IMG/VR virus record: IMGVR_UViG_3300042891_000377
Location: 1 to 64,000 of that record
Origin: a virus
Length of the DNA stretch: 64,000 nucleotides
Reading direction: 5' to 3' (one strand)
The translations under genes were made by a program, and so were the position numbers. Positions 1 to 64,000 of the stretch are shown in pieces. A model generated the notes under the pieces. The model was not told the origin of the DNA and made no database searches. It was given only the letters and a program-made list of their open reading frames with translations. Every line of letters starts with the position of its first letter. Within the stretch, counting starts at the first letter, position 1.

Positions 1-340
1 GCTATGTTGATGCGGCTAATACAATACAGTCAAATGAAATCACCGCTATCAGTAATTCAGTTACAGGTGCAAATGCCGCTATAGTAACGGCTAACACAGC
101 ACTTAAAGGCTATGTTGATGCGGCCAATACAATACAGTCAAATGAAATCACCGCTATCAGTAATTCAGTTACAGGTGCAAATGCCGCTATAGTAACGGCT
201 AACACAGCACTTAAAGGCTATGTTGATGCGGCCAACACAATACAAACAAATCAAATTACCACAGTAAGTAGTTCAGTAACAGGTGCAAATGCCGCTATAG
301 TCACAGCCAATACCAACATGAAAGGTTATGTTGATGCACA
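1..340 (+). repeat. 108-bp tandem coding repeat (units start at 1, 109, 217; partial at 325)
   Basis: Units 1 and 2 nearly identical, unit 3 diverged; encodes YVDAANTIQSNEITAISNSVTGANAAIVTANTALKG. Confidence 0.95.
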
Positions 341-3131
341 AATCATTGGCGCAAGTGGATACGGTAATTCAAATGTGGCTACTTACTTACCAACATACTC
401 AGGCAACATCGCCGCCAACATTGTCAAGAATGGCAACACCTGGACATTTGGCACAGATGGTAATTTAACATTACCGCAAGGCGGTACTATTACCGAGGGT
501 GGCGGCATTAGTGGTGCTATAAAACTTACGCCCGCAGGTGGTGCTAACGCTAACCAAGCATTGTTAATTTACCCAACTGCAGCAGGGGACGGTGATCATG
601 TACACTTGACCACCGTCGGTGGTTCTACTGAACTGTACTTGGGCAATGACTTTCACTATGTCAAGTTGGTCAACGGCGGCAACATAGAACTACGAGCCGC
701 TACTGCAAATTTGTCCAGTCAGGCTGCTTGGAATTTTGACACCACTGGTAATATAGATACCATCCAGGCGTTGGGGATAAAGGTTCCTAATGGTGTGCCA
801 ACCGACGTTGCTGTTATCAACAGTACCACCGGCAGCTGGGAAATAAATCCTAGGTCCGACTTGGCCACAACAGGCGGGTCGGGCAGTGGATTGAGAGTAA
901 ATGTTACAGAGACTGGTGGATATGCCAGCACTATTGCTATTGCTACCGCTGGTACTGGATACAACAACGGTGATCTTATTACAGTCACAAGTGGCACATC
1001 CAATGCTACATTCACCATTGTTATTGGAGGTCGAAACACTTGGACCTTTGGCACAGGTGGTACTACACAATTTCCTAATAGCTTAATACTAGCACCAGTT
1101 AGTCAAAGTATCACTATGCAGAGTGATCAATATTCACAGTTGATGTGGCAAAACGCTAATGTAACCGTGGCCCCAAATATGGCTACTTACTCAAACTTCT
1201 ATGTAGCACAAAACAGTGCTACCTTGGATATTGGCTATCTTGACGGTAATAGTAGCCCACAATTCAAAGAGTGGCTCTGGAGTGTAGATGGTAATCTAAC
1301 ATTACCAAGTGGTGGATATATCCTTAACAGTGATAATTCAATCTACGGTGCCGGTAGCAGTTACAGCAACGTTGATGTAGCAAGTTATCTACCTACATAT
1401 TCAGGTAATATTGGCAACATAGACTTAGTAGCTAACTTAGGAGCAACCAGTGGCTCATTAGCAACACTAACAGCCAACGCTGGGGCACAAGCAGGATCAC
1501 TAGCAACAATTACGTCAGTGTTGACCAGTTCAAATGTAGCAATTGGAGAAAATGCTGCCTATACTGCGCAAGGGCAATATGCAGTTGCTATTGGTTTGTA
1601 TGCGGGTGGTGATACACAAGGAGAACGTGCGGTAGCTATAGGCTCCAATGCTGGTAAAACTGCGCAAGGTGCTTATGCAGTAGCTATTGGTAGACGTGCT
1701 GGAGAAACCAACCAAGGCAACAACTCTATTATTATCAATGCAACTACTGGGGTATTAAATCAAACCACAGCCAACACATTCACAGTGGCTCCGGTTAGAA
1801 ATGATGTGGCTAATATTAGTCAAATCATGTTTTACAACACCACTAGCAAAGAAGTTACCTACGGAAATATTATTAACATTGCGGGCAATGTCTCAGCTAA
1901 CTATTTTGTAGGTAATGGTGCCCTATTAACTGGTATTGTAGCCAGTGGCAGTAACTATAGTAATGCTAACGTAGCTAGTTACCTACCAACATATAGTGGT
2001 AATGTTGCTAACCTAACAGTTACTAATACGCTAACCCTTACTGCTACTAAAATAGCATTGGGTAGTGGCGCCGGGGCCTTCGGTGGTCAAGGAACTGATT
2101 CGATCGCAATTGGTCGTAGCACAGGTCAAAATATACAGGGCAATAGTGCTGTAGCTGTAGGAGGGTATGCTGGACAAAACAATCAAGGTGACGATGCAAC
2201 TGCTATTGGGCAGAACGCTGGATTCAATACACAAAGTCTACAAGCAGTAGCAGTTGGTAGTGGTGCAGGACAAACGTTTCAATCAATGGGTGGAGTAGCA
2301 GTTGGCTATGCCTCAGGACAAACATCACAAGGACTACGAGCTGTAGCAATTGGTTCTGTTGCTGGTAATGACCACCAAGGCCAACAGGCTATCGCAATAG
2401 GACACCAGGCGGGATATTCATACCAACCTGCTAATAGTATTGAGATCAATGCTTCGGGCACTCCGATCGATTATACTGATCTAACTGCTGGTTTATATAT
2501 TACATCAGTCAAAAATGACACAGCCAACGTCACAAACGTGATGTATTATAATACAACTTCAAAAGAAGTTACTTATGGAGCAGCAAGTGGCAGCTACAGC
2601 AACAGTAATGTAGCAAGTTACTTACCAACATACAGTGGTAATATTACAGCAGGTAATGTTATTGCTACACGCTTTATTGGTAATACTATTGGTACAACTG
2701 CTACATTTACTAGTAATATCACAACATCGGGTACTACTAGTTATTTTGTTGGTAATGCTGGCCCAGCAATTGCTGGCAGTACAGCATCAAGCGTTGGTTA
2801 TATGGGCTTACCACAAAGTGAAACCAGTACCAGTGCCACATTAGCCATTGGTGATGCTGGCAAACATATCTATGTAACAACAAACAGCCAAACAATAACC
2901 ATTCCAGCAGCTAGTTCAGTGGCTTACCCAATCGGAACTACTCTTACATTCATAGCAGGACCAAGTGCTACTACTGTTACTATTGCTATCACCTCAGACA
3001 CTATGTACTTGGCAGGTACAGGCACAACTGGTTCACGTACACTAGCCGCACATGGCATGGCCACAGCAGTTAAAGTCAGCGGACTAAGTTCAGCTGGTGT
3101 GTGGTACATTAACGGAAGCGGGTTAACATAA
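3..3131 (+). CDS. Long tail fibre/adhesin (5'-truncated; frame is open from the window start, so the ORF-track start at 318 is internal)
   Basis: In-frame 36-aa repeats upstream of 318; YadA-head-like (A/S)(V/I)A(I/V)G repeats; repeated SNxxVAxYLPTYSGN and WTFGTxG modules; Gly/Thr/Asn-rich. Confidence 0.8.
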   Translation, partial: YVDAANTIQSNEITAISNSVTGANAAIVTANTALKGYVDAANTIQSNEITAISNSVTGANAAIVTANTALKGYVDAANTIQTNQITTVSSSVTGANAAIVTANTNMKGYVDAQIIGASGYGNSNVATYLPTYSGNIAANIVKNGNTWTFGTDGNLTLPQGGTITEGGGISGAIKLTPAGGANANQALLIYPTAAGDGDHVHLTTVGGSTELYLGNDFHYVKLVNGGNIELRAATANLSSQAAWNFDTTGNIDTIQALGIKVPNGVPTDVAVINSTTGSWEINPRSDLATTGGSGSGLRVNVTETGGYASTIAIATAGTGYNNGDLITVTSGTSNATFTIVIGGRNTWTFGTGGTTQFPNSLILAPVSQSITMQSDQYSQLMWQNANVTVAPNMATYSNFYVAQNSATLDIGYLDGNSSPQFKEWLWSVDGNLTLPSGGYILNSDNSIYGAGSSYSNVDVASYLPTYSGNIGNIDLVANLGATSGSLATLTANAGAQAGSLATITSVLTSSNVAIGENAAYTAQGQYAVAIGLYAGGDTQGERAVAIGSNAGKTAQGAYAVAIGRRAGETNQGNNSIIINATTGVLNQTTANTFTVAPVRNDVANISQIMFYNTTSKEVTYGNIINIAGNVSANYFVGNGALLTGIVASGSNYSNANVASYLPTYSGNVANLTVTNTLTLTATKIALGSGAGAFGGQGTDSIAIGRSTGQNIQGNSAVAVGGYAGQNNQGDDATAIGQNAGFNTQSLQAVAVGSGAGQTFQSMGGVAVGYASGQTSQGLRAVAIGSVAGNDHQGQQAIAIGHQAGYSYQPANSIEINASGTPIDYTDLTAGLYITSVKNDTANVTNVMYYNTTSKEVTYGAASGSYSNSNVASYLPTYSGNITAGNVIATRFIGNTIGTTATFTSNITTSGTTSYFVGNAGPAIAGSTASSVGYMGLPQSETSTSATLAIGDAGKHIYVTTNSQTITIPAASSVAYPIGTTLTFIAGPSATTVTIAITSDTMYLAGTGTTGSRTLAAHGMATAVKVSGLSSAGVWYINGSGLT

Positions 3132-3841
3132 TGGCTGGAGCAGTTGCAGGAGTATTAGCCAGCTATGGTGCGGCAGTGTCGCCTGTTTTTGCCAATCCTA
3201 CATTAACTTTTGGATCAGCTGTGACTACACAGGCCACAAGTCCTTTTACGGGAGGCGGCAACAGTTATAGATTTTCAAGCAGCGTTAACAGTTATATTAC
3301 TACCCCGGGCAGTGATAACTGGGCAGTAGGTACTGGAGATTTTACTGTAGAATGGTTTGGTAATCAAAGCAGTACAGCACAATTCCAGAGAATATTTTCT
3401 ACAGGTGATTATCCCAATATGAAAATTGGTGTTAGTATAGAATCTGCTACATTTTATTATTGGGCAAACAACTCTACTCGTTATAATTCCGCAGGCTCTA
3501 CTATAGTTAATACCTGGTATCATTGGGCAGTAGTTCGAAGCATCGGAACAACTTATGTTTACAGAAACGGTACTCTACGAGGCAGCTCGTTTGCCGATAC
3601 AAACAATATCACAGACAATACCACAACATTAGTCATTGGCAATACCAACACATTTGCTACTAACGCTGCATTTGTTGGCGATATAACAAACTTTAGATTT
3701 ATAAAAGGACTGGCCGTTTATACCGGCAATTTTACAACACCCACCAGTGCGTTAACTGCTACAGCTAATGCTAATCCATACGGTGGATCAAATACTGTCG
3801 CTATAGGCTCAGGATTTACTAAACTGCTGCTGGTTCCATAA
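3131..3841 (+). CDS. Concanavalin A/LamG-like lectin domain tail-associated protein
   Basis: GDFTVEW...WYHWAVVR...YRNG...GDITNFRFIKGLAVYTGNFT pattern. Confidence 0.75.
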   Translation: MAGAVAGVLASYGAAVSPVFANPTLTFGSAVTTQATSPFTGGGNSYRFSSSVNSYITTPGSDNWAVGTGDFTVEWFGNQSSTAQFQRIFSTGDYPNMKIGVSIESATFYYWANNSTRYNSAGSTIVNTWYHWAVVRSIGTTYVYRNGTLRGSSFADTNNITDNTTTLVIGNTNTFATNAAFVGDITNFRFIKGLAVYTGNFTTPTSALTATANANPYGGSNTVAIGSGFTKLLLVP

Positions 3842-3877
3842 CTGTAAATATGCTAAAGACGATCTACGGAATATAAA

Positions 3878-4009
3878 ATGGCCATAACATTAAGCAAAAG
3901 TATTTCATTAACTGGCGGCATTAGTGCTACCTCTGGCTTCCTGTCAGAGGTAGGTGTTTATGATACAGCATTGGTCAAAGTTTGGCTTATAAAGGTTGAC
4001 CTAATGTAA
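3878..4009 (+). pseudogene. Short ORF (43 aa, MAITLSKSISLTGGIS...), possible remnant of a fibre/lectin gene
   Basis: Read directly from sequence; N-terminus resembles starts of phage lectin-domain proteins; ends inside the primase promoter. Confidence 0.3.
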
Positions 4010-4024
4010 GATTTAGTATATAAT
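3996..4024 (+). promoter_or_regulatory. sigma70 promoter for primase (predicted leaderless)
   Basis: TTGACC-N17-TATAAT; ATG 7 nt after the -10 box; no SD. Confidence 0.7.
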
Positions 4025-4030
4025 AACTAT

Positions 4031-5062
4031 ATGCTGAATATTATCTCTGATTTTATTAAAAGTATCTTACCTGCTAAACGCAAAACAACTCCTAGCGGTT
4101 GGATTAGCTTTAATGCTCCGTGTTGCATACACAACGGTGACTCGGCAGATACTAGAGGCCGTGGTGGCTTAACTGCTAACGCAGATGGTAGTGTAAGCTA
4201 CCACTGTTTTAATTGTAACTTCAAAGCCAGCTATCAACCAGGCAGACACTTAACATTTAAGTTTCGTAAACTATTATCATGGATGGGTGCAGGTGATAGT
4301 GATGTTAAACGCTTAGTAATTGAAGCTATTCGTATCAAAGACCTAGTAGCACCGGAACAGGTAAAAGAATCTGAAGAAAAGATTGAGTTTAAAGTTCGTG
4401 AACTACCCAAAGATGCGCTAAGTTTCCAACAGCTACTTACACATCATATATTAGCTGACTTTAATAATGTTCCTACACTGCTAAATTCAGCAGTTGACTA
4501 CATCAAAGCTCGTAAGATTGATCATACCAAGTATGAGTTTTATTGGACTGACAGTACAGAACATAGCCTACATCAACGTGTGATTATTCCTATGATTTGG
4601 GAAGGTAATACTATTGGGTATACTAGTCGTGCGTTTACTGATGGAGTTAAACCCAAGTACTACAGTCACTATGAACCTAACTTTGTGTTTAACACCAACA
4701 ATCAAAAACGCGACAGTAAGTTTGTTATTGTATGCGAAGGACCGTTTGATGCTATGGCTATAGATGGTGTAGCAGTATTGGGTAATGAAGTTGCAGAACA
4801 ACAAGCAGACATTATTGACGCACTAGGCCGTGAGGTTATTGTTGTTGCTGATGCAGATAAGAGCGGTGCTAAACTTGTTGATGCGGCTATCAAATATGGT
4901 TGGAGTGTTAGCTTTCCCGTTTGGCAAGAAGACCAAGACTGTAAAGATATTAGTGACGCAGTAGTTAAGTACGGTAAATTGTTTGTGCTTAAAAGTATCA
5001 TTGATGCCAAAGAATCAAGCAAGTTAAAAATTGAATTACTACGCAAGAGATTGTATAATTAA
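4031..5062 (+). CDS. DNA primase (Zn-finger + TOPRIM)
   Basis: N-terminal CC..H / CFNC zinc motif; VCEGPFDA and DADKSG TOPRIM motifs; KDISDA. Confidence 0.9.
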   Translation: MLNIISDFIKSILPAKRKTTPSGWISFNAPCCIHNGDSADTRGRGGLTANADGSVSYHCFNCNFKASYQPGRHLTFKFRKLLSWMGAGDSDVKRLVIEAIRIKDLVAPEQVKESEEKIEFKVRELPKDALSFQQLLTHHILADFNNVPTLLNSAVDYIKARKIDHTKYEFYWTDSTEHSLHQRVIIPMIWEGNTIGYTSRAFTDGVKPKYYSHYEPNFVFNTNNQKRDSKFVIVCEGPFDAMAIDGVAVLGNEVAEQQADIIDALGREVIVVADADKSGAKLVDAAIKYGWSVSFPVWQEDQDCKDISDAVVKYGKLFVLKSIIDAKESSKLKIELLRKRLYN

Positions 5063-5094
5063 TACTATGCAGAGAATTTTATCGAGAGTAAACA

Positions 5095-6240
5095 ATGGCT
5101 AGACTAGATCATGTACAAACTTACTTAGACGAGTTGAAGATCCCATATTTTATTATCGGTGAAGAAATCTTAAAATTTATCAGTGCTAATAAAGAACAAA
5201 GTAATTGGGAATCGGCTATTACTCAGTTTTTTGATGGGTTATTTAAAATAGATTTTAATCAATCATTTAATCAACCAATAGTGATCTATTATAGAGAAGT
5301 CATTACCGAAGAAATATTAGAGCTACTACACAACTATATTAGAAATCAATGCAGCAACATTGAAAATATAGTATTTTTGACAGCGCAGGGTATCGGACTT
5401 AAACGATATTATACAAATTTTTGCCAGTTGCACTCCACAAAGGGGTTTAATGTTATTGAAATACCGTGGGTACTAGGGTATGAAGTATTCGTATCAGATG
5501 AGACAGCACATCTATACCAATTACCAAAAAAAGAAAGTATACAAAGTTTATTTTCATATTATGGTGGAACATATGAAGTAAACCCCCCGGAACGTACTAT
5601 TATGACATTATTTGCTAGTAGATATGCAGATATAGCACATATTGAGTCAATGGCTGACGCTGCAAAATGGCAAAACGTTGAAAATTATTTAGAATATCTG
5701 AGCTATTTTAGCGATGTTGACTCAATTAACAAATATCGATTAGATTATAATCAATCAGTAGATAACGAATCATATATAATACCAAAGTTGATTAAAACTG
5801 ACTCTCAGATTTATTTGGAAAAATTTAATAGACTAGGCCCACAGTGGCAAGTGGATAGTAAAAGTTTTTTCTCTTTAATTCGAGAAACTAGTTGTACGCA
5901 AAACTTTTACAATTTAAGTGAAAAAACTATGCGATGTTTCTTTCATGGTGTAGCATTATTACCAACACATGGTGCCCATATTATTGATGACTTACGAGAA
6001 ATGGGTTATGTCATTGATAGCAATTTTATAGACTATAGCTATTTAAAAGAAGACAACTTATTCTATAGACTGAAAGCACTAGGTGCACAACTAGATTCTA
6101 TAAAACAAAATTTAAATTTTGATGATTTATATGAGCGTTGGGTAGACAACTATGATCAATTCTCGTATAATTGTAACTATCTATTAAAGAATCATAAGCC
6201 GCAGGCAATATTGCATAGACTGGATAACTATTTTAAATAA
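5095..6240 (+). CDS. Hypothetical protein, possible glycosyltransferase-like
   Basis: C-terminal RET..SEKT.R.F..G..L..MGY motif shared with 17644..18657; very AT-rich. Confidence 0.45.
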   Translation: MARLDHVQTYLDELKIPYFIIGEEILKFISANKEQSNWESAITQFFDGLFKIDFNQSFNQPIVIYYREVITEEILELLHNYIRNQCSNIENIVFLTAQGIGLKRYYTNFCQLHSTKGFNVIEIPWVLGYEVFVSDETAHLYQLPKKESIQSLFSYYGGTYEVNPPERTIMTLFASRYADIAHIESMADAAKWQNVENYLEYLSYFSDVDSINKYRLDYNQSVDNESYIIPKLIKTDSQIYLEKFNRLGPQWQVDSKSFFSLIRETSCTQNFYNLSEKTMRCFFHGVALLPTHGAHIIDDLREMGYVIDSNFIDYSYLKEDNLFYRLKALGAQLDSIKQNLNFDDLYERWVDNYDQFSYNCNYLLKNHKPQAILHRLDNYFK

Positions 6241-6244
6241 AACT

Positions 6245-7651
6245 ATGAGCAAAGAATATTCAACAGACCTACAACAGTTATTTTTAGAAATGATGCTACA
6301 AGATCCGCAGAGTTACGTGCGGGTACAAAACATCTATAATCCCGAAAACTTTGATAGAAGTTTACGCGAAGCCGCTAAATTTATTAAACAGCACAGTGAC
6401 GAATATAGAACACTGCCTACTATTGATCAAGTACAGGCAGTGACTACAGTTGTGCTTAAACATGTACCTAACCTAACTGAAGATCACTACAATTGGTTTA
6501 TGACAGAGTTTGAGGGCTTTACTAAACGTAATGAACTTGAACGTGCAATTCTTGCGGCGGCTGATATGTTGGAAAAGGGCGAGTATGACCCAGTTGAAAA
6601 ACTAATTAAGGATGCTGTACAAATATCGCTTACTAAAGATATGGGTACAGAATACTTCGAAGATCCTAGAGCACGTATCGACAAATACTTTAACAGCGGT
6701 GGACAGGTAAGTACTGGTTGGCCACAAATGGATAAGATACTCTACGGTGGCTTTAGTCGAGGCGAACTTAACATCTTTGCTGGTGGATCTGGTTCGGGTA
6801 AATCGTTGGTTATGATGAACATTGCACTTAGCTGGTTACAAGCTGGACTTAGTGGTGTGTATGTAACATTAGAACTTAGTGAAGAACTATGCTCGTTGCG
6901 TACAGATGCTATGCTTACTGGCATGAGTACAAAAGACATTAGAAAAGACATTGAAACAACTGAACTTAAAGTTAAGATGGTGGGCAAAAAGTCTGGACAA
7001 TATCGTGTTAAAGGCTTCCCTGCACAGAGTAATGTAAACGACATACGTAGTTACTTAAAAGAAGTACAGATTCAAACTGGTATTAAAGTCGACTTTGTTA
7101 TGGTAGATTACTTAGATTTGGTAATGCCAGTATCTATTAAAGTTAATCCAAATGACCAGTTTATCAAAGACAAGTATGTAGCAGAAGAATTGCGCAACCT
7201 AGCCAAAGAGCTTAATGTGTTGTTGGTTACAGCATCGCAGTTAAATCGTAGTGCTGTAGAAGAAATTGAATTTGACCATAGTCATATTGCTGGTGGTATA
7301 TCTAAGATCAATACAGCAGATAACGTATTTGGTATCTTTACGTCACGTGCTATGAAAGAACGTGGTAGATATCAGTTACAATGTATGAAGTCGCGTAGTA
7401 GTACTGGTGTAGGGCACAAAGTAGATTTAACTTATAATATTGAAACTATGCGTATCACCGACGAGGGAGAAGAAACCACTGGTGATGGTAATGGTGCTAG
7501 TCGCAATATCAACAATGTTCTAAATAACATCAAATCGTCATCAACAGTTAATAGAGAAACTGGTGAAATTACTGATGCTCCGAAAATTAATGCAACAGTT
7601 GACAGTAGCAAACTTAAAAGTATGCTTGCTGGGCTTAAAAGAGAAGAATAA
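6245..7651 (+). CDS. Replicative DnaB/T4 gp41-like helicase
   Basis: Walker A GGSGSGKS; VMVDYLDL Walker B; ASQLNR; KSR arginine finger. Confidence 0.95.
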   Translation: MSKEYSTDLQQLFLEMMLQDPQSYVRVQNIYNPENFDRSLREAAKFIKQHSDEYRTLPTIDQVQAVTTVVLKHVPNLTEDHYNWFMTEFEGFTKRNELERAILAAADMLEKGEYDPVEKLIKDAVQISLTKDMGTEYFEDPRARIDKYFNSGGQVSTGWPQMDKILYGGFSRGELNIFAGGSGSGKSLVMMNIALSWLQAGLSGVYVTLELSEELCSLRTDAMLTGMSTKDIRKDIETTELKVKMVGKKSGQYRVKGFPAQSNVNDIRSYLKEVQIQTGIKVDFVMVDYLDLVMPVSIKVNPNDQFIKDKYVAEELRNLAKELNVLLVTASQLNRSAVEEIEFDHSHIAGGISKINTADNVFGIFTSRAMKERGRYQLQCMKSRSSTGVGHKVDLTYNIETMRITDEGEETTGDGNGASRNINNVLNNIKSSSTVNRETGEITDAPKINATVDSSKLKSMLAGLKREE

Positions 7652-7652
7652 T

Positions 7653-8246
7653 ATGTCACTGGACTTTGAGTTAATTGACAGTAGTACTACCTATTCGTTA
7701 ACACGATTAGTAAATAGAGTAACAACACCAAGTCCTGAGTTATTTCTCTTACAAGACTTTATTGACCCTAGATTACTAGATAAATTATATCAATTTATTA
7801 CCACGCAACCTAACTTATCCTGGCAGTTAGTCAACGGTCAGGAATACCGCACACGCAAAGAGATATGTTGGGAAGCCGACACAGTGATTGAAGAAGTACA
7901 TACGGTTTTTGAAAATCTAACAGATTATTTAAATCAAGAATTTAATAGAAATTTAAAATTTAATGGTATTAGTATTTGGCAGGATAGTCCGTCTTATATG
8001 TATGGTAGGCATAAAGATATTCCTATAATTAATCTTGCTATTCAAATTTATATGACTTCTGGATATAACGAACTGAATACTAAATTTTATTATAACGATC
8101 AAATATTAGAATCGGTATATCAAAAGAATTATGAATATTTAATAGATAATTCTAATTTTTTAGAACACGGAATTGACACTCCTGTGCCTAAAAAACATAT
8201 TAGATATTCGTTATATTGTTCGTGGGATAAATGCCCAAATGTCTAA
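7653..8246 (+). CDS. 2OG-Fe(II) oxygenase-like protein
   Basis: HxD (HKD), distal H (LEHG) and RYS motif. Confidence 0.6.
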   Translation: MSLDFELIDSSTTYSLTRLVNRVTTPSPELFLLQDFIDPRLLDKLYQFITTQPNLSWQLVNGQEYRTRKEICWEADTVIEEVHTVFENLTDYLNQEFNRNLKFNGISIWQDSPSYMYGRHKDIPIINLAIQIYMTSGYNELNTKFYYNDQILESVYQKNYEYLIDNSNFLEHGIDTPVPKKHIRYSLYCSWDKCPNV

Positions 8247-9309
8247 TAATTTTTGTAGATTTTTGTCTAATGGTTATTCAGTAAGACTGGGTCAAAATAG
8301 TAAGTTAGAAGTAACTCCGTGTTGTTGGTATAGTGGTGATAGTGTACCATTGGATCAAAATATTAAATCTAATACAGAAATAAAATTTAATTCAATATCA
8401 AATTGGACACCTGGATGTCAGGTATGTCAACAACAAGAATTAGCCGGCGCTAACAGTTTTAGACAATCTAGTTTTGATATAATTGCAGATATTGATAATA
8501 ATTTGCCGGTTGCATTAGATATTAATATTGATCTTACTTGTAATGCTGCGTGTATTACCTGCGGACCTCATGCTAGTTCTACTTGGTCTAAACAAATGAC
8601 CAATCAAAAAATGATTCACATCAACCCCGATCTAGATTACACAACTCAACTTGCCCAGTTGATTAATACCCTTGATCTAAGTAGTGTGCGAAGAATAAAA
8701 TTTTTTGGAGGAGAACCTCTATTAACTAATACTCATATTACTATTTTAAATAACATACCAGATCCTAGTAAAGTTGACATATGGTACACTACAAATGCTA
8801 GTATTATGCCAGATGCAACGGTATTAGACATATGGAGTAAATTTAATTTGGTATTTTTTGAAGCTAGTATTGACGGTATTGGCAATCAATTTAATTATAT
8901 ACGGTGGCCATTACCGTGGGAATTAATTGAAAAAAATCTATTACAACTTAGAGAAATATCACCAGCAAATACGTTATTTAGAATTAATCATACTTTAAAT
9001 CCTTTTAACATATATTACTATGATAGATTAGAAGAATGGACTAATAAACACTTTGCAACTAATCGTTTGGGCGATTTGACAGAGATTAATATACATCCTT
9101 GCTGGGGTGATTGGGCATTAAATCGAACTCCTATTGAATTACGAAAAGAAATTTATCAAAAATATAATAATCACGCAGTAAGTAAGTTACTTAGTGAACA
9201 GGGCAACGAACCAGTTGATTCAATTATTCAGTTTACACAAACATGGGATATCATAAGAAAAAATAATTGGAAAGAAATCTTTCCGGAAATAGTTAACTAT
9301 TTTATTTAA
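8239..9309 (+). CDS. Radical SAM protein
   Basis: CNAACITC (CxxxCxxC), FFGGEPL, TTNA, SIDG; N-terminal PCC and CxxC. Confidence 0.9.
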   Translation: MSNNFCRFLSNGYSVRLGQNSKLEVTPCCWYSGDSVPLDQNIKSNTEIKFNSISNWTPGCQVCQQQELAGANSFRQSSFDIIADIDNNLPVALDINIDLTCNAACITCGPHASSTWSKQMTNQKMIHINPDLDYTTQLAQLINTLDLSSVRRIKFFGGEPLLTNTHITILNNIPDPSKVDIWYTTNASIMPDATVLDIWSKFNLVFFEASIDGIGNQFNYIRWPLPWELIEKNLLQLREISPANTLFRINHTLNPFNIYYYDRLEEWTNKHFATNRLGDLTEINIHPCWGDWALNRTPIELRKEIYQKYNNHAVSKLLSEQGNEPVDSIIQFTQTWDIIRKNNWKEIFPEIVNYFI

Positions 9310-10318
9310 TAGCTGACATAAGTTTGGGTAGATACGTATTGATCGATATTCCCTTTAGTTGATCTTGTTTGTTTATTTCTATTAGAAATCTTTGAAATTT
9401 TTCATCGTCGTTGGAGCAGTGCTCTCTAAAAAAATCAGACGTATATTGGTTTTTAACACGAAGGGGCAACGAGTTAATAGAAAAATAGTCGGGGTCAGTA
9501 ACTAAATTATGATTATAATTAAGACCTTGATTAGTAAACCATTGAATTGTTTCATTGTGATATAAAATATTAAGATTACTAATTGTATAACTAACACTTA
9601 GTTTAAAATTTTGTGATCTATAAAAATCTAAATTATCCAGTAATTTATCCCATTTCAATGGATAGCGTATATATTCAAAAACAGGACCAACACCATCTAT
9701 ACTTAAATTAATATTTAAATTATTAAAGTTAGATAGTATTTTCTTTTGATGCGAGGTTAGATCAGTAGATCCATTAGTGGTAATAGATATAAAACAATTA
9801 GTTTTTTCAGCTGTAATCAATCGTTCTAATAGATCAAAGTTTTTCTTTTCAGTTAACGGTTCGCCGCCAACAAAATTTAACATAATAAAATCTTCTATAG
9901 GTAATTGATCTAAAATAGAATTATTAATCTGAATTAATTTTTTATTTTTTGTAAGTGTGCCCCAAGCAGTGCTAGCTTCTGGGCCACATGTAGCACAGGT
10001 ACTATTACACAAGTTGCTAGTATACAATTTTATAATTTGAGGAGAAAATTTACCTTGTTGGCAGTCTTCTTCAATAAATCTAATGTCTCGATTAGCATAA
10101 AAATCAAAAGAAGAATTTTTTAATTGTCTATCACTGATTTTACCTTGATCTTCCAATATCCAACATTTTTGACAGGCAGTGGCCCTTTGCTTATTAAGCA
10201 TAGTAGTTTGTACTTGCTGTAAATCTGTACCTGATGGTATCAGACAGCAAGGTGTTGTATATCCCGATTGATCATATTCAGCACCGTAAAATGGTAATAC
10301 ACAAAAGTAATTGTTCAT
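9302..10318 (-). CDS. Radical SAM protein (paralog of 8239..9309)
   Basis: CNSTCATC, GGEPL, TTNG, SIDG, YIRYPLKW. Confidence 0.9.
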   Translation of the reverse strand: MNNYFCVLPFYGAEYDQSGYTTPCCLIPSGTDLQQVQTTMLNKQRATACQKCWILEDQGKISDRQLKNSSFDFYANRDIRFIEEDCQQGKFSPQIIKLYTSNLCNSTCATCGPEASTAWGTLTKNKKLIQINNSILDQLPIEDFIMLNFVGGEPLTEKKNFDLLERLITAEKTNCFISITTNGSTDLTSHQKKILSNFNNLNINLSIDGVGPVFEYIRYPLKWDKLLDNLDFYRSQNFKLSVSYTISNLNILYHNETIQWFTNQGLNYNHNLVTDPDYFSINSLPLRVKNQYTSDFFREHCSNDDEKFQRFLIEINKQDQLKGISINTYLPKLMSAIK

Positions 10319-10401
10319 TGTAATAGTATTTAACGTGTGCTATACTATAAGAAATTATTTAATTTCTATTTGCAATAAATACATTAAACTGGAGTAGAAC
10401 T

Positions 10402-10650
10402 TTGCAAAAGCGCACACGTAGTATTCTTACTGAACTCGATGAGCTATTACATCATAAGGATAAAGCAAATCTGATCGAAAGTAGAGCTAATAACATCATT
10501 AATGGTGCTATTAATCTCATTAATCACATCCGCGAAAACTATGATGCAGAGCAAGCTGGTGAATTAGAGCGACGTCTACTTAATGCAATCAAAGGGCAAG
10601 ACCCAGCAAAATTTAGCCGCGGTATCAGGAAATTAAAAGATGAAGATTAA
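10402..10650 (+). CDS. Hypothetical phage protein (TTG start)
   Basis: GGAG SD and TAAATA late motif upstream; helical protein. Confidence 0.7.
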   Translation: MQKRTRSILTELDELLHHKDKANLIESRANNIINGAINLINHIRENYDAEQAGELERRLLNAIKGQDPAKFSRGIRKLKDED

Positions 10651-11464
10651 TGAAATATTGGTAGAAGGCCCGTTGGGAACACTTGGTGGAATTGCAGGTT
10701 CGGTTGCTAAGGGTATTGGCAAAGGGTTAGCTAATGCAGTTGCACCTGGCGCCGCTGATAAATTAAAAAATACTGCGTATTCTTATAATAATCGAGTAAA
10801 ATCAAGCACTGATGCTGAACTTGATGCCAACAAAGCCAATATAGCTACAGCGGCATCCGATGCCTCGGCTGCTAAAATGCAGGCAGCTAATGATGCGGCA
10901 AACTCAGCGCATGCCGCTGCAAAACGAGCAAGATTTATAGCTGTAATAAAACAACAAGCAGATCGTCAAGGATCTATATCAATGACAGATATAGGCAAGC
11001 AGATTCCAAAACAAGGTGAATATGCAGACCCAGCAAGACGTAGAGAAGCAATTAAAAATGTTGCACAAGAATTACAGCAACAAGGTGTAACAGTAACAGC
11101 AACTACTACGCCAGTTACAGCGGCGGCACCTACAGCACCTGCAACTGATGAACCGTACAGCATAGGCGGACAACAATTAGATCCTACTAAGCCCGGTGAT
11201 AAAGCAATTATTGATAAACTTAAAACTGCACAGGCAACTAAACCTAAAACTGCACCGGCAACTAACCCTAATCAACCTGCAGCAGGAAAATTTGACTGGG
11301 ATGAAGAAGTACATACTACAGATGCAAATACACCGGCGCCATCTGGATGGGTGAAGCTTAAAATTCCACCATCAATTCAACCCGGCAAAGAATCTCCGTA
11401 TCGCTTAGTACATCAGAAATATGCTCAAGATTGGATAGCTAACGGGTGGGTATTAGCGAAATGA
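10640..11464 (+). CDS. Ala/Pro/Thr-rich putative virion (internal head) protein
   Basis: MKINEI N-terminus; low-complexity linker; late-gene context. Confidence 0.55.
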   Translation: MKINEILVEGPLGTLGGIAGSVAKGIGKGLANAVAPGAADKLKNTAYSYNNRVKSSTDAELDANKANIATAASDASAAKMQAANDAANSAHAAAKRARFIAVIKQQADRQGSISMTDIGKQIPKQGEYADPARRREAIKNVAQELQQQGVTVTATTTPVTAAAPTAPATDEPYSIGGQQLDPTKPGDKAIIDKLKTAQATKPKTAPATNPNQPAAGKFDWDEEVHTTDANTPAPSGWVKLKIPPSIQPGKESPYRLVHQKYAQDWIANGWVLAK

Positions 11465-12717
11465 AGTTATTTGAAATTAAAAAACAAACACCGCAATGGT
11501 TACTTGCTGAAGCCGCAGGAGCAAAAGCAGTAAACCCGCACCTTGAACACTTAGAAGATTTAATCTTTAACAGTGGCTATGCAGGTGCGCTAGCGGCATT
11601 GGATTACGTAGAAAGTTTACGTGCTATGTTAGCCGAAGGCACAGGAATAACCACACAACTTACAGTTAAATGGGATGGTGCACCAGCAATTATCTGCGGT
11701 ATCGACCCTAGTGATAGTAAGTTTTTCATTGGTACTAAATCAGTATTTGCCAAAGGTGAACCTAAGCGTTGTAAAAATGCAGCAGACATTGCAAAATGGT
11801 ACAGCGCACAGCCAGAACTTGCGGCTAAATTAACAGCATCATTGAAATATCTTTCAAAACTTGGTATTGGTGGTGTAGTACAAGGCGACCTAATGTTTAC
11901 AGAAGGTGATGTAACTACAGTGTCTATTAACAACGAAGATTGTTATGTGTTTACTCCTAACACAATTACCTATGCTGTTCCAGTTAACAGCAACTTAGGA
12001 CAACGCATTGCTCGAGCTAAACTTGGTATTATATTTCATACTAGCTACGAAGGTGATTCATTGGAATCAATGACAGCAAACTATGGTGTAAACGTAAGTG
12101 GATTAACACCAACAGCAGACGTATGGTTTGATGACGCAACATATAAAGATTACACTGGCATTGCAAGTTTAACACCTAGCGAAAATGCCAGCATACAAAA
12201 ACAAATTGCTGCTACACAAGCAACAATAGAAAAGATTGGGCAAGCTCGTTTTGATATTATACTAAACAACAAGGACTTTGCTCGTAGCATCAAGCCATTT
12301 ATTAATCAAATGGTTAGACAAGGTGAACAAGTAGGCGAACCTATGCAGTTCTTACAAAGATTTGTTGATTACTATAACAGTGAGCTAATGAAAGACATTG
12401 AGAACTTATCTGGTGGCATTGCTGGACGTGCGGCACAGGCTCGATTGGTTAAGATTAAAGAAAAAGAACAATGGGTAGCAGACAATGCTAACAACCTATT
12501 GATCATACTTGCTACATACAAAAGAGTTATTGAACTTAAACATGCACTAATGCGTAAACTACAACAGGTAGATGGTATTGGTACATTCCAAAAGACCAAC
12601 GATGGTTATAAAGTAACTGCACCAGAAGGCTTTGTTGCTATAGGGCACGATGGCGGAGCAATTAAGTTAGTTGATAGACTTGAATTCACACGTACAAACG
12701 CATTAAGACGTGCTTAA
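11461..12717 (+). CDS. DUF6267-like protein with ligase/nucleotidyltransferase motifs
   Basis: HLEHLED; KWDG; QGDLMF; EGFV; KLVDR. Confidence 0.65.
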   Translation: MKLFEIKKQTPQWLLAEAAGAKAVNPHLEHLEDLIFNSGYAGALAALDYVESLRAMLAEGTGITTQLTVKWDGAPAIICGIDPSDSKFFIGTKSVFAKGEPKRCKNAADIAKWYSAQPELAAKLTASLKYLSKLGIGGVVQGDLMFTEGDVTTVSINNEDCYVFTPNTITYAVPVNSNLGQRIARAKLGIIFHTSYEGDSLESMTANYGVNVSGLTPTADVWFDDATYKDYTGIASLTPSENASIQKQIAATQATIEKIGQARFDIILNNKDFARSIKPFINQMVRQGEQVGEPMQFLQRFVDYYNSELMKDIENLSGGIAGRAAQARLVKIKEKEQWVADNANNLLIILATYKRVIELKHALMRKLQQVDGIGTFQKTNDGYKVTAPEGFVAIGHDGGAIKLVDRLEFTRTNALRRA

Positions 12718-12802
12718 AAATACGAGCATTACAGTATAGAATTTTGCGTAGATGATAAATAAAAGTATGCGCGAAAGCGTAAAATAAATTAGGAGAAATA
12801 AC

Positions 12803-13171
12803 ATGGCTACACCAGCAGCAGTAAATCCAGCATCAACAACATTAAACGTTGAACAAGTAGGTCGTAATATTAGCTTTTTCACAGTTGACTACATCGTTGC
12901 AGTTAACGGTTCAGCAGGTCCAAGTGGCGCACAACAAGCTGTTCTAAACACAATCCAAACTCTACATACAATCATAGCGATTGGACCATTGGCCGACAGC
13001 AACACACAACAAACTTTCGCTATCGAAGGTGACTTGTTTACTCCACAAAATGGTACAACATTACAAGCATCTATCCAAGCACTAGGTACAGTTGATTCGA
13101 TTGATTTATCAAACGCAACAGTTACAGCAACTAAACTTGCTATCTTAACAGCAGCAGCAGTTGCAGTTTAA
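12803..13171 (+). CDS. Small putative abundant virion protein
   Basis: TAAATA, strong AGGAG SD, own terminator. Confidence 0.65.
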   Translation: MATPAAVNPASTTLNVEQVGRNISFFTVDYIVAVNGSAGPSGAQQAVLNTIQTLHTIIAIGPLADSNTQQTFAIEGDLFTPQNGTTLQASIQALGTVDSIDLSNATVTATKLAILTAAAVAV

Positions 13172-13187
13172 TTAATACTTAAACAAC

Positions 13188-13214
13188 AAAAAACACTCTT
13201 CGGAGTGTTTTTTT
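13188..13214 (+). terminator. Rho-independent terminator
   Basis: AAAAAACACTC-TTCG-GAGTGTTTTTTT. Confidence 0.9.
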
Positions 13215-13285
13215 GTGGCTTGTATTCTTAAATTATGCTAAATACTATTATACGCAACTAGCGTGAAAAAATTAGGAGAAATATC

Positions 13286-13603
13286 ATGGCAACAGCATTA
13301 ACAAGAGTAAACGGTGGCGCACTACCGATTGGCTCAGTAGGACAAACATTAGTAACTGGACGCCCGTTAACATTTTATACAGTATCGTTAACTAACGTTC
13401 ATGTTGGTTATTCAGCGGCAGACAGTGATTTTGAAAAATTAGTACTTGCAATCGAAACAGTAGGTTCAATTGAACTTTTAGGTACGCCAGGTGCAGGTGC
13501 CTTTCGTGTAGCTATTTCAGGTGCAAACAAAACAGCAGGTGAGTTAGAAACATTGTTAGCAGCGGCAGTAGCAACTACCACAGTGGCAACATACACATTC
13601 TAA
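13286..13603 (+). CDS. Small putative abundant virion protein (paralog of 12803..13171)
   Basis: GRPLTFYTV vs GRNISFFTV; same promoter/SD layout. Confidence 0.65.
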   Translation: MATALTRVNGGALPIGSVGQTLVTGRPLTFYTVSLTNVHVGYSAADSDFEKLVLAIETVGSIELLGTPGAGAFRVAISGANKTAGELETLLAAAVATTTVATYTF

Positions 13604-13618
13604 TATAATGTGTAAATT

Positions 13619-13649
13619 AAAAAGGGCAGTTTTTATACTGCCTTTTTTT
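13619..13649 (+). terminator. Rho-independent terminator
   Basis: AAAAGGGCAGT...ACTGCCTTTTTTT. Confidence 0.85.
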
Positions 13650-13667
13650 ACGACTATAAATATTGCT

Positions 13668-14090
13668 ATGGAAGCATTATATCAATATCGAGCATACACC
13701 TTAATAGATATAACCAAAACTAACGTACTAACACAGTCAGCAGAACAACAGAAACAACGCAATCAACAACGTAATTGGGAAACAATAAATCAGTTATTAA
13801 GTTTGCGAGCACAGTTAATGGAATTTACGTATCTGCCTATGATAGCCGCTGATGTTGCAGAGTATTCGTTTGGTATTAACTATACAGGCACACATAACAT
13901 TTGGTCGTTTGACTTTGCAGTTGAGCGAGAAGATGTCTATGCACTTAATCACGATAGGTATGGTACTCTTAAAGATGACTTTAAACTTGCTCCTGTTATA
14001 CTTGGACTAGACGAAACTGCTCAGCCGCCACTACCATTATTCTATGCCAGCGGTGTAGATAAAAACATCTATTTTAAAACACGCAGTTAA
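13668..14090 (+). CDS. Hypothetical phage protein (start revised to MEALY)
   Basis: TATAAATA-N5-ATG; TLIDIT..QQRNWET motif. Confidence 0.65.
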   Translation: MEALYQYRAYTLIDITKTNVLTQSAEQQKQRNQQRNWETINQLLSLRAQLMEFTYLPMIAADVAEYSFGINYTGTHNIWSFDFAVEREDVYALNHDRYGTLKDDFKLAPVILGLDETAQPPLPLFYASGVDKNIYFKTRS

Positions 14091-14206
14091 AAATACCACG
14101 TAAGAACTAAATATTAGTTAGATGCAACACTAATCATCATGGCACATATTAAGGCATACACTAGGCTCAACGAATACGCATCGCTACTATATAAAAGAGA
14201 GCGACG

Positions 14207-14470
14207 ATGGCAAAACCTACAGAAATCGAGAAGCAAAATTTAGAAGCACATGTCGAACTATGCGCCGTAAGGTACGGTAGCTTGGAAACTAAATTAAACA
14301 ACTTGGAACAGCGCATGGATAAACTTGAGCTGCATCTGATTGATATTAAAAACAGTCTAACTGATAAAATATCAGGTGGTGATAAACAAACCATCAGTAT
14401 CTTTACCACTATGATGGGTGTTATACTAGCAGGTCTCCTTGGCTTCATCTCACACAGTCTTTTTAAATAA
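14207..14470 (+). CDS. Coiled-coil protein with C-terminal transmembrane helix (holin/XhlA-like topology)
   Basis: Heptad LETKLNNLEQRMDKLE followed by a hydrophobic C-terminus. Confidence 0.6.
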   Translation: MAKPTEIEKQNLEAHVELCAVRYGSLETKLNNLEQRMDKLELHLIDIKNSLTDKISGGDKQTISIFTTMMGVILAGLLGFISHSLFK

Positions 14471-14479
14471 AACTCCCCA

Positions 14480-14515
14480 ATGTTATCCTGTAATAAATAC
14501 TTTATAGGATAACAT
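14480..14515 (+). promoter_or_regulatory. Late promoter within an RBS-sequestering hairpin
   Basis: ATGTTATCCTGTAA-TAAATACT-TTATAGGATAACAT; 3' arm contains AGGA. Confidence 0.7.
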
Positions 14516-14516
14516 C

Positions 14517-14726
14517 ATGAAAATTGTTGAACTTACAAACAAACTATTATTAACAATCACAAACGAAGAACATGAACTCTTAGAGCAGTTCACCGGCGAT
14601 AATACTATTGCTAAAAGTCAATTAGACGAACGCGAGCAACTAATCGCAAATCAACTCACAGTCAAAGATGTACTGTTACGAACAAATGAAGCCGGCAAAA
14701 TCTACTACAAAAAACGTATTGACTGA
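14517..14726 (+). CDS. Hypothetical phage protein
   Basis: ORF with SD; MKIVEL start. Confidence 0.65.
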   Translation: MKIVELTNKLLLTITNEEHELLEQFTGDNTIAKSQLDEREQLIANQLTVKDVLLRTNEAGKIYYKKRID

Positions 14727-15177
14727 GATCGACGTTGAAAAGATACGTAGGTTTACAGAAGCAGAGTTGGCCAAACATAGTCGAGGTCCACTGCCATTCT
14801 GCTATCAACTTGGCGCAGATACACTAATCGTTGGCAAGTATAAAATAACAAAAATAACAGACAAAAACTGGCGAATAACCAAAGATAATGAACAGGTATT
14901 TGACTTTTTTAATAGAAAAGACGCTATATTTTACTGCATTGCCTTACACAAGCACAAATACGAATTAGCACAAGAAGTAAGAATTAACGATAACCTAATT
15001 GGTGTACTTGAATTTGACGCCATACTATATAGATATCGCTATAAGCAAGCACAAGAGAAGAACGACGAATGGAATATTGCATTATATTCCAATAAATATA
15101 CTGAAACCATGCTTAGAATTGAAGAATCAAAGAAACAATTGAAGAAGTCTATTGTTTTGATAAATAATATTAAATAA
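14686..15177 (+). CDS. Hypothetical phage protein
   Basis: ORF in operon; start uncertain. Confidence 0.6.
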   Translation: MKPAKSTTKNVLTEIDVEKIRRFTEAELAKHSRGPLPFCYQLGADTLIVGKYKITKITDKNWRITKDNEQVFDFFNRKDAIFYCIALHKHKYELAQEVRINDNLIGVLEFDAILYRYRYKQAQEKNDEWNIALYSNKYTETMLRIEESKKQLKKSIVLINNIK

Positions 15178-15198
15178 TTGCATTAGGAAGAATTAACC

Positions 15199-15876
15199 AT
15201 GAAACTATCAGAAATGTCTCAGACATCTGCAAAAAAAATTAACAAAGTACTAGAAAGCCGTTTTGGCTTTGCTATTAACTATGACAATTTGTCTATTGCT
15301 AAAGCACAACGCTTAGGTGAAACAATATCATTAAACTTAAACAAAATCCGTCATAGTGCGGATTTTCATCGTGCAGAAACAAATCCACGTTACATGGAAT
15401 TGTTAACTGTGCAAGAAGGCTTAAACACTTGGCTTACTGAGCAACATCAACAACTAAACGAAGGTGAAGTTGGTAATGCAGAAGTATTGTTAGCTGCTAA
15501 AGATATGGTTGACAGTGTTCAAGATACTATTGAGAAAGTTGGTAAAATGCAAAATGAACAACTTCCACAATTGCTTGACAGTATCCGTGACCAAATTGGT
15601 TCAGAGCAAGCTGATGCATTTAAAAACGCAGTTGGTGCAACATTAGATCAACTAATGCAAAATTTACAATCTGCACGTGAAGGTGTTGACACTGGTGTGC
15701 GTGTATTGTCGGGTGAAGCAGTTGATCAACCAATGGCTATGCCAGGCGACGATTTGGGTGCTGAATTACCTCCACCACCAGAAAGCGACTTTGATGCAGA
15801 AGAACCAGCTGATGGATTTGCGGCTACTGATGCTGCTGTTGGCGGAACTGAAACATTGGGTAGAGAATTGCGTTAA
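15199..15876 (+). CDS. Putative prohead core/scaffold-like protein
   Basis: Helical, acidic Pro-rich C-terminus; MKLSEM start; late context. Confidence 0.45.
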   Translation: MKLSEMSQTSAKKINKVLESRFGFAINYDNLSIAKAQRLGETISLNLNKIRHSADFHRAETNPRYMELLTVQEGLNTWLTEQHQQLNEGEVGNAEVLLAAKDMVDSVQDTIEKVGKMQNEQLPQLLDSIRDQIGSEQADAFKNAVGATLDQLMQNLQSAREGVDTGVRVLSGEAVDQPMAMPGDDLGAELPPPPESDFDAEEPADGFAATDAAVGGTETLGRELR

Positions 15877-16268
15877 TGCGTTTATGCGAATTTGCCAGTG
15901 ATACCAATACTCCAGAGTTTAACCTAGTTACTGCTCTGGAGTTATTACGTCACCGTTCAGCAGATAAATCAGCTCCGGCAAAAATTAGTACACAGAGTCT
16001 TATTAATCTAGTATTAAACACAGATCGCACATTTAGCTATGATGCACTAGTTGATGCAAACGAAAACAATCCAGCAGTAAAAAATCTTATTAAAAGTTTC
16101 AATCAAGATCAAGTTATCCTTGCTCCATTAACAGGTAACGACGATAGCGATGCTACAACAACTAACACCGATGGTGTAGATCAAAATACATTCCAAGCAC
16201 CAGTAGATGATGTTAGTGACATGGCAAAACGTGCCGCTAAACATCGTGGCGCACCTGTAGCACAATAA
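15876..16268 (+). CDS. Hypothetical virion-associated protein
   Basis: Coupled ORF (TAATG overlap); MRLCEF start. Confidence 0.55.
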   Translation: MRLCEFASDTNTPEFNLVTALELLRHRSADKSAPAKISTQSLINLVLNTDRTFSYDALVDANENNPAVKNLIKSFNQDQVILAPLTGNDDSDATTTNTDGVDQNTFQAPVDDVSDMAKRAAKHRGAPVAQ

Positions 16269-16412
16269 CTAAAACACATTGTCCTTACTATATAAATAGT
16301 ATAGTATATTAGCCACCTAAAGTTATGGGACATATATATAATTTACACTTTATTCCTGTTAAAGAAAATTCTAGTAAAGGAACAAAATGTTTAATTACAA
16401 AGGAAATGTTGT

Positions 16413-16529
16413 ATGAGCTATTCAAAAATGGTACTTGACCATTATGAAAATCCAAGAAATGTGGGATCTTTAGACAAGGAGAATGCGCAAGTTGGGACCG
16501 GAATCGTCGGTGCCCCAGCTTGCGGATGA
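16413..16529 (+). CDS. iscU: IscU Fe-S scaffold, N-terminal part (38 aa; not in ORF track)
   Basis: MSYSKMVLDHYENPRNVGSLDKENAQVGTGIVGAPACG-stop; AAGGA SD. Confidence 0.9.
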   Translation: MSYSKMVLDHYENPRNVGSLDKENAQVGTGIVGAPACG

Positions 16530-16795
16530 CAGGTGACGTCATGAAGTTACAAATTCAAGTCGAAGACGGTATTATAATAGATGCAAAGTTTAAAACATAT
16601 GGCTGTGGTAGTGCAATTGCTAGTTCTAGTCTAGTAACTGAACTGCTTAAAGGTATGACAATAGACGAAGCATTTACAATTAAAAATTCAGCAATAGCAG
16701 AAGAACTTGCATTGCCGCCAGTTAAAATACATTGTAGTGTCTTGGCAGAAGATGCAATTAAAGCTGCAATAAACGATTACAGGAGTAAGCAATAG
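16526..16795 (+). CDS. iscU: IscU Fe-S scaffold, C-terminal part (different frame)
   Basis: GDVMKLQI...FKTYGCGSAIASSS...LPPVKIHCSVLAEDA. Confidence 0.92.
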   Translation: MTGDVMKLQIQVEDGIIIDAKFKTYGCGSAIASSSLVTELLKGMTIDEAFTIKNSAIAEELALPPVKIHCSVLAEDAIKAAINDYRSKQ

Positions 16796-16947
16796 TGGAA
16801 GATATTGAAAGCCCGTGTATTGGTGTTTGTCATTTAGATAATGACGTATGTCGTGGCTGTGGTAGAACAACCGACGAAGTAGTCGAATGGTACAATTATA
16901 CTAACGAACAAAAACAAGCAGTGCTAGATAGGATATTCAATGATTAG
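16795..16947 (+). CDS. DUF1289-like small Cys-rich (putative Fe-S) protein, 50 aa (not in ORF track)
   Basis: GTG start, AGGAG SD; SPCIGVC..DVCRGCGRT..EV.EW. Confidence 0.8.
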   Translation: MEDIESPCIGVCHLDNDVCRGCGRTTDEVVEWYNYTNEQKQAVLDRIFND

Positions 16948-17263
16948 TCTGACTGAGTTAGCCGCAGAGAAAATTAAGAAAAGCATTACTGCACGTGGTA
17001 CAAATACACTAGGTATTAAAATTGGTGTTAAAACTGCTGGTTGTAGTGGCATGAGCTATGTACTTGAATTTGTTGATCAGCTTACGGCAGATGCTATTGA
17101 ATATAAGTGTCACGATGTTAGTATTTTTACCACACCAAAAGATCTAGTCTATGTAGATGGGTTGAAAATGGATTGGCGTCGTGAAGGACTCAATGAAGGT
17201 TTTGAATTTATTAATCCTAATGCCACTGGTGAATGTGGATGTGGAGAGAGTTTTACGGTATGA
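16940..17263 (+). CDS. iscA: A-type Fe-S carrier IscA/HesB
   Basis: GCSGMSY and NPNA..CGCGESF. Confidence 0.93.
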   Translation: MISLTELAAEKIKKSITARGTNTLGIKIGVKTAGCSGMSYVLEFVDQLTADAIEYKCHDVSIFTTPKDLVYVDGLKMDWRREGLNEGFEFINPNATGECGCGESFTV

Positions 17264-17616
17264 AATTTCCAGTAATTGAAATCGTTGATCGTTACACTAT
17301 CGCTGTAGTTAAACATAGAAAAACTAACGGTGCTAATCAAGAAGAATTAAATTTTTATCTAGAGCAGATGAAAACAGTTAATATTAATCCTATGCATGTT
17401 TTGGTTTTAGAATTAATCGAACATCATGCGTATGTTTGGTCATTGGAAGATGACTTTAAAAAGAATCGAATCGATGGCCTACCATTGGAAGAAATTGGCC
17501 GTATAGCAATAACAGTTCGAGATCAAGGATACAAGCGTACAGAACTTAAAAACGCATTAGCAGAACTAGCCGGTGATACAGTTAAGGAAATTAAACAAGA
17601 TCATAGCAGTGAATAG
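17260..17616 (+). CDS. Hypothetical protein
   Basis: Coupled ORF (ATGA overlap with iscA). Confidence 0.6.
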   Translation: MKFPVIEIVDRYTIAVVKHRKTNGANQEELNFYLEQMKTVNINPMHVLVLELIEHHAYVWSLEDDFKKNRIDGLPLEEIGRIAITVRDQGYKRTELKNALAELAGDTVKEIKQDHSSE

Positions 17617-17643
17617 TTTGACCTTTGAAATTTAATTATATAA

Positions 17644-18657
17644 CTAATTCTTAATTGATATAGCCCGTTGCATAGCCAACACAATAATACTATTGATATC
17701 TGTTGCTAGTACTAAATTTTTATTGTGATTAATAATATCTATATTTTCTGCATATAACTTCTCTATTTCGTTAATTGGTTTTGCTACAAATTCGTTAATA
17801 GCATCAGTAACAGCATATAATCTTTCTGCATTATTTTCTATATCATCATAACTTTCATTAATGATATGGCCCCATGTTTTAAATCCCAACGATTTTAAAT
17901 GTTTTAAACTATGGGCTGGTCCTAAATATACAAAAAAATGATTGTACAACATACTATTAAATATCTTTTCTGAAAAAAATAGTTCTGGTCCGGTATAGAA
18001 TGTTTCTGTGATTATAGAAAGATACGCATCCGAAACAATGTTTTTTGGTATAGTTGTGTATTCTACACTATTGTCAAATCCCTGTATCGGTAATAAATGA
18101 TCTATAGATGCCACAGCAGACTGTATTAGCTGTAAATTGTCTATATTATATAATTCGTTTGTATAATGTTTGTCTATGCATTTGTAAGCAATATATCCTT
18201 GATCACTAAATTTATTTTTAAATAATGATTGTAAAATATATCTCCTACTCAGATAATCCTTGGTACTAGCAAAGAAGAATTTTTTATTTTTATTAATAGT
18301 AAGGGGCATGCTTTCTACAGATAATTTACTCAGATATTGAAAAAAATCAATCTGCTGATAAGGAAATTTTAAAAATTCTGGACTAATTGTATATATTGCG
18401 CTATTGAACAAAATCATAGGATTTTTAATACTTTGATACCATTCATTTAACACATTGAATCTGACATCATTGATATTAATTTTATGACCAATTCCCCATA
18501 ACACAATGAGACTGTGCTCATCTTTAATATTTAGATTTTTTATAAAATCGGGTAAGTTGTTGGTAGTAAAGTCGTAAATGTAATTCCAAGAAAAATTTAT
18601 TTGATCTGGAATATCCAGATAAACATTATAATGATTTGCAGTATTGAATAAACTCAT
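17644..18657 (-). CDS. Hypothetical protein, glycosyltransferase-like C-terminus
   Basis: IITET...FSEKI...HFFVYLG...LKSLGFKT...NESYD motif. Confidence 0.5.
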   Translation of the reverse strand: MSLFNTANHYNVYLDIPDQINFSWNYIYDFTTNNLPDFIKNLNIKDEHSLIVLWGIGHKININDVRFNVLNEWYQSIKNPMILFNSAIYTISPEFLKFPYQQIDFFQYLSKLSVESMPLTINKNKKFFFASTKDYLSRRYILQSLFKNKFSDQGYIAYKCIDKHYTNELYNIDNLQLIQSAVASIDHLLPIQGFDNSVEYTTIPKNIVSDAYLSIITETFYTGPELFFSEKIFNSMLYNHFFVYLGPAHSLKHLKSLGFKTWGHIINESYDDIENNAERLYAVTDAINEFVAKPINEIEKLYAENIDIINHNKNLVLATDINSIIVLAMQRAISIKN

Positions 18658-18714
18658 ACATATATTTAATCTAAATTATTTGACCTTTTGCAATTAACCT
18701 TATATACTAATAGT

Positions 18715-19398
18715 ATGCTTATACAAAAATACGACTATACACCCATCAATCGCCAGAGCGTGGATGGAAAAAGACTTTACAGTTTGCCAGATGGCAGTAA
18801 GGTTCCTTCAGTAACAACAATACTTGATGCAACTAAACCTGCCGAAGCTAAGTTAGCTTTAGAAAACTGGCGTAAGTCTGTGGGCGAACAACGAGCTCGA
18901 GAGATAACTACAGAAGCCGCTAGCCGTGGAACACGTATGCACAAATGGTTAGAAGACTATGTGCAAAACAATCGTGAGATGGGCGAACCCGGCACTAATC
19001 CCTACAGTATTCAAAGTCATAAGATGGCACAAAAGATTGTGGAAGAAGGATTAGTACACGTAGATGAAGTTTGGGGTATCGAAGTGCCGTTATATGTAGC
19101 TGGACTGTATGCTGGTACAACAGACGCTTGTGGTGTACACAAAGGCAAACCGGCTATTTTAGACTACAAACAGACTAATAAACCTAAGAAAACTGAATGG
19201 ATTCAGGACTATTTCCTCCAATTATGTGCCTACGGACTAGCACATAACGAAACTCACGGAACAGACATTCGACAGGGCGTTATTCTAATGTGCAGTCAAG
19301 ACTTCCAATACCAAACTTGGACAGTTGAGGGTGCCGAATGGGATTTGTGGACTGAACGTTGGTTGAAAAGAGTGGAGCAGTATTATAATCTCAGCTAA
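18715..19398 (+). CDS. PD-(D/E)XK exonuclease
   Basis: PSVTTIL, RGTRMH, YAGTTD, DYKQ, QLCAY; TTGACC-N17-TATACT promoter at 18680-18708. Confidence 0.85.
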   Translation: MLIQKYDYTPINRQSVDGKRLYSLPDGSKVPSVTTILDATKPAEAKLALENWRKSVGEQRAREITTEAASRGTRMHKWLEDYVQNNREMGEPGTNPYSIQSHKMAQKIVEEGLVHVDEVWGIEVPLYVAGLYAGTTDACGVHKGKPAILDYKQTNKPKKTEWIQDYFLQLCAYGLAHNETHGTDIRQGVILMCSQDFQYQTWTVEGAEWDLWTERWLKRVEQYYNLS

Positions 19399-19424
19399 AT
19401 ATAAAATATAGATAGGATATTAAT

Positions 19425-19994
19425 ATGGCTGTAACCCAAATTTCCAAAATACAAATCCGCAGAGGACTGCAAGAGAATTTACCACAACTTAGTTCAGCCG
19501 AAATGGGTTGGTCAATCGACGAACAGCGTTTGTTTATTGGTAATGGTACATTAGCTGAAGGTGCTCCGATGACCGGAGTAACTGAGATACTTACTGCTCA
19601 AAGTATGTATAGTGAATTAGCCTTGATTGAATCACTAGAAGGTAATGTTGCTAATATGACAGCAAATATTACTACTATACAATCTGATATTGCTAGTCTA
19701 CAGGCAAATTCAGAAATGTTTACTCAAACATTAACTGATAATACTAGTAATGCAAATATCGGCAGTGTCACAACAACTACAATATTAGAATATATTATCA
19801 TTCGCGGAAGTGATACTAGATTTGGTTGGTTGAAAGGCGGATATTTAAATGGTACACCACTGTTAGATGACGAATATACCGAATCTGCTGATGTTGGAGT
19901 AACATTTGGCTTTACTGGTAATATATTTCAATATACTACTACAAATACCGGCACCGATGCAACGTTTAAATATTATGTAAAACAATTTATTTAA
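19425..19994 (+). CDS. Virion protein with Mtd/hyaluronidase-like N-terminal domain
   Basis: IQIRRG..LPQL..AEMGW..DEQRLFIGNG. Confidence 0.6.
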   Translation: MAVTQISKIQIRRGLQENLPQLSSAEMGWSIDEQRLFIGNGTLAEGAPMTGVTEILTAQSMYSELALIESLEGNVANMTANITTIQSDIASLQANSEMFTQTLTDNTSNANIGSVTTTTILEYIIIRGSDTRFGWLKGGYLNGTPLLDDEYTESADVGVTFGFTGNIFQYTTTNTGTDATFKYYVKQFI

Positions 19995-20148
19995 TAAAAG
20001 GTAGTTTTACGATCTTGTAATAATGTGTAATATAGTATATACTAATATTAGGTATATAAATATCTTACCGTAGTTGGTAAAATAGTAAATACAACACAAC
20101 AATCAACAATACAAATTTAGAGCAGTACTAAATTAAGAGGTTATCAAA

Positions 20149-22473
20149 TTGAGCATCATTCAAGTAATAAAACGTAGTGGCAGTCGCGCACCGTTAGCAG
20201 TAGATAAATGGCAAGCCCAGATTGCAAAAGTATGTGCTGGAATTGCAGACGTAAGTCAATCGATGATTGAAATCAAAGCACAACCGCATTTTTATGATGG
20301 CATTAGCACACGAGAAATTGACGAAATTACACTTCGTGCTATTGTTGATCTTATCGACATTGAACACAATCCGGATATAGGGCACACAAACTATCAATAC
20401 GTAGCAGGTAAGCAACGCCTAAGTATGTTGCGTAAAGATGTCTACGGCGACTACGAAGTTCCTCGTCTATACGAAATTGTCAAAAAGAATGTAGCAACGG
20501 GCCTGTATACTAATGAACTACTTGAATGGTACTCAGAAGAAGAATGGGACAAAATGGATTCGTTTGTTGACCATACTAAAGATGAAACCTATTCATATGC
20601 GGCTATCGAACAGCTAATTGAAAAATATCTAGTACGCAATCGTGCTACTAAACAGATTTACGAAACTCCGCAGATACGTTATATAGTTGCGGCAGCAACA
20701 GTATTCCATAAAGAAGAACCTAACAGCGCACGTATGCGTTTTATCAAAGAATACTATAATTGCGCTAGTGACAGTTTGTTTACCCTAGCAACGCCTGTTC
20801 TCGCCGGCCTAGGCACACCAACTAAACAATTTAGTTCATGTGTATTGATTAAAGCAGATGATGACCTAGATAGTATTTTTGCATCGGGCGAAATGATGGC
20901 CAAGTATGCTAGTAAACGTGCTGGCATTGGTTTAGAAATTGGTCGCTTACGTAGTCTAGGTTCACCTATCCGTGGCGGCGAAATACAACATACTGGTATG
21001 ATTCCATTCTTGAAGAAATGGTTTGGCGATTTACGTTCATGTTCACAAGGTGGTATACGAAATGCGAGTGCTACAGTCTTTTATCCAATTTGGCATCACC
21101 AGTTTGATGATCTTATTGTGCTTAAAAACAATCAGGGTACAGAAGAAACAAGAGTTAGACACATGGACTACGGTGTTGTCCTGTCAGCTTTCTTTTGGAG
21201 ACGATTTAAAAACAAAGAACAAATAACATTCTTTGATCCTAACGAAGTACCTGACTTATACGAAGCCTTCTACAAAGATACCGCTCTATTTGAAGAGCTC
21301 TATGTCAAGTATGAACGTCGTAAAGATTTACGTAAGAAAACAATGTCAGCTGAAGAAGTATTCAAAGGCGGCATCTTAAAAGAACGTACAGATACAGGTC
21401 GTATCTATCTAGTGTTTATTGATAACGTTATGAAGCAAGGACCATTTGATCCAGAATATCATACCATCTATCAAAGTAATCTGTGTTGCGAGATTTTACT
21501 ACCCACTAAGCCATTCAAACGCTTAGATGATCCAACTGGTCGCATTGCCCTGTGTACACTTGGTAGTATAAATTGGGGTGCTTTCCGCAATCCAGAAGAT
21601 ATGCGTCGTGCTTGCCGTATCTTACAACGTAGCTTATGTAACATCTTAGACTATCAAGATTTCTTAAGCATACAAAGCCAGTTGTCAAACGATGAACTAC
21701 AACCCCTGGGCATTGGTATTACTAATTTGGCCTACTGGCATGCTAAACGTAGCCTACAGTACGGTGACAGCGATGCCTTACAAGAAGTTAAAAGTTGGAT
21801 GGAACATCAGGCTTTCTACTTAACAGAAGCCACAGTTGAACTAGCTCGAGAGCGCGGTCCATGTTTAGATTCAGCAAAAACACGTTACGGTCAAGGACAG
21901 TTTCCGTGGGAGAATCGTGCCGCTGGTGTTAATGAACTTGCCGACTTTACTCCTACCCGTGAACTTGATTGGGAACAGTTACGCAGTGACATGAGATCAT
22001 ATGGTGTGCGTAATGCTACTTTAATGGCTATTGCTCCTGTGGAGTCAAGTAGTGTTGTTATTAATTCAACTAATGGTATTGAAATGCCTATGAGTTTGAT
22101 TTCAGTTAAAGAATCTAAAGCAGGCAGTTTTACACAGGTTGTACCGGAATATCACAAGTTAAAGAATAAATATCAACTCATGTGGGAACAAAAGGACTGT
22201 GATGGTTACTTAAAAACTGCGGCAGTATTAGCGGCTTACGTAGACCAAAGTATCAGTACTAACACATTCTACAATCCGGCACACTTTGCGGATCGTAAAG
22301 TTCCAACTACGCTGATTGCTAAAAACTTAATGCAGGCACAGCTATGGGGATTGAAAACATTCTACTATAGTTTAATTAACAAACAAGGCAGTAAGATGGC
22401 AGCAGAAGTAGCGCCAACAATGGCACCAATAAATTATGACACTGAAGAGGACTGCGAAAGCTGCAAATTATAA
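20149..22473 (+). CDS. nrdA: Ribonucleotide reductase class Ia alpha subunit
   Basis: N-terminal ATP cone; FSSCVL; SNLCCEI; KTFYY; C-terminal CESC. Confidence 0.97.
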   Translation: MSIIQVIKRSGSRAPLAVDKWQAQIAKVCAGIADVSQSMIEIKAQPHFYDGISTREIDEITLRAIVDLIDIEHNPDIGHTNYQYVAGKQRLSMLRKDVYGDYEVPRLYEIVKKNVATGLYTNELLEWYSEEEWDKMDSFVDHTKDETYSYAAIEQLIEKYLVRNRATKQIYETPQIRYIVAAATVFHKEEPNSARMRFIKEYYNCASDSLFTLATPVLAGLGTPTKQFSSCVLIKADDDLDSIFASGEMMAKYASKRAGIGLEIGRLRSLGSPIRGGEIQHTGMIPFLKKWFGDLRSCSQGGIRNASATVFYPIWHHQFDDLIVLKNNQGTEETRVRHMDYGVVLSAFFWRRFKNKEQITFFDPNEVPDLYEAFYKDTALFEELYVKYERRKDLRKKTMSAEEVFKGGILKERTDTGRIYLVFIDNVMKQGPFDPEYHTIYQSNLCCEILLPTKPFKRLDDPTGRIALCTLGSINWGAFRNPEDMRRACRILQRSLCNILDYQDFLSIQSQLSNDELQPLGIGITNLAYWHAKRSLQYGDSDALQEVKSWMEHQAFYLTEATVELARERGPCLDSAKTRYGQGQFPWENRAAGVNELADFTPTRELDWEQLRSDMRSYGVRNATLMAIAPVESSSVVINSTNGIEMPMSLISVKESKAGSFTQVVPEYHKLKNKYQLMWEQKDCDGYLKTAAVLAAYVDQSISTNTFYNPAHFADRKVPTTLIAKNLMQAQLWGLKTFYYSLINKQGSKMAAEVAPTMAPINYDTEEDCESCKL

Positions 22474-23574
22474 ATGAGTAAAGCACAATATAACCTAAGT
22501 ACTAAAACAAACTACTTAAATCGTAAGATGTTCCTTGACCCTGCGGGACCTGTAACAGTACAACGTTTTGAAGAAGTTAAGTATAATAAGATTGCAGACT
22601 ACGAAGCTACCGCACGTGGGTTCTTTTGGCAACCAGAAGAAGTTAGTTTGAGCAAAGATGCCAGCGACTTTAAGGGTGCTAGTGATGCAGTTAAGCATAT
22701 CTTTACTAGTAATTTGCTACGCCAAACAGCTTTAGATAGTTTACAGGGTCGTGCACCTAATCAGGTATTTGGCCCAGTGGTCAGTTTACCAGAATTAGAA
22801 GCACTTATCAGTAACTGGAGTTTCTTTGAAACTAACATTCACAGTAAGAGTTACAGCCATATTATTCGTAACATCTATAATGTACCTAAAGATGTATTCA
22901 ATACTATACATGACACTGAAGAGATTGTAGGTATGGCCAGTACTATTGGCAACTACTATGATAAGTTACATGTAATTAACTGTCGCAAAGAGATGGGCGA
23001 AGATGTTAGCGAAACAGAACACATCAAAGCCATATGGTTAGCTCTACATGCTAGTTACGGCCTAGAAGCATTCCGCTTTATGGTATCATTTGCTACTAGT
23101 CTAGCAATGGTGGAAAATCGTATCTTTATTGGTAACGGTAATATTATTAGTTTAATCTTACAAGACGAACTACTACACAAAGAATGGACTGCGTTTTTAA
23201 TCAATCAAGTGATTAAAGAAGATCCACGTTTTGCTGCAATTAAAGCAGAGTGTGAAGAAGAAGTATATCAAATGTACTTGGACGTTATCCGCGAAGAGAA
23301 GGCTTGGGCTGATTATTTGTTCAAAATGGGCCCAGTTATTGGCTTAAACGCTAATATTTTGAAGGATTTTATCGATTATACAGCCGTAGATGCACTAAAA
23401 CAAATTGGTATACGTTACACTAGCCCTGCGCCTAAATCAACTCCTATTCCTTGGTTTAACAAGCACAGTGATACTAGCAAGAAACAAACAGCACTTCAAG
23501 AGTCAGAATCAACTAACTACGTAATTGGCGTAATGAGTGATGAGATGAACTACGACGATTTACCAACACTATAA
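22474..23574 (+). CDS. nrdB: Ribonucleotide reductase class Ia beta subunit
   Basis: FWQPEE; D, ExxH and radical Tyr (ETNIHSKSY); DELLH. Confidence 0.97.
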   Translation: MSKAQYNLSTKTNYLNRKMFLDPAGPVTVQRFEEVKYNKIADYEATARGFFWQPEEVSLSKDASDFKGASDAVKHIFTSNLLRQTALDSLQGRAPNQVFGPVVSLPELEALISNWSFFETNIHSKSYSHIIRNIYNVPKDVFNTIHDTEEIVGMASTIGNYYDKLHVINCRKEMGEDVSETEHIKAIWLALHASYGLEAFRFMVSFATSLAMVENRIFIGNGNIISLILQDELLHKEWTAFLINQVIKEDPRFAAIKAECEEEVYQMYLDVIREEKAWADYLFKMGPVIGLNANILKDFIDYTAVDALKQIGIRYTSPAPKSTPIPWFNKHSDTSKKQTALQESESTNYVIGVMSDEMNYDDLPTL

Positions 23575-23588
23575 TAAAAGGAGCCAAT

Positions 23589-23852
23589 ATGTTAACTGTG
23601 TATTCAAAAGATTCCTGCCCATTCTGCGAGCAGGCAAAGAATTTATTAACAATGAAAAAGATTGCGTTTGAAGTAATTAAAATCGATGAGGATTTAGACG
23701 CACGCGAGTTTATTATGAGTGAAGGTCATCGTACAGTACCGCAGATTTATCGTGACGGTAAACTGTTTGTATCAGGTGGCTATCAAGGCTTACAAAAATT
23801 AACCAACGAACAACTAAACGAAATGTTAGGGGAAACAAGTGCTAGTAACTAA
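23589..23852 (+). CDS. Glutaredoxin
   Basis: CPFC, TVPQI, GG. Confidence 0.93.
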   Translation: MLTVYSKDSCPFCEQAKNLLTMKKIAFEVIKIDEDLDAREFIMSEGHRTVPQIYRDGKLFVSGGYQGLQKLTNEQLNEMLGETSASN

Positions 23853-24150
23853 TAAGTACGACAAGGATACACTAGTATCATTTAAATTAGTAAATGGTGA
23901 TGAAGTTATTGCCAAAGTGTTAGAAGAAACTGCTGATGAATTCATTGTATCTAAACCAATGATTGTAGTGCCAAGTCCACAGGGCATTGGCTTGATGCAG
24001 AGCCTATTTACATCTGAGTTAAATAAGAGTATACACATTGATAGACGTCACGTCATGCTACACGCACAAACTAGCGGGGCATTAGTAAATCACTATATAC
24101 AAACAACAACGGGTATTGAGCCAGCTGGTGCTGGTGGTATTATAACTTAG
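23839..24150 (+). CDS. Sm-like fold phage protein
   Basis: FKLVNGDEVIAKV..KPM pattern. Confidence 0.5.
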   Translation: MLVTNKYDKDTLVSFKLVNGDEVIAKVLEETADEFIVSKPMIVVPSPQGIGLMQSLFTSELNKSIHIDRRHVMLHAQTSGALVNHYIQTTTGIEPAGAGGIIT

Positions 24151-24158
24151 GATCGAGC

Positions 24159-25586
24159 ATGGCAGAACATGATATTAGTTTAGTAACTGCAAAGGCCGGC
24201 AGTGTTATAGCAGAGAACATGAAAGTTTCTCTAGCTACTGCCGCTGGAGCACTTACTCCTAGTACTATTACTGCTATGGTTGGAATAGCCAAAAGCGAGG
24301 CGTTAACTCTTGCACCAACTGTGACTGGTGCCATGGCTAATATGGACAGTCAAATTACTGCATTAATAGCAGCTAATACTGCTCCTAGTTTGGCGCTGGC
24401 AGCAAGAATTACATCAGCAAAAGCAAATCTAACAGCATTACAATCTCAGATTCTACCTCCAGGAAATCATGCGGCATTTGGTCAAATCTTAAATCAAGCG
24501 CAGGGACACATTGCCGATTCGCAAGAGTTAAAAAAAGCAACTGATTTTATATCAAATACATCATTTAGTGATTTTGGCACAGGCATCACCAACATGAGCT
24601 CTATGGCCACACAGGGGTTAGATGGAGCACTTGGTAATTTGGGCAATGCCGCTAAGGCATTTGAAGCCGCTGGGCCAGCATTTGATTTAAAGGATATGTC
24701 AAAGTTTGGTACATCAGCTGGACTTATTGATAAATTAAACAGTGTAAAATTAGGCAACGCTAGTGGAATAAATGGCGCAATTGCTGGCGCTGGGTTAGAT
24801 TTAAGTATGCCCGAACACAAAGCGCAGGTTGATAAAATTATGGGTTCTATCACAGATCCTAAAGTTATATCCACTGTTACTGAACAGTTAGGCATTAGTC
24901 CAGGCGGGTCAATTGCTAGTCTTAAAGACCTAACTGATTTAAGTAAACTAGCACCTTCTGGTTCTGGATTAACTGCGGCTAATTTACCCGATATGAGTGC
25001 AATGGCCAGCAAGTTTAGCGATATGGGTGCAAAATTTACAAGTCCAGCCGCCGCGGCAAGTATGTTAAATGGAATCGAAATACCATCTATTCCTAACTTA
25101 GAAGCGGCCGCCCCCTCACTAAGTGGATTAATGAGCGGTATGTCAACAGATATAGGAAATATGACAGGCACTGCATCGGGCTTATCTGCTCTTAACGGAG
25201 CAAATGGATTACCTAATATATCAGATTTTACTCATGCTGTGAGTGGTGGTCCTGAATTAGCGGCAATTAATGCCGCAGGTGCTATTACTGATGAACATAT
25301 TACAGCACTTGAAGATTCGCTGGCTAAATCACAAGGACTTATGACATCAGCAGGAATTGATCTAGCTGTACCACCAATGCCAAGTCTAGGTAGTGCAATG
25401 AGCTTTGCAACAAATCTACACAAAATTGGCGCTGACACATCTGGCTCTGGTATCACTGATGCGCTTAAAAACATGGCCAACACCGCAAGTGCTAGTGGTG
25501 ATGCTATTGTAGCAAGTTTGGCAGAAGGTAAAAATAAAGCCTTAATGATGGCCCAGGGTATTTCCCCACTAAAATTTGGCAGTTAG
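24159..25586 (+). CDS. Ala/Gly/Ser-rich putative virion protein
   Basis: Long low-complexity helical ORF; no catalytic motif recognised. Confidence 0.5.
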   Translation: MAEHDISLVTAKAGSVIAENMKVSLATAAGALTPSTITAMVGIAKSEALTLAPTVTGAMANMDSQITALIAANTAPSLALAARITSAKANLTALQSQILPPGNHAAFGQILNQAQGHIADSQELKKATDFISNTSFSDFGTGITNMSSMATQGLDGALGNLGNAAKAFEAAGPAFDLKDMSKFGTSAGLIDKLNSVKLGNASGINGAIAGAGLDLSMPEHKAQVDKIMGSITDPKVISTVTEQLGISPGGSIASLKDLTDLSKLAPSGSGLTAANLPDMSAMASKFSDMGAKFTSPAAAASMLNGIEIPSIPNLEAAAPSLSGLMSGMSTDIGNMTGTASGLSALNGANGLPNISDFTHAVSGGPELAAINAAGAITDEHITALEDSLAKSQGLMTSAGIDLAVPPMPSLGSAMSFATNLHKIGADTSGSGITDALKNMANTASASGDAIVASLAEGKNKALMMAQGISPLKFGS

Positions 25587-25588
25587 CA

Positions 25589-26281
25589 ATGATACTAAAT
25601 CCTATTGTTGAGTATGCAAGTATTTCAAAATGGGTAGCCGGACTGATTAACAAAAGCATTACTCCACACAACTTTGTCAGGCAACTTGGCAAACATCTTA
25701 ATAAACATCATTCAATTAAAGTTGATTACTATCGCGGAGACGATAGTATACTTTCACCGGGAGATTTTACAATTGGCGCAGAGTACGATCCATCCTTAGA
25801 TGAAGAGAGACGAAAGCAATTCAAACTAACACTTATAATTAATCAACCTAAAAAATCACCGTGGCTCATTACAGGCAAGATAGCGGACGATATCACACTC
25901 GAATTAGTTGAAGCATTAGTGCATGAATATAGACATCAACATCAATATAGAAGTCGTCGCTTTATGATGAATAGGGGATATGTTAACAAGCATAGTAATA
26001 ATACAACAAATGATCAAGAATATCTAGGCATGCCTGATGAGATAGATGCCTATGCCGCAAATATTGCTGCTAGATTTTATATTTTAAAATACAAGTTAAA
26101 TACAATTGAACCGATAGTAAGTTTGGATTTAGATCATTACCGTCGAACATTTGGAAATAATCATTTAGTAATGCGCAAATTATTAAAAAAGATTGCGCAA
26201 AATATATCTTATCTTAAGGCACACGACAATGGCAAAATCCGAAAAAGAAGTAAGTGTAGAGTCCGTAGACGACCACGTTAA
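25589..26281 (+). CDS. Zincin-like (HExxH) protein
   Basis: VHEYRH...EIDAYA. Confidence 0.6.
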   Translation: MILNPIVEYASISKWVAGLINKSITPHNFVRQLGKHLNKHHSIKVDYYRGDDSILSPGDFTIGAEYDPSLDEERRKQFKLTLIINQPKKSPWLITGKIADDITLELVEALVHEYRHQHQYRSRRFMMNRGYVNKHSNNTTNDQEYLGMPDEIDAYAANIAARFYILKYKLNTIEPIVSLDLDHYRRTFGNNHLVMRKLLKKIAQNISYLKAHDNGKIRKRSKCRVRRRPR

Positions 26282-26450
26282 TATGGCAGAAGATGCTGAT
26301 GTTTACGTGTTTGCAGTTAAAGCAGATGGTACTGCTAAGTTTGTAATGATACCAGAGTCTGATATTGGTGCAGTGCATTCAAACATTAAACTGATATTTG
26401 AAATACTTGGTATGGATGCAGATGTGTTAGAAACGCATACGTTACAATAA
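26229..26450 (+). CDS. Small acidic hypothetical protein
   Basis: ORF MAKSEK... Confidence 0.5.
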   Translation: MAKSEKEVSVESVDDHVNMAEDADVYVFAVKADGTAKFVMIPESDIGAVHSNIKLIFEILGMDADVLETHTLQ

Positions 26451-26687
26451 GTAGTCACTGTATCTAAGAAGAAACATTGTTTGTAATTGATCATCCCAAA
26501 AGTCTAAACGAATGGTATTAGCATGTTCCCAATCATCTTGATTATAATCTCTATGCTCACGCACAGTGAATCCTAACGTAGTACGTAATCGCCAACTGAT
26601 TAGTACAGTAGCCTGACCATAATCCTCTATAATTTTATTTCTAAGATTATTCCAATTTTTATGCGATAGTGTAAGTGTTTTGGTCAT
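26442..26687 (-). CDS. Small FxL(R/K)-family protein
   Basis: C-terminal F.D....MFLLRY. Confidence 0.65.
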   Translation of the reverse strand: MTKTLTLSHKNWNNLRNKIIEDYGQATVLISWRLRTTLGFTVREHRDYNQDDWEHANTIRLDFWDDQLQTMFLLRYSDYLL

Positions 26688-26926
26688 GCCCACCTCAATA
26701 CAAATAAAGTTAATTGTTCGTCAGTTTCAAATTCTAAAGTCATACCCTGTTGGTGTAACCTACCTCTAGGTAAGTTATCATCCATCCATGTGTAGATTTC
26801 TGGTTCATGCTTTAGCCAATAACTGATGTCGGCAATAACAAGATAGTGCCATGGCATTTCATCATCAAACGGACCTGAGGCTATAAACTTGCGACCATTT
26901 GCTCCATCTAATATACTCACATCCAC
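26684..26926 (-). CDS. Small FxL(R/K)W-family protein
   Basis: C-terminal FETDEQLTLFVLRW. Confidence 0.65.
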   Translation of the reverse strand: MDVSILDGANGRKFIASGPFDDEMPWHYLVIADISYWLKHEPEIYTWMDDNLPRGRLHQQGMTLEFETDEQLTLFVLRWA

Positions 26927-27114
26927 CTCATTATAAACATTGACGCATCTTTTTCTGTGTCAAAGTATATGTCATAATAGCTGACATCCGGGCTCAGACC
27001 AATCCTACAATGATAAGCATCTTCAAATTGAGTCTGATTAATATCGCCGACATCTTGTAAAGCAAGTGCGGCATTATGTACAGCATTGACTGGTATCAGC
27101 ATGCTATCCGCCAA
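26917..27114 (-). CDS. Small FxL(R/K)W-family protein
   Basis: C-terminal FDTEKDASMFIMRW. Confidence 0.65.
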   Translation of the reverse strand: MADSMLIPVNAVHNAALALQDVGDINQTQFEDAYHCRIGLSPDVSYYDIYFDTEKDASMFIMRWM

Positions 27115-27304
27115 ACTTTAATATAAACATTGTAGCCCACTGCTCATCTTCTATTTCTATAGTTCTATCATTGTTATAATATCGCCAACCTAACCCGCCT
27201 GATTGATTGTGCAGAACATACTTACGTGGACCAACATTATTCTCTAACCATGTAACCCGGTCTTGAATATTTCCGTAACTTAAATGTCTGATGGGAATAA
27301 TCAT
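27104..27304 (-). CDS. Small FxL(R/K)-family protein
   Basis: C-terminal IEDEQWATMFILKF. Confidence 0.65.
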   Translation of the reverse strand: MIIPIRHLSYGNIQDRVTWLENNVGPRKYVLHNQSGGLGWRYYNNDRTIEIEDEQWATMFILKFGG

Positions 27305-28455
27305 TTGGTAAAAACGTAGACGCCTTCGAACTTTTCACGCCCTGCTACTTTATCATTACCAACACCTGGTCGTGTGTTTAACATCATTTTGATAGTTTGT
27401 TTATATTTGAAGCCTAACTTCTCAGCAGTTTCAATCCAACGCTCGCATACTTTAAATTCTGTTTTACCACCTATTTTATAGTCGGCAATATTTGTAGCAA
27501 ACACACCATCACTGTTTAATCCCTTGTGTATGTTCTGCATAGTAGGTACTACATAGCCCTCAAACCATTCATCTAACGTATTAAACTGATTCATGCACTG
27601 TGTGGGTTCGTCACTGTACTTCTCTAAGTTAAAGTATGGTGGACTACTAAAGGCTAGATCTACGTCCTCCGGTTGGTACACTTCGCTGACATTCTTATGC
27701 AACTGGCCTCGACGTCCTATACTATCATAGATACAGTCGTTTAGGTAGTGCAGGTATTCAATTGTTTCTGTATTAGGATCTACAGCAGTGTAGTTATAGC
27801 TCATGTTACTACCACTGATACCCAATAGCCTGCCGCCATATCCAGCACTGTAGTCATAGACGTTACCCCATAAGACAGGACAAAGATACTCAACAATAGC
27901 ACGAGCATTCTGCGGCTTAAAGTTTTGAATATTTTCTCCTGTGACTAATTCTAGTGCCCGTCTAAGAGCAGTAGGACTCGCAAGATTATCGCCAGTCCTA
28001 AACTCAAAACATATCCTAATAGCTCGACGAAGCTTAGTGTCATCTAAAAATCTATCCTTTAAACTGTTACTACCGCGTCCTTTGGGTTCAGCAGTCATCA
28101 TATTAGGAAAGCAAAAACGATTGATACTCTGTCCTTGATTGTTACCTAGACCAATAGTTGCTTGCCCATTCAATCCTTCAACTTCGTTGTAACCGGCATT
28201 CTTTAATGTACGTATAGCAGTGTACAGACCCTGTTCTGTGTAGTAGTTAATAGGCACAATGTTAACGGAGCGATAGATGTTGTAGACTTCTTCGATGACC
28301 TGCTCAGGTGCTTGCTCATATCGTTGTTTGGTGTATTCTGCCAACTGGTCCGCTACTGCTTCGTAGCAGGTAAACACATCTAACCCTTGTAATAGAGCGT
28401 GTGTATGGTAATTGTCTGTACCCCAGGTACTATGTAAGTTTGCTATTCCTATCAT
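27301..28455 (-). CDS. DNA amino-methyltransferase (m4C/m6A)
   Basis: SAM-binding DYSAGYGGR followed by catalytic FSSPPYF. Confidence 0.85.
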   Translation of the reverse strand: MIGIANLHSTWGTDNYHTHALLQGLDVFTCYEAVADQLAEYTKQRYEQAPEQVIEEVYNIYRSVNIVPINYYTEQGLYTAIRTLKNAGYNEVEGLNGQATIGLGNNQGQSINRFCFPNMMTAEPKGRGSNSLKDRFLDDTKLRRAIRICFEFRTGDNLASPTALRRALELVTGENIQNFKPQNARAIVEYLCPVLWGNVYDYSAGYGGRLLGISGSNMSYNYTAVDPNTETIEYLHYLNDCIYDSIGRRGQLHKNVSEVYQPEDVDLAFSSPPYFNLEKYSDEPTQCMNQFNTLDEWFEGYVVPTMQNIHKGLNSDGVFATNIADYKIGGKTEFKVCERWIETAEKLGFKYKQTIKMMLNTRPGVGNDKVAGREKFEGVYVFTK

Positions 28456-28664
28456 CGTGCCCACCTCAATGAAAACATTAATGCATGTGCAGGATCACGA
28501 AAGTTAAATTCAATATGATTCCATCTGCCGTTTACATACCACTCACGCAATTCGGTAGGTAATTTAAATGTTTCAACACACCATTTGTATTCTTCTGTTT
28601 GGGTCATGTTATAGTCCACTGGTAGCATATTTAAGTTTAGTTGAACTCGTGTATATTTGTACAT
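28452..28664 (-). CDS. Small FxL(R/K)W-family protein
   Basis: C-terminal FRDPAHALMFSLRW; TAATG coupling. Confidence 0.65.
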   Translation of the reverse strand: MYKYTRVQLNLNMLPVDYNMTQTEEYKWCVETFKLPTELREWYVNGRWNHIEFNFRDPAHALMFSLRWAR

Positions 28665-28891
28665 TATTCGTGTTTTAGATAAAAGTAAGTTATGTATTCT
28701 TCTGCTTCTTGTCTTCGACGCAGGTCCCAATGCCAGGTATCGTAGCTCATTCGGCGCACACCACGACGATTATCAAGTTCGTGTACCATATCATTAATAG
28801 TAGCACTCCAATTCAGAGCATTTTCAACAGTGTCAGTATGTTCAACACTCATTACTAAATGCCCACCATCTTGATCTAATAGGATTTTCAT
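28664..28891 (-). CDS. Small FxLK-family protein
   Basis: C-terminal YITYFYLKH; first gene of the operon. Confidence 0.65.
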   Translation of the reverse strand: MKILLDQDGGHLVMSVEHTDTVENALNWSATINDMVHELDNRRGVRRMSYDTWHWDLRRRQEAEEYITYFYLKHE

Positions 28892-28897
28892 ACTGTT

Positions 28898-28968
28898 ATT
28901 ATATACTCAGTTAATGAAAAAGTCAATGGAATATTTTGGTTGACTTTTTGGTAAAATGGCTGTATAAT
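28898..28968. promoter_or_regulatory. Back-to-back divergent sigma70 promoters
   Basis: Minus: TTGACT(28926-21)-N17-TATAAT(28903-898); plus: TTGACT(28940-45)-N17-TATAAT(28963-68). Confidence 0.85.
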
Positions 28969-28988
28969 AGCACTTATACACTAAAGCA

Positions 28989-29396
28989 ATGGAGCACACA
29001 ATGACATACACATTTGATGAAAACTTAGTTAGCGACCTGCACAAAGATGCACGTGGTTCACGCCCAGATGAATACTTTTGGGAAGAATGGACCAACATTG
29101 ATGCTGCTGGCAAACAGTCGATTTGGGAACGTTTATTGGGTGAACTTGATGTTGCTATCGTTGAAGAACAAACCCGTGAACAATTAGCAATTGCTAGTTT
29201 TGAAAAACACGTTGCTTCGTTGGGATCAATCAGCAACTCACGTAAACAATCTATTAGATGGATTGTTGAAGGGTTGGCTCTTACGGATTCAGATAAAATG
29301 TATGGTGGTGATTATATCTGCTACAAGTTAGGTCTACCATACAGTTATGCTAAAGAATTTGATGAAGTATTGCAGGAATTAGCACTTTTTAGTTGA
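28989..29396 (+). CDS. Early hypothetical protein
   Basis: SDLHKDARGSRP motif; behind a strong promoter (true start may be ATG 29001). Confidence 0.7.
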   Translation: MEHTMTYTFDENLVSDLHKDARGSRPDEYFWEEWTNIDAAGKQSIWERLLGELDVAIVEEQTREQLAIASFEKHVASLGSISNSRKQSIRWIVEGLALTDSDKMYGGDYICYKLGLPYSYAKEFDEVLQELALFS

Positions 29397-29454
29397 CTTT
29401 TTGGTAAATTGACTGTATAATGCTATACATACACTAACAACACAGGAGCAATAA
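29393..29454 (+). promoter_or_regulatory. Repeated early promoter/leader cassette
   Basis: TTGACT-N17-TATAAT + TACATACACTAACAACACAGGAGCAATAA-ATG; near-identical copies at 63373 and 63727. Confidence 0.9.
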
Positions 29455-29727
29455 ATGAACGCTAAACAAATTACTACTGCTTTAATTCAAGGTACTTTTA
29501 CCAACGAAGAATTAGCCAGCATTATTGATGCTGTTAAGTATGCTCGTTTGAACTTAGGCAAAGCAACTAAACGTAGCTTGTCTGTTGGTGACAAAGTTCG
29601 TTTTGCTAGCTCACGTAGCGGCCAAACAATTACAGGTACAGTGCGCAAACTTGCTATTAAAAATATTGTTGTAGATACTCCGCTAGGCGCATATCGTGTA
29701 CCAGCTAGTATGTTGGAGGCAGTATAA
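29455..29727 (+). CDS. Early protein with SH3/KOW-like C-terminus
   Basis: LSVGDKVRF..GTVRK..YRVPASML. Confidence 0.65.
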   Translation: MNAKQITTALIQGTFTNEELASIIDAVKYARLNLGKATKRSLSVGDKVRFASSRSGQTITGTVRKLAIKNIVVDTPLGAYRVPASMLEAV

Positions 29728-29927
29728 TGAACATTGACGATATGATTATTACTAATAATATCAGTCAGGCAATCTTTGATGCTGATATCGCAATTCAAGG
29801 TGAGGACACTGCTATTACCAACTGCATCAATTGGCTGGAAGAGTTTGAGTTTAATAATGTTGAATTAGAAATGATGTCACAGGCTATTTTAGTAATTTTA
29901 CGCGAACGCGATAACAAGGAGCAATAA
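29727..29927 (+). CDS. Hypothetical protein
   Basis: Coupled ORF. Confidence 0.6.
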   Translation: MNIDDMIITNNISQAIFDADIAIQGEDTAITNCINWLEEFEFNNVELEMMSQAILVILRERDNKEQ

Positions 29928-29928
29928 A

Positions 29929-30102
29929 ATGGCAGGCAAAGCAACTTCGGTATACCTAACAGTATCAGTTAAAGAAACACACAAGACAGCATTCCATAAA
30001 CAATTCTTTAATATGACTGGGTTAAATCAATACGTTGCTACTGACGAATTTAAAGAAAAGTATCCTACTACTGAATTTTACATTACCAAAGAAACATATT
30101 GA
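29929..30102 (+). CDS. Hypothetical protein, 57 aa (not in ORF track)
   Basis: AAGGAG SD; MAGKATSVYLTV...YITKETY. Confidence 0.7.
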   Translation: MAGKATSVYLTVSVKETHKTAFHKQFFNMTGLNQYVATDEFKEKYPTTEFYITKETY

Positions 30103-30157
30103 CTTACAACAAAAAGGACTGTATACTATGTTAAACACTAACACAATGGAACAAGCA

Positions 30158-30367
30158 ATGGTTAATACACTTTATTCGATGCAAAATGCTTTTGTAAAAC
30201 GCAAGTTTGACCCAACTAAGAAAGCAGACTTGGCAGTTTACAAACAGTTTATCACAACTGGCTCATGGGGTGATGCTCCTTGTCCGTTTGAACTCGAATG
30301 GCCTGCGCTGAATATTCCTAGTATGATTGAGCGTAAGATTTCGGAATACACTGTGCGCAATATTTAA
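30158..30367 (+). CDS. Hypothetical phage protein
   Basis: KRKFDP..SWGDAPCPFELEWP; promoter-like TTGACT..TATACT upstream. Confidence 0.6.
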   Translation: MVNTLYSMQNAFVKRKFDPTKKADLAVYKQFITTGSWGDAPCPFELEWPALNIPSMIERKISEYTVRNI

Positions 30368-30385
30368 ACCTAGTATCGACTAACC

Positions 30386-30406
30386 AAAGGCTCTTCGGAG
30401 CCTTTT
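30386..30406 (+). terminator. Rho-independent terminator
   Basis: AAAGGCTC-TTCG-GAGCCTTTT. Confidence 0.9.
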
Positions 30407-30440
30407 ATTTTGGCTATAAATATTATATTAGGAACCAATA

Positions 30441-30719
30441 ATGGCGTCATACTCACTAACTGCTACCAACACAAGTCAACAGAGCCCTGTACTTAAGAAG
30501 GGAGTTATTATATTGTATTCATCGGTATCAATTTATTTTGTAGTAGGTGAAAATCCTGTAGTTGATCCTAACAAGTGCGCACTGCTACGTGCCGGCGAGA
30601 GTAGAGAACTGCGTTTTCCTGTTAAGTGTAGTCGTATTGCTGTGCAGGCAGTCAGCACACCCGGAGCAGTAACTATAACTGAACAAGCTGGCGGAGTAAA
30701 AGCTAGCTGTACAGCATAA
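30441..30719 (+). CDS. Small beta-rich putative virion protein
   Basis: TATAAATA upstream; SD. Confidence 0.55.
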   Translation: MASYSLTATNTSQQSPVLKKGVIILYSSVSIYFVVGENPVVDPNKCALLRAGESRELRFPVKCSRIAVQAVSTPGAVTITEQAGGVKASCTA

Positions 30720-30749
30720 GATTAACTAAATACACTAAAGAGAATAGTT

Positions 30750-31406
30750 ATGTCAGCAAACGGAATATCAACTTTACTAACCAAAGAACTACGCCAGAAG
30801 GCTAAATTAGATTTGGCAGCAACTGATCGTGCTGCCGACGGCAATCCTCGTGCTACTTACGATCTAACCTTATTGCCAACACAATATAACGGGAATGTTA
30901 TTATTGATAATCCCAATGCAGGTGGGTTAGTTACTGGTCGTCCTTGGATTGAAACAGTGTCGACATTTACATTCTACGAAGCATTTGGCACTACTACAAC
31001 AATATCAACTACAAAATTTGTTAGTGGTAATAAAATTTACGCAGAATCATCAACCTATGATGTTCCAAGTTATCAAAACGCTCGCATAGTTGTTAACGAC
31101 ATTCAAGTTGCTAACACTGCGCTACGTGGTCATACATTAGTAGTATTAGATTCATATGGCGATGTTGTCGCAGGACCTACCCAATATGATACCTGGGACC
31201 TAGCTGGTGCACCGGGTGCTCGTGCTGCTCTTGCCAGTGCATTAAGTTCAGTAGCCAGCGGCCGCATTGCGGTGTTAGTATCGTACGATGCAACAGGACT
31301 AGATGCCGGCATACGTTCAGCGATTAATACCGGTTACGGATCTACTAACAGTAATACTTGGGTATCTACTAGAGCTAGCCATATCTTTATTGGTGAGAAG
31401 GTTTAG
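30750..31406 (+). CDS. Virion protein with ILEI/PANDER-like lectin domain
   Basis: RGHTLVVLD..YDTW..ALSSV..AVLVSYDA. Confidence 0.6.
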   Translation: MSANGISTLLTKELRQKAKLDLAATDRAADGNPRATYDLTLLPTQYNGNVIIDNPNAGGLVTGRPWIETVSTFTFYEAFGTTTTISTTKFVSGNKIYAESSTYDVPSYQNARIVVNDIQVANTALRGHTLVVLDSYGDVVAGPTQYDTWDLAGAPGARAALASALSSVASGRIAVLVSYDATGLDAGIRSAINTGYGSTNSNTWVSTRASHIFIGEKV

Positions 31407-31419
31407 GTAAATACATATT

Positions 31420-31692
31420 ATGAAGATAGCAGAATTATTCAAACACATGATTGACTTGTTGGCGCAAGAAGAAGCTCAAGGCGACCAATCACAGGAAAAT
31501 GGTTCCGATGATACTGGAATGATGGTACCTCCATTACAGCAAAAAATAGAACTGCACAAAAAAGCACACGGTTTGGATAATGTCTATGATCAATCCAATG
31601 ACGGCACACCCGATGAGCTTACTATTATCAAACGTAACGCAGGTATAGCGTCAATTACTACTCCAGACGAAGACGAACCGTTTGAAGGATAA
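31420..31692 (+). CDS. Small acidic protein
   Basis: MKIAEL start; MVPPLQQKIELHKK. Confidence 0.6.
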   Translation: MKIAELFKHMIDLLAQEEAQGDQSQENGSDDTGMMVPPLQQKIELHKKAHGLDNVYDQSNDGTPDELTIIKRNAGIASITTPDEDEPFEG

Positions 31693-31702
31693 GGAGTAAT
31701 CC

Positions 31703-32143
31703 GTGTCCTTTACCCAAGATTTATTTACCCAAAGACGAAATTTTGAAGATGGCAATACCCGTATAGGTCAACTTGACCGTATTTGGTATGACGAACATCG
31801 TAATGCCTTTTACATCGGTGATGGAACAACACCAGGTGGTAGATTAATTGGCGGAGGCGGTGGTGCTGGTCTTGGATACAATACCAAACTAATCACCACA
31901 GCTAGTTATACAGTTATACAAGATGACTATTACGTTGGCGTCAACTATGCTGGTACCTGTACTATTACTCTACCGGTAAGCACCAATGGTGATAAAGTTG
32001 TAATTAAAGATGAAAGTGGATTAGCCAGTGTAAATCATATTATACTTGCTGGCAATGTTGACAATGATCTGGGTGGTGCTGTCCTAGCTATGGACAATGG
32101 AGCCATCCATATGATATACCGTGATGGGTGGAGAATAATCTAA
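31703..32143 (+). CDS. Tail-fibre-like protein
   Basis: IWYD..YIGDGTTPGG; TITLP..IKDESG motif. Confidence 0.6.
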   Translation: MSFTQDLFTQRRNFEDGNTRIGQLDRIWYDEHRNAFYIGDGTTPGGRLIGGGGGAGLGYNTKLITTASYTVIQDDYYVGVNYAGTCTITLPVSTNGDKVVIKDESGLASVNHIILAGNVDNDLGGAVLAMDNGAIHMIYRDGWRII

Positions 32144-33888
32144 TGACATATTTGTTTTCGAGTAATGTAGAAGTAAGCAACGATATTGGCAATCCGTTGC
32201 CTATTACAGTAACCAACACCAACGGTAACATAGTAAGTTTGGCAAATCCATTTCCAGTAACCTTGGGTAGCAATAGTATACAGATTATTGGTAATGTATC
32301 AATACCAACTACAGTAAACGTAGCATCAAGTCCGGACGATCCGGTACATACACATATTACAGAAATTGGTACCAGTGGCAATCTATTAGCATTAGGCATT
32401 AATTATATGCCCATCGGCGGTAACGTCGGCATAATAGGCAATGTAACTGTTCTACAAGGTACTAATCCGTGGACTGTGAATGGTAGTGTTGGAATTACCA
32501 GCATTGGTAATATTGATATAGGTAATACTAGTTTGCCTGTCAGGATCCAAGGTAACGTAAATGTAAATCCAATTTCAGTTACAGGTATAACGTCAAACGT
32601 AAACGTCAATCCACTTTCTGCCACAGTGTCGGGTAACATCGGTATACTAAACACCAATGGTAATATAGTAAGTAACACTAATCCATTCCCAGTAACTGGC
32701 AATTTAACTGCTACTATAACCGGAACTAGTACAGTAACACTAGGCACAGGATCAACAGATGCCTTTGGCAGACTGCGTACTAGCCAACCGTACACATTGT
32801 TTGACAGTAGAGCAAGATACTACGATCATAATGACTTCAGTAACGTTAATGTCACTGGCGGAACAGTAGTTTATGACACCAACAGTTCCACGTTTCGATT
32901 GAATGTAACTGCCGCCAATGGTTCTAGCGTTATAAGAGAAACAAAACGAGTGTTTCCTTATCAACCAGGTAAGAGTCTGTTAGTGTTAGCAACTTTCTGT
33001 ATGAACACACCTAAAACTAATCTACGTCAGCGTGTGGGCTATTTTACTACCAATAACGGTGTATACTTTGAAAACGACGGAACCTACAACTATCTGGTAA
33101 TAAGAAGTTATAGTAGTGGTGCGTTGGTTGAGGATAGAGTAAGACAAGATGCATGGGACAATCCATTTGCCGCATTAAATGTAGACAGAACACAGATTTT
33201 TTGGATAGATGTAGAATGGTTAGGTGTAGGATCTGTTCGTTGCGGATTTGTTATTAATGGTGCTTACGTGCTGTGTCATACGTTTCATCATGCTAACATT
33301 ATAGGCAATACTACTACATATATGACTACTGCAACATTGCCTGTACGGTATGAGATAACAAATACAGCAGCCACTGCTGGCACGAGTATGATGCGTCAAA
33401 TCTGTTCTACAGTTATCAGTGAAGGAGGATACAATGCCTTTACCTACAGCGAAACCGCAGGACGAGGTACTTCAGTATTAAGATTAGCAACAGCAGGAAC
33501 ATATTATCCCGTAGTCAGTATTAGATTGGCTAGTACAAGATTAGATGCTATTGTGTTGCCGAGACAGGTTGATGTTCTTAGTCCCACTGTAAACTACTAT
33601 CGTTGGAAGTTGGTGCTAAATCCTACCCTAACTGGTGCTACCTGGGCCGGAACTAGTACTTCGGGAACTATCGAATACGACACAGCTGCTACTGCTATAT
33701 CAGGCGGCACGGAACTACAGGCTGGCTATGTCAGCAGTAGAGAATTATCAGAGTTAGGAGCAGATGCTTTTGCCTTCCAATTAGGCAGAACACTAGCAGG
33801 AGTTAGCGATATAGTCACACTGGCCATGGCAGCAACATCAAACAACGCAGACGTGCTAGCGCAAATAGGCTGGCAAGAGATTACATAA
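32143..33888 (+). CDS. Virion structural protein
   Basis: N-terminal NPFPVT/GNV repeats; DAFGRLRTSQPYTLFD, YQPGKS and EWLGVG motifs typical of T4-like structural proteins. Confidence 0.7.
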   Translation: MTYLFSSNVEVSNDIGNPLPITVTNTNGNIVSLANPFPVTLGSNSIQIIGNVSIPTTVNVASSPDDPVHTHITEIGTSGNLLALGINYMPIGGNVGIIGNVTVLQGTNPWTVNGSVGITSIGNIDIGNTSLPVRIQGNVNVNPISVTGITSNVNVNPLSATVSGNIGILNTNGNIVSNTNPFPVTGNLTATITGTSTVTLGTGSTDAFGRLRTSQPYTLFDSRARYYDHNDFSNVNVTGGTVVYDTNSSTFRLNVTAANGSSVIRETKRVFPYQPGKSLLVLATFCMNTPKTNLRQRVGYFTTNNGVYFENDGTYNYLVIRSYSSGALVEDRVRQDAWDNPFAALNVDRTQIFWIDVEWLGVGSVRCGFVINGAYVLCHTFHHANIIGNTTTYMTTATLPVRYEITNTAATAGTSMMRQICSTVISEGGYNAFTYSETAGRGTSVLRLATAGTYYPVVSIRLASTRLDAIVLPRQVDVLSPTVNYYRWKLVLNPTLTGATWAGTSTSGTIEYDTAATAISGGTELQAGYVSSRELSELGADAFAFQLGRTLAGVSDIVTLAMAATSNNADVLAQIGWQEIT

Positions 33889-33973
33889 GATAATATCAAC
33901 ACTTAACCAAAACTCTTGACTATTATAAACTACCATGTTAAACTATCAGTTACAACTCAATAAATAATTAACT

Positions 33974-35596
33974 ATGTTATTTGGATTATTCATCTTAGCG
34001 GTGGCTTTAAGTATTTCAGCCGTGGCCGCATACTATTCCATAGCTGGATTAACAGCTATATTTGCCGCGGCTGTAGTGCCTATTATCATTATGGGTGCTG
34101 TACTAGAAGTAGGTAAAATTGCCGCTACTGTATGGCTACACAAGTTTTGGCATCGTGCTAACATACAGTTTAAACTTTATCTTGTTCCTGCCATTTTAGT
34201 GCTGATGCTGATTACCAGCATGGGTATCTTTGGTTTCTTATCTAAGGCACACATGGATCAAAACATTACGGTGGGCGATAGTGCCGCTCAAGTGCAGATC
34301 TTAGATGAAAAGATTAAAACAGAACAGGATAATATCAGCGTAAACAAACGAGCCCTACAACAAATGGATGCGCAAGTAGACCAAATGTTGGGTCGCACCA
34401 CAGATGACCGGGGTGCTAATCGTGCTGTGCAAATACGCAAGAATCAAGCTCGAGAACGTAAATCATTACAAGCAGATATCACTGCCGCACAAAAGAATAT
34501 ATCAGCACTGCAAGCAGAACGTGCTCCACTGGCTGCGCAGAATCGTAAAATTGAAGCAGAAGTAGGACCTATCAAGTACATAGCCGCACTGATCTACGGT
34601 GATAATCCTAACGCAGACTTACTAGAACGTGCTGTCCGTTGGGTTATTATCTTACTGGTATTTGTATTTGACCCATTGGCACTTATATTAATCTTAGCCG
34701 CAGAGCAAACTCTTATGTGGGCTAGAGAGGACAAGCGTAAGAAAGAAGATGAATACGAACTAGATGATGGCCCGTTAACTGACGAAGAAATTAGCACAAT
34801 AACTGCCACCGCTGACGTAGAAGACGTTGAAATGACTGAGAAGTTGTTTGACACCGAAGAAGAATTCTTTGCCCATGGTAAGGAAATAGCTCGAGAACTT
34901 GATGCTCAAGAAGATCGTTTACCTGATAACTATGCTAGTACACAAGCATATTTGCATACTCCATGGGTGTGGCCTGAACGTACTACAAATGAAGGACTAG
35001 TACCTAAACAACCTATAGTTGAAGATCCTTTAGATATTCCTATACCAGAAGGTGAAGAAATGTGGGCTCAAGAGGCTATTGACACTGACACTAGTAAACA
35101 GGACCTAGACAACGCTATTAGTTTAATTGCAGAAATGCAGTCTAAATTAGATGTACTACAAGCAGAGCACGATGCTAAACACGAAGAATTGGCGCAGATT
35201 AAATCAGTTGATCCAGTTACCCTAACAGACCATTTGGGCAATCCAATTGCCACATATTATCCACCAGTTCAACAGCAGGTAGTAGTACCAGATTTAAGTA
35301 TCAATGCTGAACTTGATGGTAATAGTGTAAGTGCTGGATTTGGTACAACCTTTCCAAAAAATCCAACCAAAGGTGATTTGTACCTAAGAGTTGATTATTT
35401 GCCTAGCAAACTATACAAATGGAATGATATCAAATGGATTGAAGTAGATAAAACTACTACAGATGTATATTCATATGATGTAGAATACATTAAACACCTA
35501 ACTAATAAAATAGCATCTGGCGAGTATGATGTAGATCTGCTTACACCGGCAGAGCAAGAACAAATTCAACAGTATATTAAAAATAACCCTCAATAA
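33974..35596 (+). CDS. Multi-TM membrane protein with coiled coil and acidic tail
   Basis: 3 N-terminal TM helices, coiled coil, EVGPIKY, VFDPLA TM. Confidence 0.7.
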   Translation: MLFGLFILAVALSISAVAAYYSIAGLTAIFAAAVVPIIIMGAVLEVGKIAATVWLHKFWHRANIQFKLYLVPAILVLMLITSMGIFGFLSKAHMDQNITVGDSAAQVQILDEKIKTEQDNISVNKRALQQMDAQVDQMLGRTTDDRGANRAVQIRKNQARERKSLQADITAAQKNISALQAERAPLAAQNRKIEAEVGPIKYIAALIYGDNPNADLLERAVRWVIILLVFVFDPLALILILAAEQTLMWAREDKRKKEDEYELDDGPLTDEEISTITATADVEDVEMTEKLFDTEEEFFAHGKEIARELDAQEDRLPDNYASTQAYLHTPWVWPERTTNEGLVPKQPIVEDPLDIPIPEGEEMWAQEAIDTDTSKQDLDNAISLIAEMQSKLDVLQAEHDAKHEELAQIKSVDPVTLTDHLGNPIATYYPPVQQQVVVPDLSINAELDGNSVSAGFGTTFPKNPTKGDLYLRVDYLPSKLYKWNDIKWIEVDKTTTDVYSYDVEYIKHLTNKIASGEYDVDLLTPAEQEQIQQYIKNNPQ

Positions 35597-35637
35597 CAAC
35601 GCATATAAATACATTTCAATAAGGAAGATAGTAATCA

Positions 35638-35874
35638 ATGGCACAACACGATTCAATGGTAAGAGGTAATACAGTTTACGTTAAAAATGATAACGTAGAA
35701 CAGGCAATGCGCAAATTCAAAAAGAACATACAGGACAGTGGACTAATATTAGATCTACGTGCCCGTGAGTCTTATGAAAAACCAACACTTAAACGCAAAC
35801 GCAAAGCGGCTGCGGCTAAACAACGTTGGAAAAAGAAATTATCCAGTCAAATGCTCCCAGCAAAACTATACTAG
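35638..35874 (+). CDS. rpsU: Ribosomal protein bS21
   Basis: V..DNVEQAMRKFKK...RESYEKPT.KRKRK.AAA..RW. Confidence 0.9.
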   Translation: MAQHDSMVRGNTVYVKNDNVEQAMRKFKKNIQDSGLILDLRARESYEKPTLKRKRKAAAAKQRWKKKLSSQMLPAKLY

Positions 35875-35883
35875 TAATATCCG

Positions 35884-37395
35884 ATGAATGTTTTAATTTT
35901 TGCTGACAATAGATTTCAAGCAAAACGATTAGGCATACTTCGCGCACCTGGCGCACACCGAATAGCAACACATCTACGTGAACAAGATATTAATACAGAA
36001 GTAATTGATTTCTATCTTGATTGGACCCAGGACGAAATTAAACAAATAATTGATTTAACAGTAAACAATCAAACACTGTTTGTTGGTTTTAGCTGTTCAT
36101 TGATGTTTGATGGTGTTAGTGAATTTGCCTACATTAGAGATTATATTCGTTCTCGTTATCCCTCAGTTGCAATTGTAATTGGTGGATATGGTACAACACA
36201 AAAAGGTTTTGACAATGCAGACTACTATCTTGAAGGATACAGTGAGTATGCGGTAACTGCATTAGTTAATCATCTCAAAGATTCAACAAATGAATTAAAA
36301 TTTAATGTTGATGACGCTGGTAGAAAAATAATCTACACAAAAGATTTATATCCAGTAAACAAACTAACCTCACTAAGAATAAACTACACACCGTCCGACT
36401 TTATACAAGGTGCAGAAACCCTGTCACTTGAAACTGCCCGTGGTTGTATTTTTAAATGTAAGTTTTGTTCATTTCAACTGCTGGGTAAAAAGAAAGTTGA
36501 CTATCTCAGAGACCCCGACGAAATACGCGATGAATTAATTCACAACTATGAACAGTACGGTACAACAAAATACATTGTAACTGAAGATACATTCAACGAC
36601 TCTAGTGATAAAGTTGACATGCTGTATAATATTACACAGTCACTACCATTTAAATTAAAACTTATGGGCTATATGCGAGCAGATTTGCTGGCCGCCCGAC
36701 CACAAGACATTCCAAAATTAATGGCATCTGGATTTGATAGTATGCACTTTGGCATCGAAACATTCAATGATCGAGCAGGGCAAGCCATTGGCAAAGGTAT
36801 GTCTGCTGTTAAATTAAAAGAAACATTAGTTAAGTTAAAGAAAGATTACCCACAATTATATGTGAATGGTACATTTATTGTAGGGTTACCTGGAGAATCA
36901 GAATCAGACATTAGGGAAACAGCACAATGGCTCATTGATTCTAAAGCAATTGATTTTTGGACATTCAATCCATTAATGATTCCAAAAAAGAACAAGTTAA
37001 TATATAGTTCAGAGTTTACTGATAATTATTTGATGTACGGTTACACTAAACTAAACGACGCTGAAGTTGACTTGGGTATGCAAACTAATCCAACCTTGTT
37101 GTATGGTTCTAAATTATTACCCTATATGGTATTATGGAAAAATAATTACTTTGATTACTTTGATGCTGCAATATTATCAAATAATATTAATCAGGCAGCT
37201 AACGCATTTAAGAAAGTAGATGCATGGACAACATTTGCTATTGCTGGCTTAGGGCATAATCTTGATCAGGTACAGCAATACAGTTATAATGGTGATAATC
37301 CGCTTGATCAAGAGTTAATTAACCAGCAGACCACTGATTTTATCAACAATTATAAAATTAATAAATTAAACTGGTTGACAACTAATGTAGTATAG
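35884..37395 (+). CDS. Cobalamin-binding radical SAM protein
   Basis: B12-binding-like N-terminus; ETARGCIFKCKFC; GIET; FIVGLPGE. Confidence 0.85.
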   Translation: MNVLIFADNRFQAKRLGILRAPGAHRIATHLREQDINTEVIDFYLDWTQDEIKQIIDLTVNNQTLFVGFSCSLMFDGVSEFAYIRDYIRSRYPSVAIVIGGYGTTQKGFDNADYYLEGYSEYAVTALVNHLKDSTNELKFNVDDAGRKIIYTKDLYPVNKLTSLRINYTPSDFIQGAETLSLETARGCIFKCKFCSFQLLGKKKVDYLRDPDEIRDELIHNYEQYGTTKYIVTEDTFNDSSDKVDMLYNITQSLPFKLKLMGYMRADLLAARPQDIPKLMASGFDSMHFGIETFNDRAGQAIGKGMSAVKLKETLVKLKKDYPQLYVNGTFIVGLPGESESDIRETAQWLIDSKAIDFWTFNPLMIPKKNKLIYSSEFTDNYLMYGYTKLNDAEVDLGMQTNPTLLYGSKLLPYMVLWKNNYFDYFDAAILSNNINQAANAFKKVDAWTTFAIAGLGHNLDQVQQYSYNGDNPLDQELINQQTTDFINNYKINKLNWLTTNVV

Positions 37396-37471
37396 TGTAT
37401 TATGATAAATAGTTATGTAGATGCCTAATTAGGGTCTACAACTATTACTTGCTTTTTATAAGGAGAAAACA
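37375..37471 (+). promoter_or_regulatory. sigma70 and late promoters plus ROSE-like RNA thermometer leader of dnaK
   Basis: TTGACA-N17-TATTAT; ATAAATA; hairpin 37416-37440; CTTGCT pairing with AAGGAG. Confidence 0.65.
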
Positions 37472-39388
37472 ATGAGCAAAAATACAATCATAGGCATTGA
37501 CTTAGGCACCACTAATTCTTGTGTGGCCATTCTTGAAAATAACAAATCACGTGTAATTGAAAATAACGAAGGTGCTCGTACTACACCAAGTATCGTTGCT
37601 TATGGCGATGAAATTATTGTAGGTGCTAGTGCTAAACGTCAAGCAGTTACAAATCCAAAAAACACAATTTACGCCAGCAAACGACTTATTGGTCGCAAGT
37701 TTGACGAATCAGCAGTACAAAAAGACATTGACCTAATGCCCTACAAGATCGTTAAAAACGAAAATGGTGATGCTTGGGTAGAAGTAAATGGCAATAAATT
37801 AGCACCTCCACAAATTTCAGCAGAAGTATTGCGCAAAATGAAATTGACAGCAGAGGACTATTTAGGTTATGAAGTAACTCAAGCAGTTATTACAGTACCT
37901 GCTTATTTCAACGACAGCCAACGTCAAGCAACTAAAGATGCAGGCCGTATTGCAGGACTAGAAGTATTGCGTATTATCAATGAACCAACTGCGGCGGCAT
38001 TGGCATTTGGTTGTGATAAGGGCGATAAAAAAGACCGTAAGATTGCTGTGTACGACCTAGGTGGAGGTACATTTGATATTAGTATTATCGAAATCAGTGA
38101 TATCGACGGCGAAAAACAATTTGAAGTATTGTCAACTAACGGTGATACATTCCTTGGTGGTGAAGACTTTGACCAACGTGTAATGGAATACTTGGTTGAT
38201 GAGTTTAAGAAAGAGTCCGGCATTGACTTAAAACAAGATATGCTTGCTCTACAACGTCTTAAAGAATCAGCTGAAAAAGCTAAAATTGAATTGTCAAGTT
38301 CAACACAAACAGACGTAAACTTACCTTACATCACTGCTGATGCTACTGGTCCTAAACACTTGTCAGTTAAACTAACACGTGCTAAGTTTGAAAGTTTAGT
38401 TGAAGATTTAATTAAACGTTCAATTGACCCATGTAAAATTGCAGTTAAAGACTCTGGTATTGCAGTCGGCGACATCGATGATGTTATCCTAGTCGGCGGT
38501 CAAACACGTATGCCTAAAGTACAAGAAGCTGTTGAAGCATTCTTCGGTAAGGCTCCGCGTAAAGACGTTAACCCAGACGAAGCTGTGGCAGTTGGTGCGG
38601 CTATCCAGGGTGCAGTATTAGGTGGTGACAAAACTGATGTATTATTACTTGACGTAACTCCGCTATCATTGGGTATTGAAACAATGGGTGGTATTATGAC
38701 CAAGCTGATTAAGAAAAATACAACCATCCCAACTAAAGCAAGCCAAGTGTTCTCTACAGCAGAGGACAATCAACCAGCGGTTACTGTTATGGTAGCACAG
38801 GGTGAGCGTGAGTTTGTTAAGGACAATAAAGTACTTGGGCAGTTTAATTTGGAAGGTATTGAACCACAACGTCGTGGTCAGCCACAAATTGAAATTACTC
38901 TTGACATTGATGCTAATGGTATCTTAAAAGTAAGTGCTAAAGATAAAGCAACTGGCAAAGAAAACAAGATTACTATCAAAGCTAACTCAGGTCTAACTGA
39001 AGAAGAAATTGATGCAATGGTACGTGATGCAGAAGTTAATGCTGATGCGGATAAAAAATTGCGTGAATTAGTTGATGCACGTAATCAAGCTGAAGCACAG
39101 GTTCATGATGTTAAGAAAACTGTAGAAGAAGCCGGTGACTCGGTAACTGCTGAACAACATACTGCAATCAATGATGCTATTGCCGCTGTAGAAGAAGCCA
39201 TTAAAGGTGATGATGTAGAAGCAATTACTACAGCAATGACTAAACTAGCAGAACCAATGGCACCAATCTACCAAGCTAAACAAGCACACGAGTCAGCAAC
39301 AGTTGAACCTGGTCAGCAAACAGCAACAGATGCACAAGATGGTGTTGTAGATGCTGAATTCACAGAAGTTAACAAGGAGAGTAAATAA
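37472..39388 (+). CDS. dnaK: Chaperone DnaK (Hsp70)
   Basis: [38 protein letters not shown]. Confidence 0.98.
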
Positions 39389-39825
39389 TGAAACAAGTTT
39401 ACACAACCCTTGATATTCCAAGCCTTTACAAATTTGCTATTGGCTTTGATGATTTGTTTGCACAACTGCAACACTTAGAGCAACGTGGTAAGGACAGTGG
39501 CTACCCACCGTTTAATCTAATTAAACTAAATGAAACTAACTACGCTATTGAATTAGCTGTAGCTGGTTTTCAAGAAAGTGAATTAGAAGTAGAAGTTGAA
39601 GATGGTGATTTAGTTATTCGAGGTACCAATCGTGTAGTAGAAGAAGATGCCGGAGAATACATTCATCGTGGCATTGCGGCCCGTGACTTTGTCAAACGCA
39701 TTAAGCTAGCAGAAGGTGTAGAAGTCAACTCAGCACACGTCAAGAATGGTATCCTTACTGTTAAATTAGAACAATTTATACCTGAGCCAGTTAAACAAAA
39801 GGTTGCAATTTCCTTCGAAAAGTAG
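39388..39825 (+). CDS. Small heat-shock protein Hsp20 (IbpA-like)
   Basis: YPPFNL, AVAGF, HRGIAARDF, NGILTV. Confidence 0.95.
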   Translation: MKQVYTTLDIPSLYKFAIGFDDLFAQLQHLEQRGKDSGYPPFNLIKLNETNYAIELAVAGFQESELEVEVEDGDLVIRGTNRVVEEDAGEYIHRGIAARDFVKRIKLAEGVEVNSAHVKNGILTVKLEQFIPEPVKQKVAISFEK

Positions 39826-39890
39826 TAATATAATAATAAGGGTGGAGGAAACTCCACCCATCATTAACAAAACAAATAAAGAGAGCAGAT

Positions 39891-40199
39891 ATGGCCAAGG
39901 CAATTGCAAAAGTTAAAACAACTCCAAACTTATCAGTCAAAGAACCCAGTATGTACAAGGTCATTTATATCAATGACAATGTAACGACTATGGAATTTGT
40001 TATTGAAAGTTTGCGTGTGGTATTTGATATTGCCGTTGATACAGCAATTGAAATTACACAGACCATTCACGAAGAAGGTAGTGCAACAGTTATCGTATTA
40101 CCATATGAAATGGCAGAACAAAAAGGTGTTGAAGCAACACAACTTGCTAGAGCAAATGGCTTCCCACTTGTAATCAAACTTGAACCTGACACAAAATGA
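39891..40199 (+). CDS. clpS: ATP-dependent Clp protease adaptor ClpS
   Basis: PSMYKVIYINDNVTTMEFV...IHEEG..AE.K...GFPL. Confidence 0.92.
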   Translation: MAKAIAKVKTTPNLSVKEPSMYKVIYINDNVTTMEFVIESLRVVFDIAVDTAIEITQTIHEEGSATVIVLPYEMAEQKGVEATQLARANGFPLVIKLEPDTK

Positions 40200-40681
40200 T
40201 CTTTAATAAAATTAAAGAACTCAAGCAAGAAGGTAAGAAAATCGGTATAACTTTTAGTACGTTTGACATGCTACATGCTGGCCATATAGCTATGTTAAGC
40301 GAAGCTAAAAATCATTGTGATTACCTAATTTGTGGCCTACAAACAGATCCAACTATTGATCGTCCTGATACTAAGAATAAACCTATTCAAAGTATTGTAG
40401 AACGACAAATACAATTAGCCGCGTGTCGCTATGTAGATGAAGTGGTTATCTATCAAACAGAACAAGACCTAATTGACCTGTTGCTAATCTTACCATTGGA
40501 TGTGCGTGTCTTAGGTGTTGAATATGAACACGAAGAGTTTACAGGGCGAGAGGAATGTATGATGCGTAACATTGAATTGGTGTTTAATGGACGTGATCAC
40601 AGTTTCTCTAGTTCAAGTTTGCGTAAACGTGTAGCACATGCCGAAACAATTAAACTATTAAAGGATGGGCATAATGGGTAA
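40196..40681 (+). CDS. Cytidylyltransferase (TagD-like)
   Basis: FDMLHAGH; SSS.LR. Confidence 0.85.
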   Translation: MIFNKIKELKQEGKKIGITFSTFDMLHAGHIAMLSEAKNHCDYLICGLQTDPTIDRPDTKNKPIQSIVERQIQLAACRYVDEVVIYQTEQDLIDLLLILPLDVRVLGVEYEHEEFTGREECMMRNIELVFNGRDHSFSSSSLRKRVAHAETIKLLKDGHNG

Positions 40682-40856
40682 TATTAAAGTTGGTTTATTA
40701 ATGATCATTGCATGGCTTGCATTAGTATGGGCAGTGTATGGTTCAAGCGTAGAACATATCACTATGAAATATGATTGTGCTATTGCAGAAATTAGCCCAG
40801 ATGTTCCACAAACTGTTAAAGAACAATGTAGGAAACTACAGGAAGGTAAGAAATAA
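40665..40856 (+). CDS. Small membrane protein
   Basis: TM helix + YDC.IAEISPD.P..VK..CR. Confidence 0.55.
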   Translation: MGIMGNIKVGLLMIIAWLALVWAVYGSSVEHITMKYDCAIAEISPDVPQTVKEQCRKLQEGKK

Positions 40857-41389
40857 TGGATGTAATGTTAGACTTAGAAACACTAAGCACACGACCAGAA
40901 GCAACTATCTTAACATTTGGCGCTATTAAATTTAGCCCATACAATCAAGAGCCCATGACAGATGGTATCTACTATCGTATTAACGTTGATGAACAAATTG
41001 AGTTAGGCAGTCATGTAGACGAAAATACTATTGCATGGTGGGGCAAACAAGCAGATGATGTACGTGAAGAAGCACTTAGCCCAGAGAACCGTATTAGTCT
41101 TGAAGAGTTCACACAAAACTTAAATCGTTTCCTAGTAGGTGCTGACAATATTTGGGCACAGGGTCCGGTGTTTGATATTGTTATTTTAGAAAACTTATAT
41201 AGACGATTGGGCAAACCTTGTCCATGGCAGTTCTGGCAGATCCGTGATAGCCGTACTTTGCTTAGTAGTCTTGGTGACCCACGTGATAAAAACAAAGCAG
41301 GCCTGCACAACGCATTGGAAGATGCGGTTTCACAAGCACAGGCAGTACAAATTGTGTTTAATAAGTATAATATAATTAAACAACAATAG
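40856..41389 (+). CDS. DEDDh 3'-5' exonuclease
   Basis: DLET, FD, RD.RT, HNALED. Confidence 0.88.
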   Translation: MDVMLDLETLSTRPEATILTFGAIKFSPYNQEPMTDGIYYRINVDEQIELGSHVDENTIAWWGKQADDVREEALSPENRISLEEFTQNLNRFLVGADNIWAQGPVFDIVILENLYRRLGKPCPWQFWQIRDSRTLLSSLGDPRDKNKAGLHNALEDAVSQAQAVQIVFNKYNIIKQQ

Positions 41390-41396
41390 AGAAATA

Positions 41397-42227
41397 ATGA
41401 ATATAGTCACTAAACTTAGTTCGGACACTAAAGTAAAAATTTTACAAGCGTTGGTGTATGTAATTTTACTAATTACGTTAATTACCGCGTGGAGTACTAG
41501 TTTATTCTTAGTTGGATTGGGGCTAGGGTGGTTCCTATGGTTAGCAGGTGTACACGGAAGCCTACACAAATATTCAAGTCATAGATGTTTTGATGCTAAA
41601 AATAAACTAGCTGAACATTTTATTTTGTTAATGGGAACACTTTGTAGTTTAGGTAGTAATATTAGTTGGGCTGCTACACATCGTAAACATCATCAACATT
41701 CGGACCAAGAAGGTGATCCTCACAGCATACACACTGGCACGGGCAGTTTTTGGCGAGCAGTAAAGATATACTTTTATTATTTTCCAACATACTTAATTAA
41801 TCCTCGTACAATTAAAGATCTAACAGTTGACCCGCTACATAAATTATATCACCAGCACTATTATAAAATTGTTCTTGCTTATGTATTAATACTAGCCGCC
41901 ATAGATCCAATATATGTAGGATATTTTTGGGCACTGCCTGTGTTTTATGTCTACACTGGAATCAGTTATATTACAGTAATGGCACACAACATTACTCTGC
42001 ACAAATTTATTGGTTATAAGAATTTTAAAACTACTGATCAAACATTTAACTGGCATCTAGCTAGTATTTTATTACCTGGTGAAGGTAATCATAATAATCA
42101 TCATGCTTTACCAGGTGCAGCTAAAAATGCCTTAAAGAAAGGTGATATTGATTTGGGTTACTGGTATTTAAAAATAGTAGGCAAAGTATCTACTAATCAA
42201 GATTATTATCAAAAGTTTGTTACCTAA
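41397..42227 (+). CDS. Membrane fatty acid desaturase
   Basis: His boxes HKYSSH, HRKHH, HNNHH. Confidence 0.9.
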   Translation: MNIVTKLSSDTKVKILQALVYVILLITLITAWSTSLFLVGLGLGWFLWLAGVHGSLHKYSSHRCFDAKNKLAEHFILLMGTLCSLGSNISWAATHRKHHQHSDQEGDPHSIHTGTGSFWRAVKIYFYYFPTYLINPRTIKDLTVDPLHKLYHQHYYKIVLAYVLILAAIDPIYVGYFWALPVFYVYTGISYITVMAHNITLHKFIGYKNFKTTDQTFNWHLASILLPGEGNHNNHHALPGAAKNALKKGDIDLGYWYLKIVGKVSTNQDYYQKFVT

Positions 42228-42973
42228 TGACAAATTATAATAAAATTAAATTGGCTCAGGGGGTATCGGTATTAGCCACAATACTAACCTTGACATTTGA
42301 ATTTGATTTAACATTGTTACTGTTGGGATTAGCGGTCAGTTGGGTATTCTATTGTATAGGATTATCAATTTGTCTACATAAATTATCTAGTCATCGAACT
42401 TTTGAACCTAAAAACGCTGTAATTAAATACATTTTGTTATGGTTTGGTACAGTAGTAACTATGGGTAGTACTATTAATTTTGCCGCTGGGCATAGACAGC
42501 ATCACAGAATGAGTGATACTCCTGATGATCCTTACTGTTTAACCGGTACATTATGGCATAAAGTTAAACTATTCTTTTATTGGTTCCCAGCATATAAGAT
42601 AAGTCCGTTAATTATTAAAGACCTATTACGTGACAAGGATCATGTTCGCTTTAATAACAACTATTGGAAGATACTGTTACTTTATCCTATTATCTTATTA
42701 GCAATCGACCCTGTGTGGTTTGGATACTTTTATGCATTGCCTGTTACTTACGTATTGTTGGGCATGGGCTATGTAACAGTTATTGCGCATTTACGTTTAG
42801 GTAACAGACCCTACGACACTAACGATAATAGTTGGGATAGTAAACTATTTGCTCTATTGCTAGCAGGTGAAGGATATCATAATACTCATCATGCTTATCC
42901 AGGATGGAGCACCTTTGGCCCATTGGATGTTGCAGGGCACGTAATAGAATTAATAAGGAAGAAAGATGTCTAA
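42227..42973 (+). CDS. Membrane fatty acid desaturase (tandem paralog)
   Basis: His boxes HKLSSH, HRQHH, HNTHH. Confidence 0.9.
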   Translation: MTNYNKIKLAQGVSVLATILTLTFEFDLTLLLLGLAVSWVFYCIGLSICLHKLSSHRTFEPKNAVIKYILLWFGTVVTMGSTINFAAGHRQHHRMSDTPDDPYCLTGTLWHKVKLFFYWFPAYKISPLIIKDLLRDKDHVRFNNNYWKILLLYPIILLAIDPVWFGYFYALPVTYVLLGMGYVTVIAHLRLGNRPYDTNDNSWDSKLFALLLAGEGYHNTHHAYPGWSTFGPLDVAGHVIELIRKKDV

Positions 42974-43673
42974 ACAACCATTGGTACTAATAGGATCTAG
43001 AGCCTTAATGGATTTTTATACAGACACCTGCGAAGTATTAGGTATCGAACTATTAGGCTTCTTGGATCAATACTATTGGGGCAATACAGAAAGTATTAGT
43101 GGAGTCCCCTGCATTGGTAGTGAATTAGACCTTATCGACAATCCTAAGAAATATGCCGATGCTAAGTTTATGATTGCCAATACCTGGGACGGAAACAGTC
43201 GTTTTGAAAATTTAGAACACGACGGCTATCATTTAAGACAGCAACGTTTAGCATTTGTTAAACAGTTAGACTTACCGTGTTATACTCTAATTGATCCCAG
43301 AGCAATTGTTGCTAAAAATAATCAAATTGGACAAGGCACATACATTGGTCCATTAGCTAATATTAGATCTAGGAACGTTATTGGCGAGCACGTGTTTATA
43401 CACGATAATGCTATCATGGCGCACGATGTACATGTGGGTGAAAATAGTATATTAGGTGTTGCTAGTGTTATTATGGGCGGAGTGCGTGTAGGCGAAAATG
43501 TATACGTGGGTTCAGGTGCATTATTAGTTAACGGAAAAAGTACTAAACAACCATACATTACAGTGGGAAATGACTGTAAGATACACGCTGGTGCATTGGT
43601 GCAAAAAGATATGGAAGCTGGTACAACTGCTACATTTGTAGGCAAGTACCTAAGAAGAACAGACCTAAGTTAA
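42966..43673 (+). CDS. NeuD/PglD-like sugar acetyltransferase
   Basis: Hexapeptide left-handed beta-helix repeats; AHD. Confidence 0.85.
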   Translation: MSKQPLVLIGSRALMDFYTDTCEVLGIELLGFLDQYYWGNTESISGVPCIGSELDLIDNPKKYADAKFMIANTWDGNSRFENLEHDGYHLRQQRLAFVKQLDLPCYTLIDPRAIVAKNNQIGQGTYIGPLANIRSRNVIGEHVFIHDNAIMAHDVHVGENSILGVASVIMGGVRVGENVYVGSGALLVNGKSTKQPYITVGNDCKIHAGALVQKDMEAGTTATFVGKYLRRTDLS

Positions 43674-43682
43674 GGAACGAAA

Positions 43683-44003
43683 ATGGAAATTATATTTGGT
43701 AGAGAAAATGCAGAAAAACTGCGTGAAAAATATACTGTGTTAGATTTAGAAACAGTTGAAAAAGATGGAGTTGAATTAGAAGTATTCTGCTTAATACCAG
43801 CTGATAAAATTAGTCTTGGTGATTTGCCTACACTAGAGCAGTATACTAATCTACATGCGGAATTTCTTGAAGGATATAAGAATAAACACTACGACTACTG
43901 CCGTCAGTGCATCACTTACCTAATGGGTAAGTTTTCCGGTGAAGTTGACACGTTTTATGAAGAAATACTGCGTAGAATCGATGAAATAGACCCTCCAAAG
44001 TAA
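43683..44003 (+). CDS. Small protein resembling the C-terminal segment of the class III cyclase at 57347
   Basis: IIFGRENAEKLREKYTVLDLETV vs LIIGPKTAEYCKDDFPVVWLDNI; H..F...Y...YE.I..RI vs H..Y...Y...YE.M..RM. Confidence 0.6.
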   Translation: MEIIFGRENAEKLREKYTVLDLETVEKDGVELEVFCLIPADKISLGDLPTLEQYTNLHAEFLEGYKNKHYDYCRQCITYLMGKFSGEVDTFYEEILRRIDEIDPPK

Positions 44004-44025
44004 TACTATAAGTTAATTATAATAG

Positions 44026-44055
44026 AGCCCCTGTTAAATAATACTAACGGGGGCT
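44026..44055 (+). promoter_or_regulatory. Late promoter within a hairpin in front of csgF
   Basis: AGCCCCTGTTA-AATAATAC-TAACGGGGGCT; TAAATA at 44035-44040. Confidence 0.65.
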
Positions 44056-44060
44056 TTCTC

Positions 44061-44558
44061 ATGATTAGGACACCTATCTGCAATCTTTTAATGGTCGCCA
44101 TGCTAATTGCCGGCGCCAATATCGTGCAGGCTGGGGAAATGGTCCATACCTTTAACAGTCCGGCATTCCACGGACAAGGATTTGGTATACATGCCCTTAC
44201 AATTAAGCAATTAGAAGATCAAGCCAAAGACAAGCGCGAATCTGCCGCAGAAGCTATACAGGCTAAAGCAGAATCTGCTGCACTTAATACTCCGCAGGCA
44301 CGCTTTATTGCTAATCTGGAATCGAGAATTTATAGTCAGTTGGCTAAACAACTAACTGATAGTATGTTTGGGGAAGGTGCTACTTGTACTACAGCAGGCA
44401 TAGTATGTGGTAATATTCCAAACTTAGGTGGTAACAGTATCCAGTGGAGTCTTGGAGCAGGTAGTGATAATGGTTTGATTATTATCACCATACAAGATTT
44501 AAGTAATGTTGACAATGTAACAACTATGAAAGTACCGGCGGGCTCATTTTATTTTTAA
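44061..44558 (+). CDS. csgF: Curli assembly protein CsgF-like
   Basis: Signal peptide, then GEMVHTFNSPAFHG (CsgF N-terminal F.NP.FGG-like); F..NLESRIYSQL; directly before csgG. Confidence 0.8.
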   Translation: MIRTPICNLLMVAMLIAGANIVQAGEMVHTFNSPAFHGQGFGIHALTIKQLEDQAKDKRESAAEAIQAKAESAALNTPQARFIANLESRIYSQLAKQLTDSMFGEGATCTTAGIVCGNIPNLGGNSIQWSLGAGSDNGLIIITIQDLSNVDNVTTMKVPAGSFYF

Positions 44559-44567
44559 GGATGATAA

Positions 44568-45434
44568 ATGAATAAAACACTTATATCCTTATTAATAGCC
44601 GCGCTGTTAACAGGATGCGCTACAGGTAGTGTTATTAAAGAAAAAATAACAGGTGAGCAATTTGACAAGCCTGAGATAGTACGTGAAACATATTTTACTA
44701 AACCAGAGAATAAGGTATTACCTCCAAGTGGTGGGCCTATTCCTATAGCAGTATATAGTTTTCAGGATAAAACTGGACAGCGTAAGAATATACCTAACGT
44801 GGCTAGTTTTAGTACTGCGGTAACACAGGGTGCAGAAGCATATCTAATTGGTGCTCTACAAGACGTAGGCGACCAACGTTGGTTTACTGTGTTAGAGCGT
44901 GTGGGCTTAGATAACTTGATTAAAGAGCGTCAAATGATTCGTCAAATGCGTGAACAATATCAAGGACGTGACGCTAAGGCATTACCACCAATGATGTTTG
45001 CTGGTGTTATTGTAGAAGGAAGTGTAACAGGTTATGATAGTAATCTGCTTACAGGAGGTAGTGGTATGCGCATACTAGGTATCGGAGCACAAACGCAATA
45101 CCAAAGTGATACAGTTACAATTACTCTAAGAACAGTAAGCGTTAATACAGGTGAAGTATTAACAACTGTAACAGTTACTAAAACAGTGTTAAGCTACATG
45201 GACAAACTTGGTATACTAAAGTTTGTTGAAGAAGGCACAAAAGCCGTTGAAGCTGAAACTGGTATGAGTATCAATGAAAGTGTCAATAAAGCAACTAGCC
45301 TAGCAGTTAAGGCTGCTGTAATTGCTACTATTCGAGAAGGAGTGCGTAAAGGGCACTGGGCATTTAAGGAAGAGCCTAAGCCTGTAGTACAAACAGATGG
45401 TGTAAAATACCCTTTGTTAGAAACAAAAAAATAA
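44568..45434 (+). CDS. csgG: Curli secretion channel lipoprotein CsgG
   Basis: Lipobox LLTGC; AVYSFQDKTGQRK; SFSTAVTQGA; WFTVLERVGLDNLIKERQMIR. Confidence 0.93.
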   Translation: MNKTLISLLIAALLTGCATGSVIKEKITGEQFDKPEIVRETYFTKPENKVLPPSGGPIPIAVYSFQDKTGQRKNIPNVASFSTAVTQGAEAYLIGALQDVGDQRWFTVLERVGLDNLIKERQMIRQMREQYQGRDAKALPPMMFAGVIVEGSVTGYDSNLLTGGSGMRILGIGAQTQYQSDTVTITLRTVSVNTGEVLTTVTVTKTVLSYMDKLGILKFVEEGTKAVEAETGMSINESVNKATSLAVKAAVIATIREGVRKGHWAFKEEPKPVVQTDGVKYPLLETKK

Positions 45435-45467
45435 TAATAGGATTTTAAAAATCCAAGGAGCAACACG

Positions 45468-46253
45468 ATGAAATATAATTTAAAAGCAACGGTAAGTATG
45501 ATGTTTTTAGCATTGTCAACATCGGTAATGGCCGCAGGCCCAACAGGTCCTAACCGTGTTTACATTGAACAATTGGGTAACACCAATAATGTTACAATTG
45601 AACAAGTTGGCGGCACTAACGATGTTGGTGGTACCGCTGGTAGTGTAGCAGTTGACGCAACAGGTCTAAGTACATTAACAGTAACAGCACCTAGTACAAG
45701 TAACTATGCTACAATTAACGGCAGTAATAACGGTGTAACTATAACGCAAACTGGTGACGATAATCAATCACAGTACAACATTAAAGGTGGCAATAACAGC
45801 TTTACAAGTACTCTAACTGGTGATGGTAATCAAAGTAAACTTACTATTGGTAATAGCACCACTAATGGTATGCGTAATACTGTTACTGAAACTGTTACAG
45901 GTAGTACTAATATGTTGATTACTAATATTGTTGGTAGTGACAACGCATTATCAACTACTATCACTGGTAGCAGTAACCAACTGACTACTGATGTAACTAC
46001 TAGTAATGCTGATATTACCAACACTATTAGTGGTAGTAACAATATATTTAATATACAACAACGAGATGCTGCAGGCAGTGCTGGCCATAGTTTAATCACA
46101 TCAACTACAGGTGATTATAACAGTATTACTACACAGCAACAAGGTACAAATGATACTACATTGAATATTAGTACAACTGGTGATCATAACACTATTACTA
46201 TACGTTCAAGTAGCAGTGCTATAGTAAGCCCAGTATCAGCAATAGTGAGATAG
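45468..46253 (+). CDS. Secreted curlin-repeat-like protein
   Basis: Signal peptide; repeated N....IxQxG..N and G..N units; Thr/Ser/Asn/Gly-rich. Confidence 0.75.
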   Translation: MKYNLKATVSMMFLALSTSVMAAGPTGPNRVYIEQLGNTNNVTIEQVGGTNDVGGTAGSVAVDATGLSTLTVTAPSTSNYATINGSNNGVTITQTGDDNQSQYNIKGGNNSFTSTLTGDGNQSKLTIGNSTTNGMRNTVTETVTGSTNMLITNIVGSDNALSTTITGSSNQLTTDVTTSNADITNTISGSNNIFNIQQRDAAGSAGHSLITSTTGDYNSITTQQQGTNDTTLNISTTGDHNTITIRSSSSAIVSPVSAIVR

Positions 46254-46256
46254 TCA

Positions 46257-47348
46257 ATGAAACTATTGCTTGCTTTAGCGTGCTTAGTAGCAACTACTAA
46301 CGCATGGGCAGGCATTGGAACTGTAAGCGATACTAAAGGTACCGCTTGTTCAATAGAGCGTGCTAAACAGACCCTGCCTGGCAACAAAGGTGCGACCATA
46401 GAAAGTATGGATACCTATGTTACAGGCGGCTGTGTTAGCAATATCACATTTAAAGATGACACCAAAGTAAAAATAACAGAAAACAGTCGACTAATGATAG
46501 ACGACTTTGTTTACGATCCTAAAAAATCCGACGCAGGTAAACTAGCTCTTAAAGTAGGTATGGGCACAGTACGTTATGCCTCTGGACAAATTGCTAAAAA
46601 CAATCCACAAAAGGTAGATATTAAAACACCCACAGCTAGTATTGCTGTTCGCGGTACAGACTTTAACATGACTGTAGACGAAGCAGGACAGAGTTTAGTT
46701 ATTCTTGTGCCTAGCTGTAAAGATGGTGAAAAGATTAAAGAATACGAGCTAGAAGAAAACTTATGTAAAGTGGGCAAGATCGAAGTCAGCACACTGGCTG
46801 GTGTAGTTACCTTAGACAAAGCATTTGAAGGTACGTATGTAACCAGTGCTAACATGATGCCTAGTCCTCCAGCTATTATTAACACAATTGAAAGTAAGAT
46901 TGGTAACAGTCTTATTATCACTCGCCCACCCGAAATTGTCAAAGCTAGTAAAGAAGCAGGTAAAAGCAAACGTGATCTAGAACAAGAAGAACTAGAAGCT
47001 ATTCAAGCAAGTCAACTTGCTCAACGTATAGCTAAAGAAGGTGAAGCTAAAGCTGTAGTGTTGCCTTATAGCTTTGACAGTGGTAAATCAGGATGTAATC
47101 CGGCAATCAATGTCTGCGTTAAATGGGAAAATCCGGATGGTGAAAGCATACAGGCCAAAGGTCGAGGTATAGCGTTTCGTCAAAGTGAAGATCACTATGC
47201 AGAAGTTAAAACACAGGGCTACGAAAGTAATACGTCAATTGAAATAATTCACGATGATAATATTGCCTCAGCTACAATTGGTTCGGGCGATCCAGGTGGC
47301 AATGTAGTGCGTATCAAACAGAATTCTGGAGTGTTAAGACGACAATGA
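46257..47348 (+). CDS. Periplasmic FecR-domain protein
   Basis: Signal peptide; F.DDT...ENS.L.ID; TPTASIAVRGTDF. Confidence 0.85.
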   Translation: MKLLLALACLVATTNAWAGIGTVSDTKGTACSIERAKQTLPGNKGATIESMDTYVTGGCVSNITFKDDTKVKITENSRLMIDDFVYDPKKSDAGKLALKVGMGTVRYASGQIAKNNPQKVDIKTPTASIAVRGTDFNMTVDEAGQSLVILVPSCKDGEKIKEYELEENLCKVGKIEVSTLAGVVTLDKAFEGTYVTSANMMPSPPAIINTIESKIGNSLIITRPPEIVKASKEAGKSKRDLEQEELEAIQASQLAQRIAKEGEAKAVVLPYSFDSGKSGCNPAINVCVKWENPDGESIQAKGRGIAFRQSEDHYAEVKTQGYESNTSIEIIHDDNIASATIGSGDPGGNVVRIKQNSGVLRRQ

Positions 47349-48472
47349 AACGGCTCCTTGTAATCTTATTATTAGTTTGCTCCAATACCTGGGCCGCAGG
47401 ACTTGCTGGACTTAATTATCAGAACTATGCCGCAGGTGGTGCTATGCCATCATATACGCAAGATGCTAATGGAAACATCACTAATCGCACACTACTATCA
47501 ACTGGAACTGTGAATACGGTGGGATTAACTACTAGTAGTGGAGCAGGCTTGCCTACTCGCAGTGATGGATTTATAGTTCGTTTCTATGGTTACATCAATA
47601 TAGAAACAGCAGGTACATATTACTTTGGCGGGCAAGCAGACGACGGTATCCGTATTAAGATTAATAACATATCTGTGGTTAATAGTTGGATAGAATCTGG
47701 CGGCGCATTTAGAGAAGGCAGCATTACTTTGTCAGCAGGAGTTGTTCCGGTAGAAGTAATGTATTACGAGAACGGCGGTGGACAAATGGTTAACTTCCAA
47801 TGGTTTATGAACGGCTATTGGCAGATTGTACCTACAGCGTCGATAGCTACAGATACTACCTATTGGGCGCCTGCGGCTCCTGTACTATGTTGCGGCGGCA
47901 GTTCGTCAAGTTTTAATGCTAGTCCATCTAATGTAACAAAAGTACAGTCATACGCCACAAGGAATACCAATGACAGTCAGGTGTACATAGACCAAATTGG
48001 TAATGATAACGAGATCACAGTTAACCAAACAGGTACTAAAAATAACTACACAGAATACAATAGTAGTGGTAGTTTCAATACCGTTAATATCTCACAAACT
48101 GGTAATAGTTCAACAACAGCAAACTACGTAGAACTAAATGTCAACGGTGATAGTAATATAGTAAATCTAACGCAGCAGAGTACAGGTGGTGCCAAGGGTA
48201 TCTACGCTACAGTTAACGATGACAATAATAATGTAACAGTCTTACAGAAAGACGGTGGTAATGCTTACTTAAACTTAAACCTAAGTGGCGGTAATAAAAC
48301 TGTAGACATAACGCAACAAGGCAGTGCTGCACACATGGCTGACATTACTCTAACTGGAGCAGGTGCTAGAAGTTTAAACTTAAATCAGCAAGGTAGCACA
48401 CAACAGTTTTACAGTATTAATAGTAGTTGCGCTAGTGCCTGTCAGGCAATAACAGTAATACAAGGACAATAA
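47345..48472 (+). CDS. Secreted PA14-domain + curlin-repeat protein
   Basis: GYINI..GTY.F...ADDGIRI..YYENGGG (PA14); C-terminal QIGNDN.I.VNQTG..N repeats. Confidence 0.8.
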   Translation: MKRLLVILLLVCSNTWAAGLAGLNYQNYAAGGAMPSYTQDANGNITNRTLLSTGTVNTVGLTTSSGAGLPTRSDGFIVRFYGYINIETAGTYYFGGQADDGIRIKINNISVVNSWIESGGAFREGSITLSAGVVPVEVMYYENGGGQMVNFQWFMNGYWQIVPTASIATDTTYWAPAAPVLCCGGSSSSFNASPSNVTKVQSYATRNTNDSQVYIDQIGNDNEITVNQTGTKNNYTEYNSSGSFNTVNISQTGNSSTTANYVELNVNGDSNIVNLTQQSTGGAKGIYATVNDDNNNVTVLQKDGGNAYLNLNLSGGNKTVDITQQGSAAHMADITLTGAGARSLNLNQQGSTQQFYSINSSCASACQAITVIQGQ

Positions 48473-48547
48473 CAGCAGAATCAGTGCTGTAACGTTATTA
48501 ATAACTGTTGTATTTTTACAACATTGTTATCAAAAAACAACAAAAGG

Positions 48548-48576
48548 TTGACTCTCCATTATAAATACTGTACACT
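48548..48576 (+). promoter_or_regulatory. Overlapping sigma70 and late promoters for the porin
   Basis: TTGACT-N17-TACACT with TATAAATA at 48560-48567. Confidence 0.7.
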
Positions 48577-48623
48577 GATAGTATAACATATTAGTGTTAT
48601 CCAATAAAAGGAGAAGTATCGTA

Positions 48624-49835
48624 ATGAAGAAATTATTATTAGCAACATTATTAGCAAGTATGTATTCAACTGCGAACGCTGGCATTCAAATTCCAGCTGG
48701 TGATTGGACTCTAGACATCGGCGGCGTTGTAAACGCTTACTACACAAACACACGCGGCACAGGTGATGCTGTAGTTGGTGGCGCCGGTGGCCCTAATACC
48801 AATGGTCAACGCAATGAATCAAATATTACAACTGGTCTATTACCAAACGTATTATCAGTTTCTGGTAAATCACGTCAAAATGATTTAGACATTGGTTTCA
48901 CTATTGCAATCAATCCAGGCGCTTCAACAACAGCAGCTGGTGATCAAGGCGCTAACCAAGAAAATCGTCAAGCATTTTTGACTATCGGTGATAAATCATG
49001 GGGTAGTGTAAAACTAGGTAAAGACCTAGGTATTTTCGCTAGTGATGCTATCTTAAACGACATGACATTGTTAGGTGTTGGTTCTGGTGCTGGCGCACTA
49101 GCTGGTAACACAACTACATTGGGTCGTATTGGTACTGGTTATATGTACGCTGACTGGAAATCACAAATTGCTTACACATCACCAAACTTTAATGGATTTC
49201 AATTCACAGCAGGTGTAACACAAGCATGGAATGCTCAAACAGCTGACTTAAATGCAGCAACAGCAGGTGTACAAGCTGCTTCAGCAACTTCAACAGGCCG
49301 TGGTGGTGCACAACCAGCTTTCGAAGGTAAAGTATCTTACTCATTAGCAGGTCCCATTGCTGCTAAAGTTTGGTCAAGTGCCATTACACAAAAAGTTGAA
49401 GGTGTTACTGGTGCCAGTGCCGATGACCGTGCTTATGCTTGGGACGTTGGTACAAACTTAACAGCTGGTCCATACGGTTTAACTGCTTATTACTTTGATG
49501 GTAAAGGTATTGGCCGTACACTTCAATTAGCTGATGGTTTTGATACTACTGGTCGTCGTCGTGATTCAAACGGTGGTTATGTACAAGGTACATACACATT
49601 GCCAACAGCAACTAAACTTGGCGTAAGCTGGGGTCAAAGTAAACTAGATCGTAACAGTGGTGAAACAGCAACCGCATTAGTTTCGAAAAACGAAATGTGG
49701 ACACTTGGTGCTTACCACCCACTTACTAAATCAGTTAACCTAGTAGCTGAATACTCAGACGTTAAGTCAGAAGCACAAAACGGTGCTGAAGGCAAATCAC
49801 GCTCAGTATCGGCAGGTGCTATCTTATTCTTCTAA
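48624..49835 (+). CDS. Gram-negative outer-membrane porin
   Basis: Signal peptide MKKLLLATLL..ANA; amphipathic beta strands; YTSPNFNGF; C-terminal Phe. Confidence 0.9.
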   Translation: MKKLLLATLLASMYSTANAGIQIPAGDWTLDIGGVVNAYYTNTRGTGDAVVGGAGGPNTNGQRNESNITTGLLPNVLSVSGKSRQNDLDIGFTIAINPGASTTAAGDQGANQENRQAFLTIGDKSWGSVKLGKDLGIFASDAILNDMTLLGVGSGAGALAGNTTTLGRIGTGYMYADWKSQIAYTSPNFNGFQFTAGVTQAWNAQTADLNAATAGVQAASATSTGRGGAQPAFEGKVSYSLAGPIAAKVWSSAITQKVEGVTGASADDRAYAWDVGTNLTAGPYGLTAYYFDGKGIGRTLQLADGFDTTGRRRDSNGGYVQGTYTLPTATKLGVSWGQSKLDRNSGETATALVSKNEMWTLGAYHPLTKSVNLVAEYSDVKSEAQNGAEGKSRSVSAGAILFF

Positions 49836-49858
49836 GATTAACTTCTTAGTCTAATAAT

Positions 49859-49888
49859 TAAAAAGCCCACTCCGGTGGGCTTTTTTAC
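49859..49888 (+). terminator. Terminator, also direct repeat 1 flanking xoxF
   Basis: TAAAAAGCCCAC-TCCG-GTGGGCTTTTTTAC. Confidence 0.9.
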
Positions 49889-49913
49889 GGAGATAACATC
49901 ATTTGGTTAAAAA

Positions 49914-50020
49914 TGTAACAAATTGTAAAAATATTGCTTGACAGGTGGCCGGTTATCATATACACTAGTAAACATATAGCAAATCACATTTGTAACAAGA
50001 TGTAACAAACTATATAAATA
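49914..50020 (+). promoter_or_regulatory. xoxF promoter region: sigma70 promoter, TGTAACA direct repeats, late promoter
   Basis: TTGACA(49938)-N17-TACACT; TGTAACA/TGTAAAA at 49914/49924 and TGTAACA at 49991/50001; TATAAATA at 50013. Confidence 0.65.
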
Positions 50021-50117
50021 AAGTTGTTATTAAGGGTCCTTAGTAACATTTTCAAAACTTGTGGTCCGCGGCATACAGCAACCGGCACGTTTTTATTTAA
50101 ACACAAGGGAGATGTAA

Positions 50118-51983
50118 ATGAAGTTAAAATCAATTAAAGTAGCATTAAGTTTAGTTTTAGCATTACCAGCAGTAGCTTTCGCAGCAGCTGACCAAGAAAA
50201 AGCAATGAAAGACGCTAACAACTGGGTTGGCCCACGTGGTCAATACGACAACCAAGGTTACAGTGCATTAGCACAAGTTAACAAAGGTAACGTTAAAGGC
50301 CTTAAAGCTGCTTGGACATTCGCTACCGGTGTAAACCGTGGCCACGAAGGTTCACCAGTAGTTGTTGGTAACATGATGTACGTTCACACAGCGTTCCCAA
50401 ACAACGTTTACGCTCTTGACTTAAACGACAATCAAAAAATCGTTTGGTCTTACTTCCCAAAACAAGATCCATCAGTACAAGCTGTATTGTGCTGCGATAA
50501 CGTTTCACGTGGTCTTGGTTACGGCGACGGTAAAATCTACCTACAACAAAACGATGGTAACTTGGTTGCTTTAGACGCTAAAACTGGTGCTAAAGTATGG
50601 TCAACTTTAATCAACGATCCAAAAGTCGGTGCTACTAACACTAATGCTCCACACGTGATCAAAGATAAAGTACTGACAGGTTGTTCAGGTGCTGAATTTG
50701 GTGTTCGTTGCTTTATCGCAGCTTACAACTTAAAAGACGGTTCATTAGCATGGAAAGCATACTCAACAGGCCCTGATGCTGAAATGTTAATCGGCGAAGG
50801 CTTCAACAAAGATACACCTGAGTACAGCGCACTATCAGTTTACCAAGACGTAAACGGTGGTAACAAATTAGGTGGTTCTTTCAACACTATCCCTAATGAC
50901 AAATTAGTAATTGGTCAAAAAGAGTTAGGCACACGTACATGGTTGAAACCACAAGCAGTTAAAGATGGTTGGCAACATGGTGGTGGCTCTGTATGGGGCT
51001 GGTGGCCGTATGATGCTCGTACAAACTTGGTTTACTACGGAACAGGTAACCCATCAGTTTGGAACCCAGATGTACGTCCAGGCGACAACAAATGGTCTAT
51101 GACTGTTTTCGCTCGTGACTTAGACACTGGCGTTGCAAAATGGGGTATGCAAATGACTCCACACGATGAGTGGGATTACGATGGTATTAACGAAGTAATC
51201 TTGTTCGACAAAGGTGGTAAAACATACGCATGGCACCATGACCGTAACGGTTTTGCTTACACTTGGAATGCTGGTAACGGTAAATTAGTTGCTGCAGAAA
51301 AAGTACACCCATTCGTTAACTGGGCAACTGGTGTTGATTTGAAAACAGGCGTGCCTAACAAATTGGCTACTGCTTCAACTCACCAAGATTACAATGCAAA
51401 AGGCGTTTGTCCAGCTGCTTTGGGTACTAAAGACCAACAACCAGCTGCGTACTCACCAAAAACTGGTTTAATTTACACTCCATTGAACCACGTATGTATG
51501 ACATACGAGCCAGTTGAGTCTAAATACGTTGCAGGTCAACCATGGGTTGGTGCTACATTGACCATGTTCCCAGGTCCAGACGGTGTAATGGGTGGTTTCG
51601 GTGCTTACGATCCAATGACAAACAAAAAAGTTTGGTACAACAAAGAGAAATTCTCTGCTTGGGGTGGTGCTTTAACAACTGCTTCAAACTTAGTATTCTT
51701 CGGTACTTTAGATCGTTGGTTTAAAGCTGTAGATGCATCATCAGGTAAAGAACTATGGAAATTCCAAGTTGGTTCTGGCGTGATTGGTAATGCATTCACA
51801 TACGGTCACAAAGGTAAACAACACGTTGGCGTGCTATCAGGTATCGGTGGCTGGGCTGGTGTGGCGATGAACCTTGGTATGACTAACCCAACAGACGCTT
51901 TAGGTGCTGCTGGTGGTTATGCTGAATTAACAAAATACAACGCGGCTCCTGGCGGCGGTGCATTAACAGTATTCAGTCTTTAA
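50118..51983 (+). CDS. xoxF: Lanthanide-dependent PQQ methanol dehydrogenase XoxF (probably XoxF4-type)
   Basis: Signal peptide; GHEG; vicinal CC disulfide (LCCDNV); GAEFGVR; TGNP; HDEWDYDG with the extra Ln-ligating Asp; W-motif beta-propeller. Confidence 0.96.
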   Translation: MKLKSIKVALSLVLALPAVAFAAADQEKAMKDANNWVGPRGQYDNQGYSALAQVNKGNVKGLKAAWTFATGVNRGHEGSPVVVGNMMYVHTAFPNNVYALDLNDNQKIVWSYFPKQDPSVQAVLCCDNVSRGLGYGDGKIYLQQNDGNLVALDAKTGAKVWSTLINDPKVGATNTNAPHVIKDKVLTGCSGAEFGVRCFIAAYNLKDGSLAWKAYSTGPDAEMLIGEGFNKDTPEYSALSVYQDVNGGNKLGGSFNTIPNDKLVIGQKELGTRTWLKPQAVKDGWQHGGGSVWGWWPYDARTNLVYYGTGNPSVWNPDVRPGDNKWSMTVFARDLDTGVAKWGMQMTPHDEWDYDGINEVILFDKGGKTYAWHHDRNGFAYTWNAGNGKLVAAEKVHPFVNWATGVDLKTGVPNKLATASTHQDYNAKGVCPAALGTKDQQPAAYSPKTGLIYTPLNHVCMTYEPVESKYVAGQPWVGATLTMFPGPDGVMGGFGAYDPMTNKKVWYNKEKFSAWGGALTTASNLVFFGTLDRWFKAVDASSGKELWKFQVGSGVIGNAFTYGHKGKQHVGVLSGIGGWAGVAMNLGMTNPTDALGAAGGYAELTKYNAAPGGGALTVFSL

Positions 51984-51996
51984 TCTGTAGTTAACC

Positions 51997-52026
51997 TAAA
52001 AAGCCCACTTCGGTGGGCTTTTTTAC
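51997..52026 (+). terminator. Terminator, also direct repeat 2 flanking xoxF
   Basis: TAAAAAGCCCAC-TTCG-GTGGGCTTTTTTAC (29/30 identical to 49859-49888). Confidence 0.9.
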
Positions 52027-52045
52027 CTCTGCAATAAATACTTTT

Positions 52046-52144
52046 ATGTATACTTGGCGCGAAACGTTTATCTTTATTGAAATCATTCTATTCTTCACAC
52101 TCGTGTTTTCTATCCCCTACATAGAACAACTAATCCAACCGTAA
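52046..52144 (+). CDS. Putative 32-aa membrane peptide (not in ORF track)
   Basis: TAAATA-N5-ATG; MYTWRETFIFIEIILFFTLVFSIPYIEQLIQP. Confidence 0.4.
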   Translation: MYTWRETFIFIEIILFFTLVFSIPYIEQLIQP

Positions 52145-52180
52145 CAAAAATTTAATCTGTTTGTAACACTACTGTAATCT
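52139..52180 (+). promoter_or_regulatory. Tandem Pho-box-like array
   Basis: GTAACA/TTAATC/GTAACA/GTAATC at 52141, 52152, 52163, 52174 (11-bp period), upstream of the phosphate operon. Confidence 0.65.
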
Positions 52181-52200
52181 TTGTGTGTTTAAATATACAT

Positions 52201-52950
52201 ATGACCACAAGATATAAGACCATTTGTATATCCGACTTTCACCTTGGCACTAAAGATGCTAAGGCTGATCTATTAAACAATTTCCTTAAAAATCACACCT
52301 GCGAAAATTTATTTTTAGTTGGTGATATTATTGACGGTTGGAAGATACAGCAGAACAAGTGGAAGTGGCATCAAAGCCATACTAATGTTATTCGTCGTAT
52401 ATTAGGTTATAGCAAGCGAGGTTGTAATGTAACCTATGTAACTGGCAATCATGACGAGTTTCTTCGCCCGTTGGTAAGTCATGGATTCAATCTCGGCAAT
52501 ATTCGTATGGTAAATCAAGCAGAATATCGCAGTATAGATGGCGAGTTGTTTCTAATTACCCACGGCGACTTATTTGACGGTATTACTAGATTAGCACCGT
52601 GGTTAGGATTTTTAGGTGATAAAGCATATGATGTAGCTTTATGGTTTAATAACTATTTTAACTTTGCTCGTAGAAAATTAGGATTTGGTTATTGGAGTTT
52701 AAGCAAGTTTTTAAAAGCTCGCGTTAAGAAAGCAATGGGTTTTGTATTTAAGTTTGAACTTAACATGTTACAGTATGCTCAAAAACAAGGGTATGATGGT
52801 GTTATCTGCGGACATATACACACACCCGAAATTAAACACATCAACGGCATGATTTATATGAACGACGGTGATTGGGTTGAAAGTTGTAGTGCCCTAGTAG
52901 AAGATTATGAAGGACGCTGGGATATTATATATTGGAATGAAATTAAATAG
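52201..52950 (+). CDS. Calcineurin-like metallophosphoesterase (LpxH/YbbF-like)
   Basis: SDFHLG, GDIID, GNHD, HGD, GHIH, NDGDW. Confidence 0.9.
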   Translation: MTTRYKTICISDFHLGTKDAKADLLNNFLKNHTCENLFLVGDIIDGWKIQQNKWKWHQSHTNVIRRILGYSKRGCNVTYVTGNHDEFLRPLVSHGFNLGNIRMVNQAEYRSIDGELFLITHGDLFDGITRLAPWLGFLGDKAYDVALWFNNYFNFARRKLGFGYWSLSKFLKARVKKAMGFVFKFELNMLQYAQKQGYDGVICGHIHTPEIKHINGMIYMNDGDWVESCSALVEDYEGRWDIIYWNEIK

Positions 52951-52962
52951 GAGAGAATGTAA

Positions 52963-53964
52963 ATGACGATTCAACAGATTAAAACGATAATGTATTATGT
53001 AGTAATAGCATTTGCTGTATCAATGGCTGGATTAAAACAAGTTCAGGCAGCAGACAAAATGGTCAAAATAGACGGCAGTTCGACAGTCTATCCAATATCA
53101 GAAGCAGTAGCAGAAGAATTTCAAAAGAAAACAGGGGTTAAGGTAACAGTAGGTGAAAGTGGTACAGGTGGCGGCTTTAAAAAGTTCTGTCGCAGTGAAA
53201 CTGACATCAGCGATGCTAGTCGTCCTATTTCACAAAAAGAGATGGATGCTTGTAAAGAAGCAGGTGTACAGTACATCGAATTGCCCGTTGCCTACGATGC
53301 TCTAACTGTAGTAGTAAACAGCAAAAATGGCTGGGTTAAATCATTTACAGTTGAAGAATTGAAAAAAATATGGGCACCGGGTAGTTCAGTTAAAAACTGG
53401 AATCAAGTAAATCCAGCTTATCCAAATCAACCACTACAATTATTTGGCCCAGGTACAGCAAGTGGTACATTTGACTACTTCACCGAAGCTATCAATGGTA
53501 AGGCAAAATCCAGTCGCAGCGACTACACACCAAGTGAAGATGACAATGTTCTAGTAACTGGTGTAGCAGGTAATTCGGGGGCACTAGCTTACTTTGGTTA
53601 TGCTTATTACGAAGAAAACAAAGATAAATTACGTGCCATTCCTATCATTGCTAAGGGCTCAACAACGCCAGTATTACCAAGTCCAGAAGCAGTTATGAAT
53701 GGTACCTATCAACCATTAAGCCGCCCACTGTTTATCTATGTAAATGCAACAGCGGCTGCGTTTAGACCAGAAGTAAAAGCATTTGTAAATTTCTATTTAG
53801 AAAATGCACCTAAGTTAGTAAAAGAAGTAAAGTATGTTCCATTACCAGCAGACGACTATGCGGCAGTAACAGAGCATTTCAAAGCACTAAAACCAGGTAC
53901 AGGGTTTAACGGTACTCCAGAAGTAGGCATTAAAATTAAAGACTTAATTAAACGAATCAAATAA
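52963..53964 (+). CDS. pstS: Phosphate-binding protein PstS
   Basis: [37 protein letters not shown]. Confidence 0.93.
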
Positions 53965-53973
53965 GGAAACATT

Positions 53974-55383
53974 ATGACATTAAAAAATATTATCACAGGT
54001 TTATTCATAGCATCAGCATTAATTGCTACACCAGTATATGCAGACAGCACTAACGACATCGTGAATGCGTTGGTGATGAAAGGCGTGTTAACCGAAGAAG
54101 AAGGTGCCTTAATTAACAAAGGTCGTACTGGAGAAACAAGCGCAGTTAAAAAAGAAAAAGATACCACTGTACATGCGGCTAGCAAAATGAATATACGTGG
54201 CTACTTACAGATACGAAATACTACTATGCTCAGTGGTGACGAAGGAGTTAACCTTTGGTCAGATCGATCTGTAGGTGACAAAAATTCACTCGCTGACCAA
54301 GACAAAAACTTCCTAATTCGTCGTGCTCGTATTATTATATCAGGTTCGGCAGGTGATCGTTTAGATTACTATATTCAACCCGACTTTGCTAGTACAGCAG
54401 GTACCACAGGTAACGTTGCGCAACTACGTGATGCTTATGGTGACGTGAATCTAACCAAAGATAAAGTGCACCGTGTGCGTGTGGGTCAAAGTAAAGTACC
54501 ATATGGATTTGAAAACTTACAATCTTCACAAAATCGTTTAGCACTTGATCGTGCCGACGCATTTAACAGCGCAGTACGTGATGAGCGTGATTTAGGTGCG
54601 TTCTACTACTACACACCAGATAATGTACAAAAGTTGTTTAAAGAAATACAAGACAGTGGTTTAAAACATTCAGGTAACTACGGTATGTTTGGCGTTGGTA
54701 TATATAACGGCCAGGGTGCTAACCAACAAGATCGTAACGATAATTATCATACAGTAGCACGTTTTACTTACCCTTGGAAAACAGAAAGCGGACAAATATA
54801 CGAAGCTGGTATACAAGGTTATACAGGCAAGTATGTAAGAACAGGCAGTGCGTATAGAAGAAACATGGGCAACAACGTTTACGCAACTAAAACACCGACA
54901 TTAGAACCGGGCAACACAACTGGATTTAAAGACGAACGTATGGGTGTAAGTTTTATGATGTACCCACAACCGTTTGGTATACAAGGTGAGTGGAACTGGG
55001 GTAAAACTCCTGGCTTAGATACTGCTGCTAGTACTGATGGTATTATCAAAGAAACTAACTTGAACGGTGGTTACATTCAAACTATGTATAAAATTGATAA
55101 CTTTAAAGTATTAGATACCAATGGTACACTAATTCCATTTGTTAGATGGCAATACTTTGATGGTGCGTCAAAAGCAGAAACTAACTCACCAATGAACAAG
55201 GTTAACGATTGGGAGATGGGTGCTGAATGGCAAATCGCGCCAGAGGTTGAACTTGTGGCTTACTATCATATGATGAATCGTAGCAACCTAGTAACAGGAG
55301 CATCGGCTACTACACTAGTAAAGCAGGACTATGCTAACTTTAAAGCAGATGCCCTGCGTGTTCAACTACAGTATAACTTTTAG
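53974..55383 (+). CDS. Phosphate-selective porin (OprO/OprP family)
   Basis: F.IRRAR, LRDAY, GQ.KVPYG.E..QSS, RDLG; C-terminal Phe; follows pstS. Confidence 0.85.
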   Translation: MTLKNIITGLFIASALIATPVYADSTNDIVNALVMKGVLTEEEGALINKGRTGETSAVKKEKDTTVHAASKMNIRGYLQIRNTTMLSGDEGVNLWSDRSVGDKNSLADQDKNFLIRRARIIISGSAGDRLDYYIQPDFASTAGTTGNVAQLRDAYGDVNLTKDKVHRVRVGQSKVPYGFENLQSSQNRLALDRADAFNSAVRDERDLGAFYYYTPDNVQKLFKEIQDSGLKHSGNYGMFGVGIYNGQGANQQDRNDNYHTVARFTYPWKTESGQIYEAGIQGYTGKYVRTGSAYRRNMGNNVYATKTPTLEPGNTTGFKDERMGVSFMMYPQPFGIQGEWNWGKTPGLDTAASTDGIIKETNLNGGYIQTMYKIDNFKVLDTNGTLIPFVRWQYFDGASKAETNSPMNKVNDWEMGAEWQIAPEVELVAYYHMMNRSNLVTGASATTLVKQDYANFKADALRVQLQYNF

Positions 55384-55391
55384 GAAACATT

Positions 55392-55481
55392 ATGTTTGAA
55401 CTTTTTATAGATGCTGTAAAAGATATTAGCGGTATATTGGCGATAATGGCGGCTATTGGTATATGGTCATTTTTACTATAG
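55392..55481 (+). CDS. Putative 29-aa membrane peptide (not in ORF track)
   Basis: AGGA SD; MFELFIDAVKDISGILAIMAAIGIWSFLL. Confidence 0.4.
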   Translation: MFELFIDAVKDISGILAIMAAIGIWSFLL

Positions 55482-55614
55482 ATTGCAAGAAAATTACTGG
55501 TCTTTAATGATTTTACGTATGTTATTTAGGTCAAAACGGTGTTACTATATGTATAAGTACTAGTAACAACAAAACATGTTGTGGTACTTTTAATAATTTA
55601 CTAGGAGAAATACT

Positions 55615-55686
55615 ATGTGGACTAAACCAGCAGCCACTGAAATGCGTTTCGGTTTTGAAGTAACTCTTTACGTAATGAACCGTTAA
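55615..55686 (+). CDS. pqqA: PQQ precursor peptide PqqA, 23 aa (not in ORF track)
   Basis: MWTKPAATEMRFGFEVTLYVMNR with ExxxY; AGGAG SD; TATAAGTA at 55552; own terminator. Confidence 0.96.
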   Translation: MWTKPAATEMRFGFEVTLYVMNR

Positions 55687-55707
55687 TTTTAAGGTCCATA
55701 ACGTAAA

Positions 55708-55731
55708 CAAAGCCTCTTAGGAGGCTTTTTT
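55708..55731. terminator. Terminator shared by pqqA and the HNH gene
   Basis: AAAGCCTC-TTAG-GAGGCTTTTT. Confidence 0.85.
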
Positions 55732-56181
55732 ATTGGCCCGTGTTTCTGCCAAGGATGCTCTAATTTTTGCTCGTGTTTCTTCACTAACGACATGCCCTTT
55801 ACGACTTGCGGCCCAATTAGCCATATGTTCTTCAGACTTCTTTTTGCCCTTCATTGCTTCAGAACGTTTTTTATTGGCTTCTTCTAACTTACCACTTGCT
55901 CGTTGTCTTTCTGTTCTAAGTTTACAACTTTCTCTGAGTTTTGCTTTAGATTCCTCAGACATGGGTTTCTTGCTGCCTTTACTCCTTGCCATAAACATTG
56001 CCTCATCTTGTCCCATTTGCCCAGACAATGCTTGCCAAGCACAATAGTCTTGCCAATTGCCGTGTTGTTCGTACAGCAAGCGATGCGCTTCTGCGTGAGC
56101 TTCTACGGTAAGTTCTATTAGGTTACTAGGATCGTCGGTGCCGCCTAGGTATTGAGGTAAGATGTGATGTATATGTTTCAT
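55717..56181 (-). mobile_element. Free-standing HNH homing endonuclease with NUMOD3-like repeats
   Basis: HHILP..GG.D..SNL..L...H...H; SEESKAKL and SEETRAKI repeats. Confidence 0.85.
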
Positions 56182-56335
56182 ACAGTTATTTATTATTGTT
56201 ACTTCATAACCTATAAACAAAACTTATTGCGACCATTTAAAAATACAATTAAAAAAACCTATTAATCAGGCTTTTTTTATTAAAAATTTTAATATATAAT
56301 ATATGTACATTAACAATTTAATCAAGGGGAAGTAA

Positions 56336-56902
56336 ATGAGTTTAATCGGAAAACAAGTAGAAGCATTTAAAGCACAAGCATACCGTCAAGGTCAGTTTGT
56401 AGAAGTATCAGAGCAAGATTTAAAAGGTCGTTGGAGTATAGTATTCTTTTACCCAGCAGACTTTACATTCGTCTGCCCAACAGAATTAGCAGACTTACAA
56501 GACGTATACGCTAGTGACTTTAAAGCAATGGGGGTAGAAGTATACAGCGTAAGCACAGACACACACTTTGTACACAAAGCATGGGCAGATGCTACAGACA
56601 CAATCCGTAACATCACCTACACAATGATTGGCGATGCTAACCATCAGTTAGCTCGACAATTTGGTGTGCTAATTGAAAGCGAAGGACTAGCTGATCGCGG
56701 TACGTTTGTTATTGATCCAGATGGTGTTGTACAGATCATTGAGATCAATCCAGGGGGTGTTGGCCGTGACGCAAAAGAACTATTGCGTAAAGTTAAAGCG
56801 GCAAAATACACTAGAGAGCATCCGGGTGAAGTATGCCCGGCTAAATGGCAAGAAGGAAGTGCTACCTTAGCACCAAGTTTGGATTTAGTAGGTAAACTAT
56901 AA
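56336..56902 (+). CDS. ahpC: Alkyl hydroperoxide reductase C (2-Cys peroxiredoxin)
   Basis: [13 protein letters not shown]; GEVCPAKW; [10 protein letters not shown]. Confidence 0.96.
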
Positions 56903-56906
56903 AAAC

Positions 56907-56932
56907 AAAAAGCCCCAATTAAGGGGCTTTTT
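56907..56932. terminator. Bidirectional terminator
   Basis: AAAAAGCCCC-AATTAA-GGGGCTTTTT between convergent genes. Confidence 0.9.
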
Positions 56933-56934
56933 TA

Positions 56935-57231
56935 TCACTGAGTTAACACCCATTTAACTAGCGTTTTAATATCCTCGTCTTTGATCTGTGGACTCATTGG
57001 CGGCATTGGGATAGGACCCCATACTCCACTACCACCTGCTTTAACCTTTGCTACTAGTTTAGCCTCTACATCTTGACCTTTGTATTTCTTAGCAACGTCT
57101 TTATACGCTGGACCTAAGATCTTATGATCAACTGCGTGACAAGCTAAACACCCACTTTTCTGTGCCAATGCTTGGTTAGCATTTGCTGTGATGCAACTAC
57201 CTAATAATAATACTGCTAAAATAGTTTTCAT
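56935..57231 (-). CDS. Periplasmic class I cytochrome c (c551/c552, c8 family)
   Basis: Signal peptide; CLACH; GPAYKDVA; GSGVWGPIPMPP (Met ligand). Confidence 0.93.
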   Translation of the reverse strand: MKTILAVLLLGSCITANANQALAQKSGCLACHAVDHKILGPAYKDVAKKYKGQDVEAKLVAKVKAGGSGVWGPIPMPPMSPQIKDEDIKTLVKWVLTQ

Positions 57232-57346
57232 TTTAGACCTTTCATAAAAGTTAACTTACAATGTATTTAACGCCGATAAACTATATCTATTTATTTTTGG
57301 TAGAATTTTGATTGACGAAAATTCCAAAAGAGTAAATAATAGTACT

Positions 57347-59371
57347 ATGATGAAAAATAAACTTAAAAAACTCCTAGTCAGTCCGTGGACTGCGTTAATT
57401 ACATTAGCTGTTATTGTAGTAGTAATCCTACAAGGACCTACATTCGTAGAGTCGGTTAGACTTAGATACTTTGACACACTGATTAGTGGCAAGGCTCCTA
57501 CAGAAAATAATATCTATACTGTAAACATAGATGAAGCAACATTAGACAAGTATGGGCAATGGCCATTTAAGCGTGACAAGTACGCAGACCTAATTGATGA
57601 CCTGTACAAACATGGCGCTGGCCTAGTTGTTTGGACTGTTATGATGCCAGAAGCAGACCGTCAAGGTGGCGATGCGGCCTTGGCATTAGAGTTAGAGGAC
57701 CATCCAGTTATCCTTACTAACATGCCCAGTGAAAAGTCTAAGAACATCCCACGTAAACCAGGCAGTGCTGTTATTGGTGACGAGTACAGCGACACAATTA
57801 TCACCTATCCGGGTATCATTGCTAACATTCCAGAACTAGAACGTAATGCCGCTGGTGTTGGTATTGCTAACACATTCCCAGAGGTAGATGGTGTTAATCG
57901 TCGACTACCATTGTTCGTTGGTTATGACAATAACGTATATCCAAGTATTCCGTTAGAAGTATTACGTGTTATATCGCAAGACTCAACATTCCAAGTTAAA
58001 CTAAATGAATTTGGTGTTGAGAAAATGCGCATACCAAGTTTCCGTCCTATCAGCACAGATAGCTTAGGTCGTATCTGGGTAGACTGGAGTCAAAAGTCAA
58101 CACAGGTATCAGCAGTCAACTTGCCTACAGACTTTGGTGGTGCTGTGGTTATTGTAGGCCTAAGTGCCGCAGGTTTAGCTAACCCAGTGCCAACTAGTAT
58201 CGGTAGCGTATGGCCACAAGATATGCAGGCCGCTGTTATTGGTACGTTAGCTAACAACGTAAACATTGAACGTCCATTCTGGGCAGACAATGCTGAACTG
58301 TTGGCTCTTATTGTTATCTCACTTATTATTTTAATCTTGAGCCGTTGGGTATATGTTGGCCTAGGAGTTGGCGTTGTATTGCTTGCGGCAATTACACCTG
58401 CAACAATGTATGCGTTTGCGCACTATAACTTCTTGTTTGATGCCATTGTGCCCACAGCAGGCGGTGTACTGGTTATGCTACACGCTTATGGTGTTAAGTT
58501 TATTAGCGAGTTCTTACAGAAACAACAGATCAAGAAACAATTTGGTAGCTACGTTAACCCTACTATTGTTGAACGCTTACAAAAGAATCCAGAGCTGATT
58601 AAACTAGGCGGCGAACGTAAAGAACTTTCAATTGTTATGACTGACCTACGTGGCTTCACAACACTTGGCGAATCGTTTGGTGATGATGTAGAAGGACTTA
58701 CACAGATCATGAATGACTACATGACAGCATTGAGTATTCCTGTGCTAAAGAATGATGGTACTTTAATTAAGTTTATCGGTGATGCTAGTTTACACGTACA
58801 CGGTGCTCCGTTGGATGATGCTAATCACGCTAAGACTGCGGTGCGTACTGCACTCGAAATGATCAAAGCCATTGAAGACTTTAACGTAGAACTTGTTGCT
58901 AGTGGCCGGCCACCGGTTGGTATGGGTGCTGGTGTTAACACAGGTGAAACCTTAATTGGTAACATTGGTGCTAAGAGCAAGTTTGGTTATGACGTTCTAG
59001 GTGACAGTGTAAGTACTGCGGCACGTTTAGAAGGACAAACTAAGTCATATGGTGTGTTACTAATCATCGGTCCTAAGACTGCTGAATACTGTAAAGATGA
59101 CTTCCCTGTAGTATGGTTAGACAACATTGCCGTTAAAGGTAAAACTATTGGCTTAGATATCTACACAGTTGGTCGTACTAATCTTTATATGCACGAGGAG
59201 TATCGTAAAGAATATACTCGTGGTAATTGGGGCAAGGCTATTGTATGGGCTAAAAAATTAGTCAACAACGATGATGTTGATATTAAACATTACTATGAAC
59301 TAATGATTGAACGTATGGAACAGGGTGTTCCTGCAAACTGGGATGGCACTTATCACGCCACTTCAAAATAA
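57347..59371 (+). CDS. CHASE2-domain class III adenylate/guanylate cyclase
   Basis: IDEATL..GQWPF.R and DGVNRR (CHASE2); 3 TM helices; TDLRGFT, KFIGDA, GD.V..AARLE. Confidence 0.93.
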   Translation: MMKNKLKKLLVSPWTALITLAVIVVVILQGPTFVESVRLRYFDTLISGKAPTENNIYTVNIDEATLDKYGQWPFKRDKYADLIDDLYKHGAGLVVWTVMMPEADRQGGDAALALELEDHPVILTNMPSEKSKNIPRKPGSAVIGDEYSDTIITYPGIIANIPELERNAAGVGIANTFPEVDGVNRRLPLFVGYDNNVYPSIPLEVLRVISQDSTFQVKLNEFGVEKMRIPSFRPISTDSLGRIWVDWSQKSTQVSAVNLPTDFGGAVVIVGLSAAGLANPVPTSIGSVWPQDMQAAVIGTLANNVNIERPFWADNAELLALIVISLIILILSRWVYVGLGVGVVLLAAITPATMYAFAHYNFLFDAIVPTAGGVLVMLHAYGVKFISEFLQKQQIKKQFGSYVNPTIVERLQKNPELIKLGGERKELSIVMTDLRGFTTLGESFGDDVEGLTQIMNDYMTALSIPVLKNDGTLIKFIGDASLHVHGAPLDDANHAKTAVRTALEMIKAIEDFNVELVASGRPPVGMGAGVNTGETLIGNIGAKSKFGYDVLGDSVSTAARLEGQTKSYGVLLIIGPKTAEYCKDDFPVVWLDNIAVKGKTIGLDIYTVGRTNLYMHEEYRKEYTRGNWGKAIVWAKKLVNNDDVDIKHYYELMIERMEQGVPANWDGTYHATSK

Positions 59372-59382
59372 AGGATTAGATT

Positions 59383-60108
59383 GTGTATCTAATAAACAAT
59401 CAACCTGTAATTGATCTGTCAGAATATGTTAATATGCAGAAGTTGTTTGATCAAAAATCACAGTTCGATTATGCTGTGGTTAAGAGTTCACCGCTGGTTA
59501 CTCCCGCTCGTTATTATCGCACACAATTCTTAGACCAACAACATCTTGGAATTTCAGATGTAATAGAAACATATAATAATTCAGATGAATTTGATTTCCT
59601 TCAAGACCTTAGAGATCACGGTCAATTGGCTAGTTGGTTAAGATACAATCAAAATCTTATATACGGACAACAAAGTGTTCCTATAATCTACCCAACAAAT
59701 TGGCTTACTAAACATATTGCAGATGAAACAGTCAAAACAGAAAACGTAAAATATTTTAAATTTTTATTTGATTGGTTAGCTGATGAACAAATATTTACTG
59801 AGTACGGTCGTGTAGTAGTATTTTTAAATGAGCCGGGAGTTTCAACACCAATTCATCAAGACTCTTCCGATGCATCACGAAAAGATGAATTCATTTGGTT
59901 AAGTCTCGGCGATAGGAAAAAGTTTTTTGTATACGATGAAAAAAATAAAGTTAAGCATTATTTAACAAGTGCTATCGGCACGTTTGATGCTACTAATTAT
60001 CATGGCGCTGATGCGGGGGAATTTGCATCGTGGAGTATGCGTATAGATGGTACATTCTCAGATTCATTTTTAATAAAAACTAATTTATATAAACATTTTA
60101 GGAATTAA
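59383..60108 (+). CDS. Putative 2OG-Fe(II)/cupin oxygenase
   Basis: HQD, distal YHG, SMRIDG. Confidence 0.5.
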   Translation: MYLINNQPVIDLSEYVNMQKLFDQKSQFDYAVVKSSPLVTPARYYRTQFLDQQHLGISDVIETYNNSDEFDFLQDLRDHGQLASWLRYNQNLIYGQQSVPIIYPTNWLTKHIADETVKTENVKYFKFLFDWLADEQIFTEYGRVVVFLNEPGVSTPIHQDSSDASRKDEFIWLSLGDRKKFFVYDEKNKVKHYLTSAIGTFDATNYHGADAGEFASWSMRIDGTFSDSFLIKTNLYKHFRN

Positions 60109-60109
60109 T

Positions 60110-60895
60110 ATGAAATATTTTATAGTATTAATACTGTTTCTATCAACGTCAGCTATAGCAAAACCTATTACTGCTAAAAGTTTTTTAGTGGCAGATAACA
60201 CAGGCGAAGTTATATTAGAAAAGAATGCCGACCGTGTACAGCCCATTGCTAGCATTACTAAACTAATGACAGTAATGGTAGTGCTAGACGCCCACCAAAA
60301 CTTAGATGAAATGATCACATTGGATCGCAGATTAGTTGGCAAGTATCACACTCGATTGCCTCGCAGTGTTAAACAACTTACTCGTGGTGAATTGATTGAT
60401 CTTGCTATTGTTAAGAGTGATAACCTTGCCGCATATACATTAGGCGCAAATTATCCGGGCGGTTTAACACGATGTATTGCTGAGATGAATCACATTGCGT
60501 TTGTACTAGGTATGTCAAATACCACATTTGCTGACCCAACAGGACTAGACGCAGACAACGTCAGTAACGCTCGTGACTTAGGCAAATTAGTTTTAGCCGC
60601 AAAAGAATATACGGAGATTACCGAAGCAAGTGGTAAACCTAATGTAAGTATCAAAGTTAAACGTCGTTGGTGGCAGTTTGGTAACACTAATCCAATGGTT
60701 AGAAATAGCAATGATGTACGAGTGAGTAAAACAGGTTATATAAATGAAAGTGGTGGTTGTGTGGTTATGCTACTTGATACTGAATTAGGACAACGTGTGA
60801 TTGTATTGTTGGGTAGTAAAAATACTCGTACACGTTTCCCAGAAGCACAAAAAATCGCTGTAACAGTTAGTAACAGCGATATTAATGTTGATTAG
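60110..60895 (+). CDS. D-Ala-D-Ala peptidase S11 (PBP7-like)
   Basis: Signal peptide; SITK, SDN and KTG motifs. Confidence 0.9.
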   Translation: MKYFIVLILFLSTSAIAKPITAKSFLVADNTGEVILEKNADRVQPIASITKLMTVMVVLDAHQNLDEMITLDRRLVGKYHTRLPRSVKQLTRGELIDLAIVKSDNLAAYTLGANYPGGLTRCIAEMNHIAFVLGMSNTTFADPTGLDADNVSNARDLGKLVLAAKEYTEITEASGKPNVSIKVKRRWWQFGNTNPMVRNSNDVRVSKTGYINESGGCVVMLLDTELGQRVIVLLGSKNTRTRFPEAQKIAVTVSNSDINVD

Positions 60896-61215
60896 TCACT
60901 GCCACCACTAGCGGCTTTATCGTCTTCTGATTTCTTATCAACATTGTTGATAGCTTTCTCAGCTTCTACACGTTCAAATTCAATTGTCTTACCGCGTAAA
61001 TGTAATACTGTGTTTACTTTTTGATTCAAACGTATCAAATCGTTGTCTAACATACGTATACGATCAATTAAGGCAATAAGCACAGTATTTGCGTCTGAAA
61101 TGACTGGTTTTACCTCTTTTGTAGCCCATTCCCACACGTATTTGATGATGAATCCCATACCCACTGCCATAACAATGGGAAAGCCATATTTGTTTACTAA
61201 ATCTACTACATCCAT
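60892..61215 (-). CDS. Holin-like single-TM coiled-coil protein
   Basis: GFP + TM helix, then coiled coil; paralog of 62694..62975. Confidence 0.55.
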   Translation of the reverse strand: MDVVDLVNKYGFPIVMAVGMGFIIKYVWEWATKEVKPVISDANTVLIALIDRIRMLDNDLIRLNQKVNTVLHLRGKTIEFERVEAEKAINNVDKKSEDDKAASGGSD

Positions 61216-61766
61216 AACATTATTCCTTGTGTTAGTAATACAATGCCTACAGCCGCTAGGCCAAAGCTACCCCAGAACATTAGCATACTAGCAGCAAGGA
61301 TACTAGCTGATAATAGAACAATGCTTAACTGGAACGCAGTGCTGGCATAACCAATCCACGGTAGTTGTGTTTTATAGTGATCACGATCTGCTTCTAACTG
61401 TTTAGCCTGTTTAAATAACTCTGGCTTACCTTCTGCGCCTTGATCATATGATAGAGCTTTTAGGTGATGATGTTCTGCTAGCTTTTTATCACCACGAGCA
61501 TTAGCTTCTTGCCCAGCTAGTTCATAGCTAGTTTGTTTAATACTTTTAGCTTGGTAGAATACCCATAGGTCATTGGCCTGTATGGTATTGTTCATTACTT
61601 TGCTGTTCAGACTACCTTGGAACCACATGGTAAATGCCAGTAAGGCTGCAAAGACATTAATTACTAATCCTGCTTTGCTTTTGATCATACTATCAGCGGT
61701 TTCTTTCTCGCCACCTTTCTCTTCGTTTTTGCGTATCATTTTGATTACTGTATCGTGTAATGCCAT
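61206..61766 (-). CDS. DUF4337-like membrane protein
   Basis: ANDLW.FYQAKSIK; Q.SIVL.SAS; 3 TM helices. Confidence 0.7.
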   Translation of the reverse strand: MALHDTVIKMIRKNEEKGGEKETADSMIKSKAGLVINVFAALLAFTMWFQGSLNSKVMNNTIQANDLWVFYQAKSIKQTSYELAGQEANARGDKKLAEHHHLKALSYDQGAEGKPELFKQAKQLEADRDHYKTQLPWIGYASTAFQLSIVLLSASILAASMLMFWGSFGLAAVGIVLLTQGIMLWM

Positions 61767-62542
61767 TATCCATTGTCTCCGTTTTTCCAACGCTCTAATA
61801 TAGCCGCATAGCGTGTAATGCTGTGATTAGTAAAGAAGTTAATTTCTCGACGTTTAAGTCCTACTACAAATCCGCGCCATACGTCTTTAGTTACCTGCCA
61901 TGCTGTTGGAGCACGTAAATGACCATAGTGATTCATATAGTACATACCACCAAAGTGTTTGTATGGCCAGGGCGGAACACGTGCTACAATATCAGCATTG
62001 TTGACGAATCGGAAATGTAGTACACCTGTTGCTTCAATTTTCTTAATGTAATTTTTAGTGCCTACTTTTGGACTACCATAGGTAAACAAAGCCTGTGGAC
62101 TAGGACAGTCTTCTGAATACTGTAGACGGTACGCAACCAATGTGGCCATTGCGGCTCCTAGACTGTGTCCAGTACACCATACTGTACGTGTCTTACCATG
62201 ATCGTCGGCTAGGTCTTTTAGTTTAGGCCAAATGTTATCTACACTTTCTTTAAATCCACGATGGATCCATTTTACACCCGAGTCGCTTTTTACTGGACGA
62301 GCTTTTAGGTCACTGGCAATATCAGCAAACTCTGTAGGCTGTGTACCACGGCAGGCAATAATCAGATCAGTTTTGTTTTCTAACCAGTACGCTTGACTAC
62401 CTTTGATATCTATTAAGGTTGATTTAAACCCAAGTTCTTTAAATGCCGCTTTACCTTCCTTTTCATCCAAGTAAGCAAGTTCGCTAATTTTAGCAAATAG
62501 CCAGGCTTGTTCCGGAAACGCTCGCATGTTTATTGCAGACAT
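61766..62542 (-). CDS. Lipase class 3
   Basis: RGT, HRGF, GHSLG, YGSPKVG, DIVARVP, His near the C-terminus. Confidence 0.92.
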   Translation of the reverse strand: MSAINMRAFPEQAWLFAKISELAYLDEKEGKAAFKELGFKSTLIDIKGSQAYWLENKTDLIIACRGTQPTEFADIASDLKARPVKSDSGVKWIHRGFKESVDNIWPKLKDLADDHGKTRTVWCTGHSLGAAMATLVAYRLQYSEDCPSPQALFTYGSPKVGTKNYIKKIEATGVLHFRFVNNADIVARVPPWPYKHFGGMYYMNHYGHLRAPTAWQVTKDVWRGFVVGLKRREINFFTNHSITRYAAILERWKNGDNG

Positions 62543-62694
62543 AATACTACTCCTATAAGAATTCCAAAAAATACACCAACGGCAAAGGCTTTGAACATAT
62601 CTATGTCATCCCATACTGCTTGTTTCTTAAGCCATGCTTTTGTATGTGCTGGTAAGCTGTTGTGCCATCGTTCTAATTTAGTAGGTTCAAACAT
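62530..62694 (-). CDS. Small membrane protein, 54 aa (not in ORF track)
   Basis: MFEPTKLERWHNSLP...AFAVGVFFGILIGVVLCLQ; TAATG coupling. Confidence 0.65.
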   Translation of the reverse strand: MFEPTKLERWHNSLPAHTKAWLKKQAVWDDIDMFKAFAVGVFFGILIGVVLCLQ

Positions 62695-62975
62695 TAATCT
62701 CTCCGAGCGTCGTGTTTGCCATCTGCGCGACTAATACGGTCTACATCTGGACGTAGGCCTAGTGCGTTAGATACTACTGTATCGATACGTATAACGTCAT
62801 GGTTCATTGTTTTAACACGATTGTCTAATGCTGTGATGATACCGGCCATGCCTTTGATACTGCCAAGCACGCCTTGTAATAGTAATTTAATTGTAAGGTA
62901 AACAAAGTACCCGCCGGCTAATGCCATTGCAACGGGGAAGCCTAAATCGCCAATTAGTTTGAAAATATCGCCCAT
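62694..62975 (-). CDS. Holin-like single-TM coiled-coil protein
   Basis: LGFPVAMA TM; ALDNRVKTMNHDVIRID; GGAG SD. Confidence 0.55.
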   Translation of the reverse strand: MGDIFKLIGDLGFPVAMALAGGYFVYLTIKLLLQGVLGSIKGMAGIITALDNRVKTMNHDVIRIDTVVSNALGLRPDVDRISRADGKHDARRD

Positions 62976-63026
62976 TAACTACTCCTTGAATTTTGTTATT
63001 ATTATACTAGTATTTATAGATTTTGG

Positions 63027-63055
63027 TTGACTTTTTGATTAGATGACTGTATAAT
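63027..63055 (+). promoter_or_regulatory. Repeated early sigma70 promoter
   Basis: TTGACT-N17-TATAAT with TTTTGG upstream. Confidence 0.85.
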
Positions 63056-63064
63056 CATAAAACT

Positions 63065-63364
63065 ATGAGAATAACTAAACTAAATGGTCGATTCAACGCT
63101 AACAAAAAATGGGGTTATACTTATTCTATAACCTTTAATGGCTTTGATTGGAAAAGATTCTACGCATTTAAAGCACAGGCCAAGGCAATGTTTGGTGATA
63201 GCATTGAGATGAAAAAGTCTTTTTTATGGCGAGAAGATACTGTTTTGTTGCGTTCAGCTCCTTGGGCGTTCCATTATGGCAAATCATCAAAGCCTATGAT
63301 GATATACTTTCGCGACAAGACTGACATGGAACAGTGTGTGATGATGTTTGCTTTGACATCTTAA
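63065..63364 (+). CDS. Early hypothetical protein (FxL-family-like C-terminus)
   Basis: IYFRD....MMFAL. Confidence 0.65.
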   Translation: MRITKLNGRFNANKKWGYTYSITFNGFDWKRFYAFKAQAKAMFGDSIEMKKSFLWREDTVLLRSAPWAFHYGKSSKPMMIYFRDKTDMEQCVMMFALTS

Positions 63365-63372
63365 TATTTTGG

Positions 63373-63433
63373 TTGACTTTTGAGTAAGTAGGCTGTATAA
63401 TGCTATACATAAACTAACAACACGGAGCAATAA
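63373..63433 (+). promoter_or_regulatory. Repeated early promoter/leader cassette
   Basis: TTGACT-N17-TATAAT + ACTAACAACACGGAGCAATAA. Confidence 0.9.
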
Positions 63434-63718
63434 ATGGCATACGTAGTCTACAACAAAGAAACAACTAAAACAATACGAGCTAAAGCATATGGTAAAGAGT
63501 ATTATGCCACAGAAGCTGCCGCTAAAGCGTTCTTAACACGTATGACCAAAATGGGCTATCGTAAAGAAGACTTTGCCGTAGCAGAAATCAGTGACTTCCG
63601 TGCTAACATTGAAAAGTATGAAACAGTTACTAACTTAATGTCAGGTAAACCTGTTCGCCAAAGCGTGAATACTCCATTGAGTTGTGATGTTAGCTCAGAA
63701 ACATATTGGAGTATGTAA
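63434..63718 (+). CDS. Early hypothetical protein
   Basis: V.NLMSG....S.NTP..CD.SSE.YWSM motif. Confidence 0.7.
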   Translation: MAYVVYNKETTKTIRAKAYGKEYYATEAAAKAFLTRMTKMGYRKEDFAVAEISDFRANIEKYETVTNLMSGKPVRQSVNTPLSCDVSSETYWSM

Positions 63719-63726
63719 GATTTTGG

Positions 63727-63788
63727 TTGACTTTTTGGTTAAATGACTGTATAATGTTACACATACACTAACAACACAGGAGCAATAA
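63727..63788 (+). promoter_or_regulatory. Repeated early promoter/leader cassette
   Basis: TTGACT-N17-TATAAT + ACACTAACAACACAGGAGCAATAA. Confidence 0.9.
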
Positions 63789-64000
63789 ATGGACTTTCAA
63801 GCTATTCACAATGAAGCACAAACAGCAGCAACTAACGCTCAAAATGCATTTCTTAAAACATACGGCGAAATGGCCTACTGTGGTTTTGCCTGGGTTAATG
63901 TTTATGTAGATCGTACTAACTCAACAGAAGCTAAGGGTTTACTTGGTGTTGGCTTTAAGAAAGACTACCGTCCTAAATGTTTAAACTTGTGGAGCCCAGG
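63789..64000 (+). CDS. Early hypothetical protein (3'-truncated)
   Basis: MDFQAIHNEAQ...YCGFAWVNV; runs off the window. Confidence 0.7.
   Translation, partial: MDFQAIHNEAQTAATNAQNAFLKTYGEMAYCGFAWVNVYVDRTNSTEAKGLLGVGFKKDYRPKCLNLWSP

Follow-up and report, generated by a model that had tools for sequence, protein, structure and literature searches.

A viral curli-type secretion cassette with FecR and a CHASE2 cyclase, split by a cargo island, in a jumbo T4-like phage lineage

The 64,000-nt stretch of DNA analyzed here (positions 1 to 64,000 of IMG/VR record IMGVR_UViG_3300042891_000377; hereafter, the window) contains a viral type VIII secretion ("curli") cassette that includes FecR and an adenylate cyclase, a block already known from SAR11 and OM43 phages. 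The cassette is split by a cargo island, and its two halves are one conserved module. A trans-envelope relay through these proteins is plausible, as inferred from the FecR fold, bacterial FecR-CHASE2 pairs, and weak covariation. A preliminary description had called the block an undescribed phage system, but such regions have been published for pelagiphages and OM43 phages (PMC9599517, PMC7029224, PMC9004378). The observation of a curli-FecR-cyclase block is confirmed, with all of the named genes found in place on the plus strand. On that strand, orf106, csgF, csgG, a curlin-repeat gene, fecR, and a PA14-curlin gene follow one another at 43683-48472, and an 8.8-kb island and then the cyclase gene lie downstream.

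43683..44003, plus strand: orf106, a small cytoplasmic protein, stand-alone paralogue of the cyclase C-terminal module
44061..44558, plus strand: CsgF-like secreted assembly factor (Pfam CsgF, E = 6.7e-10; signal peptide)
44568..45434, plus strand: CsgG outer-membrane lipoprotein pore of type VIII secretion (Pfam CsgG, E = 3.9e-50)
45468..46253, plus strand: curlin-repeat protein, a CsgA/B-like fiber subunit (signal peptide; four repeats)
46257..47348, plus strand: soluble exported FecR-fold protein (Pfam FecR, E = 8.1e-11)
47345..48472, plus strand: PA14 (lectin-like) domain fused to curlin repeats, the second fiber subunit
48594..56902: cargo island, mixed content at the cassette insertion hot spot (Pfam and NCBIfam domain matches)
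57308..59371, plus strand: class III (adenylate-type) CHASE2 cyclase of the inner membrane, ending in a conserved C-terminal tail
60110..60895, plus strand: exported S11 D-Ala-D-Ala carboxypeptidase (Pfam Peptidase_S11, E = 9.3e-42; signal peptide)

CsgG, which has at least 590 viral relatives, carries the lipobox LLTGC, and its gene starts 9 nt after the end of csgF. The first curlin protein contains four G-x-x-N-x-h-x-h-x-Q repeats (h, hydrophobic) that fall below the Pfam Curlin_rpt cutoff (16.3 versus 20.7 bits), and hhalign identifies the repeat part of the PA14-curlin protein as its homologue (99.1%). The PA14-curlin protein matches Pfam PA14 (E = 3e-10) and, above the cutoff, Curlin_rpt (E = 5.6e-5; 23.4 bits), with a weak match to NCBIfam CsgA. 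Signal peptides are predicted on CsgF, the curlins, and FecR, and the predicted locations of the cassette proteins fit the proposed layout of an outer-membrane pore, surface repeat proteins, a periplasmic FecR protein, and an inner-membrane cyclase. CsgE was not found in the phage record searched. The fecR gene begins 3 nt past the end of the first curlin gene and overlaps the PA14-curlin gene by 4 nt, and this translational packing between both curlin genes of the window argues for the unity of the module.

The cassette had been predicted to be contiguous in relatives lacking the island, and this was borne out by the cultured carriers Methylophilales phage Melnitz (gp99-104) and Pelagibacter phage HTVC008M, where it is uninterrupted, and by other viral loci. 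FecR and the cyclase occur together in 105 viral loci. Their genes are about 2 kb apart at the median, and 75 of the 105 loci have a second curlin gene in the gap. The gap is 0 to 151 bp in L066 and L069 to L071, and the fecR stop and cyclase start overlap by 4 bp in L090 to L092 and L095. Since the order is repeated in more than 100 diverged viral loci, the gene arrangement is far from chance. FecR and the cyclase accompany CsgG at 40 of the 42 CsgG-anchored loci whose flanking sequence reaches 9 kb or more. Jumbo relatives (329 to 343 kb) have an island enlarged to 13 to 17 kb with the gene order unchanged, and in long records the block is always 13 to 17 kb upstream on the same strand and at no other location. 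Published accounts place FecR and the cyclase outside bacterial type VIII secretion operons, whereas a Henriciella chromosome groups all five genes in a complete csgF-csgG-curlin-fecR-cyclase operon in an ordinary chromosomal context.

Like the published viral cassette, that of the window has the order csgF, csgG, curlin, fecR, curlin, cyclase and lacks CsgE, and its proteins are homologous to those of the cultured phages (37% to 41% identity for the cyclase and 47% to 48% for CsgG). It differs in belonging to a jumbo T4-like lineage with complete relatives of 329 to 343 kb, in being split by the 8.8-kb island, and, compared with the cultured phages, in having orf106 in front. The CsgG pore, CsgF, and curlin-repeat subunits are shared with Escherichia coli curli (csgBAC-csgDEFG); unlike that system, the phage cassette has no CsgE, bears PA14 on one subunit, and includes FecR and the cyclase within the operon. 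The published viral cassette is reported to be expressed in ocean metatranscriptomes (PMC9599517).

The cyclase, with 395 viral relatives, matches Pfam CHASE2 (E = 6.1e-37) and Guanylate_cyc (E = 9.3e-18), and its translation probably begins at the ATG at 57347, where its homologues also start. Its predicted topology comprises one transmembrane helix, a periplasmic CHASE2 domain of about 290 residues, a transmembrane bundle, and, in the cytoplasm, the cyclase domain. Residues D446, K488, D492, D562, S569, and R573 make up the catalytic signature; five of the six (the two Asp residues that bind metal, the Lys and Asp that specify adenine, and the Arg) are invariant, and the transition-state Asn is replaced by Ser in the window's clade and in 44 of 69 viral homologues, so that the enzyme may be weak or changed in its activity. 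Six phage records (the window's, three complete or near-complete jumbo relatives, Melnitz, and HTVC008M) yielded no cNMP_binding or GAF domain, and a cNMP-binding domain and a class III cyclase were each found in only 2 of 61 SAR11-type genomes. The cyclase output is thus without a known reader, at least in SAR11 phages, and the earlier idea that the nucleotide could reprogram host transcription is weakened. The Ser substitution, the lack of a canonical receptor in the phage records and most SAR11-type hosts, and the scarcity of host cyclases would suit a cyclase that does not signal through cAMP, being a weak or altered enzyme, making another nucleotide, draining ATP, or producing a nucleotide that disrupts nucleotide-based host defense, with CHASE2 and FecR as the envelope-damage trigger. 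We consider this very unlikely, as the invariant residues form an adenylate cyclase pattern under purifying selection and a second large viral group retains the full canonical D-K-D-T-N-R set.

The "cyclase-fragment gene" reported to open the block proved to be real. The orf106 family aligns with the final ~110 residues of the cyclase (hhalign probability, 99.1%; E = 5.5e-19), corresponding to the last cyclase-domain strands and a three-helix tail, and is a true paralogue of that C terminus. Its AlphaFold2 (AF2) model (pLDDT 88) had no fold relative in the PDB, and orf106 matched no Pfam family and no histidine-kinase family. The gene is kept 5' of csgF in jumbo-phage relatives and was not detected close to the Melnitz or HTVC008M cassettes. 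As a cytoplasmic copy of the cyclase tail, orf106 may act on the cyclase as a modulator or interact with the same partner.

The PA14-curlin and cyclase genes are 8,835 nt apart, and the 8.8-kb island between them, confined to the window and its close relatives (L002, L005, L083, and L084), contains the following.

48594-49835: Porin_4
50118-51983: PQQ methanol/ethanol-family dehydrogenase
52183-52950: PlcP/LpxH-like metallophosphoesterase
52963-53964: PstS
53974-55383: phosphate porin O/P
55717-56220, minus strand: HNH endonuclease
56336-56902: peroxiredoxin

Insertions in the cassette usually fall in the interval that follows the second curlin gene and precedes the cyclase, and other lineages carry different cargo at this hot spot. 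The recurrent metallophosphoesterase was rejected as a phosphodiesterase of the cassette; it is PlcP-like cargo, and 18 of the 19 loci that bear a GT4 glycosyltransferase pair the two genes. The S11 carboxypeptidase lies 3' of the cyclase in many relatives (46% to 93% identity) and may be an accessory, not a core component. This exported DD-carboxypeptidase suggests cell wall remodeling around the apparatus, which, together with the missing CsgE gate, favors published readings in which the cassette exists for its CsgG/CsgF pore, as a gated channel for lysis timing (Buchholz et al. 2022; PMC9004378) or for the entry of larger nutrients (Zaragoza-Solas et al. 2020; PMC7029224), and FecR and the cyclase merely govern how the pore is expressed or opened (Wittmers et al. 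2022; PMC9599517). However, a bare pore leaves two well-conserved and always-present curlin-repeat subunits, one of them PA14 headed, unexplained, and cAMP-dependent transcription of the cassette requires a receptor of the kind missing from the phage records and most SAR11-type hosts. Published work ties neither a clumping nor a lysis phenotype to the cassette genes, and such a role is quite unlikely.

In FecR, a signal peptide is followed by a core (residues ~20 to 225), a charged helical linker, and a C-terminal domain that is beta rich and variable. The core (pLDDT about 85 to 92 in the AF2 model) has the PupR/FecR cell-surface-signaling fold, with the periplasmic domains of PupR/FecR-type anti-sigma regulators (4m0n and 6ovk_R) as the best Foldseek matches (probability, 1.0; E = 2e-4), and this match points to FecR as an adaptor. 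FecR/PupR regulators use the same fold to hold an outer-membrane protein by its periplasmic domain, and the outer membrane-to-periplasmic FecR domain-to-inner membrane logic of FecA-FecR-FecI and PupB-PupR is analogous to that proposed for the phage. Unlike those regulators, the phage FecR has neither a transmembrane helix nor an anti-sigma domain, and the phage system has no extracytoplasmic function (ECF) sigma factor and no TonB-dependent transducer with a signaling domain; FecR is proposed to partner with a separate protein of the inner membrane, the CHASE2 cyclase.

That FecR genes lie near CHASE2 genes in bacteria is documented (PMC9239204, PMC5192318, PMC5498481) and was seen in bacterial loci L127, L147, and L150. 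Known cases are a Campylobacterota cluster of a CHASE2 cyclase, a FecR-domain protein, a phosphodiesterase, and a TPR protein (PMC9239204), the Burkholderia "BiofilmReg" pair of LysM-FecR and a CHASE2 histidine kinase (PMC5192318), and the CHASE2 cyclase CyaD1 with the FecR-domain protein SMc02177 in Sinorhizobium meliloti (PMC5498481). As in the phage, the gene of an exported FecR-domain protein adjoins that of an inner-membrane CHASE2 sensor, and in two of the three (Campylobacterota and S. meliloti) the output is a class III adenylate cyclase. Unlike the phage cassette, these clusters are without CsgG, CsgF, and curlin genes, and their host cells have CRP-type receptors; the phage cassette in turn has neither the phosphodiesterase nor the TPR protein of Campylobacterota. 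CyaD1 lacking CHASE2 is constitutive, and the FecR-domain protein is dispensable for signal perception by the CHASE2 cyclases (PMC5498481), which counts against a relay. The signaling interpretation of the preliminary description keeps its footing in the single module and in the bacterial FecR-CHASE2 neighborhood and loses its claim to an undescribed system.

Covariation was computed on 88 loci (mirror-tree; Mantel test), where such signals are confounded by common ancestry and linkage. FecR covaries weakly with the CHASE2 part only of the cyclase: the FecR core gave r values of 0.22 with CHASE2 (Mantel P = 0.004), 0.06 with the transmembrane part (not significant), and merely 0.09 with the catalytic part, compared with 0.58 with CsgF and 0.46 with CsgG. 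Because FecR tracks CsgF and CsgG far better than CHASE2, and podophage cassettes keep FecR with the cyclase optional (PMC9599517), FecR may serve mainly the secretion system. Two functions may then lie side by side, with FecR as a secretion accessory, e.g., replacing the missing periplasmic gate CsgE, the cyclase as an independent envelope sensor that is merely colocated and cotimed, and no signal from fiber to cyclase; the fibers would serve aggregation, "sibling capture," or superinfection exclusion. The 8 to 17 kb of unrelated cargo tolerated between fecR and the cyclase, and the independent shuffling of the CHASE2 and catalytic halves (r = 0.01), agree with such a division. The 4-bp fecR/cyclase overlap in several lineages, the bacterial FecR-CHASE2 pairs without csg genes nearby, the cyclase at nearly all well-flanked CsgG loci, and the restriction of clear covariation with FecR and CsgF to the periplasmic part of the cyclase argue against it, and we regard it as rather unlikely.

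Published accounts of the cassette mention neither the CHASE2 domain nor a FecR-to-CHASE2 relay (PMC9599517, PMC7029224, PMC9004378). We tentatively propose, at slightly less than an even chance, a curlin/CsgG-FecR-CHASE2 relay in which the state of secretion or fiber binding sets cAMP synthesis. During infection, the phage would install the CsgG/CsgF pore into the host outer membrane, and both curlin-repeat subunits, including the one headed by a lectin-like PA14 domain, would be exported through it to form surface fibers. The soluble periplasmic FecR-fold protein would be the bridging part, docking on the periplasmic CHASE2 domain of the cyclase and also on either the CsgG/CsgF apparatus or curlin subunits in transit. 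The secretion state, or a target bound by the fibers, would thereby set cAMP synthesis in the cytoplasm of the infected cell.

The cassette opens with a tightly packed block of six same-strand genes, which are separated by gaps of 3 to 57 nt with one 4-nt overlap. It ends with a cyclase gene lying 8,835 nt after the last gene of the block and probably starting at 57347. The interval holds an island of seven cargo genes. The features in the window are as follows.

43683-48472, same strand: six-gene block
First gene of the block: orf106, without a family match
Second gene of the block: CsgF (Pfam match)
Third gene of the block: CsgG (Pfam match), carrying a lipobox
Fourth gene of the block: curlin-repeat protein
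Fifth gene of the block: exported FecR-domain protein
Sixth gene of the block: PA14 and curlin-repeat protein
48594-49835: porin
50118-51983: PQQ-dependent dehydrogenase of the methanol/ethanol family
52183-52950: metallophosphoesterase
Following genes, the three together spanning 52183-55383: PstS and phosphate porin O/P
55717-56220, minus strand: HNH endonuclease
Remaining interval gene: peroxiredoxin
57308-59371: CHASE2 cyclase ORF, 687 codons

The gene set and its split arrangement thus stand as given in the preliminary description. Pfam matches place csgF and csgG side by side in a phage genome, with 9 nt between them. The likeness to canonical E. coli-type curli lies in a secreted subunit, the PA14-curlin protein, which scores 23.4 bits against the Pfam curlin-repeat cutoff of 20.7; the other curlin subunit falls under the cutoff, yet hhalign shows it to be homologous to the PA14-curlin protein. 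The E. coli-type system also includes the periplasmic gate CsgE (PF10627), whereas no CsgE match was found in the 104-kb record, which is a fragment; the E. coli control did match. Promoter-like sites were no more common than in shuffled sequence, terminator-like sites exceeded the shuffled level only slightly, and the scanned region showed no enrichment of the T4 late-promoter motif. On the 5' side of the cassette (40856-43673) lie genes for an Rv2179c-like 3'-5' exoribonuclease, two fatty-acid desaturases, and a hexapeptide-repeat transferase, and the order exoribonuclease-orf106-csgF recurs in several relatives (L028, L042, L047, L062, L082-L086, and L089). An exported S11 D-Ala-D-Ala carboxypeptidase (60110-60895) is often the 3' neighbor of the cyclase, with 46 to 93% identity (L002-L020, L023, L030, L034, L035, L042, L043, and L047), and is possibly a cell-wall remodeling accessory of the module.

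The system had been called undescribed, a label that does not hold, since it has been published in three papers and is annotated in GenBank for two cultured phages, the Methylophilales phage Melnitz and the Pelagibacter phage HTVC008M. In both, contiguous genes are labeled CsgF, CsgG, curlin repeat protein, FecR domain protein, and adenylate/guanylate cyclase, and the order of curlin-repeat gene, fecR, and second curlin-repeat gene is identical to that in the window. The window cyclase is 41% identical to that of Melnitz and 37% identical to that of HTVC008M; megablast of the region against isolated phages gave no match. Zaragoza-Solas et al. (2020, PMC7029224) described a pelagimyophage "curli operon" and put forward "sibling capture"; Buchholz et al. 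(2022, PMC9004378) proposed a lysis-timing pore; and Wittmers et al. (2022, PMC9599517) reported the whole gene set, with FecR and the cyclase among it, in both podo- and myo-pelagiphages, found the cassette to be expressed and globally distributed, and termed FecR and the cyclase putative regulators. CHASE2 is not mentioned in any of these papers, and a literature search found no paper linking CHASE2 to a phage cyclase or placing the cassette in jumbo phages. The window shares with the viral T8SS region of Wittmers et al. the csgF-csgG pair, the curlin-fecR-curlin order, and a homologous cyclase after the second curlin gene. However, the cyclase is adjacent there, whereas an island has moved that of the window by 8.8 kb. 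The block is therefore a split, jumbo-phage representative of the published viral module, intact and merely interrupted by cargo.

The preliminary description predicted that the two halves, the csg/fecR block and the cyclase, would be adjacent in relatives lacking the island, and all three anchored searches bore this out. The cyclase-anchored search retrieved 395 relatives in viral contigs. Directly upstream of the diverged cyclases (37 to 66% identity) are csgF, csgG, curlin, fecR, and in some cases another curlin gene. In L090-92 and L095, the cyclase start codon overlaps the preceding stop codon by 4 bp, and gaps of 0 to 151 bp precede the cyclase in L066 and L069-71. The CsgG-anchored search retrieved at least 590 relatives. 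All CsgG loci with about 1.5 kb of downstream sequence have fecR, and 40 of the 42 with at least 9 kb have both fecR and the cyclase. A partner missing from the flank was found 13 to 17 kb away on the same strand wherever the whole record was long enough, the remaining partnerless loci being contigs that break off early. Independent occurrence of the cyclase and the csg/fecR genes was not seen across these searches. The cyclase is contiguous or nearly so in 105 related loci, where the FecR-cyclase interval has a median of about 2 kb. The two halves thus very probably form one conserved module. The window's island occurs only in its closest relatives, and in other lineages the same place holds a GT4 glycosyltransferase, a RimK-type ATP-grasp enzyme, or a nonspecific endonuclease, which indicates that the gap between the halves is an insertion hot spot.

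Ten cassette contigs are filed in metagenome-assembled genomes (MAGs) of unrelated phyla and groups, namely, Verrucomicrobiota, Bacteroidota, Planctomycetota, Legionellales, and Paracoccaceae (L101-L107, L110, L113, and L115). Their cyclases nest within the phage clade, and they are most likely wrongly binned phage contigs.

The metallophosphoesterase of the island was considered, on the model of the Campylobacterota cluster described below, as the cassette's own cAMP phosphodiesterase. It occurs in 22 of the 105 FecR-cyclase intervals, and its best families, both under the cutoff, are LpxH and YfcE, with no match to CpdA and no solved relative. A GT4 glycosyltransferase is present in 19 loci, and in 18 of them the metallophosphoesterase immediately precedes it on the same strand, a PlcP-Agt arrangement that serves phosphorus-sparing lipid remodeling, and in the window it is followed by the two phosphate genes. 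The LpxH-like matches, the PlcP-Agt pairing, and the phosphate-gene neighbors rule out the phosphodiesterase role, and the metallophosphoesterase-PstS-porin genes are phosphorus-stress cargo lodged inside the cassette. The gene recurs in this way in relatives of the window (L007, L022, L026, L029, L045-L053, L203, and L235). The PQQ-dependent dehydrogenase, which has a signal peptide and lies beside the first porin, matches TIGR03075 above the cutoff with 613 bits. The HNH endonuclease is of the HNH/NUMOD3 homing type, with strong terminator-like hairpins at 55709-55728 and 56907-56932; related HNH genes lie at other positions in L004, L005, L006, L009, and L026, and the enzyme may contribute to the mobility of the island. 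The island is thus a set of phosphorus-stress and methanol-oxidation genes with a homing-type endonuclease and is outside the signaling module.

The first gene of the block had been described as a cyclase fragment, correctly so, as hhalign aligns the orf106 family with the ~110 C-terminal residues of the cyclases (probability of 99.1%, E value of 5.5e-19). The common motif is H...Y...W...YY...R...WDG. A fold search of orf106 gave no significant PDB match. The small gene before csgF has been published as a "histidine kinase," a label that does not suit orf106, as none of 14 orf106 members matched a histidine kinase family at an E value of ≤1. Because no orf106 was seen close to the cassettes of Melnitz and HTVC008M, it may differ from the gene so labeled.

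The FecR protein has a periplasmic FecR-fold domain (Pfam FecR and Foldseek), the core of which was modeled with a pLDDT of ~85 to 92 and matched 6ovk_R and 4m0n with a Foldseek probability of 1.0. In FecR/PupR regulators, the FecR-type domain binds the periplasmic domain of an outer-membrane protein. The phage protein shares this fold, but FecR/PupR regulators also have a cytoplasmic anti-sigma domain, a transmembrane (TM) helix, and a cognate ECF sigma factor. In contrast, a cleavable signal peptide alone precedes the phage core, with no anti-sigma domain or TM helix, and no credible Sigma70_r2 match was found in the 104-kb record. A curlin-repeat identity for the C-terminal domain, which ends in GGN-x-I-x-I-x-Q, is not supported (hhalign probability of just 8%).

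Pairwise-divergence correlations were computed on 88 loci. FecR core divergence followed that of CsgF (r = 0.58) and CsgG (r = 0.46), and it correlated less with that of CHASE2 (r = 0.22; Mantel P = 0.004). Its correlation was lower still with the catalytic domain (r = 0.09) and with the TM region of the cyclase (r = 0.06; not significant). CHASE2 correlated with CsgF (r = 0.23; P = 0.001) and not significantly with CsgG (r = 0.04). At the level of sequence divergence, FecR has its strongest ties with the secretion genes. The correlations with CHASE2 are weak and confounded, and they point the way that co-adaptation of the periplasmic parts would predict. A complex prediction from custom alignments, pairing FecR residues 19 to 363 with CHASE2 residues 42 to 329 of the periplasmic domain, scored 0.02 against a mark of 0.32 and counts neither way. 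Of the cassette genes, fecR is the one with ties to both halves, and that its protein couples the secretion apparatus to the CHASE2 cyclase is a serious possibility, held just short of probable. Any specific downstream effect of the cassette is much less likely than this coupling.

The cyclase has a single TM helix ahead of its periplasmic CHASE2 domain and a TM bundle between CHASE2 and the class III cyclase domain (Pfam and hydropathy), the layout shared by CyaD1-type CHASE2 receptor adenylate cyclases. The Pfam match covers positions 4 to 256 of the 257 in CHASE2, and Guanylate_cyc was also matched. Five of the six catalytic residues are kept, namely, both metal-binding Asp residues, the Lys and Asp that specify adenine, and the Arg. 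Ser takes the place of the transition-state Asn in the window cyclase and in 44 of 69 viral copies, and the fully canonical set D-K-D-T-N-R is found in 24 of the 69. CHASE2 and catalytic-domain divergence are unrelated (r = 0.01; 88 loci), and the signatures D-K-D-D-S-R and D-K-D-T-N-R are both spread across CHASE2 types, which together indicate recombination between the cyclase domains. Judged from these sequences, the cassettes are mosaic, with domain shuffling inside the cyclase.

What would read the cyclic nucleotide bears on the proposed effect. Neither cNMP_binding nor GAF domains were found in the record that holds the window, in Melnitz and HTVC008M, or in three jumbo relatives with complete or near-complete genomes. 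The family of a Candidatus Pelagibacter MAG was sampled with 61 genomes of at least 85% completeness, of which just two have a cNMP-binding domain and just two have a class III cyclase. Reprogramming of host transcription by cAMP through CRP is therefore unlikely, at least for SAR11 phages. A phage-private circuit, which we regard as improbable, would run from fiber or secretion status through the FecR-fold protein and the CHASE2 cyclase to a cyclic nucleotide and an unrecognized phage-encoded receptor. Candidates for that receptor would be, in jumbo phages, the orf106 cyclase-tail paralogue, or else some other protein of unknown fold, and the circuit would be set in hosts such as SAR11 that mostly lack their own cyclases and CRP-type receptors. 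If so, the phage could sense cell contact, glycans, or superinfection and then adjust its own program.

Bacterial pairing of FecR genes with CHASE2 sensors, which the preliminary description mentioned for CHASE2 cyclases, is upheld by published cases and by loci seen here. In Burkholderia and Pseudomonas, a LysM-FecR gene lies beside a CHASE2 kinase (PMC5192318). In Campylobacterota, a CHASE2 cyclase, a FecR-domain protein, a phosphodiesterase, and a TPR protein were proposed to form a single pathway (PMC9239204). That cluster has a cAMP phosphodiesterase and a TPR protein, whereas the sole phosphoesterase of the phage cassette is LpxH/PlcP-like, and none of the genes in the cassette or the interval matched a TPR family. 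In Sinorhizobium meliloti, CyaD1 is constitutive without CHASE2, and the FecR-domain protein SMc02177 is dispensable for signal perception (PMC5498481). Among the bacterial loci retrieved here, FecR-like genes were also seen alongside alphaproteobacterial CHASE2 cyclases. A complete chromosomal operon of csgF, csgG, curlin (504 amino acids), fecR, and CHASE2 cyclase was found in a Henriciella MAG (L108, 6020-12043), on a 396-kb contig with a uniform GC content of ~52%, flanked by TonB-dependent receptors and metabolic genes. A second Henriciella MAG (L109) also has it. The operon is sporadic, and 300 other genomes of the order contain no close homologue of the Henriciella FecR. In the tree, Henriciella groups with L095, a deep viral contig, on long branches that fall between the phage and the alphaproteobacterial clades. 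This operon is a bacterial counterpart of the whole phage cassette, and it qualifies the published claim that FecR and the cyclase lie outside bacterial T8SS operons. The trans-envelope interpretation is partly upheld: the unity of the module and the bacterial FecR-CHASE2 pairing stand, the system is already described, and the reprogramming of host transcription is weakened.

The window makes up the first 64 kb of the 104-kb IMG/VR virus record. The record encodes RNR, DnaK, GroEL, and DNA ligase, and its virion proteins are nearest those of T4-like cyanophages and pelagimyophages. Cassette-bearing relatives have complete or near-complete genomes of 329, 343, and 328 kb, which together with the virion proteins indicates a jumbo T4-like phage. 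CheckV rates the 104-kb record as 19% complete, implying ~540 kb, against 329 to 343 kb for the closest complete cassette relatives. A tryptophan halogenase and several radical SAM enzymes are also encoded. The methanol-dehydrogenase cargo hints at a methylotroph host.

For this window, the result mostly clarifies a known block. Incremental additions are the identification of CHASE2, the orf106 paralogue, the insertion hot spot with PlcP-type cargo, the Henriciella operon, the cyclase domain shuffling, and the missing receptor. FecR proteins account for at least 7,952 clusters in metagenomes, and the cassette ranks with the most widespread accessory modules that T4-like phages of marine and fresh waters carry. 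The question of its function dates from 2020, and Melnitz with OM43 and HTVC008M with SAR11 are cultured systems in which it can be tested. A CHASE2 sensor, a FecR protein linking both halves, a complete bacterial operon, and no canonical cAMP reader on either the phage or the SAR11-type host side together give a testable model.

Follow-up and report, generated by a model that had tools for sequence, protein, structure and literature searches.

The stretch of 64,000 nucleotides analysed here (the window) is probably part of an incomplete sequence from a very large phage whose hosts are freshwater Methylophilaceae. It carries methanol-oxidation cassettes that would serve the infection, including a methanol dehydrogenase gene, xoxF, the mature part of which seems to have been swapped with the host gene. 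The best overall reading is of three independently transcribed cassettes, xoxF, pqqA, and a c8-type cytochrome c gene, which sit in a shuffled island whose genes derive from the host and encode proteins of the periplasm and outer membrane.

The phage setting claimed by an earlier note on this DNA was borne out by replication and tail genes of phage type to either side of the island and by the IMG/VR virus record. The window contains primase, DnaB, RNR, virion protein, baseplate, and tail-fibre genes, further phage genes lie in the remainder of the 104-kb contig, and genes of these kinds together with ligase genes flank the host-derived island on both sides. CheckV completeness is 19% for the contig and 62% for a syntenic relative, the 219-kb contig L016. 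The nearest matches of the phage DnaB are jumbo phages, PA5oct and Atu_ph07 among them, and the phage encodes a tmRNA of betaproteobacterial type.

The xoxF gene (50118..51983, plus strand) is an intact open frame of 621 codons composed of a phage-type signal peptide (50118-50171) and a host-like mature region (50172-51983). Its assignment as an XoxF4-like, lanthanide-type PQQ methanol dehydrogenase draws on family, residues, mosaic identity with host sequences, tree, and dN/dS. In profile searches the protein matched TIGR03075 over its full length at 613.5 bits (cutoff 480) and Pfam PQQ at 142 bits, and its best solved relatives are the XoxF structures 6oc5 and 6dam. The sequence EWDYDG aligned with the La-binding region of these structures (EWDFDG in 6oc5 and EWDYDG in 6dam) and thus has the D-x-D arrangement, in which an extra lanthanide-coordinating Asp lies two residues past the catalytic Asp; Ca-dependent MxaF has Ala at this position. 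The lanthanide-binding Asp of XoxF is documented as essential (10.1101/2020.02.25.964783), and it is retained in every phage XoxF copy that covers the site. The vicinal Cys pair (CCD) and the metal-ligand motifs SGAEFG and GTGNP (Glu and Asn) are also present, all catalytic and metal-binding motifs being retained in every phage copy, and the N-terminus resembles a signal peptide, ending in AFA followed by A. The phage XoxF is therefore predicted to be a complete, exported, lanthanide-type methanol dehydrogenase, as first suggested from its signal peptide, vicinal Cys pair, and DYD motif. Codon use in xoxF differs from that elsewhere in the contig (AAC, 0.86 versus 0.37; TAC, 0.93 versus 0.36; TTC, 0.81 versus 0.21; CGT, 1.00 versus 0.45; GC content, 43.5% versus 38.5%). 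The codon bias reported earlier is real, but it is that of the host chromosomal gene itself, given that the two are 98.4% identical over the mature region.

The ends of the cassette are those of a phage gene. The 5' leader (50058..50117, plus strand) aligned with the phage loci L007-L010, L165, L173, and L004, carries the invariant elements GTGGTCCGCGGC (50061-50072, plus strand) and CAACCGGCAC (50079-50088, plus strand) and a ribosome-binding site, AAGGGAG, and was not found in any host xoxF upstream region examined. The stretch comprising leader and signal peptide (50040-50171) matched only other phage xoxF loci, and the signal peptide is four codons shorter than that of the host. Downstream, the xoxF terminator hairpin (51997..52026, plus strand) has a 3' flank for which the sole matches were L005 and L011, phage loci from other metagenomes in which phage genes (pqqA, ahpC, or cytochrome c) come after the flank. 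This hairpin is the second copy of a 30-bp direct repeat, the first copy of which, as read from the sequence, is the terminator hairpin after the upstream porin gene (49859..49888, plus strand). The two repeats, identical at 29 of 30 positions, bracket the xoxF cassette, and the relative L021 aligned up to 49887 and again from 52146 with xoxF missing between.

A candidate sigma-70-like promoter (TTGACA, 17 nt, TACACT; 49938..49966, plus strand; a consensus match only, at 10 of 12 positions) precedes xoxF and is the top-scoring promoter-like site of the region. It is followed by TATAAATA, the T4-type late-promoter consensus (50013..50020, plus strand), 98 nt upstream of the xoxF start. The earlier note had proposed phage late promoters. 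The placement of TATAAATA agrees with this, as 8 of the 10 copies in the contig are intergenic (intergenic DNA being 8.4% of the contig) and each of these faces a gene start, but overall enrichment was not seen (8 copies observed in the window versus about 10 expected). The gp23 capsid family (PF07068) gave no match in the contig, three relatives, or the control genomes, all of these records being fragments, and the T4-like late promoter reading therefore draws only on TATAAATA positions.

From 50172 to 51984 the DNA is 98.4% identical to the chromosomal xoxF genes of the Methylophilaceae isolates RH-M32 and MMSCM63, and from 50772 to 51931 it differs from MMSCM63 at one of 1160 positions. Other island genes are only 64-86% identical to the same host genome. 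The high identity of the mature region points to allele replacement by recombination, and the mature coding part of the cassette looks as though the host allele had overwritten it in the recent past. The cassette would keep its phage-type leader, signal peptide, and terminator while the mature part is exchanged with the current host allele, which would keep XoxF matched to the host partner proteins. Note that the host-identical centre could partly be an assembly effect, host reads having been followed where host and phage sequences are near-identical.

As expected of an auxiliary metabolic gene, xoxF is a host-type gene with viral genes on both sides that recurs in independent viral contigs. 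Across different metagenomes we found at least ten such viral-context loci, with xoxF beside homologues of the phage RNR, DnaK, and CHASE2 genes; pqqA was a few kb or less away in 8 of the 10, and xoxJ and xoxG were found in none of the ten. In a tree, the phage XoxF nested with RH-M32 and MMSCM63 inside the set of named Methylophilaceae genomes, the xoxF genes of which sit in xoxF-xoxJ-xoxG clusters. As the tree was built without reference XoxF1, 2, 3, or 5 sequences, the expected clade number, XoxF4, rests on the report that XoxF4 is known solely from Methylophilaceae (PMC6028718). The mature regions of the phage copies are spread over four or more host clades, and their monophyly was rejected (delta lnL 856, p-AU 7e-5). 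The dN/dS values of phage-phage pairs, a check called for at the outset, were 0.03-0.13, the same as those of host-host pairs; for divergent phage copies, at dS values reaching about 1, they were 0.05-0.12. Phage xoxF is under strong purifying selection.

Cyanophages carry psbA and other photosynthesis genes, which are host-derived, encode core proteins of high turnover, and exchange alleles between host and phage. Phage xoxF is likewise a host-derived gene of energy metabolism that is polyphyletic, under purifying selection, and mosaic with host alleles, and the psbA analogy drawn previously extends even to allele exchange (the 98.4% mosaic and the four or more host clades). In contrast to the psbA product, phage XoxF is predicted to be periplasmic and to need both a metal and an organic cofactor from the host.

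The pqqA gene (55615..55686, plus strand), also recognised in the earlier note, encodes a 23-codon PQQ precursor peptide that matched TIGR02107 at 38.4 bits (cutoff 20) and has the Glu-x3-Tyr pair within F-E-V-T-L-Y. It is preceded by an AGGAG ribosome-binding site and followed by a terminator hairpin (55709-55728). Upstream region, gene, and terminator form a mini-cassette (55482..55729, plus strand) that travels as one piece between relatives: in L005, L011, L016, and L021 alike, the blastn block begins at 55482-55488. Intact pqqA homologues were present in 12 related viral-context loci, and host genomes have 3-6 copies each. The absence of partner genes from the window was extended to the whole 104-kb contig, in which neither xoxJ nor xoxG was found. 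The search for pqq partners covered pqqC and pqqE; neither gene was found in the contig, the 219-kb relative, or two other relatives, whereas both were detected in the host genome G006 used as the control. Phage xoxF and pqqA depend on host genes, and the host would process PqqA into PQQ.

During infection, the predicted phage promoters (the sigma-70-like site plus TATAAATA before xoxF) would sustain both the enzyme and its limiting cofactor precursor. XoxF can be viewed as an abundant enzyme of low turnover number, and the PqqA peptide would be consumed one-for-one in making PQQ. Host PqqB-E, XoxJ, XoxG, and lanthanide uptake would then give active enzyme from the phage products. Methanol-derived electrons would keep flowing while host transcription falls, so that production of ATP and of formaldehyde/formate would continue, and the phage cytochrome may give electrons a broader route to the terminal oxidase.

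The proposal that xoxF, pqqA, and cytochrome c form a single module did not hold: these are separate cassettes of a shuffled island, with phosphatase, PstS, phosphate porin, HNH endonuclease, and AhpC genes interspersed among them. Just upstream of xoxF is an outer-membrane porin gene (Porin_4; 48594..49835, plus strand; Pfam PF13609, 79.8 bits) that has its own promoter-like TTGACT-17-TACACT plus TATAAATA at 48560 and a 77% nucleotide match to two host loci. Between xoxF and pqqA are genes for a calcineurin-like metallophosphoesterase (52183..52950, plus strand; Pfam PF00149/PF12850), a PstS-family periplasmic phosphate-binding protein (52963..53964, plus strand; TIGR02136, 316 bits; matching the host pst region at 72% of nucleotides, with the gene lost by deletion from L016 and L021), and a phosphate-selective porin O/P (53974..55383, plus strand; Pfam PF07396, 134 bits; a 74% nucleotide match to the host). 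The metallophosphoesterase has no part in methanol oxidation, and its gene order is shuffled in relatives. Beyond pqqA lie a free-standing HNH/NUMOD3 endonuclease gene (55717..56220, minus strand; weak Pfam PF01844 and PF07460 matches), present in L005 and L021 and absent from the corresponding place in L016, and an AhpC peroxiredoxin gene (56336..56902, plus strand; TIGR03137, 316 bits, cutoff 272). The islands of the close relatives L016 (219 kb, about 62% of the genome) and L021 keep pqqA and cytochrome c and lack xoxF, which is dispensable for these phages.

The third cassette (56935..57231, minus strand) encodes a class I c-551/c-552 (c8-type) cytochrome c with a signal peptide, in agreement with the earlier assignment. 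The 98-residue protein has a CLACH haem site and a PMPPM Met region and aligned with the solved structures 2d0s (E=3e-29) and 1dvv (E=4e-26), its best relatives being c-551/c-552 proteins. The single CxxCH, the distal Met in PMPP, and the length of about 80 residues past the signal peptide are those of the c8 group (class ID). Copies 87-98% identical adjoin the CHASE2 gene in L011, L016, L017, and L021. In the periplasmic chain electrons pass from methanol dehydrogenase to cytochrome cL, then to cytochrome cH, and on to an oxidase, and the phage protein may be a cH-type carrier downstream of XoxG and so linked to XoxF. It is quite conceivable, if somewhat less than an even chance, that the cytochrome is instead uncoupled from XoxF and shares the island by chance, carrying electrons for respiration in general or for a peroxide-related reaction, with a cbb3/aa3 oxidase or cytochrome c peroxidase as a possible acceptor. 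Its gene is convergent with ahpC, with which it shares a hairpin (56907-56932), and is retained in the two relatives that lack xoxF. Cytochromes 45-66% identical occur in other viral contigs, the fetched flanks of which contain neither xoxF nor pqqA, and a 70% identical host homologue lies between permease and epimerase genes, a context that is uninformative as to function. However, in L011 xoxF, pqqA, and cytochrome c follow one another directly over about 1.3 kb. Moreover, the hosts are obligate or near-obligate methylotrophs, in which most periplasmic electrons would originate at methanol dehydrogenase.

The benefit could also lie in carbon rather than energy, with formaldehyde/formate entering purine synthesis to build phage DNA, the proposal of Coutinho et al. 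(PMC7678222). RNR genes lie near xoxF in the relatives L003, L006, L007, and L009, and a very large genome implies a high nucleotide demand. We consider this reading unlikely, although worth keeping in mind: the co-carried soluble cytochrome c points to electron flow and energy, as does the formate dehydrogenase alpha subunit gene directly after xoxF in L004 (TIGR01591, 885 bits), the product of which would burn formate to CO2, and the island showed no RuMP, H4F, or purine genes. The energy and carbon aims are compatible, neither excluding the other.

That xoxF is a transient passenger, taken from the host very recently, of no benefit, and due to be lost, seems improbable. The very recent exchange with the host allele, the presence or absence of xoxF among near-identical islands, and the flanking direct repeats, which would ease loss, are consistent with it. 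However, the phage leader and shortened signal peptide are common to phage copies with mature regions of different host clades, and the xoxF cassette is therefore old in phages; the low dN/dS among divergent copies, the catalytic and metal-binding motifs kept in every copy, and the repeated co-occurrence with pqqA likewise argue against it. An assembly chimera, in which host chromosomal DNA was joined into the contig of a phage without xoxF, is very improbable despite the virtually host-identical 1160 nt within the 98.4% identical region, the host-like GC content and codon use, and the absence of xoxF at the corresponding place in close relatives, because both ends of the cassette match only phage loci, those matched at the 3' end running on into phage genes, xoxJ/xoxG do not follow as in host clusters, three substitutions at the xoxF 3' end are common to the window and L005 against both isolates, and an assembler could switch paths only if the true phage allele were already near-identical to that of the host.

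The core idea, a phage methanol dehydrogenase plus pqqA, is already known and its novelty cannot be claimed: Coutinho et al. (2020; Microbiome 8:163, PMC7678222) described both in Lake Baikal Methylophilaceae phages (populations VP_139 and VP_266). Those phages are likewise from freshwater, were assigned to Methylophilaceae, have RNR alpha/beta and radical-SAM genes and a similar GC content (about 35-38%), and gave rise to the same helper-gene idea. Compared by description, that report makes no mention of xoxF, lanthanides, cytochrome c, formate dehydrogenase, porins, PstS, or recombination. The phages are termed T4-like there, whereas here the helicase is nearest to jumbo phages and gp23 is unmatched (as in the controls), and that report ties radical-SAM genes to PQQ synthesis, whereas all three radical-SAM proteins of this phage are twitch-domain proteins with no PqqE match. 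New here are the lanthanide-type residues, the Methylophilaceae XoxF clade, the recurrence in at least ten viral-context loci, the phage-specific leader joined to mature regions of host clades, the probable allele replacement in the mature region, the terminator-repeat bracket with xoxF missing from close relatives, the strong purifying selection, and the formate dehydrogenase alpha subunit of one relative. The Methylophilaceae xoxF-xoxJ-xoxG clusters (XoxF4; Huang et al. 2018, PMC6028718; RH-M32 and MMSCM63) share with the phage gene its mature sequence (98.4%), identical catalytic and lanthanide residues, and codon bias; the phage copy differs in its own leader, signal peptide four codons shorter, own terminator, and lack of xoxJ/xoxG. 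As cited in PMC13518059, the pmoC-phages of methanotrophs (Chen et al. 2020) are also large freshwater phages with a host-like C1-oxidation gene, more than 90% identical to those of co-occurring hosts; as described there, they differ in acting at the methane rather than the methanol oxidation step, in another host family, and with another enzyme class.

The product of the plus-strand PQQ dehydrogenase gene xoxF (50118-51983, 621 codons) matched TIGR03075, the curated methanol/ethanol PQQ-dehydrogenase model, with 613.5 bits (cutoff 480), and among solved structures its closest matches are the lanthanide enzymes 6oc5/6oc6 and 6dam. The EWDYDG of XoxF aligned with the segment carrying the lanthanum-coordinating aspartate of the solved structures, a residue known to be essential by experiment (10.1101/2020.02.25.964783), and the vicinal cysteine pair and the glutamate and asparagine ligand motifs are all present. 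The 23-codon pqqA, located in the present analysis at 55615-55686 (plus strand), scored 38.4 bits against TIGR02107 (cutoff 20) and encodes the Glu-x3-Tyr pair. The minus-strand cytochrome c gene (56935-57231, 98 residues) is properly called c8-type because its product, with a single CxxCH, can be aligned over its full length to c-551/c-552 proteins (2d0s, E=3e-29). The earlier note, which had read a complete lanthanide-type XoxF with vicinal cysteines and DYD motif, a pqqA and a c8-type cytochrome from the sequence, was thus correct on all three genes. Database proteins 93-95% identical to XoxF are encoded on contigs of 120-142 kb, and searching a phage collection with XoxF returned only distant glucose-dehydrogenase-like matches in mis-labelled Acinetobacter records.

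Across its mature region (50172-51984), the phage xoxF and its chromosomal counterpart in RH-M32 and MMSCM63, both Methylophilaceae isolates, agree at 98.4% of nucleotide positions. Their differences cluster strongly, with about 30 in 50177-50771 and a single one in the 1160 nt of 50772-51931; three more at the 3' end are common to L005, another phage locus. Only other phage loci match the 3' flank and the 5' stretch that comprises leader and signal peptide (50040-50171), the leader motifs GTGGTCCGCGGC and CAACCGGCAC are invariant among phage xoxF copies, and the phage signal peptide is four codons shorter than that of the host. In the phylogeny the mature xoxF of this phage falls with RH-M32 within the Methylophilaceae, as one of at least four separate places occupied by phage mature regions, the others being within the Ca. 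Methylopumilus clade, next to LSUCC isolates and with Uisw_099/OM43-like sequences. A single clade for the phage copies, a group defined after the first tree had been seen, was rejected (delta lnL 856, p-AU 7e-5). From these alignments and trees, the simplest reading is one old phage cassette, the interior of which was replaced by host alleles via homologous recombination. Alternatively, the assembler may have followed host reads through part of xoxF, but such a path switch requires that the true phage allele was already nearly identical to that of the host. Relative to the same host genome, the two porins, pstS, pqqA, the cytochrome gene and ahpC are only 64-86% identical in nucleotide sequence, indicating that these host-family-derived genes are apparently older residents of the phage than is the interior of xoxF. 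RH-M32 has a second xoxF paralogue with 88% nucleotide identity (seen in MMSCM63). No literature was found under the names of the two isolates.

Scans of IMG/VR, metagenomes and genomes gave ten viral-context loci with xoxF (L003-L010, L165 and L173), eight of them on IMG/VR contigs, which derive from seven metagenomes, and two on metagenome contigs. Most adjoin homologues of the phage RNR, DnaK, AhpC, phosphoesterase or CHASE2 genes (protein identity 45-97%), and in eight of the ten pqqA lies a few kb or less from xoxF. None carries xoxJ or xoxG; in contrast, bacterial loci have the order xoxF-xoxJ-xoxG-xoxG. These ten loci, devoid of xoxJ and xoxG, speak against a chimeric assembly with host DNA; the phage xoxF is very probably no chimera, and it is not a one-off. 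Between phage copies dN/dS was 0.03-0.13, at dS values reaching about 1, purifying-range values equal to those between host copies, and the catalytic motifs are all retained.

The xoxF gene is bracketed by 30-bp terminator hairpins (49859-49888 and 51997-52026) alike at 29 of 30 positions. Upstream lies a general porin gene (48594-49835) and downstream follow genes encoding a metallophosphoesterase (52183-52950), a PstS-family phosphate-binding protein (52963-53964), a phosphate porin O/P (53974-55383), PqqA, a free-standing HNH/NUMOD3 endonuclease between pqqA and ahpC (55717-56220, minus strand), AhpC (56336-56902), the cytochrome c and, just downstream of it, a CHASE2 adenylate/guanylate cyclase (57308-59371). 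In the relative L021 the match runs to 49887 and restarts at 52146, without xoxF. The 219-kb relative L016 lacks both the porin gene and xoxF at this place, with the match restarting at 52015, and xoxF was not found anywhere in that contig. In L005 and L011 xoxF is directly followed by the pqqA cassette, and in L011 the cytochrome gene comes next. These shifts of gene presence and order show that the island is a mosaic of independently moving units, among which xoxF is the most variable. Also, pstS is almost wholly deleted in the close relatives L016 and L021 (about 53041-53050 is joined directly to about 54038-54040), and the phosphoesterase and porin O/P genes are in swapped order in L021. 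L005 and L021 also have the HNH/NUMOD3 gene and L016 lacks it at the corresponding position, the pattern that a mobile gene of the homing type should give.

Upstream of xoxF are a TTGACA-17-TACACT site and one TATAAATA. The phage-type late promoters of the earlier note hold up in part: TATAAATA is not over-represented by count, and 8 of its 10 contig copies lie in the intergenic 8.4% of the contig, each pointing to a gene start. TGTAACA was rejected as a repeated upstream motif (23 found, 24 expected). An Rfam scan of 47-60 kb found no known RNA family, only sub-threshold terminator-like matches, and the consensus fold of the conserved xoxF leader was unconvincing (-1.4 kcal/mol). Five of the phage loci (L007, L008, L010, L165 and L173) have an additional hairpin (about 15 nt) separating the two invariant leader motifs, with compensatory changes (GCGCTC/GAGCGT versus ACGCTC/GAGTGT); the leader in the window (50058-50117) is without it.

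Neither xoxJ nor xoxG was found in the whole contig, and searches of the contig and three relatives gave no pqqC or pqqE, although the host control was positive; for these four partner genes the absence reported for the window thus extends beyond it. Three paralogous twitch-domain radical-SAM genes (window 8173-9309 and 9302-10318; contig 76967-78280) were considered as PqqE. All three match subfamily NF033640 and PqqE was not among their hits, and so they should not be taken for PQQ-synthesis genes. The Methylophilaceae host genomes searched (G006-G010) each contain three to six separate pqqA copies, which fits the view that precursor supply matters. In the related phage of the 72-kb contig IMGVR_UViG_3300025120_009955 (L004:10001-21666) the same island position has, in order, xoxF, formate dehydrogenase alpha, an OMP beta-barrel gene, pqqA, a SoxYZ-like carrier and the CHASE2 cyclase. 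The formate dehydrogenase alpha subunit, directly after xoxF, is full length (11955-14795, TIGR01591, 885 bits), and the carrier (18082-18801) is of the quinoprotein-dehydrogenase-associated type (TIGR04557). Together with pqqA, these two genes make energy yield a likelier purpose than biosynthesis alone. A phage formate dehydrogenase beside xoxF was not found in Coutinho et al. 2020 (PMC7678222).

The phage genes are intact, recurrent, under selection, dependent on the host and assignable to a host. By continuing to supply an abundant periplasmic enzyme (XoxF) and a consumed cofactor precursor (PqqA), the phage would allow methanol oxidation to go on during infection. Proximity of the genes is what suggests that the cytochrome may be coupled to XoxF. 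We give an even chance to a broader model, in which a long-lived phage xoxF cassette, with phage leader, phage signal peptide and terminator repeats, has its mature region repeatedly overwritten, through homologous recombination, from the xoxF of the infected Methylophilaceae host, so that the enzyme would stay compatible with the XoxJ, XoxG and lanthanide delivery of that host. In that model the shuffled island, from which relatives variously also obtain pqqA, a c8 cytochrome gene, formate dehydrogenase alpha and a SoxYZ-like carrier, would therefore be an exchangeable tool-kit for energy-yielding steps of methylotrophy.

Methanol dehydrogenase plus PqqA in Methylophilaceae phages, with a proposed helper-gene role, were described previously (Coutinho et al. 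2020, PMC7678222), which bears out the earlier note's mention of such genes in lake viral contigs and removes the novelty of the core idea. That report does not mention xoxF, lanthanide, cytochrome, formate dehydrogenase or recombination, and our literature search found no other report of a phage xoxF or methanol dehydrogenase, nor a later phage-xoxF paper. Allele exchange, the cassette structure and the accompanying cytochrome, of which we found no description, are additions. The xoxF mosaic would be a second case, outside photosynthesis, in which host and phage exchange alleles of a core energy gene, and the near-identity to the cultured RH-M32 and MMSCM63 points to a concrete host for testing. 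Methylophilaceae are among the main methanol consumers of lakes and coastal water, and so phages that bring in the enzyme starting methanol oxidation can shift the flow of C1 carbon while they infect. As the phage enzyme is of the lanthanide type, infected cells would continue to rely on the uptake of rare earths.

The contig is a single sequence of 104,171 bp (GC about 38%) without terminal repeats, the first 64 kb of which is the window; CheckV completeness is estimated at 19% in the IMG/VR record. The genes are indeed embedded among phage genes: primase, DnaB helicase, both RNR subunits, virion structural, baseplate/tail-spike and DnaK-homologue genes in the window, and tail fibres, fibre-assembly proteins, DNA ligase and a betaproteobacterial-type tmRNA outside it. 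The nearest relatives of the DnaB helicase are from jumbo phages such as PA5oct, Atu_ph07 and XaC1. A syntenic relative of 218,902 bp is estimated to be only 62% complete, and thus the phage genome is probably well over 200 kb. A gp23 search gave no match in the phage or in its control genomes, and we would not call the phage T4-like.

The tmRNA (contig 80604-80896; L001:16604-16896, in the part beyond the window) scored 84.3 bits against the betaproteobacterial model RF01850 (gathering score 84) and also fits the model for permuted tmRNAs; in L007-L009, conserved portions of it lie close to xoxF and pqqA. The full-length DnaK homologue (window 37472-39388) is about 69% identical to DnaK-like genes in records of the phage collection, some of which may be bacterial sequence with a wrong label. 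Genes for c8-type cytochromes c (45-94% identical) occur in many IMG/VR contigs (L012-L015, L018-L020 and L022-L033) that within 10 kb have no other gene in common with the phage contig, and therefore cytochromes c of this small soluble kind may be more widespread as phage helper genes. Around xoxF, pqqA and the cytochrome gene, 44061-62542 is a long run of genes for exported and envelope proteins, including CsgF, CsgG, FecR-domain and PA14/curlin-repeat proteins, the two porins, PstS, AhpC, the cytochrome c, the CHASE2 cyclase, an S11 D-Ala-D-Ala carboxypeptidase, DUF4337 and a class 3 lipase; the block looks like an island for remodelling of the periplasm and outer membrane. Two adjoining fatty-acid desaturase genes lie at window positions 41397-42973.
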